Assembly: GCA_051294905.1 (NCBI GenBank)
Contig: CM119384.1
Location: 20,088,001 to 20,152,000 of the forward strand
Origin: Botryllus schlosseri
Lineage: Eukaryota
Reading direction: 5' to 3'
Length of the DNA stretch: 64,000 nt
Shown here: piece after piece, positions 1 through 64,000 of the stretch
Layout: every line of letters begins with the position of its first letter
How positions within the stretch are numbered: position 1 is the stretch's first letter
The notes under the pieces: generated by a model
The model's input: only the letters and a program-made list of their open reading frames with translations
Database searches by the model: none
Told to the model about the DNA's origin: nothing
Made by a program: the position numbers and the translations under genes

Positions 1-73
1 TAAAACGTCCTGAATAATAAGAACAGCCTGTTAGAATGCGTATAGGGTGTTATCACGATTTGAAAGTACTTAC

Positions 74-177
74 AGATCCATATAGCTGACCCCTTCTGTC
101 CATAGCGAGGTATCGACCCGTCTCGACTCCTCTGATCGTTACAAGTCCGGCTCTTATCGCCACGAATTCCAAAATAG
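74..177 (-). CDS. FGF9/16/20: FGF9/16/20 second coding exon (104 nt)
   Basis: Not in the ORF track. Acceptor TCCTCTTTCAG (ends 178) and donor GTAAGT (73-68). Joined in phase 1 it reads (A)[34 protein letters not shown], against FGF9 [34 protein letters not shown], with the same length and phases as vertebrate exon 2. The third exon lies left of the window. Confidence 0.96.
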
Positions 178-540
178 CTGAAAGAGGAATAAAAGTTTAG
201 TTCGAATCACTCGCAAAATACTATCCGCGGAATTGAGTCGAATGTCAGCTAACAAGAAATACTATATCCGCTCTCTGAGAACGGCGGACTCGGGTGTCAG
301 ATAATTTGAACAATCCTCGAAGCATTTGGTGTGCGATATCTGAGATACATCTTCAAATACCCATTGGTAGAATGCTGTCGTATTGGAAAGGACTGTAACA
401 TAACGCTAAGACTCGGCTATATCAGGCAATCTTCATCGCATTTGACAAAATCTTGAGATTATTACTCGCATTAGAAAAACACTACACGATGGCATTGTCA
501 AACCGAAACGAATCAATACATGCGAAACTTTATATCTTAC

Positions 541-1162
541 CGTAACGGCTGTGATCTTTCAAAGTTCCTTGCACTTTGCCGTTTTTTAATATTTCCAAAT
601 GAAATCCGTTTCGACAGTAAAGCTGCTTTCTCCTCGTAATTCCTTCCAGGTGAGGTGGGATATTTCTCTTAGAAAGATTGTGAACTACTTGGTGTTGTAA
701 CACATCTTTCTTCGTAGTTGTTAGACTTTTGTCGACTGGTGTTTGGTTTGGACTTCGCGAGATATCGATTATTTCCTGAATATCGACGTCCTGGCCGAGT
801 TTTAACTTCTCCCACATTTTAGGGTCTGGCAGGCGGTCGTGAACAACGGGGATTGAGTCAGTGATGGGCTGAGGCACGGATTCGTCAGACAAGGCGTTCT
901 TCTCGATAAGGACGCCGGCCGAATTTTTCAGCCTTCCCGTAGATCTCTTCTTCCTACGGGGCGTAGATAAATTGTCGATTTCCGATATAGGAATCCGTCT
1001 CCCATCCAAAAATGCAGGACTTGTTCGCCCCGTGGTCTCAGCCTGAGAGCCCCGTAGTCTGTTAGCTTGCTTTATGGCAATAGTCATGAGCGCAGCTAGA
1101 GCTCCCGTGGTGGAACCGCTGTTGTCGGAACTGATATCGCCAACTGTAGGTAAATACGGCAT
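541..1162 (-). CDS. FGF9/16/20: FGF9/16/20 first coding exon (long N-terminal extension plus start of FGF core). The exon probably begins at a splice acceptor at 1274/1273.
   Basis: Translation ends ...[37 protein letters not shown], matching vertebrate FGF9/16/20 [37 protein letters not shown]. Phase-1 donor G|GTAAGA at 541/540. First in-frame ATG is at 1162 (the track's start at 1177 is TTG). Upstream acceptor ATTCATTTTTTTCTCCAG ends at 1274. Confidence 0.95.
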
Positions 1163-4100
1163 TGCAGTAATTCCCAAGTCAACTCCGTCGGTAAAAGTGT
1201 CTCTATCCTCCCGCGTCGCAAATAAAATGCAACTGCTACGGTGGACGTTAATCGTTATAAATAATGTGCTTTTCTGGAGAAAAAAATGAATATGATATAA
1301 AGTACCATTCCGACCTATGAAGTTTGTTTCTTGTATTCAAACAAGTCTGATATTCCGATAAGACTGTATTATCGCAACAACAGTACGCCGATGCCGCGAT
1401 CAGTAGCGATGCCGACGCCACGCCACGAATTCGCGCGTATATAATATATAGCTGTCGATGAAATATTTTCAAAGTCCTCACTACACGGCCGATCACTGAC
1501 TATCTCGCAATAACGTTACATGTGTAATAAATAAGTCCTTGATTTTCTTTTCAGCGCGATGTTTCTGCTAATCCGTCTCGGCGGTTTCTCTACTCGTTAC
1601 ATATCTATAATTCACTTTCACATCGATGCAGTTCGCTCCAATAACCGAATAGATCTGGGCGTAATATCCCAAGCCGGCAATTATGCACGGTCGAGATTGC
1701 CTTCATTAATCCAACTCAAAAGGGTTTTCGTCACGCGTCGGATTACGACGAACTCCCGTTGCAATATGGCATTGGCCGGTAACAACCGTCTTCGATGGGG
1801 TCGAATATGATATACTCTCTGCCTACATTTTTCCGCCGCTTATGTATCTGCACTGTGCATCGCCTGGTTGCACCTGAGCGATGATATGACTAATGCGATC
1901 AATCTGCCGTTAATATCTTGAGATTTTCCCATGATAGTGGAAGTACATCAAAATATTACAAGGTATACGAGCAGAAAAAAGAACGCAAAAAACAATAAGG
2001 CGCAGATGTCATATTCACCTGTTTGTGATTTCATATTCACTACGGCGCTTTTATTTACAAATCGATTTTGGCCATAAATACAGTAAATTACCTGTCTTAT
2101 ATTTAACTGAACTTGCGTACTAGCTACGTAAGGAACGAATGCAAAAATATGAGGTAGGCCATATCCCCGTCCGTGGGCGAGAATGATGAGCTTTCTTTGC
2201 GCCGCCAGACTTTAGAAAAAGAAAAAAATCGCAGCGCGAAAAGAAGTGCGAACCAATCTGTTCCGCGCAGATTATAGGAAGAATAGAGAGTCACCGACCT
2301 CGCCGTTAACTCTGTTTGATATCGGATTCATGGTATCGCAGCCGTCGCTATTGGTGTGCCGCAGTGTGTGCGCTGCAGGCAAGTTTATCTCACCTATGTC
2401 TGCGCACCTAATTGAAGTTAATCGGGAGATTTTAATTCCAAATCATTGGAGCAAAATGTATTGATTCTGCGTAATTCGCACCAGCGGCGTAACACACACC
2501 ATAATGCGTTAAATCTCATTCTTTCTGCCGAATTGAATTGCACAAAGATTAACTCCAAAGTATCTGCCAATTGATAAAGAAAATATTTCAAAGTGCGCGA
2601 GGCGCATACACATCGTGTCATCGGTAACATGGAATCGCGTTTATTTGGAGTGAAGTACGAATGAAGTCTGGTGTGAAAGTCATTATTTACACACGTACCG
2701 ATGTGTTTGAACTAGCAACATTACAGAGAGCTTATCGCATCTACGTATCGAAATCCCTGATATTGATTGCGATGGCGCGTGTCTGGGGGTGTTTTGATAT
2801 GCTGTTCTGACTGGTGTCCCGCGAAGATGATAAAACGCTCAGCATGATAGTTGAGAATGAAGTTCGTTTATTCTTCGATAAATCGTACAGTGGCTTTCAT
2901 TCCTGGAGATAATACCATACAGATCTACACCACCAACATATATCATGTCGTGAAATCACAGTGTCATCTGATGGTTTGCTATAAAAGTCATTTTCATGTT
3001 CCATAGCCTAGTGGCATTTTAATCCCAAGAACTAAAAAAACAATCTGGATTCATCATAAAAACAGGTTTCAAGTTCGATAAAGTGCTGTTTAGTGCAAGT
3101 AAAGAATAGCATTGTTGGTGGTGCTCGCGACATACTGAAATATCATATCCGTATACGATATGCATTTCCGATTACTGAAGTCCTTCGCTATCAATTATAG
3201 TATAAACTAAAAATCTTAGAAAAACATCGTAATTTAATAATCCTCGTTTTCCGTAACATTAAGCATGTCACTGGAAATAGTTCTCACGTTTCAATATGTT
3301 GCAGCCGTCCATAATCATTAATCAATGTACTGGCGCGGCAGCTACAATATCGTAGGCCCGGACTGGCGTTTAGCGATACAATATCGAACGACATTTACGC
3401 TTCGCCCGTTATAACGCTAAGTTTATTTCTTAGTGGAGTCAGATAATAAGGTCGTACGCCGGACTATAACAAATATTAGTGAACATTTTCACAGGATCAC
3501 AGCTATATACCCAATATCACCTCTCAAAGAGTGAGAATTTTGATTTTACTGAGGAATCGAATTGCGTGCAGCAGAATCTGCCCCGTCAGGCCGTCACAGC
3601 TATTCGGAATATGTAAGGAACAATGGCATTCCGATATGTTTGTTGGAGCTGCATGATAAGGCTATATTTTGGATTCTCGCGTTTAAATAGTCATGCTTAT
3701 TGCACTACGTCCCTACCGTAGTATACCTACACTGCGAATCCTTGGGAAGAAAATAAAATTATTTACTGGAATTCCGACATAGCGTGGATTGCAAATCGCG
3801 CCATCGACACGTTTTAGTAGCAATCCCACGCTATTGGGTTATATTTGCCATATATCGGTGCACTGCACATAGAACCAACTCCACCCCGCCGGATATATCT
3901 CCGTAAGAATTGGCGCATATTCACCCATTGAAATGTGTGTGGAAGAAAGTGTCGTGTACGTGATTGGGAAATCGGCGAAATACACGATTTACGTTTACAC
4001 TGTAGAGAGCAGGTTTGCCGCCATATAATGTTTCATCAATCGCGTTTTATTGTGATTTTCATAATATGCCCGTAAATGTTACTTCGAAGCTGTGCAAATG

Positions 4101-6410
4101 AACATACTCTTTTGAACGACAGAGAACCACGGTTATACTTATACATGGCATTTCTCACCGAGTCTGTAAAAGAATTCAAGGTGTAAACATTTCTCGCCGT
4201 ATAAGAAATTTGCGACGAATACCATCTATTACCATTCAACTTTTATTAAGTTAGCTGAACTTCACTATTATATTACTCTAAAATAGATCATTGGAGCGTG
4301 AAGAGGTTATCGTCTTATTACCTTCATGTCATAGATGAAAGGTTGTCGTGCCATCCCGATCGCATTCATGTTCATTTGAGGTGATACCTCTGCCATGTCG
4401 TATAAATTGAATATAAATGTTGTAAGCAAAAGCCGATATAAGCTTATATCGGAACAGATGAAACTGGAGAACGGTTCTCAAGCATCAAGATAACCGACCA
4501 ACCGTGTTCGATGGAGTTCCTTGATGAGAGCGCTGTCTTATTTTTCGCGCTAAAAATTATAAATCGGTTATTGATTTGCGTAATATCTCGTAATATTCGC
4601 ATCTTGCACGCGACTTTCGTTCGTTCGCACGACACAAAGGTCCACGTTGCGTGCCTGAAAAATTTACTACACCGGTAAAATTGCACATTTGTGACGAGCT
4701 CAGATGATGCGGGTTGCCTCTGCTGGTGTCAAGTTTCCGATAAATTTCTAATGATATATCTGGTATTTCTGGCGTCGCACGCATAGTTTGATCGAGTAAT
4801 TTATTGTCATATGATAGAGAAAACAATGGCGAATCGAAATATCACGACTTTCCATCGTGTGTCGGAATGTCACGGTTGCTTTACAAGGGCATATACTGAA
4901 TGCGGGCGGGACTTTGGAACGAGCCAATTTCATGTATGTAATTGAGATTATGCTAGTTATTTAACGAGATGGAATCTCGCCAAAGAGGATTATCTCACGT
5001 AATTCAACTAATAGAACGGAAAATACTGATTTCCCAGGGACACTCACCCTAGCCACGATATCAAGGAATTGCTAGAACATTGCTATCGAACATAGGCATG
5101 GCAGAGATTCATCACTTCAACTATCCTAGAACTAAATATACACGCGTATACAATACATAACTGTTATAACAGTCAGAGAATGTGAATACATATGAAGAAA
5201 CCTGCGGATATATTACTCGTGTTTGCAACATCAACGCTTGCATTCAGAGACATCATTGCCAATGGTGACTTGGTGACTTTATGGTGTGCACTATTTAGAT
5301 TTGGAGAATCGTTGATGGCATATAGGCTTAGTTATTATATCGGATCGGACTACAGCTACGATTGTATACCGCAGGGTATAGCGACGATAAAAAGAATCGA
5401 TGGTAAAATGTGAACAAATCAAAGCCTGAGAGCTTTGTAGCCTACGTTGTCCTACAGAAATCGCAGTCTTTTTTGACTAAAAAAGGATCAAAATGTAGCT
5501 ATTTACAGAAGCGAAATCGTCAATGTGAATCCGTGGTATGTATGTCACAGTGCTCAAAGAATAAAATCCAAAATATGTAGTTGCACTGCTATATAACTTG
5601 CTCTATGTGACTTCGGTCATTTTAATATTCATCAAATGTGCATTTTCAAAGTAAGCGTAGGAGCGTTAGAAATTGTTTCTTCAATTTGTCACTTTATTTA
5701 GTGTGGTTTTGTTTGGTTCAGAAGGGCGGCTTAATAACTTTGATTATGTGATGACTGAAAATTGAGTGTCTTCCTGACAATAAATACGTATTATCAACGT
5801 CACATCACCACTAGAACGAAAGGAGCGGAGAAATATGTCAACTTCCATTTCCGCAAACCGCAGGTTTGAGTCACTGTTTAGTGTCTGATATCAGATATCT
5901 GTATTCAATCGTATTTTGCTAATTGCATTGCTTGCGATTAAAGGTGTAGCTAGGATAGAAATCCTATGGTCGCTAATATTCTATACTACGTACATGGTAT
6001 AGATGCTTGACAATGAATAATTATATCAGTATCAGTTTTATTAACAATTTCATCATTTCAAAAACTGCAAAATTGCGATACAATGAAAAGATAGGAAGTA
6101 GTCGAAACGACTTGGAGTAGTCTTTGAAATCAGCCACCCACCTGGGCCTAGGAGATGTAAAGAGGAGGCATGCACACTGAAAGAAAATAAAAGGAAGATA
6201 ATATGAAAGGACCAGCGACAAAATGAGGTGGCATGTGACGCGAGTCGAGATCGATCTGTCAGGTCGTGGTCCGGTTAACTTGAGGGCTGACTAGCATTCA
6301 TTCCACTGAAAAATAAGAATATGAACGTGATGGTAACATTTTGCCATTATCGGCTGTTTTGAATTGCAAGCGATCCAAAGTTTTGAATCCGACCTGAGAC
6401 GCATAGATAG

Positions 6411-9006
6411 CAGTGATGAGCGGATGTTGCTTTTTGAGAATCCGAATCCGTCCGACAGTTTTTGTGTCTGCGGAACTATCCGTCCGACTCCGAAGAATCT
6501 CATCCAACTATCCGACTTTATCCGAAAATCTCGTACAAGAATCCGAAAAATCCTTATCGAATAATGATATCGCAGAATATCAATTGTAGGCTACAGCTGA
6601 GCTTAGATACAGTTCTGCACTAAAAGATCACAAATTGTATCTATGGAATGAACAAAAACAAACAGAACAAAAATTGGAATTTTAATTATAGGAACGTTAA
6701 CGCGAGAAACAACGCTACTAATTTAAAGTAAGTGTGCAAATGAAAGTGGTATTTCGGATCAAAAGAAAATTAAAAATGACAGATTATTAGGCCATGGCCA
6801 TATATAACAATCAGGCATTTAACCATATTACCCAATATCAAGAAGTGATAGTAGCAAGTTGTAACCATGGAATTTTACAATCTCAGATGGTCAATATTGG
6901 ATGCAGATAATCCGCATTTTGCCCACAAATGCTGGAATGTGTGAAGGCCTGTTCAGTAGAAACTTGCTGATGCTTATAATACCTTTGGTCAATCAGTTCA
7001 AAGTTTTGAGCACGACGCTTATAGTCGAGTCACAGAAAATGTCAATAATAGCTCCATCCTGAATGTCCCTCAGTAGCTGTCCAAATTTCCTCTCCAGTGA
7101 CCAATAGCAGGTCAGTAGTTGTCTTGCCGACTTGTATATTGGAAGAGAAGAAACTGATCTCCAACTGTGCTGTATCCTTGGCCTTTCGGATATGATTTGT
7201 AAGGAGCATTGGACCACTTGAAAAGTTGTGGTGTTTCACTTGAACATAGCAATTATTGCATAGAGGCAATGTCCCATAAATCAGGATGCTATCTCTCCAT
7301 ACTTCACTCTTGCTGTGCTATCTCTCAAGACGTCGACTTTCGTCATTGATCCATTATTACGGAGAAACGAAACTCAGACAGCACGAGCTGTTTGACAACA
7401 TTCGAGGTCTTCAAATAATGCAATGTAAACTGTACGGTACGGAGAACGGAGTACACTTCGAGCAGTTGATGGAGCTCCACTCAAGAGAAATGACGCATCC
7501 CTAACGCACTGATCACCACTCCTTGGTGTTGACTTTCAAACTGTTTACATGGTCTCTCGTTTAAATCATATAGAAAAGCACCATAATAACGCCAAATTTT
7601 TTTTCACAATTCTCAAACTGAAATCAAATCTACATGAACAGACCATTGGTTGAAAAAAAAAACTAACAGCTTTTGTTTATATGGCTCAGTGGTTCTAGAT
7701 GATTGATTCCGTCAATCATATTGGAGAAAATATAGCTGCTGAAGGAAGGGAAGTGTAAGCAGGAGTTGAATAGGTTTGGGTTTCGTTGTATCTGTATATA
7801 GGAATTCTGGATTTCATAGCCTTGTTATGTGTTATTAGTTTACCTTAGTAAGGCATGCATGTATCTTGAATGATTTCAAAGAGGACGATAGGCTACTGTA
7901 TAGTCGAGGCATCGTTATAATAATTATCATACATTTTATCTGTGTACATATTTTTTTATATAACTTTCTATATAATTTTCTGACTGCAGATAGTTACTTG
8001 TATATGTTTGTATGCATATTCTTATTTGATTGGTCGGGCTACAAGTGTGTGGGTACGGTAGCTGTTAACTCGACGTGCAAGCTGACTCAAAGTCCAAGTC
8101 CACACTGGCTCACTGGGAATACCTTCTCACAAAATGGAGTTATTACATTGTTGAACGTCATTGGGATATATTCCGTTATGATCATGAACTGCCGGAAGAC
8201 TCATGGTAGCTAAAGATTGTGCCATAGCACAAGCACCGCTGTATAGTGCTGATTGAAAGGGTATCATACAAGTATACAACTACTGTGGTAGCATGAAAAT
8301 CAGTCATGCAACAAAGTACGCAAAGAGGGATTTGTCTTATATTTATCTACAGAAGACTGCCGCAACAACTACTTTGAGGATTCTGGATATTGTATGCCCT
8401 ATTGTGACATTCGTCAGCTATGGGTTCAAAAACTACATGTCAAGGTGGAAAGCAAATGCAGTTCTAGGACCGATGTTGAAACAAAACCTTCAATTTTGTG
8501 AACTTCAGAAACTGCTCTGCGAGAATACTGTACTGATGATAACTATGTCAGGAGAGCTCATGTCTAATCATACCATCTTTTATCAGTTCACATATTATAT
8601 ATCCGTTAGACTGGCAAGTATGGTATACTTGATGTATTTTAGCAAATAAAGTGATAACATGGCTGACCTTATAGTATGGTCTACTCTTGAATGGTAAGAA
8701 TGGTAGTGGCGATAGTTTATTTGTATTTTCTTGGACTCTTGACAGACATTTTTAGACTGCTACCATTCATATCGCAAGGTGTCAGCTGTCTGTATTTGGT
8801 TATTGAATTGATGACTTCTTTCTATGGGCCTGTAATCAAATCTCACATCTGGTTACAACTATCCGGAAATATCCGTATCAAAGTTACAGCTATCCGACAA
8901 TATCCGGAAAAAAATCTGCGATAATATCCGAATCCTATGCGACTGCCAAAAATTTGTCTAATATCCGGTCCGAATGCCATCCGAGTCCGTCCGATGCTCA
9001 TCACTG
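6411..9006. mobile_element. Non-autonomous hAT-type DNA transposon (~2.6 kb) with ATCCG subterminal arrays
   Basis: TIR CAGTGATGAGC at 6411 and GCTCATCACTG ending 9006. Perfect 8-bp TSD ATAGATAG (6403-6410, 9007-9014). Dense ATCCG/ATCCGA repeats at both ends. No intact transposase inside. Confidence 0.85.
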
Positions 9007-9762
9007 ATAGATAGCCTATATTTAGTTTGACATCTCTTGACAATATCCAACTCAAAATTTCGGTAATGCTCCTTTGTTTCTACGCATGCTATTGTAGTGC
9101 GTCCTTACATTGGTGATACCTGTTAACTTGATTCAAGCAAATATCATCTTGTCGAGAAGAAAAATTGCGCACTGATGTATCCAAGAAGACTATTCTCGCA
9201 ATCAAGAGACCAATCTGTATTTATTCTATACCGACTTTTATGGACTAAATTGCGTCACGCAAAATTCACTGATGCGTTATGCTGCGCTTGAGTAATCTTG
9301 TTGCTGAGACCGCTTCAGTGTTCTGTGTTGAACAAATTTATGCTGTTTAGTGTTTTGTTTAGCGTTACTTGTATATGGAATACGTAACTTAGAAGAATGA
9401 CAGGTCAAGATTTATTTGCTAACTATCACAGAGACGAAACGATAACATTATCTTCCGAGTTGAAGCTTGATGAGAATGCGTATACCGCCATATTTACCAT
9501 GCAGTGTCAGTCTGTCAGATCAATCATGGCTAGTCCGTTCATACGTTGGATACCATTCACTGATAGGACGTAGTTGTATAGTTAACTATGAAACATTTCA
9601 AAATTTAACATGCATTGCAAGCCGTGATTGTATTTGCTCTTCACATGGATTACGTGCTGCATTTGAAGTAGAAAATGCATGTAGTTGGTAACTGAATCTC
9701 ACCAGTTCTGTTTGGTGTTTGCATTGCAATATCAGCTTGCGCTTCATTTTGCAGATCTAGTC

Positions 9763-9999
9763 ATGGCTTTCCGTAGAACTTATCATGCATTCAACAATAT
9801 TATTCACGGTCTATGGCCAAAGACTCCTCAATCGAAGAAAGCTATTGCTGCTGGAATATGCACTTTATGCGGAGTTGCTGCAGCCAAAAAGACTATGAGA
9901 AATAGGCAGTCATTCGTTGAATATGGCATTTCCAAAGAGTTACATGCTGCAACTGTTAGTGCCACAGATGCTAGCGTTGAAGAGGAATCGGAACATAAG
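9763..9999 (+). CDS. MICU2/3: MICU2/3 first coding exon (presequence-like N-terminus and hydrophobic segment)
   Basis: Acceptor TTCATTTTGCAG ends at 9754 and the ATG is at 9763. Reads MAFRRTYHAFNNIIHGLWPKTPQSKKAIAAGICTLCGVAAAKKTMRNRQSFVEYGISKELHAATVSATDASVEEESEHK: a basic, acid-free start followed by a hydrophobic stretch. Strong phase-0 donor AAG|GTAAGA at 9999/10000 is compatible with the phase-0 acceptor at 28070. Assignment rests on architecture and phase, as this region is poorly conserved. Confidence 0.7.
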
Positions 10000-11473
10000 G
10001 TAAGAATGTGTATGGTTGGTTGTAAACTCATTTATGCCGAGTCTATGCTGGCTTTTGATCTCGGCGTATGTTGCAATTTCATTGGCTTCACCAGTTTCCA
10101 GTGGTGGGATGCGTTTCTTGAAAATTATCTGTCGTGCATTTATAACAGATTTTATTGACTCTACGTCATTACCAACATATCTTGTTTGTGTTTTCCACAG
10201 ACTTTAATATTTTTTATAATACTTCTTTTCAAACCTTACGTAACTTGTCTCATTCCTGGCCATATTACACACTTCTACTTGCACCTGTTGTGTGGTTTTG
10301 GTCTATCAGAAGCATATTATTATTCCTCAAGTAGGGCAGTAGCGATATGAAAAATTTGCACCTCTGATTGTTATTTACCGTATACCAATACTTGGATGAC
10401 TTTTTCTGATTTTCATCAGCTGTGTATCTCAGTATTTGCTTTTAAATTCACGATTAGTGGATATATTTATGATAATGTGCCAAAATCTATGTGTAAAAGA
10501 ATTAATTGATGTAGGCCTACAAGGCCTACCAACTACATAGGCCTATGAAGAGGAAAAGGCTCTTGTAGAGTACATTGTACATAATAGGCCTACTAGATAT
10601 AATCTTGTCTCATTATTTTTTTGACCTAGCCTATATTTGACCATAAAGATATATTTAGCCTACTTCTCAGTTCAACCATTATTTATTTGGCTGAGCACTG
10701 TTGTCTGGCCGCTGCTGACCGGATGATTTCAATCGCCTCGCTGTGGTCCAGTCCCTAGTTATCATATGTTTTATTCTTATTGATGAATGATTTACTGCGA
10801 TATCAAATAAGCCTGATTTATTGATTGATTAGCATCACTTCTGGTCATAAGGAGCTAGCAAGCCTACTAAGTAGCTTATGAAATAGACGACCTGTGCTTA
10901 CATTGCTTATTCAAGTTTTTTTGTTGCTACCATACTGTCCCTTAATATTTGCTGCATGCAAGGCAGCCTACCAGCCTACTTGGTTTATACTAATTGTGAA
11001 TTTTGTCAAGTAGGGTAGCCTAAAAGTAGTCTATGGTTAAATAACTTTTTTGTGAGTGAATGTGCACTACTATTGGTTGAATAATTTTATCTTGGACCTG
11101 CGACCGTGGAAAGCAATTTTTAAATGACATCAAACGTACCACTGTTGACCATTCTACGTTACTCACTTAGATGTGTTATGTAAAAACCTAGACAGATCTC
11201 ATGAGCTCTTTAGCGCGACCAGCTTTCAAATTTGAAAGTCATGAAACTACATAAAATGCACCCACAATCCAGTTAAATTCATTCTTGTCTTTGAAACTTA
11301 TTGCTGAGTAGAATTCCTTTGCATTTACACCTTCTCTTCTCCATTTCTATTCAAGTAATATTGTTAATTAGTTTCACTATATCTGATGGCCGTCCTGTTT
11401 GCAATTCTATAACACTGCAATTACCATATAATAGATTAGTTCTTTTTTTTTCGGTTTACTTGAGCACACATAG

Positions 11474-12042
11474 CAGGGTTGTAATGACTCGAGTCCGACT
11501 TGAGTCGCAATTTTTGGTGACTCGAGTCATTTTCACAAAATACGGTAAATGACTCGATTCGACTTGAATCAATCTGTGTATTGACTCGAGTCATTGAACT
11601 GAACATGACTCGGACCAAGTCATATGACTGAAAACACGTACGGCCAAGACCGTCATTTCATTGTAATTTCAAAGAATGATAAAGTTACCACACTGTTGAT
11701 ATTTCTTCTATTGATGCTGGTACTTGAAAAGGCGACCAGAAACTGCTAAAAGTTGGGAAATTAGTAGGCCTATATTATGAATGCGAAGTATTCGATATCA
11801 CCGAGCAGAGTTGTAAATAGTGGGTTTAACAAGACTTTAACTCGAAACTGAACAGTGAACTCAATGACTTGGACTCGGACTCGAGTCATAACACTATTAC
11901 TCGGAGACTACCCTCTGCTTGTCCTCTTGAACTCGGACTTGACTCGCTGGTGAATTGAAAATGACTCGACTTGACTTGAGTCATAACTATAAAAATGAGA
12001 TTGACTTGCATCTCGGAACCTGGTGACTTGGTTACAACCCTG
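11474..12042. mobile_element. hAT MITE with GACTCGAGTC/GACTTG arrays
   Basis: TIR CAGGGTTGTAA...TTACAACCCTG. TSD ACACATAG/ACAAATAG (7/8). Related partial copies at 18151-18356 and ~24649-24997. Confidence 0.85.
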
Positions 12043-12649
12043 ACAAATAGGCTAACTTTTTCTTCCATGCTCAGTAAAGACTGGGAATATGGTAGTAGAA
12101 CAGTTCTTTTGTTTTATCTAATTCGGACTGAAACCAAGATGACAACTGTAATATATCTACTCGAATTCTTGGTGTAATGCAGTACTGGTAGTCACAAATT
12201 TCGCGCAATTTCTTTTCACTCAAATCACTATAAATTCGCCACTCCTATTTTAACCAAAATATTTGACTAAGCAAAGCTACACTTTCAGTTACAAAAAGCC
12301 TACCAGCCAACTTGCAAAGCAATATTGCACTTGATTTTAACGAAGTGCTTATACGGTACATTGAAGAACGACCAGACAAAGAACTTTTGTTCTGGATTTT
12401 TTTATGTATTGGGATTTTTGCAAGGCTTCTCGTATATGATAATGAATGTACAAACACTATCAGGGTTAGGCTTTGAAGGTAACCAGAGCTTCAAATGCAC
12501 TCACTCATGACTATGTAGTAGGCCTAGGTAATGAAAACCAGAGAGAAAAATACAAGAAAAGTCATGTTTGCTACTTGCTAGGCATTTTCAGGTTGTTCAT
12601 TTACATCCTCATGAATTTAATTGAATATTGTTGTTTATCATCCTCTGCG

Positions 12650-12718
12650 CTCACTGACTCGTGGCAAACGTGCCACGTACTCCCATGGCGTCTGCCGACT
12701 CCAGGTTGGGAAACACTG
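12650..12718. mobile_element. Orphan end of a hAT (Charlie/Buster-like) MITE
   Basis: Ends ...CAGGTTGGGAAACACTG, the reverse complement of the CAGTGTTTCCCAACC terminus. Partner end not found. Confidence 0.55.
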
Positions 12719-12729
12719 GTCCATACGGA

Positions 12730-13010
12730 AACTTTTCCATACTGAAACAAATCTTCGATGATCGGATGTAACTGGAATAATATAATGGAGAGAATCTATC
12801 CAGAATATGCACAAGAAGCATTCATGCCAGGGCATTGTCAATATCTTCATAAATCAAATCAATGTGGCATCGTCAATGTAGTGATACTGAACTGTCTTGT
12901 TGTAGTTGCCTTTCTGAGTCTCAAATATTGATTGAGATTGATTTGTGATGGTGTGGTGGTACCATTTTTGATTCGTCTATTTCCCGGTGCTAAGCCAGGG
13001 CTGTAAATTG
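12730..13010 (-). pseudogene. Possible degenerate reverse-transcriptase fragment (DIRS/Ngaro-like)
   Basis: The minus strand gives, across stops and frameshifts, SP-GLAP, KWYHH, TVQYHYIDDA and IIPVTSDHRRFVSVW. This follows the order of Ngaro/DIRS RT motifs as recalled (SPLGxVPK, KxRLIHHLS, SVxYxxIDDA, IPVHPxD...W). Confidence 0.35.
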
Positions 13011-15167
13011 AAAAGAAGTTGTATTGCTTGGAGTTGTACAAGGTAGGCTAATTGGTGCGAAAATATCGTTTCGTCTTAAACCCCGGTTTATTTGTCTAAA
13101 TGTGGTTAAAATCATGTTATACTTGGGTACTCGCATTTCATCTCCAATCGAGTGGTTGTGGTTGTGGTAATTACGTATGAAGACATGGTCCTTGGCTTTA
13201 ATTATACTAAGCAAAAAGAGAATGCAGCTTCACTTGCCTGAAACTTGAGCTACTAAATATAAATTGTTTTGTACATAGCCATGATCCATATAACTTGCCA
13301 TAGGAATACCTGTCTTTGTAAAGCAAGATTCAAAATTAAAGATTCTGCCTATAACGGAGTTGATCAGTTTAGTCAACAATATAGTAGCCCATAGAAGAAG
13401 TAATGTAGAAGAAATTGTTGAGTTCATGCGAAGGAAACGATTTCCACGGCAATACTTGAAACCGAAGCAAAAATTGAGAACTTGAGAACACCTTGTTTAG
13501 TTATTCGACCTGCTAGGCACTGGGTAACATCGGTGCTTGGAAAACGGGTTGTCGTCTCCGTGCAAGTCCGATTTGGTTTCGATGATAGGAATGATATTTC
13601 TTGCTCAACCACATGATGTATTTACCGTACGCTATTGCGTATTTTCCAAGGCAGAATGGGACTTATGCGGCGAACCTTATACAGTACACGAACTAACCGT
13701 CGTCGGAGCGTTGCTCTTCTTGCATTAGACAGAAAATAATTTCGCAATCCAAGGAATTTATCTCGACTGCGAACATTCACCAGTGGAACTTTAACGATAA
13801 GCGTATTATCGCCCGTTACCGTACCTCGCGAATGCAGACATTGGCAGTCTCAGTTACGATTCTGGCGTTTTGGATTAGGCAACAATTATAAGGGATTAGG
13901 CTACCGATACCGGGTCTTAACGAAAGTTCATTGCTAGGAGCAAAAGTTACTTTGTCAGTGTTGAAACGCGATAATTGATGCAGGCAAAGTATTCTTTATT
14001 GCGTTTGTGAACGATGACCGCCGTTTGTGTGGGACGGCGAAAGTTCTCTGAAAATCCGGCTTGCTGCAACCGCCTCCCTCACGTTAATGTCTTCAATTAA
14101 GATGAATCATTAAGGACTTATGGTTACGCGGCAGAGGCATGGCTTCTCCACGAGGAGAAAATTGCATACGCAAACACGTTTCGGCTATATGAATATGAAA
14201 TATTTTGGATAAGCACTTTTTTCATATCTCTCACCATTCCGTTTGATTATTCATTTTTACACATGGTGTAGTACCAAAGAAAAACTAAATCTGTGACTTT
14301 TTAGTCTTCTACTCACACCAATACCGGATATCGCGGTAATCGCTGTGTTTTTCCCTACCTTATCCTAATTAGGATGTTACGAGTAGTGTGCCTAGTTCCA
14401 TTACAAAGAGCGATATTATTACTTTATATTCCACTTTGATCATGAACAATGAACACGTTTTCGAGTATATAAAAGTAAAATCGTTTGCCACCGATTCCTA
14501 TCTATGTAATGACTTTGATGACTTCCCTTTAGTAATGAATATATAGATTTTTGAGTGAAATTCCTGAAATTTCCCAGAATATGTACGCGCGATCTCTGAA
14601 AATAGTTTTTCGGAGCGCGCATGCACATTGAAAACAAAAACTTTTTACATTCATTACGATAATTTGATCATCATTATCGCGCATGTTTACCCTGAAAATG
14701 GCGGGCCGGCACGCAATCGATTTCTTTGCAGTCCGTTTGTGTGCCATTGTAGACGTGAATGCGTTACTTGTTTCCGTCATTATATCTCTTAAGATGGATA
14801 GACCGTATCCCGAAATGGCTTGACGCACCCTCGAGGGTAGAAATACGGGAAAGAAAGTACTCAAGCAGGCTTTGGATATAGTAAAGCAGAAAGTATTTTT
14901 GAAATATATTTCCATCGTGTTTACGAGGGATATTGTCATAGCGACTGAACGCAATAGCCAATGTATCGAAAATTTATCAATTTGTAATGGTATTTGTCAT
15001 CTTGCGTTAACCACGAAGACGTACCCCGCAATTTCGAAAGTAGCCGTCTTGGATGGGCTCCTATAAGTACCATAAGCCTCCGCCGAACTCTACTTGTAAT
15101 TGAGTATAAATTTACGAGCGTTATTTCCTCATCTACTTCTTACCCAAGTTCCTGGAGCTCTATATAG

Positions 15168-15230
15168 CAGTGGTTCCCAACCATTTTGGATGTTGGAGCC
15201 GCATTTCAAACTTCAGAGTACGTACTCGAG
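15168..15230. mobile_element. Truncated hAT MITE end
   Basis: CAGTGGTTCCCAACC terminus, the same as the 19003 element. No matching second end. Confidence 0.5.
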
Positions 15231-17881
15231 TAGGCTACTTATAACACGGAAATATAAAGGTAGCTAGCTAGTAGCTAGCCTACCTCTGGATCTCACCATC
15301 CAGATAATTAATTCAATACCATGCACAATGTACGTATACTTCTATAGATTCTACATCGTTGATTTTTTGCATTGATAGACGGAGATTGGCGAGTGCTATA
15401 CATTGAAATACACTGCAAATGCATATCATTACTACAACTAGTCAACTACAACAACATACTATCATGTCGTTATGTGATACATGGCCATGTGTGATACTAT
15501 TCAAGTATTCCTACATGCCATCCATTGATGCACAAGTTTGCGTGGGATTATACGCTGAGTAATAATTATGGACTTGTTGCAGTCTATAGTTGACGACAAG
15601 CCGTTTTCTGATGTTAGTGAAATTGTGTTGAAATTTACTCTTCACAGAGACGATATGTAAAGATCTATCTATGACCAGCAGAACTCAATATAATGATATC
15701 CTTATCTGACGGGTATTCATCCATACGTTTGACGCTGGTCTGCAAGAATTCTCTTTTCCGGTTTTCAGAACCGGCCTTGGACGGCTTTCCGCTTCAGAGT
15801 TATCTGATATTCCTCATTTTAGCATTCATATACAGAAATTGACTATAACTATTCATAGAAACAAACAACAACTGTCGTCTATCATAATTTTGTGACGGAA
15901 TCGTAATGAACAATATCTGATTGGTGTAAATCACCAATTTAATCGAAGAACACCGTGAATAGTGCAAATTTTTTTCGAAAACTCCGATACGCCAGTCTGA
16001 TGCCAACAGTTGAACTGAACGGCTCTGTCGATAGGTCGAATTGGAACACGGGCAGTGAATCTTATAGTCTTTCCTATAAATGCCACTAATTTACCCGCAC
16101 GCGGTTAGAAATATCGTCGGCATCGTGTATTTTCGTCCACTGGCCACGATTATTGAACACTCGAACAGGGTTTCGATTCGCCGTCGCGGGGTTTAGCTGG
16201 GAAGCGCGCGTGATTTGGATTTTATCAAGTAATCCAGAAACTAGTGGTTTGTTGTGTTTGCGGTAATTCGAAACCGGTCGGTCGACTTTTGGTGTTCGGC
16301 ACCTGGGCCCACCTCGGAGAGATTGATGGCCGGGCGCGTTGTTAATCTTTTGCAACCGTTGTATTATACCCCGCCGCCATTATACCCCGCCGTCAAAGCT
16401 GCAGCGGCCCTATCGCCCGTTTCAAGACAAAGTGAGATAAACGACGGCCACATGTCGCTCTGCAAGAGGTTCTATTTAAGGAATGCGGCATAATGCAGCG
16501 CGGGGAATACGGGGTATGATTTCACGCATGTACCTAGAATGAGCTCCGTTGATGCCGCCAGTGCGGAGTGATATTTAGTCGGGTTTGCGCAGTAGCTATG
16601 GACGAAAATAGTTCTTAATTATCGAGATGGGCGGATTTCATATTTACAGATCCAACTTTTGTTCCGGATCACTCGCTATATATCCTGATGAAGTTTGTAC
16701 ATATCTTATGTCCCATCCGAATTAAAGTTTATACCCGGCACTGATTCTAATTAAATTTCAATATTCGCGCAAATGCTCGGAACTATTAGAAATTCCACAC
16801 ACAAAATCCGAATTTGAACCCAAAAACTTGAAAAATCTCACATCCGAATCGTCAAGATATCCGAATTCGTTTTGAAATCGTCATAATGCATGTTGATTTC
16901 TGTTGTTTTATGATATGTCGTGGTGGTATGATCTCATAATGGACAGGCGTGTGACGTGACGTAATCACAATGAAGTCAATTCAACGCAAAGTTGGAATTG
17001 AGTATTGCTTACTACGACTGTGACGTAAATCTCAATTGTGCTACGTAAATCGTGAATATTTGGAAGAACAGTAGAAAGGCAACCGTGTCCGCTAGAGTCA
17101 ACTTTAATATTTCAAGAAAAACCGGGCAGTCTGTTTCAACCCTGCCGTTCCGTGACGTTAACAACGAACCGATGGTCGATTACGGTGATTTATGCACACC
17201 TGCGATGCTCAGCTGCTGTAAACATGCCCCATGATCATATCAACCTAACCACGGCTTGTTAAAGCCATCGGTATCGAGCGAACAACGCGTTCGGTGGAGT
17301 GCTGGATTCCAAACGCAGAAAGCGGACCTCTTCAAAATGTGCGCCACACGACATTTGCTAAGTGCGTAATTATCGCCTGCAACGGGCCGAGAGCATGTTA
17401 TTTTGATTAAGTTTAGTAGTTTGTTATTGATCCTCGGCCACTCGACCTGGGAAGCTTTGCATCCGTGCGTGTTCTAACACAACTGCGCGATGTAATGAGT
17501 GTGATAATCGCGTCTTTCGAGCATCTCCATTAACAAATGTGCTCGAGTTTGGTCCGTGCGGGGGGATATTGATTTTGAATTGCGCCAGGTTCTACGTAGG
17601 CACTTGAGTTCAAATTTGGGATTTTAGTTTCCTTGGGAGATTTGGTGAATTGTGGTTACTCAGTTCGCCCCGTCCAGTGTTTAGTAACTGAGCACTACGC
17701 ATCCGAGTAGGTTACCGTAACGTGGATGTAATTCAATTTGTTTTGGATGATGCTGACTGCACCTTCAACACATATGCATATTCGGATTGTGATTTTTGAA
17801 TTCACGGACCGACCGGAGAATATTGAGGCGATTCTCTTTGCCACTATCAGAATGTAACACGATTGAAATATAACTTATAAT

Positions 17882-18497
17882 TAGGGCAAGTTTGTGCAAC
17901 TTTTTTTTACAGCTTCCGGCAGCTTCCTAAATACTCGGAAGCTATATAGTATGGTGTTTTAAGATGTTTGGAGGATTCATGTATTGCAACCTTTTGCAAC
18001 TTTTCTCCATATTTTTCATGCAACTTTTTGTAACTTTTTTGATTTTTATGACACTTTTTGCAACTTTTTTTCGATTTTCCATGCAACTAACTTTTTACTG
18101 GAAATATTTGGCACTTTATGTAAATAGATCGCGTGATTATTTCACTGTCGCAGGGTTGTAACCAAGTCACACTTTTATAGTTTTGACTTGAGTCAAGTCG
18201 AGTCATTTTCAATTCAGCACCGATTCAAGTCATAGTCTAAGTCAGCGGGCAGAGGGTCGAGTCCGAGTCATGGTATTATGACTCTAGTCATTGTCTTGAC
18301 TGCTCAAGTGCTCAGTTTCCAGTTAAGTCTTGTTACACCCACTTTTTATAACCCTGTTTGATGGTATCGAATGGTTCTCATAATTCCAAGGAACTTATCC
18401 ACAAAGGCAACTAAAATATATGCAACTTTTTACTGCAACTTTTGTGAAAAATAAATGCAACTTTCCACGGATTTGACTGCAACAAAAACTTGCCCTA
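17882..18497. mobile_element. TAGGG-ended hAT-type MITE with TGCAACTTTT arrays, carrying a nested GACTC-family fragment
   Basis: TIR TAGGGCAAGTTT at 17882 and AAACTTGCCCTA ending 18497. Many TGCAACTT(T) repeats at both ends. Left flank CTTATAAT, right flank TAAT (TSD apparently partly deleted). Confidence 0.7.
18151..18356. mobile_element. Shortened copy of the GACTC-array hAT MITE
   Basis: CAGGGTTGTAACCAAGTCAC...TTATAACCCTG. Similar to the right part of 11474-12042 in reverse orientation. No TSD recovered. Confidence 0.7.
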
Positions 18498-18741
18498 TAA
18501 TCAGTCGCAGTGATTAGAAAAGCATACCCCATGTAATCTTCATTTAAACAATATTTATTTACAACAAAGCTCCAACTGAACAATAAACCAGTACTGTCGG
18601 TCCAACAGGCATATCTTGTAGCTCAAACGACGCCACATTTCATCATTTTCGCTTAGAAGTGAAATCCTATGCCCCCCTAAATCGCTACGGCAGTGCCGAA
18701 CTGAACCCGGAACAGTTGTAAGAGTGATGACGTCATTGGAC

Positions 18742-19725
18742 TATAGATAACTAACCTACGGATAGATACGCAACACCCGTCGTCACGCTTGCTTGCTCGG
18801 AGGAAATTACTGCTCAACAATCTGAACGCAACGTAATTGCCAATCCCATAGCTGACGACCCGAGCGCTCAAATTAAATAAAGTTGATCTTATTTGAAAGC
18901 TACTGTTGCACTGATTCCGAAAATACACATTAAACTTTCATCATAGCAAAGGAACCAGCCCGAAAGAGCCTTTAAAGTAGGAAAATCGGCATTGTTCTAA
19001 ACCAGTGGTTCCCAACCTTTTTCGCCCCATCGCCCCCTTTTCAAGGTCAACAGCGATCATCGCCCCCCAAATTTTGTGTACCGAAAATTGGGCATACAAA
19101 TATTAATCACCGGCGGGTTGACTAAAAAAAAAAAAGGTCAAATTTTCGGCACAAAGTCTAATTTTACACACTTTTGTAACCAAACTTCCGTGGGTTGACT
19201 AAATAAAAAAATAAAAAAAAATAAAAAAAATCAGCCGCTTTGGCGCGTCATCGCCCCCCTATCGCCCCCTTCGCTATTTTCACCCCCCGTCGCCCCCTTT
19301 GTCCATTTTCGCCCCCCTGTCGCCCCCTTCGTCATTTTCGCCCCCCTGGACCGCCAAATCGTCCCCTGGGGGGCGATATCGCCCACGTTTGGAACCACTG
19401 TTCTAAACAATCGTGGCGACGCACCACAATGACCATAACAACGACCCTTGCGTGGCTGCGATTGTTCAGAACAATGCCGATTGTTCAGACTTTGGGGAGA
19501 TTTTCGAGGCGGTTCCATTGCCCTGATCAGATTCTACTGTATATTTTCGGAATCAGTGCGACAGTAGCTTTCAAATAAGATCAACTTTATTGAATTTAGG
19601 CACGCGGGTCGTTAGCTATGGTATTAGCAATTACGTAGAGTTCAGATTGTTGAGCAGTAATTTCCTCCGAGCAAGCAAGCGTGACGACGGGTGTTGCGTA
19701 TCTATCCGTAGGCTAGTTATCTATA
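18742..19725. mobile_element. Unclassified non-autonomous element with ~185-bp TIRs and a 7-bp TSD, interrupted by a Charlie-like MITE
   Basis: Inverted arms at ~18742-18927 and ~19540-19725, also visible as paired ORFs sharing RLLSSNFLRASKRDDGCCVSIRRLVIY. Termini TATAGATAAC/GTTATCTATA. Direct repeat ATTGGAC at 18735-18741 and 19726-19732. Confidence 0.75.
19003..19400. mobile_element. hAT Charlie/Buster-type MITE with CGCCCCC arrays
   Basis: TIR CAGTGGTTCC(C)AA...TTGGAACCACTG. Perfect TSD TTCTAAAC (18995-19002, 19401-19408). Tandem CGCCCCC units at ~19240-19370. Confidence 0.92.
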
Positions 19726-22076
19726 ATTGGACTGACCGAAAAATGCGTCCAGAGTTGGCTGATACCGATATCTGTACGCACAATGCACAGAAACAGATAT
19801 AGCCCATATATGTCCGCCGAACCCGCATTGCAATAAACCGCCGATTGGTTCGTAATGCGGTTCTGGTTATATATTGGCACTATAACGATGCCGGACGGTG
19901 GGTCCACCTCCTGGGCTCTTGCGTTGCGCACTGAGCATGTAATTTGTAATTTGTTTGAATCATAGCACTACTCCAAGCCATCCTTTCGTTACTGCAGTGA
20001 CTAGTGATAACTTGGAGTCTTGGACCATCTAAGAAAACGAATGGAAGATGTGATTTTCTATCAAATGACGTGTCCTTATGCAATCCGGCTGGTCAGGACA
20101 TTTTAGTCTGCATTGCACTAGGCACTGTCTGCACCCTAACAGAGCGGTTGTACCTACACGAGATCATTTTGATCACCTTTACCAACCTGGGGGACACTTA
20201 CTTTAATCTGCAAGCACTAGGGAACGGAACATTTTCTCTGAGCCTTAAAAACTAAGATCGACCACTATGCACAATGTACATTTAACTGCACATCTAATAT
20301 GTCATTATAAATAACTGCTGCACGAAATGATCTGTGCACCAACGGAGTTTGAAAAGAACGAAATCATTAAAGTTGATTTTGACGCAAAACGATAAGCACA
20401 ATTAAGATATATTTCGAATCTGTGTGACTTTGCCGTTACCTTTCAGATACCCGTTCAAAAATGTGGGGCCTGACCTTTGAAAATTCCATCGTGGTGTTTG
20501 GTCGAATCGCAACAGCGTGATACCAATTGCTCAATTGCAAATGAGTTTAAAAATTTTGGAATGTCAGCAGTACGTAGTTTCGATTTCGAAACCGAAACTC
20601 TCCTACGTACGCCACTATTCTCGCGACGTAGTACCACAACGCTCACGGGCGTGTCGTCACATATCATATATATATGTATGTCGTGTTTCATTCTTGACCT
20701 CCATGGAATCCCTGTGACTGGGTGAGGTTGTGAAGCCAGAGCATTTGAACTGGACACTGAACAGTTCCTGCAAGTTGAATTGTGTCACGTAGTAAGGAAT
20801 GTAAACGCTCTGTAATGCGAGAGGCTTTTGCATGCGTTGAAAGAAACACAGATCGTATCGTGGTCACGCAGCCACGTTAGGTTGTGTAGGAATCGCCGGT
20901 CTTTTCTGCTGGCGCACTAGCTGCTACTTATAGGTTCCGCTAATTCTAATGTGCGGCGTGTCATCCAGGAAAACACTTACTGGGATGCTTTACAGTTTAC
21001 GCTACTTATACTCCGACAACACTGCACAGTGCACACCACCCACAAATTCAACTTCTGGTCGAGCCACGAATTGTTGCGCCTCTGATCAATCTCCGCACGG
21101 CGTCATCCAACGATTTAAGCGCCGCAGATTAGCCGCAATAAGAAACACCCGCTTAATTCATGCGTTTTACTACACTGGCTGAGGAAACAACCCCCATTTT
21201 ATTACACGGCATCGCTGATTATCCTGTCCGCGGCACTGTCTTTTTACCTGATCCACGCTACACGTAACGATGACGCATGGCGCAGTGTTGTCTCCATCAT
21301 ATTTGCGAGGTATAGGCCTGCGGCCGGATAGGCATCATATCGCAGCTTTATCGTTCGGAAGCTGGCAAGGCATGTAGATACGCTGGACTGCTGGCGTTTC
21401 GGTGCTGTTGCATGTGATGAATGCGCTTTTAATGCCGTCTGAAGGCTTAATGGGGCTACGGATTCCATTTGGGATGACTAAAATTTGTACAAGATGTTCC
21501 CGCTGACGCATTGACGGACGTAAAATATTCTTCCCACGTTTATCATGAAAAAATTGCCGCGTGCTCCGTCGGACCGGCGAATTTATCGCGAAATCCTGTA
21601 ATTAGGTAGTTTGAATTGTAGTTTGACGCTTTGGTATTATTTGGTATTATATGACGAATCGTACTGAAATTTGTGGAGCCATCCGCGCGCATCAAGAGAT
21701 ACTATTCTTGACAATAATTGGCATTAACGGAAGTTAACCGATGTCTGATTGCGTACGCGTGCGTTTAATGGGACGACTACACCTTGTACCATCGGAATGT
21801 AGCCCTTTTCTTCCGTATCGTCATATGTCAATATATTTTGTTCCCGCGAGATTCTATTATATATATGTTACGCACGGTACGTATTGATCATTTTATGTCG
21901 GTGACTGCTCCGATAATGCTGATTTATATGGGGACTGTAGCGAGATCCATCCTGTTTTTTGTTACATTTGTGTGCGCGTATGCAAACACCGTTGCCTTAA
22001 CTGTTGGTACGCGGTCAGTGAGTAACTTCTGTATAGCATAGTGTACAGCGTATCCTCCTGAGTCCAGGACAGTGGT

Positions 22077-22590
22077 CTTCAGACACCGGTCCGAGTCTAC
22101 TTTCCGGCCGGTCCGCCAATTACATTTTCAATTTTTTTCTCACTTGAAAAAACATTAGAATTCAGGAATTCAGGAATATTTTTTTGAATCGATTTCAAAG
22201 TTTAGATCGAAATTTTGAATTCTTCCTGACTCTTTTATGATCAGCAATATGTGAGAACTAAAAGGCCTGTTCCGACAAAATTTCATGAATTTCGGCCGCG
22301 CAATTTGAGACATTGGATATACGGTATATATATAAGGCGAAGTTCCATTTCTTTCGCAAGAAACCCTAGAGTCAAAATCGAGCCTGTGCTCTTAGCAGGA
22401 CTAACGTTAATAGAACCACGCGTAACAGGAGTGTTGTGAACAAGACAACAGCTTGTTTTGAGTTGCTTACTTTTGTTGTGTTACATTCTGGGTCGAATTT
22501 TATTTTGAAAAGTACACCGCATCGCAAATTTTATTTTGAAATTTTACCGGCCCGCAAGCTCAAAAGGACGAGAACTGCTAGACCTGTGCA
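22077..22590. mobile_element. Degenerate hAT-like MITE
   Basis: Starts CAGTGGTCTTCAGAC with CCGG-rich subterminal motifs at both ends. TSD and right TIR not resolved. Confidence 0.35.
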
Positions 22591-22699
22591 CTGCGGATGT
22601 ATTACCACTTTTGAAAAGAGAAGTATGAAAACAATCCTTATAGATGGTCGCTGCCAGACTTACAGTAGAAACTACCGATCTTGTTCGCTGACGGTCAAC

Positions 22700-23140
22700 T
22701 AACTACCTTTTTTCCGAGTAGTTCTAGTTCTAGTTGCAAATTTGGAAAACTGAGTAATACTAGTTCTAGATCTAGTTGCGAATTGAAACAAAATTAGTTA
22801 CCGAACAACCGGAAAATCCGTCTTGCCGTTTGGCCTGCATCGTGATACCGGTGTTCTGTTGTGTGGTGTTCTTGCAGCCGTTGATAGGTCAGAGTCATCT
22901 CTACTAACAATGGCGTAGTCAGGGGATGGGTTCTGGGGTCGAAACCCTTACCATTTCATATTCATGCTCTGTTCAGTGTTCGTTCACGTGGAAAGCCGAC
23001 CCGATTCCGATAAAATATTAAAAAAAAACGAATTTCATCGGAATTGAATCTAGCTTGTTGTGTTTTACTTAGTTGCGTATTTTAAATGTTCTTTAGTTCT
23101 ATAAGTTCTATTTTAGTTGCGCTTTTTGAAAATTCAGTAG
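22700..23140. repeat. TAGTT/TAGTTC-rich repeat patches (probable MITE remnant)
   Basis: Clusters of TAGTTCTAGTTCTAGTTGC-like units at ~22700-22800 and ~23060-23140. Confidence 0.4.
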
Positions 23141-24648
23141 CTGGTACTGTACAAGTGTGATCGCTGCACGCTGGCATCACTCCAGGAGCGTAAAGAGCCC
23201 CAAAGCATGAACCCAACAAGCATGCTGCTCTCTCATCTTTTCTCCATATTTCCGCGAATGATCGATCGAATCAGATATATGTAATACGTTTCTGGAGCAG
23301 TAACAAGTTAAGCGGATTGTCCCCGCTGTCACCCCCGCCTAACCTACATCCCACACAGCCGGAATCGCTCGCCTGAGCAGCAAGGTCCTTTGATGCAGGC
23401 ACGGCGAGGCGCGACGCGATAAAATCTACGCACTGTGGGAAACACGGGCGGCCCCCGCTCTCTGGTGAATAGCTCGGAACATGTACCGTAAACGCCAAAT
23501 AGAGTGTGCAATTAGTAGTGCTGAAACTGTTATTGGTTACCAATTATCGATAGTGATTGATTCCTCGGGAAGCTTTGGCTGTTTTCGTTTCGGGCAGCCC
23601 GATCGATATGATAGAAGGGACGCTAATGGCTTAAACCATCCGTTATTATTATTTTTAGTCATTGTTGTCCAGCGCGCACACAACACGCGATATGTTTGAT
23701 TTGTTGGGTCAGAAGGTTGCCGGCTTCTGTGCGCTGCGTTAAAGATTGAATATACTTTGAAGGGGATTTCGCGCGGACTTAACTCGCCTTTCTCCCGTTC
23801 TGCCCGTGTCAGGCCCGAGTATCGTTTTGTCAAATTATTATTTCTCGCAGCGCGGGCCGCCGATGCATCAACTTTACGATGCCGGGTCGAGATACGTTGA
23901 GATCGATGCGCGCAGAATAGATCCCCGTTTTGCCGGCGGTCGGCTTTCTAAAACGCGCGCTCAATTTGTTACGTAAATACGTGTTTATAATTGCGCAATT
24001 ACAAATCGCCTAATACGCCACCGTCACTGGGAATGTGTTAAAATGCTTGCATGATGAGGCTCGCGCTGGCAAATAAACATTCGGGGGTTGTGCTAGAATG
24101 CACACTTGATTGGGAGGTTACCGGATTTGCAACAATGGCGGTGATTACGCAAGGCGTGAAAAGACTTTTGATGGGCGCACTTTCGTTTTAATGTTCCTAA
24201 TCGTATTTATGAATCACGCCACCATCGATAAGTGTCATCAATTATGCGGCGATTAATTTATGAATAATTGCCGAATCGGATTATTTGCGGGGCGTTTGTG
24301 GTGGTTGTGTAGCACAGAGTGCGTGTTGATCGTCAAGCCGCGGGTATCTTTTGTGTAATATGTAGTATTCACTAGGGATTGGAAGAAAAGTGATGAGACT
24401 ACTTTGTAACCAAAATAGGCTCAGCGCCGACGAATGTCGTGGTCCTTGGTTGCGATTGGCATTTATCAAAGCACACAAAAGATTCAGCGCGAAGCGTACG
24501 TTAGTAGAGATGTATTTGTAACCAACAAGTGGCATCGTCCCAAATGAAATCGGTATTGTCGAAAAATACCAAGTTGTCTCTAATTCGGTGTATGAGTCTC
24601 ATTATGATTTGTGACCTCATAAAAGGTAGACCTTAAGACTTTCCAACT

Positions 24649-24997
24649 GGGTTTTAACCAAGTCACAAGGTTCCGAGTCTCGAGTCAATCTCGCTCTTCT
24701 AGTTGTGACTCGCCTCAATTCGAGTCATTTTCAATTCACCACCAAGTCATTGTGTTCACTGTTCAGTTTTGAGTTCAAACAGGTTCAACCCACTTTTTTA
24801 AACTCTGGTCGAGTGATATAGAATGGCTCGCTTCCATAATATCGTAGTTTTAGTAACAGTTCCTGGCCATATTTTCCAAGTATCTGGACTGTTAGACGAA
24901 ATACCAATCATGCGGTGATTTAACTATTCTTCGAAGTTACAACGCAATATATGTCTTGGCCGTTGTAGTCTCGAGTCATTTGACTTGGTTCGCAGCC
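24649..24997. mobile_element. Degenerate copy of the GACTC-array hAT MITE
   Basis: CTGGGTTTTAACCAAGTCACAAGGTTCCGAG...CGAGTCATTTTCAATTCACC matches the reverse complement of the 11474 element's right end. The degenerate other end is near GACTTGGTTCGCAGCCCT. Confidence 0.6.
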
Positions 24998-27900
24998 CTT
25001 CGCGTACAACTCAAGTAAAAGGATATCGCTATTCGGCACTTGTCGCTAGACAAGTAGATTTCAAAGGTATTTTCACCGGACGGCTTGTGTTTCCCCTTGA
25101 TTTTTGAAGATGGCTGTCTTGAAAACATCGTAAATCCGACGTCATATTGCATTGTGAGTGACAGCGGCGAACATGCAGACAGCATTTTGCTCATAAACTA
25201 TGGAAATAATTTACGAAACCACTCTGGTAGCGCAAAAGTGCATGCAAACAACTTTAATGTTGGGAGTATTACCAGTTTGTTACTTTGGGTTAATAGTGGC
25301 TCCACCCGTTACGCGAATTGACTGGTAACAAAACGCCTAATCGCTGTTGATCCAATCACCGTGCCCCGACTTCTTTAAAATCAACAGCGATTTTGCGCTG
25401 TGCAGGTGTGGTAATTATGTCCTATTGAACTGCTGTCTGGTTAGACCCCTACGGCTTACGGAGTATTTTTCATGAAATTAGCAATAGTAATTCTCGAACT
25501 GGTGTACGCTCTTAAATACACAAGGCGCGCCTAAACCGAATCGCGATTTTCCCATCTCGTTTACATTCTGCGTTGCGGGCAATATTGCCAGTCAACAACT
25601 CGGGGCTAATTATGACCTGGGCGTATGAACACATGGGGATTAGTGACAGCCTGTGTGCAGGCAAACGTTGCAAATTTCGTGCGCGATCTGGGTTTACTGC
25701 ATTCCGGACGACGGGGTCGGTTCCAGAACACTGTATAAATTTCAACGGTTATCATAGATATACATCTATTGCCATCTCTCTGCTGGAAAGTTTTGGGTAT
25801 GGTAAGTTATTATCATTAAGACACAATCAATAACGAGGATGTTGTTCGCTAGAGAGCGTCACTTCTCGAACTTTCATGCATATTGCACAGTATGTGTATC
25901 AGACTTATTTAATACTTTGAATTCCGAATCCTGTTCCGGATACTATGCTCAAAACTAAATCCACAATGACTCATATCTATTCCAAAGTCGTGTGGAAATT
26001 GAAGATTATCTAAATAAAGTCCAGCGAAGTAAAAAAATCGGAGATCCAAGTCATATTTAACTATAATCTCCACATCAATTATATCAAGGCTTGCTAAGCA
26101 ACACAAAATCGCATTGACTGCATGTGACTATGAAAGAAGAATGTCAGTTTTCATACCAGTACTAGACGAGGTTGGTCAGCATGTTCTCGCAAAGTACCTG
26201 TTGGGTTGTGGTTCCCGCGCCCCGAATGAGCTGGACTCCTGAACTTGCATATTTGGAATTGTGTTAGATATGCCCAGTGGTCGCACTCACAGACTACCTG
26301 GCCGCCTAAATATTTCGAGCATTTCTCAATATAAGAACTTACGTATGGTGTAATGATGGATGTACCCGAGTGGGTGCGGGTAGTCGGAATTTTCATGGAG
26401 AGGCTCCACGGATTCCATTTCTCAAAAACTGAGATAGTTTCAAAGGAAAGGTGGAGCCTTGCAAGGGTACACTAACCGGTACAGTGTAGATTTCTGGATG
26501 TGGGCAAATGTGATCAACGTTGAAACTGTGCCACGCCGTCTGTGTATTTCCAGCACCGCAGTTTCCTCGATATACTCGCGTGATACTCTCTCACAAATTG
26601 AACGCGTGCGGCGTATTTGCGATGTTTCATTTTCGGTGGTGATGTTATTAATATGGTAACACGATCGCCGTATCATTATGCGTGAGAAATCCGCGATAGC
26701 CGTCGATAACATTGTTATGGACTTATTCGCGATTTTGCTGGAATCATAGAACAGCAATGCCATCTTTCCGCGTGGAGCTTGTCTCGTAGCTGATCGAGTG
26801 TTTGATTTCGCCAATTGCGCATCATCGCTACTATTTTACAGCTGATAATCCATTACGGCCTGGAAACGTTGCGATAAAGCTCGCTTTTGACACACACCTC
26901 CGGTAGTTTTATTGTTATTCGCTCATATTAAGTGACACCCGACACGGCTATCGACCGTTTTTCCTTGTGGATTTTTCACTTTTCGTGAAATCACAATGCC
27001 CACTTTTTGTTAAGTGAAACCTTAGCCAGGCTAAGCATGGGGCCCGAGCCACCGAAGGCGACAGCCGTCACGTCATAGTGAAACTATGATTTATGGCGTC
27101 ACAATCCGAAAATCGTACCTTCGCAAATCTCAGACTTCCCACACGCTTCTCAGTTATTAAACGTCTATAAAACGGTAATGGACAGGATTATCGATGTATT
27201 AACTGGCCGCACCCCTTCGAAATCTTTAATTCCTATATCCGTACGAAAGTTTTAGTGAGATTACGCGAAATACACTGCTAATTACTAGCGGGGTCATAAG
27301 TTTTCGTCCAAAATTTGTCTCGAGAGATTTTCGTAGTCCATGCGACTAGGCGTCTTGTATCAAGTAGGAGTTTCCTTTATCCTCGCGTCTCGCTATATTT
27401 AGCGGGTATTGTGGTGCTTTGTAGTAAGGCAATCTTTAATTTTACCATGCATTCGATTATATCAGACGGGTAAAGCAAGTTTTGAATGTCATTTAACCTC
27501 GCCATGACTGGTATCTAACCTGTTGCAAAGTATCGGTGTGAATTGATCGATCTTCTCAAAAGTTACGAAAGCGTAATTATAGCATGCTACCGGGAAAAAA
27601 TGACGCAACGTTGCCGAAGGTGGTTGAGACCTATCTCCGGAATTTTGGTGCAGTCGGGCTTCTAAAATGCTTCGATCTGAGATGGATATTGATCGAATAC
27701 TCAGCCACCTGTATTCTAGGTACTGCCCAGCTCCTACCCATGATGAAGATAGAAAATTGCGTCAGCCTGATTGTGCGCTGAGCAAAACATCATTGTGATC
27801 GTAGGATTCAAGAGGATTAAACGTTGAACTAACATGTTGTTTCGCGAAATAGCAATCCAACTACCATCATCAAGTATATACCGAGAAATGGTAACGCAAT

Positions 27901-28069
27901 CAAGGTGCGCGCGGAAATATCAACTTTCGTGCGCGTTGCGACCCTAAAACATTGTTTCGTTGTTGTTTCTACACCCATTCAAATGACATTGGGTTATTAT
28001 TGCGTGGGACAATTATGCAATTGTGTAAACTCGCGCCATCAAGCTCTGCCATCTGTAATCTGTTCACAG

Positions 28070-28199
28070 GCTGCACCAGACGTTTATCAACACGCGCGCG
28101 AACGGCGCTTCTACGAATTTGCGTCTCTGAAAATCGAGGGCGAACGATTTATGACTCCGCAAGACTTTCTGGAATCCGTCACCGAGGAAAATCCGAGGC
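28070..28199 (+). CDS. MICU2/3: MICU2/3 second coding exon (130 nt)
   Basis: Acceptor CTGTTCACAG ends 28069 and the phase-1 donor C|GTGAGT is at 28199/28200. Reads AAPDVYQHARERRFYEFASLKIEGERFMTPQDFLESVTEENPR, matching MICU3-type RERRFxxFASxExxGxxxMTPxDFxxxV and the MICU2/3 exon-2 boundary. Confidence 0.92.
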
Positions 28200-28337
28200 G
28201 TGAGTCGGTTTTGAGATCTGTCCTCTCCAATTTCGTGCTGTCGCATGCAAATTAGTACTGGCCGGACCGAAAAAAATCCCCGGTCCAAATCTGATCCCGT
28301 TTCTTCAAAATATCAAAATCCCGATAGTCACCTACAT

Positions 28338-30822
28338 TAGGGTTGTTCAGAATTGACCTACTTTCAAAAAGTCCAGGTTTTCAGTCCGATTCCCATGCCT
28401 TATACCTTAAAAACATATTCTGGCTACTTTTTTTGTAACTCGTCCCCTGCATCCGTGTGCACATTGAGCTGGAAGAATAGCAGCTGAAAATAGGGGATTC
28501 CCCTAAAATCTGAGTGTCACGATTTTACCTAGCCTAGTTAAAGTGACATATAACATGGATTTATGCAACTGTTGCGGTTTGGAGTGCTACAAAACCCCAC
28601 TATATAAGGCATTCCTAGTTCAGGATATCATTTCCATGTCCCACACTGCCTTAGAACTGCTCAAAACTACCTAAAACTGATAGTCATTTTGTTGGATCAC
28701 ATATCCTACACCCCTCAAACCTACCCGGCACTGTTCATCAATTTCCTGGATCCCCATGTGCAAGAATACAACTGTAAATGTAACATCCACTCACAGCCAC
28801 ATAATAAACATCACAGGAAACGAAAAAATAAGGCAAAGAAAGAGATCAACTTGGCAAAATATTACATAAATCAGGTGGATGAAATGGTTGATTTCGAGAA
28901 ATCTGCATATCTGTTCCGGTGATCTTCCACAGCTTGTAGGAGGCTCGCTCGCTGTTTTTTGTCATCCGTTATGAACGCAGTATAGTCGGTATTCAATTTT
29001 ACCATACGCTCTGCTGCCATCATTAACTACTTCAACAGTATTCACAAATTCTTGAGCAGTCACGAAATCCGGACCAGTATGCCATTCCGAAACTGGAAGA
29101 CTACACCAATCATGTTCCACATGTATAGCATCAAATAGAAACCACGATTCTGGCCCAATCAAATCGACCATACTCATTGACTCAGAGACAGAGTCAGAGA
29201 TCAGACTGAGAGGCATAGGCTACCTCTGCGAAATTTTTCAGGGATTGGCATTTTCAGCAATTTAGCAGCCATCGCTTCCTTCAGTTTGTCAGGAATCTTT
29301 GGATTAGCCGAGAACGAGGTAAATACCACCATTTCCTCAGTTAGATACCAATGATGTTTTCGCAATTTCTTGTATGTCACATCAGCAACAGTGAGATCGC
29401 ATAATGAAGAGTTTTTCATGCCATGAAGGAATTTGAGATCATTCCAAGGTGCGTCACATGCAATACCAGTTTTCAACCAAGCTGGAACATAAAACAAAGC
29501 AATGAATGTATTGATTCGTTCCAACTTTTCAATGAACTATTCAGAATAGTCCATTTGCTCACTCCACATGAACATTTTTTGACAGTACAAGACTTGACTC
29601 ATCCATCTAGCGCTATGAGTAGCACCAGGCTTGCGAAAACGATGATCAACATATTTGTCATCCGAAATCGCCAAGGTGCCTGCTGCACATTCTCTGTAGT
29701 CATCTCTTATCAAGACTTCTTTCTGCTTTCCATCATTGGGTTTCATCAGTGGAATTATTTCTTGCTTTGCTTCATCAGCTTTCATCGCCAACCAGCTGCC
29801 TTCAATAAACTGCAGCGTTTTATAGCTTCTTGGTTTATCAATATGTTTCCACTTCTTCTTGAAGATATTAAAATCCGTGTTTTCAGGGCCTGTGGTTGTC
29901 GATCCAAACAAACACTTCCAAACCTCTCGAATGACCAGTTCATAAATATGATGGCGACAGGCATTGTAGAAAACTTTCCTGTTAATCAATTCTTCAAGTA
30001 ACGGAACCGCACCTTTGCTTTTACCAGTGTTTGAGGATGATGTGTCAAACACAAGAGCTCTAACAGATTTTGTTAAATTCCAAAGTTCCAGCAGTTCAAA
30101 TGATGCATCAGCCTGTGCTTTTCCTGTAGCACTTCAATGATGCAGCAGAGCGTATGGTAAAATTGAATACCGACTATGCTGCGTTCATAACGGATGACAA
30201 AAAACAGCGAGCGAGCCTCCTACAAGCAGTGGAAGATCACCGGAACAGATATGCAGATTTCTTGAAATCAACCATTTCATCCACCTGATTTATGTAATAT
30301 TTTGCCAAGTTGATCTCTTTCTTTGCCTTATTTTTTCGTTTCCTGTGATGTTTATTATGTGGCTGTGAGTGGATGTTACATTTACAGTTGTATTCTTGCA
30401 CATGGGGATCCAGGAAATTGATGAACAGTGCCGGGTAGGTTTGAGGGGTGTAGGATATGTGATCCAACAAAATGACTATCAGTTTTAGGTAGTTTTAAGC
30501 AGTTCTAAGGCAGTGTAGGACATGGAAATGATATCCTGAACTAGGAATGCCTTATATAGTGGGGTTTTGTAGCACTCCAAACCGCAACAGCTGCATAAAT
30601 CCATGTTATATGTCACTTTAACTAGGCTAGGTAAAATCGTGACACTCAGATTTTAGGGGAATCCCCTATTTTCAGCTGCTATTCTTCCAGCTCAATGTGC
30701 ACACGGATGCAGGGGACGAGTTACAAAAAAAAGTAGCCAGAATATGTTTTTAAGGTATAAGGCATGGGAATCGGACTGAAAACCTGGACTTTTTGAAAGT
30801 CGGTCAATTCTGAACAACCCTA
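28338..30822. mobile_element. hAT-superfamily (hATm-like) element rearranged into a foldback with ~687-bp inverted arms
   Basis: Termini TAGGGTTGTTCAGAATT/AATTCTGAACAACCCTA. TSD ACCTACAT/ACCTACGT (7/8). Arms 28338-29024 and 30136-30822 differ at only about 8-10 positions by eye. Confidence 0.9.
28871..30135 (-). pseudogene. 5'-truncated hAT-family (hATm-like) transposase
   Basis: Reads SATGKAQADASFELLELWNLTKSVRALVFDTSSSNTG...YNACRHHIYEL...PGATHSARWM...FYVPAWL...HHWYLTEEMV...VEVVND(AAER). It has an in-frame TAG at 29539-29537, a frame break near 29216 and a +1 insertion at ~29017. The catalytic D (FDT), CxxH and NDxAER motifs are recognisable. Confidence 0.88.
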
Positions 30823-31009
30823 ACCTACGTATATACGTATTACCCAGACTTGGAAAACTATATAACTCTAACTAATTGCCTAATTCGACTAAATAAAGCG
30901 AATTGCTGATAATTTAATTCTAATATAATTTGTTAAATGTTTCTTTGTTTTCATTCTCATTCTATTTACTTTTTGGTTTTCCTGAAATCGCTACACGATA
31001 ACTGTATAG

Positions 31010-34000
31010 TAGGGATGGTGTGAACGTGAGGTTCACGTTCCCGTTCCGTGTGTGAACCTCAGAAATGTAGAGGTTCACGTTCGCAAACGAACCTTGGAAG
31101 GCTCTGCATTGTGAACCTTTTTCATATATTACAATTTTCACTTCATTATAATATCTTCGGTTGAAATTTATTGCTTTTCAAATGCGGGCCACTCTATGCA
31201 TTAGGGTGGAGTGAAAAATGGAAAATTTTGAATTTCAAAACGGACACTTGATATGTGGTGCCAAATTTAAAAAAAATAATTTCTATAACAATTTTGGGCT
31301 CTTGCACCCTCTAGTGGTCGTGCAATTGCACCGAACGAGCCAAAAATAGCTAATTTCGCTATATATTGATTACCGCTTATGCTAGAAAGCCGGTTTTGGG
31401 CTTAAAAGATGCGGAAGCAACAAGTTTCTATCTCACTTCCACAGAACTTAGTCTTAAAAATGAACAGAAAAAAAGTTACAAGCAAATTATTGATTTTTAG
31501 CCTGTTTTAGGTAAAATTAGGCACTGAAGCAGTGGCTATGATGCCAAAAGCTTGTAGTGATTGATCTTATGACTGACAACTCCATATTGAAAGCACATAA
31601 ATTGCAAATCTATATCGAAAACACAAAAACATCAATTCTATATTGAAAAAAGATATTTTTCGAAGATGGTTTCACTACCAGAGTATTAGTATGCACAAAC
31701 TTCAAAATCTTGTTTCGTATTAGGGGATTTCATCTGCTTTCGAGATTTCAGTTTTTGTCTGATGAGGCCATCTCTACGTTCAAATCGCCATACATGGGCA
31801 ATGGGCATATGCTTCGGTGACCACTTTACCGTCTCTTTCCACTGCCTGGTTGTGACAAGGATGATTGATCCTTAATGGCGATGACCTTAGATTTTCCAGC
31901 TCGAGATATGAAAAGTTTTTGATTGCTGGTGGATGTTCCACATCTTTTAGATGCAAGTTGACAGTTTGGTGGTATGATTTGGCCTTGATGTTTATAATTG
32001 GGATTTTGAACAATCTGATTCTAGTGTCAACATTGTTTTTAGGTTTCGGTTCATTAACATATCCTCCTTCAAAGTCGCCAATTGGAATCTGGCATTCTGT
32101 TTGATCTGCTCATAGTTGTAGTCTTGCAAGTCTTCTGAGGCCTTCATCATCATCACCGAGCATTCCCAGATGTGCAAAACATGCCTTTCGTTGTAGCAAA
32201 GATAGTGCAAGGTTACGAATTCGTGTATCAGAAAGCTTTTGTAACATGGGAAACTATGTTGCAGAAGTTTCTGGCACCATCAACAATGGAATTGCGCCTT
32301 TTTATTTCAAACCATGACGGAAAATAAACCTCCATGCAGAATTGAGTAAGATAGTTCAGATTGCCGGATGGATGACTCTGTCGCACATAGAACATGCCAA
32401 ATTTTGAGTTTCTATGTACGACAGAGCAATCTGAATTATCTTGCTCAATTCTACATGGAGTTTTATTTTCCGTCATGGTTTGAAATAAAAAGGTACAATT
32501 CCATTGTTGATGGTGCTAAAAACCTGTGCAACATAGTTTGCCATATTACAAAGCTTTCTGATACACGAATTCGCAACCTTGCACTACCTTTGCTACAACG
32601 AAAAGCATATTTTGCACATCCGGATAATGTTTTTTGGGAATGCTCAGTGATGATGATGAAGGCCTTGGAAGACTTGCAAGATTACAGCTATCAGCAGACC
32701 AAACAGAATACCAGATTCCAATTAGGGACTTTTAAGGAGGATATGTTAATGAAACGAAGCCTAAAAACAACGTTGACACTAGAATCAGATTGTTTAAAAT
32801 CCCAATTATAAACATCAAGGCCAAATCATACCACTAAATAGTCAACTTAAATCAAAAGATATGGAACAGCCGCCAAAAATCAAAAACTCGTCATATCTCG
32901 AGGTGGAAAATCTAAGGTCATCACCTCAAACATCCTTGGCACAACCAGGCAGTGGAAATAGACGTTAAAGTGGTGACCAAAGCATCTGCCCATGTGTCGG
33001 GATTTAAACGTAGAGATGGCTTAATCAGACGAAAAACTGAAGTCTCGAAAACAGATGAAATCCTTTAATACGAAACAAGATTTCAAAGTTTGTGCATACT
33101 AATACTCTGGTAGTGAAACAATCTTCGAAATATATTTTTTTCAATATAGAATTGATGTTTTTGTGTTTTCAATATCGATTAGCAATTGATGTGTTTCCAA
33201 TATGGAGTTGTCAGTCATAAGATCGATCACTACACGCTTTTGGCCTCGTACCACTGCTACAGTGTCTAATTTTTCAGAAAAATGGTCTAAAAATCAATAA
33301 TTTGCTCGTAACTTTTTTTCTGTGCATTTTTAAGACAAAGTTCTGTGGAAGTGAGATAGAAACTTGTTGCTTCCGCATCTTTTGAGCCCAAAATCAGCTT
33401 TCTAGCGGAAGCGGTCATCAATATATAGCGAAATTTGCTATGTTTGGCTCGTTCGGTGCAATTGCACGACCACTAGAGGGTGCACGAGCCCAAAATTATT
33501 ATGGAAATTATTTTTTTCAAATTTGGCACCACATATCAAGTGTCCGTTTTGAAATTCAAAATTTTCCATTTTTCACTCCACCCTACTATGCATGGCGCTG
33601 GTAGCATAAAAAGAATCAACACTAAACGAGCATGTACCTTGACAAACTCAGAAATTTTACTTGCTTTGTTACAAAAGCTTGCTCGCAATATCCAGCCTTC
33701 AGTTTTTGAATCTTTAGTGACTCTCTGCTGTGCGCTTGACTCGCAATCACACAACATCAAGAGTGAAATACACTACGAATGATGCTTTTTCAATCAATCT
33801 ATGAAATTTATATCGTTGTCTGATGTAAAAAATATAGCAGGCGTACGGGGTCAATCTTGACTTCATATGTTTATTGTATCGTGAAAATCAAATCCGTGCG
33901 ATCGGGGTGTTAGCTACTTCGGTATAACCTTTTAATGGGGTAATATCAGTAGCATGTATAGTATCCCGTTTTATACTCCGCTCAATATCAATGTAGCAAT

Positions 34001-34398
34001 ACTCGCCGAATACATTCTCCGGTCTGGCCTAGACCGTTAAGGCGTAAGCTTATATTCCTTTGCAATTCCTCGTCGAAATTGTTGACAGCGCGACGGAATA
34101 TAGTGATTTTATGGGATGATTACATCATTTGATTGCCCCAGTTGATACATTTAGCGACGTTTAAAACGTCAATATTTACTTCAGTATTGTGGCGATATGT
34201 GGCCCGAGTCATCGCTAGTTATCGTGTACGAACAACTGTACATTAATAGAGGCTACCACTTCACTGAAATATAGGGTTGGAATTAGCAATATGATGTGAC
34301 GTGACGTCATGAGGTTCACGTTCGCGTTCACACAGAACCTTTCAAAAAGGTTCGCGTTCACACGAACCTGAACCTTTCAGAGGTTCACACCATCCCTA
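31010..34398. mobile_element. Non-autonomous hAT element (TAGGGATGG termini, GTTCAC/GTGAAC arrays) hosting the 31202 foldback
   Basis: TIR TAGGGATGGTGTGAAC at 31010 and GTTCACACCATCCCTA ending 34398. Flanks CTGTATAG/CTATATAC (6/8). GTTCAC/GTTCGC repeats at both ends. Confidence 0.8.
31202..33585. mobile_element. Near-complete 2.4-kb palindrome made of two 3' halves of a hAT-family transposon
   Basis: Termini TAGGGTGGAGTGAAAAATGG/CCATTTTTCACTCCACCCTA. Perfect TSD CTATGCAT (31194-31201, 33586-33593). Arms 31202-32392 and ~32409-33585 meet at a ~16-bp spacer. Both arms carry decayed transposase C-terminal coding sequence (YFPSWFEIK, QRKAYFAHPDNV, HPCHNQAVER) reading outward from the centre. Confidence 0.92.
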
Positions 34399-34404
34399 CT
34401 ATAT

Positions 34405-35050
34405 ACTGTATGGTGCGAAACGAGCCAAGCTCGCTGTAACCTTTTTTCCGGATTCCAGCCGTTCACTGATTAAATCGTCAGGTTACCGTAAATAACGCTG
34501 CACACCAAATTTGATTCAATTACAACAAGTGTAGGACTCCGCAGATCCAATTAAAATTTTTAATTTATAAGGGAAAATTAAAAAATGTGGATAATCCGAG
34601 GATAATCAACGAAAAACTCACATAACTCCGCTTCTACTAGTTGGAATTGACTCAAATTTGTTTTGCATCGTCTTTGAAGACAGCTCAACAATTTCATGGG
34701 GTTGGCAGACAAATTTGAAAAATTTTATTTTTTAATTTTCCCTTATAAATTAAAAATTTTAATTGGATATGCGGAGTCCTACACTTGTTGGAATTGAACC
34801 AAATTTGGTGTGCAGCGTTATTTACGGTAACCTGACAATTTAATCAGTGAACGGCTGGAATCCGGAAAAAAAGTTATTTTTGAACAGCCCTACTGTACAG
34901 ACATGTGCGATTCTCATGCATATGACAATGAACTCTGATTAGGCACCAACTGAACCTGATTCAATGTGCAAGGTTTCGCAAATTCAGTAATTATAGAACT
35001 AATTTAATTTGGAAACCTGCGTAGCTATAATTCTAATCATAATTCACTAA
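34405..35050. repeat. Dispersed repeat (unclassified, CTAATTCTAAT-rich family) interrupted by the 34437 MITE; second copy at ~40030-40380
   Basis: ACTGTAT(G/A)GTGCGAAACGAGCCAAGC...CTGTACAGACAT and downstream GATTCAAT...GCAAG.TTTCGC.AATTCAG.AATT...GTAGCTATAATT are shared between 34405-35050 and 40210-40380. Confidence 0.65.
34437..34892. mobile_element. Palindromic TAGGGCTGTTCA-family MITE, left terminus deleted
   Basis: ~150-bp inverted arms. Right end TTTTTGAACAGCCCTA is followed by CTGTACAG. The core matches that of 37414-38034. Confidence 0.85.
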
Positions 35051-36319
35051 TTATTATTATTCAGGCATGAATTACTTGTCACGAAAGTTCACGTAGCCGC
35101 CTGATATATCGCCTTCTTGGCGTTATCAGCCCGAGTTAAAAGTGACGAAAAAGTATGTCAGCGTGTATGGTTGATATGGGGCAACTATGCATTGCAGTGG
35201 TATAAATGCTGGATATAGAAGTAACTTAAGGGCGGGGAAAATGTACTGCATCTCAATTTGGATCCTTACATCGTATCGTGATACCATCGCTTCTTTGCTG
35301 CACAATGCACATATTTCTAGCAACCCTGTGCACATATCTGTCGGAAAAATGTGTATTTAGAATTGTCATCTTAACGTCGTAAGCTGCGATGATGATTTCG
35401 CAAAAAGTTCGAGCTCACACGAGGTCAAACTTTTCCGTTATATTGGGAGATGGGTGACAGTGTTCTGCGCAGTTCGACCTTGTTTTTCTTCCTGACGGGG
35501 TCTAGAAAAATTTGGGTATCGTGTGTATCGAGGTAATAGTCCAATTTTATGACTACCATATCTGGAATGAGACCTCGCGAATTTGAAAATTGTGCGCGAT
35601 GGCACGGCGTATTGAACACCGTACGTAGTTGTCAATATATAGGTTGCTCGTTCCTGAAGTGACATCATGTGTAGATTTGACTCGCGTGAATCTAAATGAG
35701 CAAAGCGGAAGCCGTAAGCCCACAAATCGGTATTACATACCGCAACACAATGCTCAGCCCAATGGCCGTCCGTGACGAGTGTGCAGAATGCGGCGGCCTT
35801 TTCTCGGTATTATCTCGCGAGTTATATATTTCCATCGTCTTTAATTTGTTGACAGTAAACAGCGCGTCTATGTAGATGCGGTGTGCGACGGAAACGAAAC
35901 CTGGCCGTGTTCCATTGATATCACGACTCGCACCGCAGTCTATGGCCATTTAGAGTGCGGATTTCAAAACGGATATGAAGTTCACCTATCACTAAACAAG
36001 TAGATGTTTGTATGCATTGTGTTTTCGTAAATCCGGCGGTTTTCGCGGGTGCGCGCGTATTAAACGCTTTGTAGGATATTATTAGGCGCTGATTTCTGTT
36101 ACCGTTTTATGATGGCGCAGTTTGGCGAGATAGCGTTGCTCAAGGGTTTTTAACCGTATTGTGCTCATGGCACAGTAAAATAGCAAAACTATTATCGACC
36201 CATTGAAGTTCGATGCGGCACACTGAAAGCAGCGCCTTGGCCCAACACTATCCCACGGCACACATGTTGAAACCCCGTGACTTAGTGCCACGGTAGCGGT
36301 GTCTTACAGAACTCTGGAG

Positions 36320-36734
36320 CAGTGGTTCTCAACCCTTTGTCTTCGCGGACCCATTTCCGACCGTCACGGAACCCGTTGACCCCGTAATTAGTTTTTGCTT
36401 CAATTTTGCGCAATCATCGTGCAACCATCATATTTTTTGCGCTGATATTAACTGCAGGCTGGTGATAAACAGCAACAATTTAACTTTTCATGAAAATAAA
36501 ACATCAATGTGTTTTTATCAGTGAGCATGCCTGTTCGCAATTTAAATTGAGTTACACAGTAGGATAATTCATCTTCGACGGCCATTCTGTTGATGTGAGT
36601 CCTGAAGTCTTTGCAGTTCGGAAGCTAAACTCCCTCATGATTTCCCTATCTTAAGTCTTTGGATAATTGATAGTGCCAATTTAGAGGTTTTGCGGACCCC
36701 TGAGGGTCCGCGGACCACAGGTTACGAATCGCCG
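36320..36734. mobile_element. Degenerate Charlie/Buster-type hAT MITE
   Basis: Left CAGTGGTTCTCAAC, degenerate right end CAGGTTACGAATCGCCG, GCGGACCC subterminal motifs. Flanks resemble NTCTAGAN. Confidence 0.65.
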
Positions 36735-37413
36735 TTTAGAGCAAAAGTGAGCCAGACTACACGCAAATATAGACTACCAGATCAATCTGTGCATAGGAGA
36801 AATCTGAGCAAATAGTCTAGCTTGCGACGATTTCTGTATGCAGTCGATGCTCTGTTGCCAGATTTTGGTCGAATTCGTGCCTGTTAAGAGGGCGAGCATG
36901 AGCAGTGAGCACACAGCACGCCATGTTCGTGTCAACGGACGTTAAAAACTGATATAGCGGCAGAACGAATCGATCTCGGATCCCACCAGATAACACGGGC
37001 GTATCCCCGTTGTTGAATGCTTACAAACTCTATTGTGCTTCCTTCTGCAGCATTGCGAAAAAATGAATCGTTTTGGTGCTTTGTTCGGGTGCTTGTTTTC
37101 CAGTATATTTTTTCCCGAATCGTGCTCATTATTCGTTCGGTCTTGTGTCCAATTATTCACGGGTGATTTGGTGCCTGTTGCCTGAAGTTGCAAATTCGGA
37201 ATCAGCATCGTCAAATTAGGTAAACCGAATTAATCGTTCTAAAAAAGCAAAAAAATAGTTGATAAATGTCGACCGGTGTTGTAATTAAAATTATTGCTTA
37301 GAAACATTTCACAAATTATATTAGAATTAGCTTTAGAGCAAAGTAACAACTCACGAATTAGATTAGAATTAGATTATCAGCATTTATCTTGTGGTAAACG
37401 AATCTTTGTGCAC

Positions 37414-38034
37414 TAGGGCTGTTCAAAAATAACCTTTTTTCTTGAATCTTGCGGGTTACTTGATTAAATCGTTAGGTTGCCTTAAAAAATGACGCACACC
37501 AAATTTGAATTCATTCCAACCAATATTCGCGGATTTCGTAGAGTTTGAAAATTTTGAATTTGCCTAAAAATGCAAAAAAAAAATTTTTTTCCAATCTTCC
37601 TTCCAACCTTATGAAATTGTTGCTCTGTCTTCAAAGACGATGCAAAACAAATTTGACTCGATTCCAAGCTGCAGAAGCCGAGTTATTCAAGTTTTTTGAT
37701 GATAATTCTGGGATGATCCCCCAATCAAGGATAATCCCAGAATTATCTAAGAAAAACTGAAATAACTCCACTTCTACGGCTTCGAATTGAGTCAAATTTG
37801 TTTTGCATCGTTTTTGAAGACAGCGCAACAATTTCATGGGGTTGGCAGAAAAATTTGAAAAAATTTTTTTTTTTGCATTTCTAGGCAAATTCAAAATTTT
37901 CAAACTCTACGAAATCCGCGAATATTGGTAGGAATGAATTCAAATTTGGTGTGCGTCATTTTTTAAGGCAACCTAACGATTTAATCAAGTAACCCGCAAG
38001 ATTCAGAAAAAAAGGTCATTTTTGAACAGCCCTA
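37414..38034. mobile_element. Palindromic hAT MITE (621 bp, TAGGGCTGTTCAAAAAT termini)
   Basis: Almost the whole element is an inverted repeat. Perfect 8-bp TSD TTGTGCAC (37406-37413, 38035-38042). Confidence 0.93.
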
Positions 38035-41000
38035 TTGTGCACTGCACATGGTAACTGACCTTTGTCATTGTAGCGATTAGCGGATCCCAGATTATTACGA
38101 TGTATGCGATTTCGAGAATTCATTGCGATTATATCTGTTGTTGCGATTTCCGCTGTAACCGCGATACTGATTTTTCCTCGCATCATATCAGTTTGCACGC
38201 GGCGATACTTGGAAGTATCGAAGTAATTCTGAAAGAGCGGTTCCAGGAACCGATGTGCCAAAACCTTAAACAGGGGTGCCCTTACCATTGGTTGCGATCT
38301 ACGAGACATTAAATATAGCTAACGCAAGCCTATCATGCATTCCATCTTTCAACCGATTGAACTGATCGTGAAATCAGATCACGCAAGGGCTTTTATTGTT
38401 CAAAATTTCTATTTATATACTCAGCCAAGCAGTTGGACTTGGCTAAGGTATAGCATCGAAGCTGTAAGTATCGTTTTTTACTCAGCTGTGGTCCGATGTT
38501 GAACTTGGTTATTGATGAAAGTTATGCATAGTTAGTTGCATCATCAGTTCAACCTGAACGGTATATATGTTGCTAGATCACGCTCTGCTGAAGTGTACGC
38601 GTGTGAGCACCCTGGGCTGAAGTAAACACCAATGTTTTAAAAGCTATAGTTTTCTCGGACCAAAATTTTTAAAATCTCTAAATCATCTCCAGACTGTGGT
38701 AGCCTGGTGACGACGCACCATTTTCAACTCGCCTGCTTAGAGTGCTTACGTAAGCGATCACCAATCCCCCTCTCCTTATACAGACGAGCGGTGATATGCG
38801 CTTATATGGTTTACACTGTGGGAAAGGCATGGAAAAATCTATCGGCAACAAAAGTCCACAATTTCGCCTTAAATTTGTTTCGGTAATGCGATATTGGAAA
38901 CATTAACATTCCGACACTTGTCCGCGTTTCAAATTTCGCCGCTTCAATCGGTAATGAAACGCAACTATTTTACATACCCGCTGGTCCAGCACGCGATGCG
39001 TAATAGCAACAAATCATGGATACCACAAATCGTGTGGTTTTATGAATTGTCGTAGAGATGTCGTCGCGTAGCGCCTACTAATTAAAACAGATATTGAACT
39101 GCGCTGTGTAAATTAGCGTGATAAGTATTCGGTAAATTGTCCATTATCGAGATAATCATTTTCATCATCTTTAATGCTTCATGTACGGCGGCTCGATTAC
39201 GCATTCCTCACGACGCGTGTTAATAGGATACGACAACTTCAGATCTTGGGAATGATGTGCGCCGAATATCCACACATTTGGCGACTTATAGTTATTAAGG
39301 AGTATATGTCATTTTTTCAATCGTGCAACGAAAGTAAGTATTGACGAAAAGTCGATTGCCACACCAAATCTGGATGTCTCCAATGCTGCAATAAATCTGC
39401 GAATTTACATTTTCTCAAGACTATACCGACGTGTCTCAAATTGGCAGAATGGGGTGTCTCTGATGACATTATGCGTTATTTGGCGGCCCCACAATCTGTA
39501 AAAGATACGATGGAACTTCAATGCCACTATTTAGTCAGCATCTTGAACCGTCTTGATATATAGTCGACGGCCCTTTCGAGGGACTCTGGATATCCACAGT
39601 ATAAGCAATCAAGCATGACAATCGTGTGACGTCAAATGCGAGGCACGGGCGATCTGACCATATGCCCCCGCGCAGCATAAATGAAACTATGTTAGTCACG
39701 TTGTTTTTGTGGTATTCATGGAGTTTTCGAGTGCAATGGTCATTTTTTCTAGGCCGATATTGGTTATTGTGATTCCCCATCTGCTGACTTGTAGCACGGC
39801 CCACTTATACGCGTTTTCAAGACACCGCTTACGCGGATCAAATCGCGTGGCCACAGTTAATTGACCATGCCGCAAAAATAATGAAAATATGTTCACGTCA
39901 CGTGGCACGCGTTCTCGATATTATATTCCTTGGATGGTCACAAGTGATCCATCCATTCCAGAGAACAAGTTCTCGAAATCGAGCTCCTAGATTTGTAGGC
40001 CTACTCACCTGTGTTTCTTTCTGCTAGATACCGGTAATTCTAGTTGTATAATTAGATTAATTATAGCGAAATGCCGGTAATCTAATTCTAATCTAACTTT
40101 TCAAATTTTGCCTTACTCTAATTCCAATTATAATCTAATTTGTGAAATGTTTCTATACTCTAATTCTAATTCCAATTTAATTTATGGTTTCCGAAAAATG
40201 TGACAGGGGAACTGTATAGTGCGAAACGAGCCAAGCATGCTGTACAGACATTTACCGTTCACTCATGCGTATCAATTCTGATTTGATATGGACTGATCTC
40301 GATTCAATTGCAAGTTTTCGCGAATTCAGCAATTCTAGTGTAATTCGGAATAAACTGTGTAGCTATAATTTCTATTATTGGCTAAATTGACTTTCCTGTA
40401 TGATCACCGAGAGAGTCGCTTTTATTCGATCCGGACAAGAAGGACATATTCGGTTCGATTCGAAACGGATAAGCCGCGCTAATCGAAGTTGTTTCGTATT
40501 ACTGATAGACTAATTTTCAAATTCAAAACGATGAGACATTCAATTTTAACACCAAGTAATCTTGGTATTTTCGAATCTCATTTTTAAACCGATTCGACCG
40601 ACTCTCTTTCTCTCTCACGCTCTCCCATTAACCACTGAATGCGTATGTTAAGTGATATATTTCAATAATTCTGTGGGAAAATCTCGGCGAAACACAGTGG
40701 ATGGTAATAACTACCATTAATAATATACTCGATCATATGAATACGTTGCTAAGGGGCATGGAACGAGGCGCGTTTAAGTTTGTTTCTCTTTTACATGCGC
40801 CGCATTCATATTCGTACCGTTCTTGAATAGCTTGCCGCGCGGAGGTACACATTATCGAAACACGGCCACCGTAAAAGTCGACGATTTCGCAACCGCAAAA
40901 ACCCTAGACCGCATCGCGTGAATCACACGAAGCTGCGCAGTATCGCGCGGACCACTTGAAAATCATAAAACTTGCTAATCGTATCATAATTGCCTGTCAT

Positions 41001-42434
41001 CGGCGCGCTATTGAAGGCTTTCTGCGAAAATGATTTTTCGCATCCGCCGTCGGCCGGCCGCGCGATTTGAAAATAAAATGCTGGCAATAGTCAATTTACT
41101 TAACGACTCCGTGTGGACAATGTCTCGACTTGTGTTGAGAGCGTAGTAATGATTGGTAGCGGCGATATTGTGGTTTTTTTTGGGACAGCGATTACCCTTT
41201 TTGATAAAACATTGTCTGATTTCGCGAAATGAGTAATTTGTCAGCCTTTGGTGGGGTTTTCAGTAATATTCTGGTTTGATTGATACATGGTAACTACCGT
41301 TTTCTCGATGCGTTTCTCCTTTGCCATATTTTCCATTGATCTGTTATGCCACAGCTACTATGGAGGAAATTTGTGAAATCTCATTTTATCATTAGCACTT
41401 CTAACTTCTGAAAATGTCACAAAAACTCGAGATTTGAATCTGAAGGTTGAAGAATTTTGGAAAACAGATGCTCCTTTCATTATTCATACTGCTGGTGTCC
41501 TCAAATATAACTTTCAAAATTCCATAAAAACTCGAAATTTGAATCCTGAAGCGAAAAAAATTCGAAAAGTGAGAAATTCACTTCATTTTTCATACTGCAG
41601 GGATCCTCGCGTATTTTTCGTCGCGACCCCCTAAATGTGCGGTATATAACAACTGCTTTCAAGCTGGTTATCAGTATGTAATGCCGCAGAAATGCGTTGC
41701 TATTAGCTATCAATAGATATAATAATATTCTAGTCTTGCCACTTGCCATTTTCTCGTAAATAAAGCGCAATCTTATGGTTGGCATTACGGGCGTCGGCTG
41801 ATACTGTCGGCTTTTAGCACTATCGGTGAATAAATCCAGCTTACAAAGCCTCGTCCCTGCTAAATTAAATTGTTGATCAAGAATGCCCCAAACTTGACAG
41901 ATGCAACAACAAAACAAACATCACAGCTATACACCGTTAAATTGGAATGATCAAATCTCATTTTGTCCAGTTACGTCCCTAGACCGATGCTTCGTTGTCA
42001 GAGTTGTGTGAGTTTTATCGCGGCAAACTCGATAGCCAGCCCAATCAAACGTAACGATAAAGTGGCGCTTCATTCCATCTTAGCTTTAACTTCTTGTCTG
42101 ATGGTCGCTTAGAATTTTGAAATCAAAGCGCCGTTTTATTTGTATAACGGGCTTTCGAAGTTGGTTTGAAATGTTCATTATTCAACATAGCGATTCTTAA
42201 AATATTTCGGTACCCGAACAGGAAGGTCTCGCTACCCAAATTTGGGTCGGCACTCGCTATTTGAGAACCTATATCGTACTAGAAAGTTTGGGAACTGATG
42301 GATACGGTCTTTTGCCAATTCTTGACCGCGGGTTTGCATTTTGGACCGGCCTGTATCAGCCATATATTACGCGGCAGAATCTCAAATTATAGGAAGGCAA
42401 GATTATATTTACCGGCATTTACCTACGTCCTACA

Positions 42435-42745
42435 AGATAGCGTAATGGCGAAGCGTCCGGCCTCTTGCTCGGTAGTACGTGGGCTCAACCCCGGCCGGGT
42501 CAGACCGAAGGGCTTCCCTCTTGGCGCTCAGCATTACCGGGATAGCACGGAGGGGGGTGGGGGTGCAAGACCTAGAGAGCATTAAAATGCTATTTCTGTA
42601 TCTTCCTTGTCCAGCGGCATATGCACATCATTTAGTTATGGTATGCATATGTACAGATCGTGTGTGTGTATATCATGAGTCGTGTATATGCCGCAAAACG
42701 TCATTGACATTCTGGTATAATGTACAACGTCCTATTTCTATTTAC
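42435..42745 (+). mobile_element. tRNA-derived SINE, copy 1
   Basis: A-box-like TAATGGCGAAG and B-box-like GGGCTCAACCC, then CCGGGTCAGACC(G/A)AAG. Body TGTCCAGCGGCATATGCACA...GTACAGATCGTGT and tail AACGTCCTATT are shared with 61441-61710. Confidence 0.65.
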
Positions 42746-44975
42746 TGCCAGGCTGTCACGTCTAACTTATACGTGTAAGAACTGTACGTGAGCTAACAAA
42801 TTTATATTCTATTGGACTATGCCAACTGTGAAACTTTCTTTTTACAATCGTGCAATTGTCCAATTTTTCAAAGTCATTTCGAGGATGTTTTTGGGATAGG
42901 GATTTCAGAATCTATATTTACGCGCGTACTATTTTTGTTCAACAATATGCACCCGCTTGACTGACATGGCACCGCGACACCACAAGTATAATGATGAATT
43001 AGATTGGACACCACGCTAACAGTGCAAATGCGCCTTAAGGTCAACAAAAATATAGTTACGCCGATTCCGTGATAACAGCGTCAGTGTTTTGTAACTCATC
43101 GACTTTTCCACAGCGCCGCGTATGATTTCGAGTGTGTTGTTGGGTATGCGTTGTAAACTAAGGCTTACCTGCCAATTCAATATACCGCTACAAAGGCCGG
43201 GCTGGCGATTCATGATTAATCCCCGTGCCGCGACGCCCGTTCGTGGTTATCTTTGAACACGAACCACTTCGAATGCGGTCGGTACGGTTCAAGTTTCGAA
43301 TCTGTGTGAGCGCGGTCTTCCGCGACTCTTACAAAACTCTGCGTGCCTACGAAAACTGCTATACTTTGCGACTGTGCGACGCTGATTTGCGATAATGTCC
43401 GCGGTCGGCTATCATTCTTTGCCGACATGTCACCCGCATAATAGCTTCCCACAAGTCACAAGCACCATTGAGGCCAAGTGCGTAGTTTACCTCTCGTGGT
43501 TATATGGAGAGGGCCTTTCAAGATCACCACATTTTGTACATATTGTCTTCCCCGGCCGCGATCTGTCTTCATTTAGGTAGCAACGTTTGTTGATACAGGG
43601 TCTTGATGCCCCCACTTGACGATTATTTTTGATTTCAATGATGTTACCGCTTTTATTTGTTGATCTGATGCCTCGTCTCGGCGTCAGTTTATAAGCGCGG
43701 TGCAGCGGCGCGCTAAATTTGTTTATCATACCCGCTCATTCGTACAATAGTAATTTTGTTACCCAATAACAGCGATAACCGATCCGCCAAACGCGTTGTA
43801 GTTTTATTGCGATTTCCTGCGCGATCGTTGCTTACATATCAGTCTGCTATGGAAGGATGTATGAACGTGAACGTTCACTCGATAGTTTCGATCAAATGTA
43901 ATATGCGGGGACTACTTGAGTTGTTTTATTTCGCTCGACGGCATGTTTGTGAAAATTCTGGTGTCATAATTATGAATACAATCATCTGCGGTTTTATCAC
44001 AGTTTATGGACAAGCTACCGTAGCTGTTACATATAGGTTATTTATTCCAGCAGATGTGATCCTGGCAGTATGCGTTGGTTAGGGTTACTATATTTTGGGA
44101 TGTGGAAAAGAGGACACTTTATATTGAAATCACAAAATTTAGAGTACAGGACTTGAAAAATGCTGATTCTAACATTCTTTCAAAATCGCAGATTGGAAAA
44201 TGGCTGAAGACACTGCAGATAGGTGCAAAATATTTTCAGTGGCCCTGTTACAGCGGGCTACGTCAAGGCTCTCAAATTTTCAAATGCCATATTATGCCTT
44301 CAACCATGCTTGTTCCTCAGGTTGCAGTGAATCTGTGGCACGATCACCCTTGCCTTAGCAATATACTAGGAAGGGGCTTGTGTTTTCGTTCATATCATAT
44401 ACGTCATTCGGAACTAGTTAGTCGAGCTCGACATACCACCCACTATCGTTTTCACAGCACCAAGGGCTGTAATATGTATTATGACGCCACGCCATCTAAC
44501 CACAAGCCCTAACCGTAACCTTCGGTAAACCTGACGCACTTTCATGTCCGCTGCTGAGACTCATTACCACTCGCGGGAGTCGCAGGTCAACGCGTAATGG
44601 CTGTTTTTATCAACTTCTGATCTATTTCATCCCCGCCGTGAAATTGTAGGAAATCTGCCCCTAGTACCAGTACCGGTTTTGATAAAATGATTCCACTAGA
44701 TAGCTTTTATTATTCGTCTGCAAGGTATGCATGCACTTCATCAAGGTATGTAGGATCGCCAAAAATATCCTAGCAAATGTAATAATATGATACGGGCGAT
44801 ATAATTGGGCTTGCTTGTGATTGGATGGAATCTCTGTGAAATTTGAAACCACTTCTGCATGGCATTCTTTGTTGAATTCTTATATAATTCGTAGCTTGTT
44901 TGACCTTCTTATGGGCAGATTCTAGCCGCTAGAATAGCTGCAATAACAATTGCACATACATCACAGTAAGATAAC

Positions 44976-45060
44976 CAGGGGCTGTCAACCTTTGTTTGGC
45001 CGTGGCCCATTCTCCGGTTTGAAAATGTTCTGTGGCCCACCTCTTATCCTAGACTCATGG
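44976..45060. mobile_element. Truncated hAT MITE end
   Basis: CAGGGGCTGTCAACCTTTG followed by GTGGCCCA motifs. No partner end seen. Confidence 0.45.
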
Positions 45061-48000
45061 CCCTGTTCGAGGTGTGGTAATCGCCGGCGCTGATATTCCT
45101 ATTTCTTTAGAATACACGCATTTTCTCTTACTAATCATGTTTAAATGCGGACCTGTAAATCGCACGAAGCGCGACGAAAAGTTTCGAAGCGACCAACGAA
45201 ATAATTTTGGGCCCCTTCGAGCACCCCCAATTGACGGTTTGGGGTGCGGAAGGTACGGCCCTGGTAGATCGTATAACTCTTGTGTATATTATGGCCGTCC
45301 GCTGATCCACTAACGTCGCGAAATCCAATGTTCTAATCCCCCCTGTGTGATTGGGGTTTTAGTTCCACTATGGCATGGAACAATATAGCCACCGAGACCA
45401 AATCAACTTTTTCAAACTATTTATATGAGTAGTTCTTCGACTTTTCATCTTCTCCCCCACTTCTATTGAAAGATAATGGCGTCTCGCGAAAAGGCATTCC
45501 TAACGAAAACACAATGTTGACGCTTTACTCCCGAAACCCGCCCTCTTTACTTGTAATAACCTGTTGTTTAAAATGGCTTCTGACAACCGATCGCGATCAT
45601 CTGCACGCTTTGTGGTAGGATAAGTGTTACAACCCTCGAAAAGCGCTGTCATGCAACACGACTTTTCCGCGGGTATGGTAAGCGGCACCGCCGAAACCCC
45701 AAGAGCCATGTTGACTTTCTTTGTGACAAATGCGCGCGGCCATCTTTTCGTAATCGGATTCCTTGTCGGCGGCACGAAATCGCCATTATCATATATATAC
45801 CTCGGTAATATGATTTGCGCGATGGCGGGCGTAAAGGGTGTTATTTTTGAATTGTCGGAAAAGTTGAAATTCACTCAAATCGCAATAACGTTACAGGCGT
45901 AAGTCAGACTTTTAAACATCAATTTGTCATCGTGCCCTATTTTTAAATATATAAATCGACTTTTCGAGGAATCAGGGTTTGTTTTTGAGGTATAATATGT
46001 TTGGGCGATGTGCGTATCGAATCCATTTGAAAATTATTGTATTATTCTAGCGTCGAGATTAAGCAAACAAAAAGTATACACGCATCATTCGACAAAGTTA
46101 GAGATTCTTACACGAAAAAACGCATCAGGGATCAGTTTACTGGATATGTGCAGATTGTGCACCGGTTGTGTGTTAAGGGCGCGCGCGTATTACTTTACGC
46201 TGCGCCCCGGCGTAACAATAAATAGTTGCATTTTCACCCCACTCTGCCGTTCCGGGTCTGTTATATTTCACTAGGGAAATCCGCATTAGCTTCGTATGCA
46301 GGGAGAGTCACTATTGCTTGCAGTCATGCAAGATCCGTCATTCCGGCGAGCGATGTTGACCTATACCCGTTACCGTTTCCTCTCGACGTAACCTTGACCT
46401 GAAATACTTGACGGTATGGCCGATGCCTGGTTTGAGAGGTCTGTAGTTATGTAACATCTTCGAAATATTTTCAGTGTAGAATTAGACGCGCCTTGATTAC
46501 ATTCCGTTGAGTTTTCTTGGCTGTGTTCGCACGCACAAGGTTTGCTGCGATACAATTGTTGTTCTGTGACAAGAATTGATCGGTATTACATTGTACTACG
46601 AACATATGTTGGAGTTTGTGACCGATTTATTACTGAATGTAGTTTTTGGAACCGGGGACGTCTATATCAGTGTGGTCTTCAAACAATGACCGTTTCTTAT
46701 TACATTCAGGGATATTGGTCGGTAAAGCGCATTCGGGCTCGAAGAATTAACAACAAAGCACTTTAACCATGGTTTTAATGACTTATTTTTAGTTCATATT
46801 ATTGTGTGTAAATTACTGCAAACTGTCATAGTAAAGCTTTTTTTCCGGATCAAAATCGGGCTGCAATTTCGCGCAATTTGCGCTATAGATTCCATCAAGC
46901 AATATCTCCGCATTGCTAAAATTTACTCCGATATCCAGGTATTCGAATTAGATATTTATAAAAATCTTCATGATGCAATAACAACAAATTAAGATGAACC
47001 TATGTAACCACCACGCTCCAAATCATAGCAAACGACACGGGAAACAAGACATCTGGAAACAGCGAAATTACTGCTATTTTCCGAGAATGCGGAGATTTTC
47101 TCTCTGTCGAGTAAGAATTTGACTGTCCATGGAAATTCGATTTTTCTATGAATTCGGAAATATAATAGTATTAGGTATATTCGAGAGACATCGATTCCGA
47201 GTCTTTATCTAAATTTTATTTATAATATCACATTTTGTGTACACTCCATATGTGCCAGAATGCGCTCTTTTACAAGCCTATCCTGACGATTGTCACACAA
47301 GATATTAGGCGATTTTAAAATAATTAACGCTATTTGTCAGGTCACATTTCGCGCGCCTTTGCGTTGAGGATATTTCCAGGTCATTTGTCCCTGTTGATTT
47401 ACCAGAAACGGATGGAAATTGGTGTTTCTTACGATCTTTTCTCCGCACGCTTGTGTCGGGACAGCGACGGATTCAATATTTCCCTCGAAAGCGCCTCGGT
47501 AACCCGAACCCGTTTGTTTGCGAAAAACACAGTTCTAGGGAATGTACCGCAGGTGTAAACACAGACAGTCTGCTATCATGTCGCGTATTATGCGGTTGTC
47601 CGCGGTCTCGAACGGGTCGCGGTATGCCGCAATTCTCAACGTAAATGCTGCAGGTTCCGGGCTCCTATGCATTTCGATCCGCATCATATATCCCCTCGTT
47701 ACGAGATTACCCCGTTGCGGCGATATGTCTTATCTTGGCGTTGAGCTGCAAATGATCGAATATCGCCTTTCGCGATTTTTGCGAAAACAATCGCTTGTTG
47801 TCGCGGATTTAGCAACGGACCAAATGCATCAACAGTGGCGCTAAAACAGTTTCGCGAAATCGCGGTATGACGGTGTCCAGTTATAATAATAGGCTTATAA
47901 TCAACTATTTTTGAAGACTGCATTCGCTCAAAAATTTCGCCAGGACTTTCTGCGTGTCCGATAAGAAATGCAGGTAGAAGGCGCGCCTCCCCCCGGCTAC

Positions 48001-50046
48001 GTGAGTGATTGTGATTCCAAATGATGTCGCTGAAGCGGTATATTTTTCACAGGACCATTTTTGGCATTGCTTATCCTATAGTGAGGAATGATGTTGTATT
48101 TATGGTCTGTTGTGAGCTTGAACGATTAATCACTTAGAATAGCTATCATCACTGTATCATAGTTATGGCTGAGCGTATGCAGCTTATCAATTCGTTTTAA
48201 AACATATTTATTAATAAATCTCGTCGTCATAAATATCATATGAGAATCTCATCTATTGCGCTACTCTGATTGCACGGAAACGTCGGTTTGTAAACGCAGT
48301 TCCAGCATTGAAACTTTCGCCGGCGTTAATTAAAAACACCATTATCGCTTTTACGTGAAGCTTGAACTTGGCCTCACTCTTTATCAGCGTTTGTACCTGT
48401 TACAGAAGAGGCTTTGTGTCCGTGATGATTGTAGTCGCGCTCTAATCCGTTATAGCCACCCGCATGCACTTCTAAGCATTGTCAGTTTCGCATTGTTGCT
48501 GCTGTTAATGAGCGCGCGTGACACGATTATTCTATAGATATGGTAATTGATTGTTCTCATCGAAAATTTCTTTTCGATTTGGGATGATTTATCGGCCCAA
48601 ACTGTGGTTAGCTGGTGCTCTGTCGTTTTCTATCGAAACAGACGCCCACTTCATGGAGATAGCGGATATCTATGACCATCGCGATCAATCTGATGAGGCA
48701 GCCCGCGTGTTGGTATGCCTCCCGCCCGTGACTATCTGCGACCCAGATGACACGTACCGTGCGCACTTGATGCGAAGGCGATTTTTGGGTCAGCGCGCGT
48801 GTATGGAAATGGAAAGTTGTCCTTTTCAGAGACTGTATGGTCGTTGATTTGAAATAAATCTTTTACGATTCGCTTTTTGTGTCTACGATTGCATGTCAAG
48901 ACGTGGTAGATAACTGATACCTACTCCACGCAACAGTAAGGTGCCCGTTTCGTTACTTTCGCACGTAAGCCAACGTATCAGAATGCGTTCAATTCGCATC
49001 ATTTTATAGACCTAGAGCTGTTGCTTACACCGTAGCTTCGGCGTTACACCACTTTTTGGCAATTGAAGAGCCATTGGTTGATGTCAATTAAAGCTATTGG
49101 GGTCTTGTTTTCGCCCCATGACGGGTAGTTTTTTTTATATATATTAGTCACGCCAACCGCAAAGCTCGTTTTTACCGCAAATTCTATGTCTTGGTCACAT
49201 TATCCCTATATACGATTAAATCTCTCGATCACCCTACATACCACTTTTATTAGATACCGGTATTGTAACTGCGAGCGACCTTGCCTTCATCAAGATAGCT
49301 TGTCTGAAATTCTCCTCTTAGAATAAAAATGCTTATTTTATGCAAATAATATGCTATTGTCAAATATTTACGGTGCAGATATATCGTGGCGATTTGCAAT
49401 AGATAATTTCGCCTAAAGGGTCGTACACACAGGACGCGGTTTGCGGCGGGCGGCCAGCGTCGCCCGTCCAGCGTCCAACTGCGCGTCCGTCGTACGACTT
49501 TCGACGTTGCGCGCTATGCGCCAGGGCTTTCACACATGTCATGGCCAGCGTCTGACGGCTGCGTAGTGCGTAGAAAAGTATTGCCAGTTTTTCAACACAC
49601 ACCATACTTAATATCATTATTGGTTTGTTTATAGGCTTCTAATCACCTAATGAGTAGTTGCAAAATGCTATACCATTATATATATGTATATAACAGCCAA
49701 TAATTCTACTACTTCGCGAGCGAAAACTATTTTATATTATTATATTTTCTTTTGTGAACGTAGATAAATGGCATGCCGATTTTCGGTAGTACCTGTCAAT
49801 CATGATTCATGAGCCAGTTGGTTGTTGTGACATTGTGAGTAGAACTACTGGGATCTGGGATGAATATATTGAATGACAAGGATATTTGCTAAGTTATATT
49901 CTGTTAAGTGTGATTTGGGTTAGCATAACACTGCTACTTTTTAATGATATGCTAATTTTTTTCATATCTCAAGAGTAGAGTTGAATTGGTAGTTGATAGT
50001 GGTGAGTCCAAAGTTCTGACTTGGAATCAACATGAATAAAGCTGAG

Positions 50047-51433
50047 ATGGACGCAGTATGTTTATTGCTAGCTTTACAATTTGAGCAGCTGATGATATTA
50101 TTGATATTATGGGACTCCACCAGAAGGTATGTAGTGATGCTTACATACATACCGGTATATAAATTCTACGATGCTGACCGTTGATGATTTCTTCATTATA
50201 GAGAGTGGGTCCGCCCAATTTTTCAAGACCGAAACCGCTTCGGTGAACAAAATCTGGTTGAAGACCTGTTCGATGACCCAGAAATGTTCCACAAATACTT
50301 TCGCATGGATGACTCGACCTTTCGTGAGCTTCTTACGAAAGTCTCCCCATACATAACGAAGCAAGATACTAACTGGCGGCCAGCAATTTGTCCAGCTTAT
50401 CGACTTGCAATTACATTACGGTGAGCAAATGATCATGCTCATTTATTCTCGATTTCACATAATTGAATTTTGCAATAGATTCTTGGCGACGGGCGACTCT
50501 CAAATCACTATTGGCTTGAGTTATCGTGTTGGACCTTCGACGGTGAGCCTGATCATCAAAGAGACCTGCGAAGCACTGTGGAAGGTACTGTCGCCCGAAG
50601 TATTGAAACCTCCGGCCACATCTGAAGAATGGGAAAAAATCTCTCGGGATTTCAATACATCTTGGAACTTCCCGATGTGCTTAGGAGCAATTGACGGCAA
50701 GCACGTGGTTATCGAATCCCCCAGTTCGAGTGGTTCGGAATACTTCAATTACAAGGGAACCCACAGTATTGTGTTAATGGCAGTTTGCGATGCTCGTTAT
50801 TGCTTCACATTACTCGATATTGGCGACTCAGGCAGACACAGTGATGGTGGTGTATTTGCTAACAGTGAATTTGGCAAAAGATTCATTTCCAGTGACTTGA
50901 ATATGCCTGTATCTGGATATCTGCCAGGTACAGATTTGCAAGTCCCATATTGTATTGTTGGAGACGCTGCCTTTCCTCTCAGACAGAACTTGATGAGACC
51001 CTATCCTGGAAAACTTCTCCCATTTGATAAATCTGTTTTCAACTATCGGCTGTCTCGTGCAAGAAGGATAATTGAGAATACATTTGGTATCCTGGTCACA
51101 CGTTGGAGAGTGTTCCGAAGACCCATAATTGCTTCCGACAAAGCCATCCTAATAACCAAGACAGCATGTTGTTTGCACAATTACCTTCAAATGAAAACGA
51201 GCTATGCATCTGCGGATGTTGACCATGAAGATCATGCTGGCAATATTATCCCCGGGAACTGGCGTGCAGAACGGCAGCCCGAGGAAAGATCTGGGTTGAA
51301 AAGGATTGGGAGGATGGGATCTAACATGACGTCTGCACGGGCATCAGACGTGCGCGATAGATTCAAAGACTATTTTACTTCCAATGCTGGCAGGGTACCC
51401 TGGCAAGATGCAATTGTCAACAGAACCCGTTAG
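50047..51433 (+). CDS. Harbinger/HARBI1-like DDE transposase, 417 aa: join(50047..50126, 50202..50420, 50479..51433)
   Basis: GT-AG introns of 75 and 58 nt give an uninterrupted frame: MDAVCLLL...STRR|EWVRPIFQDRNRFGE...FRMDDSTFRELL...RLAITLR|FLATGDS...GAIDGKHV...VGDAAFPL...RARRIIENTFGILVTRW...LHNY. The full DDE triad is present. The track's start at 50405 is intronic read-through. Confidence 0.93.
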
Positions 51434-51920
51434 CGGACAATTGCAACCACATGACAGCTCCCCCGTTTCAATTTGCTCTAGTAGAAATATTTGGCACTGT
51501 AAATAGATCGCTTGATTAATTCATTGTCGTTTAAATTTGAGGTCCTTTCTGATTAGAGACATGTTTTGCTGTTTGCAATTTTCAAAACGTGAGGAGATGT
51601 AGTACCACTTGTGGAGGATTTTGAATATGGAGTACCTATACGCTCTCACAAGTCAAGTTTGCTGCTGTTGAGGTTCTAGCTGTAGTTTCTAGTTACGTTG
51701 AAGTACTGCCTAGTTAGTAGTTAACCCCAAGTCTCGTTTGCTGCCTTGTCATGTTTCCTGTTTTTACTGGTTTGCTGCCTTGTTATGTATTCCTGTTTTT
51801 ACAAGTTTCAATAATAATTCGAAGCAACGAGAGTACCGTTCCAAAATTGTATTCAGATATCAGAACATGCATTTCAAAAAATTGAACATGCATTTCAATA
51901 GTTTAGAAGAAAGACAGTGG

Positions 51921-53511
51921 TTATTCATTTGCCGGTTCCGATGTAGCAACCTTAACCTTATCTGCGAGATATCCCATGATATGACTTGCAGCTTCGTATG
52001 CCGTTACTCTCGGCAAAGATCGGAGAGTCTCCGCTACCTGTTTCCCCAAATGGGAAAATTCATTTTGCTCGTCATGGGCAGTGTGTAGTGCTGCAGTCAC
52101 CCCAGCAACATTCTCCATATTTTTGTGCAACATAGTGGTGATTCTGTCCTGAAAAGAAAAAGATTTAAGTTGATCTGTATTGTATATCAAGAAAAAGCAA
52201 TCCTGCCCATACTTGAAATTCACTGCGATCCGAGCGCTTCCGTTTTCTATTGGAAGATGAATGCTGCTGGGGAGAAGTGATACTTGACAGCGGAGTGTTG
52301 CACGGCTGTTCACTTCCACTTTCTGGCACTAAATCTATCAGATCATCACCTGCAAATGAACAACAAGCATATAAAATTGATTCTTCTCTATGGAATAGAT
52401 CAATTTATGTATATTAGGGCTGTTATGCTGTCGTGGAACATCATGTCTGGCCATGGTAAAGTGAGGAAAAATTAGCCACCATAGGTTTACTGATAAAACT
52501 GGTCACCGTACATCAGAGGTCACCAACACGCGGCCCGCAGTTACTATGCCCTCACCTATGTTAGAGAGCACAGTGTTATACCGAGGGAATTTGAAAAGTA
52601 GATGCTATTCATTTCAAGGAAATGAAACTTCAATATGAGATTGGATAGCAAGACTACAAAATCCAGAAAAAGATTTTTTTTCAACAATCCAAGATGTAAA
52701 AACATACCGTCGTCTAGTGGAATTGGAATTTCATTGCTGTTTGAGAGATCAGTATTTACTTGAAGGTTTCCAACAGTTCGAAGGTTTCCGACAGTTCTGC
52801 AAAATGAAAATTATGGGAGCTGTATTGCAATACTAAATATAACTCACACTTTGTGCTTAAGATAGTCCAATAAGAAGGTCATATTCTGATAAAGCTCCCA
52901 TCTAGATGAGGTCGATGCACTTGATCCGCTCACACAGGAATCCTTGATTTTGTTTTTCTCTTTTGTGAGACGATCTCTCAAACTTCTCCATCTTTTCTGG
53001 CATGTCTCAACTAGAACAGTGTGGTTGTTATTATGTGTAGCCGCCACAGCAACCATCTCAATATCATTTTAAATATTTGATGTTGTACTCCGTAACAGTA
53101 TCTGATAGCCTATGCGATATTTTTACATAAAAAAAATAAGATTTGTCACATATTGCAATCCATAAATGACGGATTGACACCTGTTAGGGGTCTATTAGGA
53201 AGTGTCTATTTGTCAGGAACCGCACGGATAATTTCTCGGTCTCGTAAAGGCTATTCGTCTGGCACTCACAGTTGTGACGGACCCAACGACATGCATCAAT
53301 CCATAGTCAAGGGGAACACGGTTCAGCACAGTATTACACAATATTTTTCCTTACCTTCAACACCCAAATATTGACTGATACTCTTCCACACATTTTCTTT
53401 CAGTTTCACGTCTTTATATGAAGAGAGACTCATATTGTATAGACAAGGGTTATCTTGCACTTGCTGAATAAGCAGCTCATTGAAACACAATCCTTCAGTT
53501 TGTGATTGCAT
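51921..53511 (-). CDS. Harbinger MADF (Myb/SANT-like) DNA-binding protein, 257 aa: complement(join(51921..52148, 52213..52349, 52708..52796, 52848..53010, 53355..53511))
   Basis: Four GT-AG introns with consistent phases (1,2,1,0) give an open frame. MADF domain LIQQVQDNPCLYNMSLSSYKDVKLKENVWKSISQYLGVE|VETCQKRWRSLRD...WELYQNMTFL, NLS-like RKRKR, and a C-terminal BESS-like helix EFSHLGKQVAETLRSLP. Confidence 0.88.
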
Positions 53512-55570
53512 AATTTTAGTCACTGTTCACTAAGTCCGTAGCAAATTGTATGTTACTGAAAAGTGAAATACCATACAAAAATCATTCCTGTGCTGCACAG
53601 TGCACAAGTTCCATGCCTCAGAAAACATCCCTCTCTGTGCACAATGCTGCACAGTGCACATGCTCCATGCCGTATCGCAACAGCACTCAATCGCAGACCT
53701 CAGATGCCACCAAATTGAACTATTATAACTTTTAAATATCAAGACAAGTACAAACCAACCAAATAAAACTAGAATCCATGTATAAATGGCCCGACACCGC
53801 GCGAAAGCTCACCCAAAATGTGGACCAATACGAAAGCGGCGGCCGGAAAAGTTAAAATAATTTCAACTCTGCCGTTTGCCGCTCCGGGCGAAAGAATCGC
53901 CGCTAGGCGTCGTACGCGCAGCCATGTGTGAATTACCAACGCTTGGCGCTGAACGCAGAATCGCGTCGCTGGCCGGTAGCCGCGTCCTGTGTGTAGGACC
54001 CTTTAATCATCGTCCTCGAAACACGCAGAGGATTAGGAACAGAGGTATCTATATATCCTTGTGCAAACTCTCAATTAATACCGATGGAAGCACGCCTACA
54101 GATATGATTAGAAATCAATAACGCGGTAAGTCATAATTTATTGATCATCAAGTAATTCAGGTCCCATATAAAAAATTCCGGTCGGGATAATAAGTGATTT
54201 CTTCAGAAACGACAATTAGGCATGCGTATGGTTTGCGTATGACGTATGTTCTGGTCTGCAAAGTGATATAATATGCCGATCTGTCGTCTCACAGCCATTG
54301 CCGTTCGGACGATATAAATTTAAGGTCGAATATATCGACAGTAATCGAAGTAAATCCTAACTGATTCGGCCTGTAAATATTCTTTATTTTTTTCAATGTG
54401 TTTGGCATTAATTCCAAGTAAAATGATTTATACAACAAAACTGTGGTTAAGCAAAAAAATTGCATGTGCTGGAATACCGTCCACTCTTTTAATACAGGTA
54501 AGGCCTTAACTTTTGCATTATTATCAAGATATCGTATTCGCTATTGGCATTCCTTCAATCGCTGCATACCGATGTTTCCCTGCAATTCTTATTCTTGTCA
54601 CATAATTTTGTTGTGTTAAGATATCGAGTTACCGTGTTATGTAATCTGTATGATAGGATCCTTCACACCGAGCCAGTTTAAAGAAATGATTTTTCTTTTT
54701 TATTGTGTACAAGCTTTCGGAACTAGGTGCGCTCCTTCATCGGGTGATTAAAATGAAAATATGTCGCGCCATACCATGGTTTAGAAATAGCTTATGAAGT
54801 ACAGTAGGTATATTTTTACGTTCTAGTGACACATCAATAAAACTAAAAATATAGTTACAAATCTGTTGCAGCCACTGATATAATGATTACGAGTAAGATT
54901 ATTGAGACGAGGATATGAGAGAAATTTGTAGCCACTCGATATCAGATACGCAAATCTGAGTGGTCTAACCTGTTATGTTGCGCCCGACCCAAATGATCAC
55001 CATCCTCGCCCATACAAAGACTCACCCGCGTTGTAATCCCTGTATTCGGGAGAAAGGCGATAACTCCCGTCACCATCAGAAAATCCACAGTCGCGTGTTA
55101 CAGTCGCACGGCCAAGCGTCACGCCATCTGTATCCCTACGCGCGGGCTTTTATGTTTTCAAATGCGCTTTGGTAGACGGATGGGGTAGGCAGCGGGTCGT
55201 CTGCGGACAAAAATAGCACCGTTGCGAATGTCCCACGATTCCGCACCGTGTTATTTGCCGCACGTTGCTATTCACCGTTGTCCGTACGCGGGGTGTTCGC
55301 GGAAAGGCGAGAAGCTCCGCACGGAATTTACTCTGAACGGATTACGGAAACGCGGTATTATTGGTAGCCTACTTCCTGCGCGATTGAATATCTTTGTGTT
55401 CTTTCGGCGTGGTAGATTTACCCTGCGAAATGATACGTTACTGGAGTCATTAAATCTTATTTCATAAACGCGCGGAGGTTATGTTTAAATGTCGCGCCAG
55501 TGCATGTGTTATGGAGTGTTGTTGTACCACGCTTCTTTTTGCAATAGCATCGCCGCTCCAGCACGCTGTC

Positions 55571-55610
55571 TAGGGTTGTTCAAAAATATTTTTTCAAATC
55601 TTTCTAGTTT
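55571..55610. mobile_element. Orphan TAGGGTTGTTCAAAAAT terminus
   Basis: Same terminal motif as the 28338 and 37414 elements. No partner end identified. Confidence 0.45.
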
Positions 55611-55662
55611 CCCAATGAACTTGGTACATCTGCAGATGACATTTGGATCAATTTGTTTAATA

Positions 55663-56168
55663 CAGGGGTAGTCCATCTTTTTGCCATTCATGGCCGCATG
55701 CCAGGGCATAAGCTAGTCGAAATGACTGAGCTGGACGCCCAATATCCATGGTAAATTGTCTGTGTCCATTGTCCATTTCCGGGGAACTCCGGACTAATCT
55801 ATTTCATGATATAGGCTTACTATACGCACCAAAATCCCAAGCGGTCACTGGCCTGGAAAAGTTGAGGGATTGCATATAGTACATTTTTTCAGATTCACTT
55901 ATTAATTCCCTCATTAATATTAGTACTTTTACAGATTACTATTAAATATTTATCCTTTCTCAGCCCATGTGATCAGATTCACTGGTAGAGTTGATGTTGA
56001 TATTTTCGAAAATTTAGGGCATGTTATAAATAATGATGCATTTTTGGGTGGGCCAATTGTTTATAGTCACTTTGTTGCATGCTGTTATTCCTTGACATCA
56101 ATTTGAATTGAATTACGTGTCCACGGCCGTACAAATTTCCTTCTACGGCCGCAGGTTGGCCACCCCTG
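55663..56168. mobile_element. Charlie/Buster-type hAT MITE
   Basis: CAGGGGTAGTCC... and ...GGTTGGCCACCCCTG. TSD GTTTAATA/GTCTAATA (7/8). Confidence 0.75.
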
Positions 56169-58619
56169 GTCTAATAGATCCAAAATTTTATCCTTATTCA
56201 ACTTCTCTCCTGTTACGCCTGGAAGAATACTTGTATAGTTGGAAGGAAAAGTGCCATCTTAGGATGCATATAGTCGAACCATACATGCATGGTTCGAAAT
56301 TTAGAGTCTTCGACTTCGAGGTAAAGGGAATGAACTATTGCAATGGCTGACGCGATGAAAGCAAGAAATCAACCAGCTTTTTTAAATTTAGAGTTCTAGA
56401 TATATCAGTGTAGCTGTGTTTAGTGTGTTACATTCGTAATCGATTCGAGCGCATAAAAGCCAGCCGTTAATCATTTGAACCTTGAATAGTATGTGCAAAA
56501 TGCAGCATCATTACGTCGCTTACAATAGTTATTATAATTCGTATACTGCAATTCAACTCTCGTCACGTGAGTTTTGAATTCTCCGCCCCTGGCCCGGGGC
56601 TTGTTCTTTTGAACCTCGTCGCCGGGGGTGGACACGCGATGATTTCACACTAAACATGATGGATCGGCTCGCATCGAATCCGCGAAAATCCAATTAATCT
56701 CCAAAACGAAACAGGGAAGCGATGTGCGATAGTGTGTTATCTCTGTTCGGTGTTTTCTGAAAAACTTTCAAGGGCCTGTTTTCGCAAGGAATTAATTCAC
56801 TTCGTGAGAAACAATAACAATTGGCGTGGAGTGGCGAGCGTTTAACCCTACTCGATGGGGTCCATTACGATTTCATATTGGGATTATCCTTAAGTGAAGT
56901 GTTGTACTGCGTTTGATTTTATTTAGCGTTTATGGTACGGCCGTGACAGGCTTGATGGAGATATATGTTCCTTCTAGGTGGAATATGTGTGTGATTGGCG
57001 TGGCGGGACTGTTTTGTTATTACCGTAAACTTCGGTCTTTACGAAATTCATCGAATGTGGTCGCGTATGTGCCAGCGATGTGTGGACAGACGTGGACAAT
57101 GTAGTTAACGTTGCTTTTCTGGTAGAAGTAGATGGTTCTACTCAATTTTAAGTAGAAAAGTATACATTTTTAAGACATGTCAAGTTTAAGTTGAAGCTGG
57201 AAATGTGCTCAAGTAGTTACAAAAAATAGGTTTGCTAGTAGGGTTGAATGTGTTTAGCAATTAATTGGAGGTGGCTACTTTCGTAATGAAATGATCTATC
57301 TTCGTGATTATGCGCGAAGTTACTGATGAGACCTCGAATAGGGAGAATGTACGAAAGTACATTCCGTTATCGTGATACAGACGCTATTTCACGCGGTTCT
57401 TGCGACAATTTCCCTAGTAAAACTGATGCAAACTTATACCAAAACTGCTTTATTCGAAGTACGAAAGTAAGTAGTTTTGCGTAAAAGACTTCAGATATAG
57501 ATGTGCATGTGCAAGCATTGCAAAAGCGTAAGCGTTTGAGTAAATAATGCAACTGTAGTCAAAACCTTCTTAACTATAACCCGAAATTGGAAATGCTTCT
57601 TCATCACTGACTTCCCTAAGTGCGTAATAAAGACACTGGTAATACTGCGGACTGTAAGCCACTGCACACATAATAACGTGGGAAATGGTTTTCACTTGGC
57701 TTGAAATAGGACTCCATTGAGATCAGCATTGACTTGAATGAACACTAAACAGTGATATTTTACTGACGAGAAAGTGCGGCTTACACTTGGAGGTATTCCC
57801 CATCATAAGGTCGTTCGATTGTAACATCTCATTACTATAATTAATATTCGCTATATATTTGGCTTGGTCTATGTTTTCCTGTTTTATTTAGTGATCAGTG
57901 AATCAATGAAACGACATTTGCGTTTTAGGTTAGTTTTAGCGTAGCACGATCTTACTCCAATGACATTCGGCGGGTATTTTTTCCTGTCACAATCACGTTA
58001 AAGTTAGTCGCAGGTCCGAGTACATCAAGTTTCAAAACAGAAGATAAACTATCGTTACAGAGTCACCGCTAGCAGGCCACGGCGATCGATGTAACATTCC
58101 ATGTATCGGCAATCCATTTTTTCGTTGACGTCAGAGGCAGTGGGATAATATGTGAGCAACTGAGCGTCCCGTCCAGTCTATTGAGATGTAGTAGCCGGGC
58201 GAAACAGCGCGTGCCAGACCAATAACAACAACAAATGTCATTCGAAAGGTTATTCTGGAAATCACCGGTTACATTCGGTGTATCAATAGATATAATTAAA
58301 AGACACGTCTATATCTGTCTGTCGCGTTGTTAATTACACATGAAAAATCAAACAATGCATTCTGAAGTTTCCAACCACAATCCGCGCGCGTGTCTATTGA
58401 GTAGATCTTTTCTCGTACAGCATGTCAACGATTTTTTCTGCCCGAGATCTCAGTATTGGATTCGTAATGCAATCCAGATTTCGATTTCTCAATTGTTTAC
58501 TCATAACAAACTTCGAAACATTTTAAAGAGTCTTTTAGAGATGCAGAACTGCAATATACACTCCTGATATATTGAAATGTATCTGGATATTTTCGGCTGA
58601 CACTTGTCAGGACTGCGGA

Positions 58620-58718
58620 GTAATCGTCAGCAACTAGGAGAGAATTGAAAAGAACATTGTGACACGATCGTTGATATACAATGTTCTTTTCAATCCTCTC
58701 CTAGTTGCTGACGATTAC
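58620..58718. repeat. 99-bp hairpin: 41-bp stem with one mismatch, 17-nt loop
   Basis: GTAATCGTCAGCAACTAGGAGAGAATTGAAAAGAACATTGT (58620-58660) pairs with ACAATGTTCTTTTCAATCCTCTCCTAGTTGCTGACGATTAC (58678-58718). Confidence 0.95.
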
Positions 58719-61440
58719 GACTGTAAGCCGAAAGCATTCCGGTTAATTTCAATATGAATATATTACCCAATAGAAACTTTTCTTTAATGGGCAAATTGCA
58801 AGTGGCTCGTGGGTCATTTTTTCCTGTCGATACACCAAGGCTTTGAGGGTGTATCGCCAAATCATGAACCCAGGATGATCCGCTACGAGCCCGTGTCGAA
58901 GATTTTGTTTGAAATCCGGTTTCAAACTCGAAGCGGTATGTTGAGTTTTTATATTTGCCGGATAACAAATCGACGGATTTGGGACCGAAACTTCGTCAGC
59001 GGAGTATTCACTGCAAACTAATCCGAGTCATGTAACAAACAAAACGTAATCGACGCGTTTTAGTTGCAATTCCGATGCCTTTCTCGTGTTGACTACAGTA
59101 TTGATCGATCACGCATAGGATTATTATTTCCAAGACCACATCCCCCGTTTCTAACAATCATAACTATTTTCTTTCCTTTCGCCGGTCAAGACCGACCGTT
59201 TTAAAGTGTCAAAACACTGATTCCCGGAATACCACGCTGTCTTCGATACCCGAATATTGCGGTCCAGTCCAATTACTTACCCGATGCGATTTCTCCGTAA
59301 ATAGCTATGCTGTATCGGAAGCAAGGCTGGGGTACGCCGTGACCTCTGTTAAACTCACGTTCCGCGCGCCCAACTGCTTACTGCGGGGTACGCGAGGTCA
59401 AATGCGCGCTTTGAAGTATACCCCGTGTGGTGTGATGTAAATTAATAGGGGAAATGAACTGGAGAGGACCCGCCTAGTGTCGTGTTCGATGTTTGGTATT
59501 GTGAATGTAGATTACATTTCTTGATTGCCACAATCTTCAAGTTGTGTGCTTCGCGATGGCGCGTGTCTGCGCTGTCTTGCTTGCACATAATAAAGGTGTT
59601 TACAGTTTATGCTTTACGTATACTTGGTTTCGGCGAACTCTAGGAAGTCCACCACTTCACTATACAATTGAATAATATATTAATGTTGAAATATGACTGA
59701 ATGTATTCGACTGACACTGGAGATGGGTATTCGTCAGTAAGTAGTAGTGAATTCAAAAGAACAATATACATCAACGATTGTAGCTGGCTTTGCGTAATTG
59801 TTCTTTTGTTTCCAAGTACGTGTAGACCAGTAGCCCGCGTTAAGCTTCATGTTGGTCCGCCAAATATATTAGACTTTTATATCTCAGCTCCAAATTGAAA
59901 AAGTTAGACGCTTGTCCATTAATTATGGAGTTGAAACATCAAATCCCGAATTGAGTGCGCAATTGATAGCGTATTTTTCTGTATGGTGTCTTAATATAGA
60001 GTTATTGACATGAATTGTTCGCCTTTCAGTTTGGTCAAAAAGGTTGGAACCTCTGGTGTAGAAAATGACACCTGATTTCTTGGGATTTCGATCGCAACTG
60101 ACGATAAACGTAATTCAACGCGTCCATTGTCATGTCAAGCTCGCGTCTGCCTTGTTTCTATCTGGTTTCGGTGAAAGTTACGAACACATACACCGTCGAC
60201 CAAGCCGCAACACCAACAAACGGGCGTCCATGCGAAGTCGCATGCGATATCGTATCTGCGATTGTGGGTTTTTTCAATGACCCTTATCCGCCGCTGCCAC
60301 TCGAGAGACACCCCCTTTGAGGATGTTAATACTTGTGGAATATGTTGAATTTTGTCTGTGAGACGCTAGTTCCGAGCGGACATTGACTGATTCGGGTCAC
60401 AGCTATTTCCTTGATCGGGCTTTTCGTAGCGATTTTTGCGTTCGCTATCACGCTTGTGTATAGTCAACTCCCGTTACAATTGTTGCGGAATGTGTTTTTT
60501 CCTATTGACCTTGTCTATGTATTGAACGATAAACTTCCTTAACCGGGCGTTATTCTCCTTGATTTGTTAATATCTGGTAACACACCTTGTGTCGGCTGTA
60601 TCCGGCCGGCCTTGTAATTCGCCACGGTGTATTTTTGTTGTGGTTTCTAATTCTGGCGTTTTGTGCGTCTCTAAACGGTTCGAGTACGGCTGCGCGTGTG
60701 AATCACCGCGCTTGATTTGGTTAATCATCGGCGATGGTGTTTTTATTTTATAATATTACTTATCAACCAATTTTAGATGGAGAATGTAAAAATGTTTGCA
60801 TTTTTGTCGTGAGTAATAGGGATATTTCAGTAGATACCATAAAATAGGGTTTATTCTACTCAATTATAACCGGAGTTTGTAATACGACCGCTGTTTCTTG
60901 TAAACATTTGCTGGAGTGCAACAAGGAAATTTGTTGCTGGAAATGTAATTTGATAAATCGAATGTCAAGGAAATTCGTAAGTTCCGTTGAGTAGCTATCG
61001 AAAATGTTATAATCTCCAAATGCATCCCAATGACAAAAGGGGCCTCCATGATTGTGACGCAGTAGATGTCGACTGCCGATTAAACGACTTCACAGATTAT
61101 TGCATGACGATCTATCAAAAGCTACAGAAATAGAATTCAAGTACATGTACTTAGCTTTGGAAAATATGATACCAGAGAAGAGCGCGCAAGGAAAATCCCT
61201 TGATCGACGAAGTTTCATATTATATCTGCCTGGCTATTTACCTTGAATGAACAGTTTCCGAGTCGAGTCTACGAGTATCACACATTATGGCTACGTGCAC
61301 ATAGGGGAAATCTGAAATATGTGCCTTTATTAAGACCTCAAATAAATATTACCTGTTTAACTTAGCGACGTGTGAATTCGGCACCGGTAATCAAATACAA
61401 TGACTCGAATTCGAGTGCTCAATGGGGCCCACTGCCCATG

Positions 61441-61710
61441 CCGGGTCAGACCAAAGACCTAATCAGTTGAACTGCGGTATCCGTGACTTCTCGGCTTGGC
61501 TCCTAGTATCTCCACAATAGCATGCAGGGGTGGTGCAAGAATTTTAAATCGCTTGAACGCTATTTCTGCACCGTCCTTGTCCACTGTCCAGCGGCATATG
61601 CACAATGCACTCACGGTATTCATGTGTACAGATCGTGTTTATTCATATCATGAATCGGTGCATATGTCGCAGAAACAGCAAAGACAAGAATACATAACGT
61701 CCTATTCCTG
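61441..61710 (+). mobile_element. tRNA-derived SINE, copy 2 (5'-truncated)
   Basis: CCGGGTCAGACCAAAGAC, then GGGGTGGTGCAAGA, CTATTTCTG, TGTCCAGCGGCATATGCACA, GTACAGATCGTGT and AACGTCCTATT in the same order as copy 1. Confidence 0.65.
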
Positions 61711-62582
61711 ATAAAATACTCTGTTTGCGTCAGATTCCGATTAGAAAATAGTAATTTCAACTCAATGCGAACTTGTTACGGTATCGAAATTACTCGCACA
61801 AATCTACTTATGGCTCTGAGATAATGCGCATGCGCACTTTTGCGTTAGTACTGGCCTCCGCTACATTGTGAAGAGTCGGTGACTCACCGTCCATCGGCTG
61901 ATTAATATATTTTGTGGCTTAGGCGGGCGCTTCCGTTTGACATGGGAAGCTAAGTTATCCGCCCTGCGTGTTTTGATCCCTGGCTTTCATCTCAGACACT
62001 GGTACACAAGCCGTGACGTAGTCTTCTCATTAGGCCAGCTGTCATAAATGTATCGATGTGACTCACGAGCCCGTGGTAAGGTGCGAGGTGACATCACTCG
62101 GTTTGTGATATCTTCCTGTTGACATTCGCGATTTTTTTATCGCGATTCTGCTTTCGAAAAAATGAAGTCCATTCATGAGACGATCATTGTTCGTTCGGTA
62201 GCCGGGCTTCGGGAATAGTGCATGACGCAATTCCTGTATCTCAAATCGGCTTACAGTGTCGGCTTATTTGACGCCTATTAGCGAGTTATGCAACAATGGG
62301 CCGGTGAAATCGGAGGTGAATTGTTACTGAGATACGCAATCTTGTTTATTTTGGGTCGGTAGGCCGCGTTCGGGTGATATTACATAGATCGTGTTATGGC
62401 GTCTTTTTAATAATCCTCTGTGATTATCTGCTGTCCGGTCGAATTGCGAAATGAATTCACGCGCGGGGTAGATTAGAACTAAAATTGGAAGCTATCATGA
62501 GATTTACAGTTCGTGCATTGAATTCAAGCTTTCGCGTGCGATTGTATTAGGGCGGTCCGGGGTTAGGTGTGATATGCTAGCG

Positions 62583-63765
62583 CAGGGGTTCTCAACTTCC
62601 GTCGTATAACGGGCCGCATTTTAACACCAAAAGACGCTGCGGGCCGCAGAACATTATCGCCATGTATTTGTGGGCTACTATTAAATTCAGGCTACTGTTA
62701 GCCTATTTACCAGTCTTATACGGGCATTTAGTACATTGTTATGCATTAATGGAGAGCGTACGTAAGTTTGCAGTTTTCTTTTTTGTGTGAGAATATCTAT
62801 CTTCAAGTGGCGCAAGTAAATCCCTTCATGGAGCGTACATTGCATTCGTTGCCAAGTCGGTGTATGCAGTTATGCACCCTTCAATTCCTGCCACCAGAGA
62901 ACCGAGCTCTCTGTTTCAATGTGTGAGCGAGCAAGTATATAATTACGGTAACTTTTTCGTCATAGAGGTCAAAACAATCAACAAACCAAACCAAAGCAAA
63001 CCAATCAACTCTTCTCCTTTCCTTCCTTGGCTGGAGCCCTACACTAATAGTCACAGAAGTCAGATTTGTCAAGTTGATGCTTTTCAATGGTCCCCTTCCC
63101 ACGTTTGCCCCATCAACATTTCCTCTGAAATATGTCCACTCTAATGAAACGCACCTGGATAATTAGCTATGCAATGTGTGTGCAGTCGGTGGATTCGTCC
63201 AATGCAAGGCTGAAGTAGTCTACGTGGCAACGTGTTTCAGAACATGCGATAAAAGATCGACTGAGATCTCAGTTATTCTTTTGCTGACTGTTGAATCAGA
63301 CAACTGTAGCTTCGAAGTTTGTCATCTAAGGTTAGACTTGCTGCTAAGTTCCGGAAACAGCGAATATTCGCACAGTACGTTAAAGTTTTATTGAAGTCAC
63401 ACCTCCTCTATCAGATTCTTGGGTTTAGCTAGCCTATATTCCTAGCAATTTTGAACAATGCGTCTGTCACGTCATCGGCAATTGTAAAAATGCCTCGAAA
63501 TATGGATTGCTGGGCTTGAAACCTAGCTAGCAACGTTTTCTCTACGATCAGGCGATATGTATAACTCCAGAAGAAACTATCGCCCTGTCATTTCAAGCTT
63601 CTACGCTTCGTTACAACAACTGTTCGTCGACAAATGTGACTCATCGGTCTTCCATAATAATACCGTGTCATTAGTTATTGCGTTCACAATGAAAGATGTC
63701 GCGGGCCGCAAAATAATCGTCTGCGGGCCGCATGCGGCCCGCGGGCCGCGGGTTGAGAACCCCTG
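62583..63765 (-). mobile_element. Internally deleted Buster/Charlie hAT element with a transposase remnant
   Basis: TIR CAGGGGTTCTCAAC/GTTGAGAACCCCTG, perfect TSD TGCTAGCG and GCGGGCCGC subterminal arrays. The minus strand at ~63140-63330 reads LQLSDSTVSKRITEISVDL and DYFSLALDESTDCTHIA*LIIQVRF (Buster FSLALDESTD motif) with stops and frameshifts. Confidence 0.9.
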
Positions 63766-64000
63766 TGCTAGCGTATTATTTGCCATAATTGTCCGCAACA
63801 AACAAACCCATTATCTCATCATATCACGATACTGCGCTTGGAATGCGCGATCCACATCGCACACAGTGGAAATAATTTATGTTCCTGCTTTACCCTTGGA
63901 GCGTTATTTTTAGTTCGCTAATTCTCTTTGATTTCGAAGGCTTGTCACTTGTTACGTATCTGCATTGGCGTATAATCTGGCGCGTTTTCTCCTTTGATAT

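Follow-up and report, generated by a model that had tools for sequence, protein, structure and literature searches.

The FGF9/16/20 and MICU genes lying head to head in Botryllus schlosseri are the ascidian copy of an already described microsyntenic pair. In the window (the whole 64,000-nucleotide stretch of contig CM119384.1 that was analysed), a FGF9/16/20 gene on the minus strand and a MICU2/3-type gene on the plus strand diverge from start codons at positions 1162 and 9763, respectively, which are 8,600 nt apart. Both genes are real, and their coordinates agree with the preliminary description, which had placed a divergent FGF9/16/20–MICU2/3 pair here with start codons about 8.6 kb apart. 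The pair itself is not novel, having already been published (PMC3514665; bioRxiv 10.1101/371005), and our additions to it are small: a conserved stretch of some 420 bp within the first MICU intron, the large size of the 5′ introns across species and a conserved U12-type AT-AC intron. The features of the FGF9/16/20 gene and of the spacer are as follows:

1-9, minus strand: first 9 nt of FGF9/16/20 exon 3, with the acceptor TTCAG at bases 14-10
74-177, minus strand: FGF9/16/20 exon 2 (104 nt), bordered by AG and GT; its reading frame fits those of exons 1 and 3
541-1162, minus strand: coding part of FGF9/16/20 exon 1, with the ATG at 1162 and the donor GTAAGA after 541
1163-9762: intergenic spacer, 8.6 kb between the two start codons

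The FGF9/16/20 gene has three coding exons, giving a model of 321 aa, and its last exon leaves the window, with a further 230 nt past the window start up to the stop codon. All three exons matched the Pfam FGF family (PF00167; 30-53 bits, with 36 bits for exon 2), in order and on the same strand, the match in the exon 3 region being located at C14:20087827-20088024. The exon layout is that of the FGF9/16/20 subfamily, three coding exons of which the middle one measures 104 nt, and the reading frames fit. Against PDB sequences, exon 1 scored 53.6 bits with human FGF9 and 46.6 bits with FGF20, the next best FGF reaching 24.7 bits; for the exon-3 peptide, the corresponding values were 65, 63.6 and 42.5 bits. 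Among the 120 best matches listed for the Styela clava orthologue, all those with a family name were FGF9 or FGF20. The exon-1 peptide has its best named match in a S. clava protein (58% identity) and is 58-64% identical to S. clava and related FGFs across the entire exon, with an identical start methionine; the N-terminal extension of about 170 aa is common to other ascidians. Members of the FGF9/16/20 subfamily are secreted by means of an N-terminal signal that is not cleaved. The exon-by-exon comparison thus favours FGF9 and FGF20, and the minus-strand gene retains the FGF9/16/20 identity first assigned to it. On the other side of the spacer, the MICU features are:

9763-9999, plus strand: MICU exon 1, 79 codons, with the ATG at 9763 and then the donor GTAAGA; aligns with the N-terminus of the S. 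clava MICU3-like protein
10000-28069, plus strand: MICU intron 1, 18.1 kb, from an RNA-read junction and the gene model
28070-28199, plus strand: MICU exon 2, 130 nt, with CAG before and GTGAGT after
28200-64000, plus strand: first 35.8 kb of MICU intron 2, which is 38.4 kb in total and ends at window-equivalent position 66578

The MICU2/3-type gene has eleven coding exons, two of them inside the window and the remainder at window-equivalent positions 66579-87887, starting with exon 3 (C14:20154579-20154737). Splicing between the exons at 9763 and 28070 had been anticipated and is seen directly as a junction in RNA reads: in reads and contigs from four runs, position 9999 is joined to 28070, with the last 30 letters of exon 1 preceding 28068, and position 9968 is the only place in the 144 kb examined where this 30-letter string occurs. 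RNA also joins 28199 to an exon 38 kb downstream, the loose end matching the start of exon 3 in 29 of 30 letters. Both junctions, 1-2 and 2-3, appear in a single raw RNA-seq run as well as in contigs from additional runs, and no RNA read runs into exon 2 from anywhere but exon 1. P0005, in which residues 79-121 correspond to exon 2, was considered as a spliced relative but rejected, being a read-through ORF call on genomic DNA and hence no evidence of splicing.

Three exons place the plus-strand gene with the MICU2/3 type, as proposed, and not with MICU1, the scores for MICU3, MICU2 and MICU1 being 36, 33 and 15 bits for exon 2 (PDB), 43, 25 and 13 bits for exon 3, and 68, 65 and below 48 bits for exon 10, which also matched calmodulin EF-hands. 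The best named match of the model is from S. clava (62% identity). Canonical loops are found in its first and last EF-hands (DTDGNERVDKQE and DKDGDGKLSYVE), and the S. clava orthologue matches EF-hand Pfam families; the EF-hand loop pattern had no match on the plus strand of the 64-kb window because all the EF-hand exons lie beyond base 64000. The C-terminal helix carries a cysteine (…FRKCVKQ…) aligned with a cysteine of S. clava; in MICU2/3 proteins, the C-terminal cysteine provides the disulfide link to MICU1. The hallmarks of a U12-type AT-AC intron are the 5′ site /ATATCCTT, the branch site TCCTTRAC close to the 3′ end and AC as the last two bases. Judged by sequence, MICU intron 7, which lies beyond the window, appears to be of this type: it starts with ATATCCTTT, ends with AC and has a branch site, TCCTTGAC, beginning 26 nt before its 3′ end. 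An identical 5′ site follows the corresponding codon in S. clava, Ciona, Clavelina and Branchiostoma belcheri.

The two neighbours might instead be paralogues (of another FGF subfamily, and MICU1 or another EF-hand gene), in which case the resemblance would be misleading and the synteny only apparent. The MICU tree leaves room for this reading, as its internal support is weak and MICU2 sequences are absent from it; the tree places the MICU model among MICU3-like proteins, far from the fragment of a second locus on contig C9. However, the exon scores clearly favour FGF9/20 and MICU3/2, and MICU1 is a separate gene, the C9 paralogue, which matches only MICU1 (71 bits); apart from what is probably a duplicate contig, the genome yielded no MICU-type loci beyond these two. 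Furthermore, the U12-type intron occurs at the identical codon in four other genomes, and named orthologues hold the same positions in five. We therefore regard a misleading resemblance as very improbable. The five genomes, with spacings given as the distance between gene ends, are:

S. clava: divergent FGF-MICU pair, 5.9 kb
Clavelina: divergent FGF-MICU pair, 5.2 kb
Ciona: FGF and MICU3 head to head, 4.3 kb
B. belcheri (lancelet): divergent FGF-MICU pair, 1.5 kb
Brienomyrus (teleost): divergent fgf20a-micu3 pair, 2.3 kb

The gene-order comparison thus recovered the divergent orientation in every one of these species. The presence of the divergent pair in B. belcheri, together with the teleost fgf20a-micu3 pair, bears out the proposal that the linkage is older than the vertebrate genome duplications. 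Its survival in tunicates, also proposed beforehand, is seen in three ascidian orders, where the pair is kept while the flanking genes differ; the best named matches of the B. schlosseri genes are from S. clava. The outer neighbours vary both on the MICU side (ferlin, LAMTOR/CFAP97, U-box and TPR genes) and on the FGF side (JmjC, SPATA2-like and amino-acid transporter genes). No MICU gene was seen within 10 kb of Takifugu fgf20b, an observation that is uninformative on the pair; the fgf20a copy of Brienomyrus does have MICU beside it. The preliminary description had raised the question of whether a ZDHHC2/20 gene comes after MICU. This gene is absent, and ferlin follows instead, as it does in S. 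clava; no DHHC/cysteine-rich-domain motif was found in 184 kb (40 kb upstream and 144 kb downstream of the window start), and there was no match to PF01529 on the examined part of C14.

The pair might have been retained without selection, simply because a short spacer offers few sites for a break between FGF9/16/20 and MICU. The spacers are indeed short (1.5-8.6 kb), and styelids also continue to share ferlin, the next gene along. However, the pair has persisted for more than 500 million years in three subphyla of chordates, and both outer neighbours have changed in every lineage compared. Randomised gene orders are expected to yield about 0.015 conserved pairs per genome (PMC3514665), and the pair is retained in all four of the genomes checked from ascidians, in which gene order rearranges rapidly. 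Retention without selection is therefore quite unlikely in our view.

Irimia et al. (2012) reported fgf20a-efha2 as an ancient conserved pair of a developmental gene and a bystander with distinct H3K27me3 marking, the two genes bearing different chromatin marks in zebrafish, and read the pair in terms of cis-regulatory constraint (PMC3514665). In the older nomenclature used in the literature on the pair, MICU2 is EFHA1 and MICU3 is EFHA2. The vertebrate fgf20a-efha2 (MICU3) and FGF9-EFHA1 (MICU2)-ZDHHC20 blocks (PMC3514665; Forconi et al. 2013, PMC3636272) involve the same families in divergent orientation, with a developmental gene beside a non-developmental one, whereas each gene is present in B. 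schlosseri as one copy, probably of pre-duplication type, with ferlin rather than ZDHHC2/20 adjacent. Madgwick et al. (2019) found that both neighbours of Fgf9/16/20 are retained between Ciona and Phallusia, two distant ascidians, and that the landscape of open chromatin around the gene, upstream and intronic, is conserved between them (bioRxiv 10.1101/371005); work cited there characterises the known early enhancer of Ciona Fgf9/16/20 as an upstream element, which speaks against FGF enhancers located in MICU. In comparison with Ciona, B. schlosseri belongs to another order (closest to Styela) and its MICU gene spans 78 kb, three times the 26.5 kb of Ciona, the extra length coming mostly from the transposon-laden introns 1 and 2.

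Comparison of the locus with that of S. clava by blastn revealed two collinear conserved blocks in MICU intron 1:

21408-21454: short block of 47 bp, conserved and non-coding, with 83% identity to S. clava
23300-23719: conserved non-coding block of about 420 bp

These two blocks and a 43-bp block in intron 4 were the only non-exonic alignments to the S. clava locus. The block at 23300-23719 is single copy in the genome and gave an alignment of 438 columns (65% identity, E 5e-37), with perfect runs of up to about 20 nt. It lies upstream of MICU exon 2, at a distance of about 4.4 kb here and about 4.1 kb in S. clava. The reading of this block as an exon, coding or alternative, was rejected, since the gap lengths in the alignment are not multiples of three and the block had zero depth in a raw RNA-seq run that covers exon 2; a non-coding RNA was also rejected, there being no Rfam match. 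Strings conserved in the two blocks resemble TCF/LEF (CTTTGAT), homeodomain (TAATTA) and Pbx-Hox (TGATTGAT) motifs. The block was not alignable in Ciona and Clavelina, and its age is therefore only that of the family-level split. In the spacer, nothing was alignable to the S. clava spacer, no Rfam match was obtained, and the ORFs at 7866-8213 and 8293-8649 had no Pfam match. Nested genes in the spacer or the introns were likewise rejected, as all ten ORFs considered (107-147 aa) lacked a Pfam match.

In all the species compared, the two 5′ introns of MICU are long: in four ascidians, introns 1 and 2 together account for about 66-76% of the gene, and in the lancelet about 70% of it precedes exon 2. 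Within the window, intron 2 of B. schlosseri contains hAT and Harbinger transposons, with a transposase domain (DDE_Tnp_4) at 50405-51433, and intron size is weak evidence in this genome because much of the intron length is transposon sequence.

With modest confidence, we lean towards the view that the FGF9/16/20-MICU pair is kept as a genomic regulatory block, with FGF enhancers in the 5′ introns of MICU. A developmental signalling gene, FGF9/16/20, would here be tied to an unrelated housekeeping-type bystander transcribed apart from it, MICU2/3, a mitochondrial calcium-uptake regulator. The enhancers of FGF9/16/20 would be located in the large 5′ introns of MICU, and a break between the two genes would sever FGF from its regulators; the best candidate element would be the single-copy block at 23300-23719. 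The Isl-Scaper and Shh-Lmbr1 blocks likewise have an unrelated bystander with long introns beside a developmental regulator, linked over very long times. In both, experiments have demonstrated enhancers within the bystander, whereas the FGF9/16/20-MICU case so far offers a conserved non-coding block as a candidate. The cis-regulatory constraint suggested in the preliminary description matches the published reading of fgf20a-efha2 (PMC3514665) and is consistent with the conserved block and the large 5′ introns, a fit that falls short of proof.

Constraint could also act without FGF enhancers in the MICU introns, if the blocks regulate MICU itself or if the two genes share a chromatin domain or boundary element. 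The conserved block is inside MICU, at distances of 13.5 kb from the start of MICU and 22 kb from that of FGF, and MICU3-type genes have complex alternative splicing, probably with tissue-specific use (at least four isoforms in S. clava). However, 20-50 kb of regulatory introns would not be expected for a calcium-uptake regulator in compact ascidian genomes, and the differing chromatin marks in zebrafish argue against simple co-regulation of FGF and MICU (PMC3514665). We consider constraint of this kind unlikely, and retain the regulatory block with FGF enhancers in MICU as our preferred reading. More tentatively, and with some doubt, the blocks at 21408-21454 and 23300-23719 could themselves be long-range FGF9/16/20 enhancers, forming the sequence-level anchor that locks the pair together in styelid ascidians. 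If so, the locus would provide a small model, testable by electroporation, of how a genomic regulatory block survives despite scrambled gene order.

The FGF9/16/20-MICU pair offers a textbook-like example of a developmental gene tied to a neighbour with which it has no relationship. The intact pair in four ascidian genomes with differing surroundings introduces no new principle, but it adds weight to the idea that selection maintains the linkage. The practical gain lies in exact gene models for B. schlosseri, in two very long introns proven by RNA and in one candidate regulatory element.

The source assembly (G000) comprises 495.5 Mb, and the window lies at C14:20088001-20152000, C14 being the contig that carries it. 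An FGF9/16/20 gene stands there head to head with a MICU2/3-type gene (MICU, mitochondrial calcium uptake protein gene), and the exons of both were placed as follows, in window-equivalent coordinates, which are counted from the window start and extend past both ends; MICU exons 3 to 11 were modelled with the Styela clava protein as guide.

Exons of the FGF9/16/20 and MICU genes
1162 to 541, minus: FGF exon 1, from the ATG, followed by GTAAGA
177-74, minus: FGF exon 2, 104 nt, with AG and GT borders
from base 9, minus: FGF exon 3, ending 230 nt past the window start
9763-9999, plus: MICU exon 1
28070-28199, plus: MICU exon 2
66579-66737, plus: MICU exon 3
71755-71837, plus: MICU exon 4
75830-75880, plus: MICU exon 5
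80819-80919, plus: MICU exon 6
81123-81162, plus: MICU exon 7
81786-81917, plus: MICU exon 8
83121-83229, plus: MICU exon 9
83426-83583, plus: MICU exon 10
87810-87887, plus: MICU exon 11

FGF exon 2 was absent from the ORF lists, as the preliminary description had reported, yet it lies inside the window. The 321-aa FGF product aligned over its full length, from a common start, with a 323-aa S. clava protein. Against solved structures, the scores of FGF exon 1 were 53.6 bits (FGF9), 46.6 bits (FGF20) and 24.7 bits (next FGF); those of exon 3 were 65, 63.6 and 42.5. Among the 120 best matches listed for the S. clava orthologue, all those with a family name were FGF9 or FGF20. The top named relative of the FGF exon-1 peptide was from S. 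clava (58% identical, across an N-terminal part that is poorly conserved), and three further relatives showed 59-64% identity. Since the MICU model was, in turn, 62% identical to an S. clava protein ('calcium uptake protein 3-like'), the host, which had been thought a probable tunicate, is an ascidian closest to Styelidae among named genomes.

The MICU model has 11 exons and encodes 425 aa. The exons past exon 2 lie outside the window and were located by a genome search with a Clavelina MICU3-like protein as the query. Introns 1 and 2 measure 18,070 and 38,379 nt, respectively, so all window sequence past 28199 belongs to intron 2. The assignment to the MICU2/3 type, rather than MICU1, held: bit scores against solved MICU3, MICU2 and MICU1 structures were 36, 33 and 15 for exon 2, 43, 25 and 13 for exon 3, and 68, 65 and below 48 for exon 10, and MICU1 is separate, on contig C9, where the sole match of a second MICU-type locus was MICU1 (71 bits). 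In the tree, from which MICU2 was left out and in which the inner branches were weak, the model fell among MICU3-like proteins, far from the C9 fragment. The exon matches of the MICU1 locus (G000:C9:6680698-6689896) recur as a parallel set on a small contig (G000:C121:21995-27882), probably an uncollapsed haplotype or a recent duplicate.

RNA from four runs, one of raw RNA-seq reads and three of assembled contigs, was aligned to 22800-28700. In all four, the 30-letter string ending MICU exon 1, unique (9968-9997) within the 144 kb that were examined, stands directly before 28068; because an 'AG' is common to the exon 1 end and the acceptor, the junction is 9999|28070. The 9763 and 28070 exons, whose joining in transcripts the preliminary description had made a test of its reading, are therefore spliced together. 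In three of the four runs, the letters past 28199 fit the start of exon 3 (66579) at 29/30 positions. Most reads and contigs matched the assembly at 95-99% identity, short of 99% or more, and carried fixed differences, among them A>G at 28130 and 28191; the RNA data thus derive from a strain, haplotype or cryptic lineage other than the assembled individual.

MICU intron 7 (C14:20169163-20169785; window-equivalent 81163-81785) is a U12-type AT-AC intron, with the 5' site /ATATCCTTT, a terminal AC and a branch site TCCTTGAC beginning 26 nt before the 3' end. An identical 5' site comes after the corresponding codon (…LQTE.LE.E) in S. clava, Ciona, Clavelina and Branchiostoma belcheri, which makes the intron at least chordate-old. 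We found no mention of it in the literature.

We checked conservation of the pair in the DNA around orthologues, and it was divergent in every genome checked, other ascidians, lancelet and teleost alike.

Divergent FGF-MICU pairs (distances between gene ends)
S. clava: 5.9 kb
Clavelina lepadiformis: 5.2 kb
Ciona intestinalis: 4.3 kb
Branchiostoma belcheri: 1.5 kb
Brienomyrus (teleost), fgf20a-micu3: 2.3 kb

The lancelet FGF peptides were clearly FGF9-like, and the neighbour of Brienomyrus fgf20a was 76-89% identical to a named MICU3. The flanking genes vary among the genomes compared. On the MICU side, a ferlin gene (FerI domain; C14:20229927-20230022, plus) lies ~54 kb downstream; its order and orientation are alike in S. 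clava, and an FGF-MICU-ferlin block is therefore common to both. LAMTOR and CFAP97 (Clavelina), a U-box gene (Ciona) and a TPR gene (lancelet) occupy this side elsewhere. On the FGF side, we found an uninterrupted 512-aa JmjC/Cupin_8 hydroxylase-domain ORF (-15457 to -13922, minus), on the FGF strand and ~14 kb past the FGF 3' end; in S. clava this side carries a SPATA2-like gene instead, and in Ciona an amino-acid transporter. The interval from FGF to the JmjC ORF holds a further ORF of 439 aa (-9020 to -7704, minus), which encodes a reverse-transcriptase domain (RVT_1, E 4e-28) and is probably what remains of a retroelement. The suggestion that a ZDHHC2/20 gene might follow MICU was not upheld: this region of C14 gave no PF01529 match, and the 184 kb around the window contained no DHHC motif.

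As estimated from exon matches, introns 1 and 2, nearest FGF, account for ~72% of MICU in this genome; the corresponding shares are ~66% (S. clava), ~73% (Ciona) and ~76% (Clavelina), and the part before exon 2 makes up ~70% of the lancelet gene. Alignment with the S. clava locus (58 kb) recovered the exons and, beyond these, just three collinear non-exonic blocks.

Non-exonic blocks shared with S. clava
21408-21454: 47 bp, MICU intron 1, 83% identity
23300-23719: large block, 438 columns, MICU intron 1, 65% identity, E 5e-37
74355-74397 (window-equivalent): 43 bp, MICU intron 4, same intron of S. clava, 84% identity

All frames around the 43-bp block contain stop codons; a small element with a regulatory or splicing role is therefore more probable than a micro-exon. 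The large block lies ~4.4 kb upstream of MICU exon 2 (~4.1 kb in S. clava). Its perfectly conserved stretches reach ~20 nt, and the gaps between them have lengths not divisible by three; it is single-copy in this genome, has no Rfam match and drew no coverage from the raw RNA-seq run, though this run covers MICU exon 2. On these grounds its best interpretation is a conserved non-coding element, which may act on FGF9/16/20, on MICU or on neither. It could not be aligned with Ciona or Clavelina.

MICU introns 1 and 2 also carry repeat-like and transposon sequence. At 24573-24966 (intron 1), the summed depth of contigs from three runs reaches thousands, and small joints and GAGTCCGAGT-like loose ends are numerous; the pattern resembles that of an abundant repeat, either short tandem or dispersed. 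At 28316-28700, directly past exon 2, contig-run depth is high, in the hundreds, at a place that coincides with a hAT foldback element of an abundant family; raw RNA reads cover the stretch and suggest that the element is transcribed. Intron 2 also holds an uninterrupted 342-aa ORF (50405-51433) whose product has a transposase domain of Harbinger/PIF type (DDE_Tnp_4, E 3e-28).

The large 5' MICU introns and the conserved non-exonic blocks fit a model in which the pair would be held together as a genomic regulatory block, and we infer, with moderate confidence, that this is the most likely explanation of its retention. Ancient conserved gene pairs were surveyed in 17 metazoan genomes by Irimia et al. 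2012 (PMC3514665), who presented fgf20a-efha2 (efha2 being MICU3) as one case in which a developmental gene is paired with a non-developmental partner, and attributed pairs of this kind to cis-regulatory constraint. Forconi et al. 2013 (PMC3636272) described the vertebrate FGF9-EFHA1-ZDHHC20 block (EFHA1 being MICU2) and used ZDHHC2 in FGF20 synteny analysis. Between Ciona and Phallusia, both neighbours were kept by only 2/9 regulators, Fgf9/16/20 and Tolloid, and the landscape of open chromatin is conserved both upstream of the Fgf9/16/20 introns and inside them (Madgwick et al. 2019, bioRxiv 10.1101/371005). The core claim of a conserved FGF-MICU pair, ascidians included, is therefore already published; our results confirm the earlier observation and support its interpretation. 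They extend the pair to a stolidobranch genome, S. clava and Clavelina, and add the loss of the ZDHHC link, a candidate element and the intron architecture of MICU.
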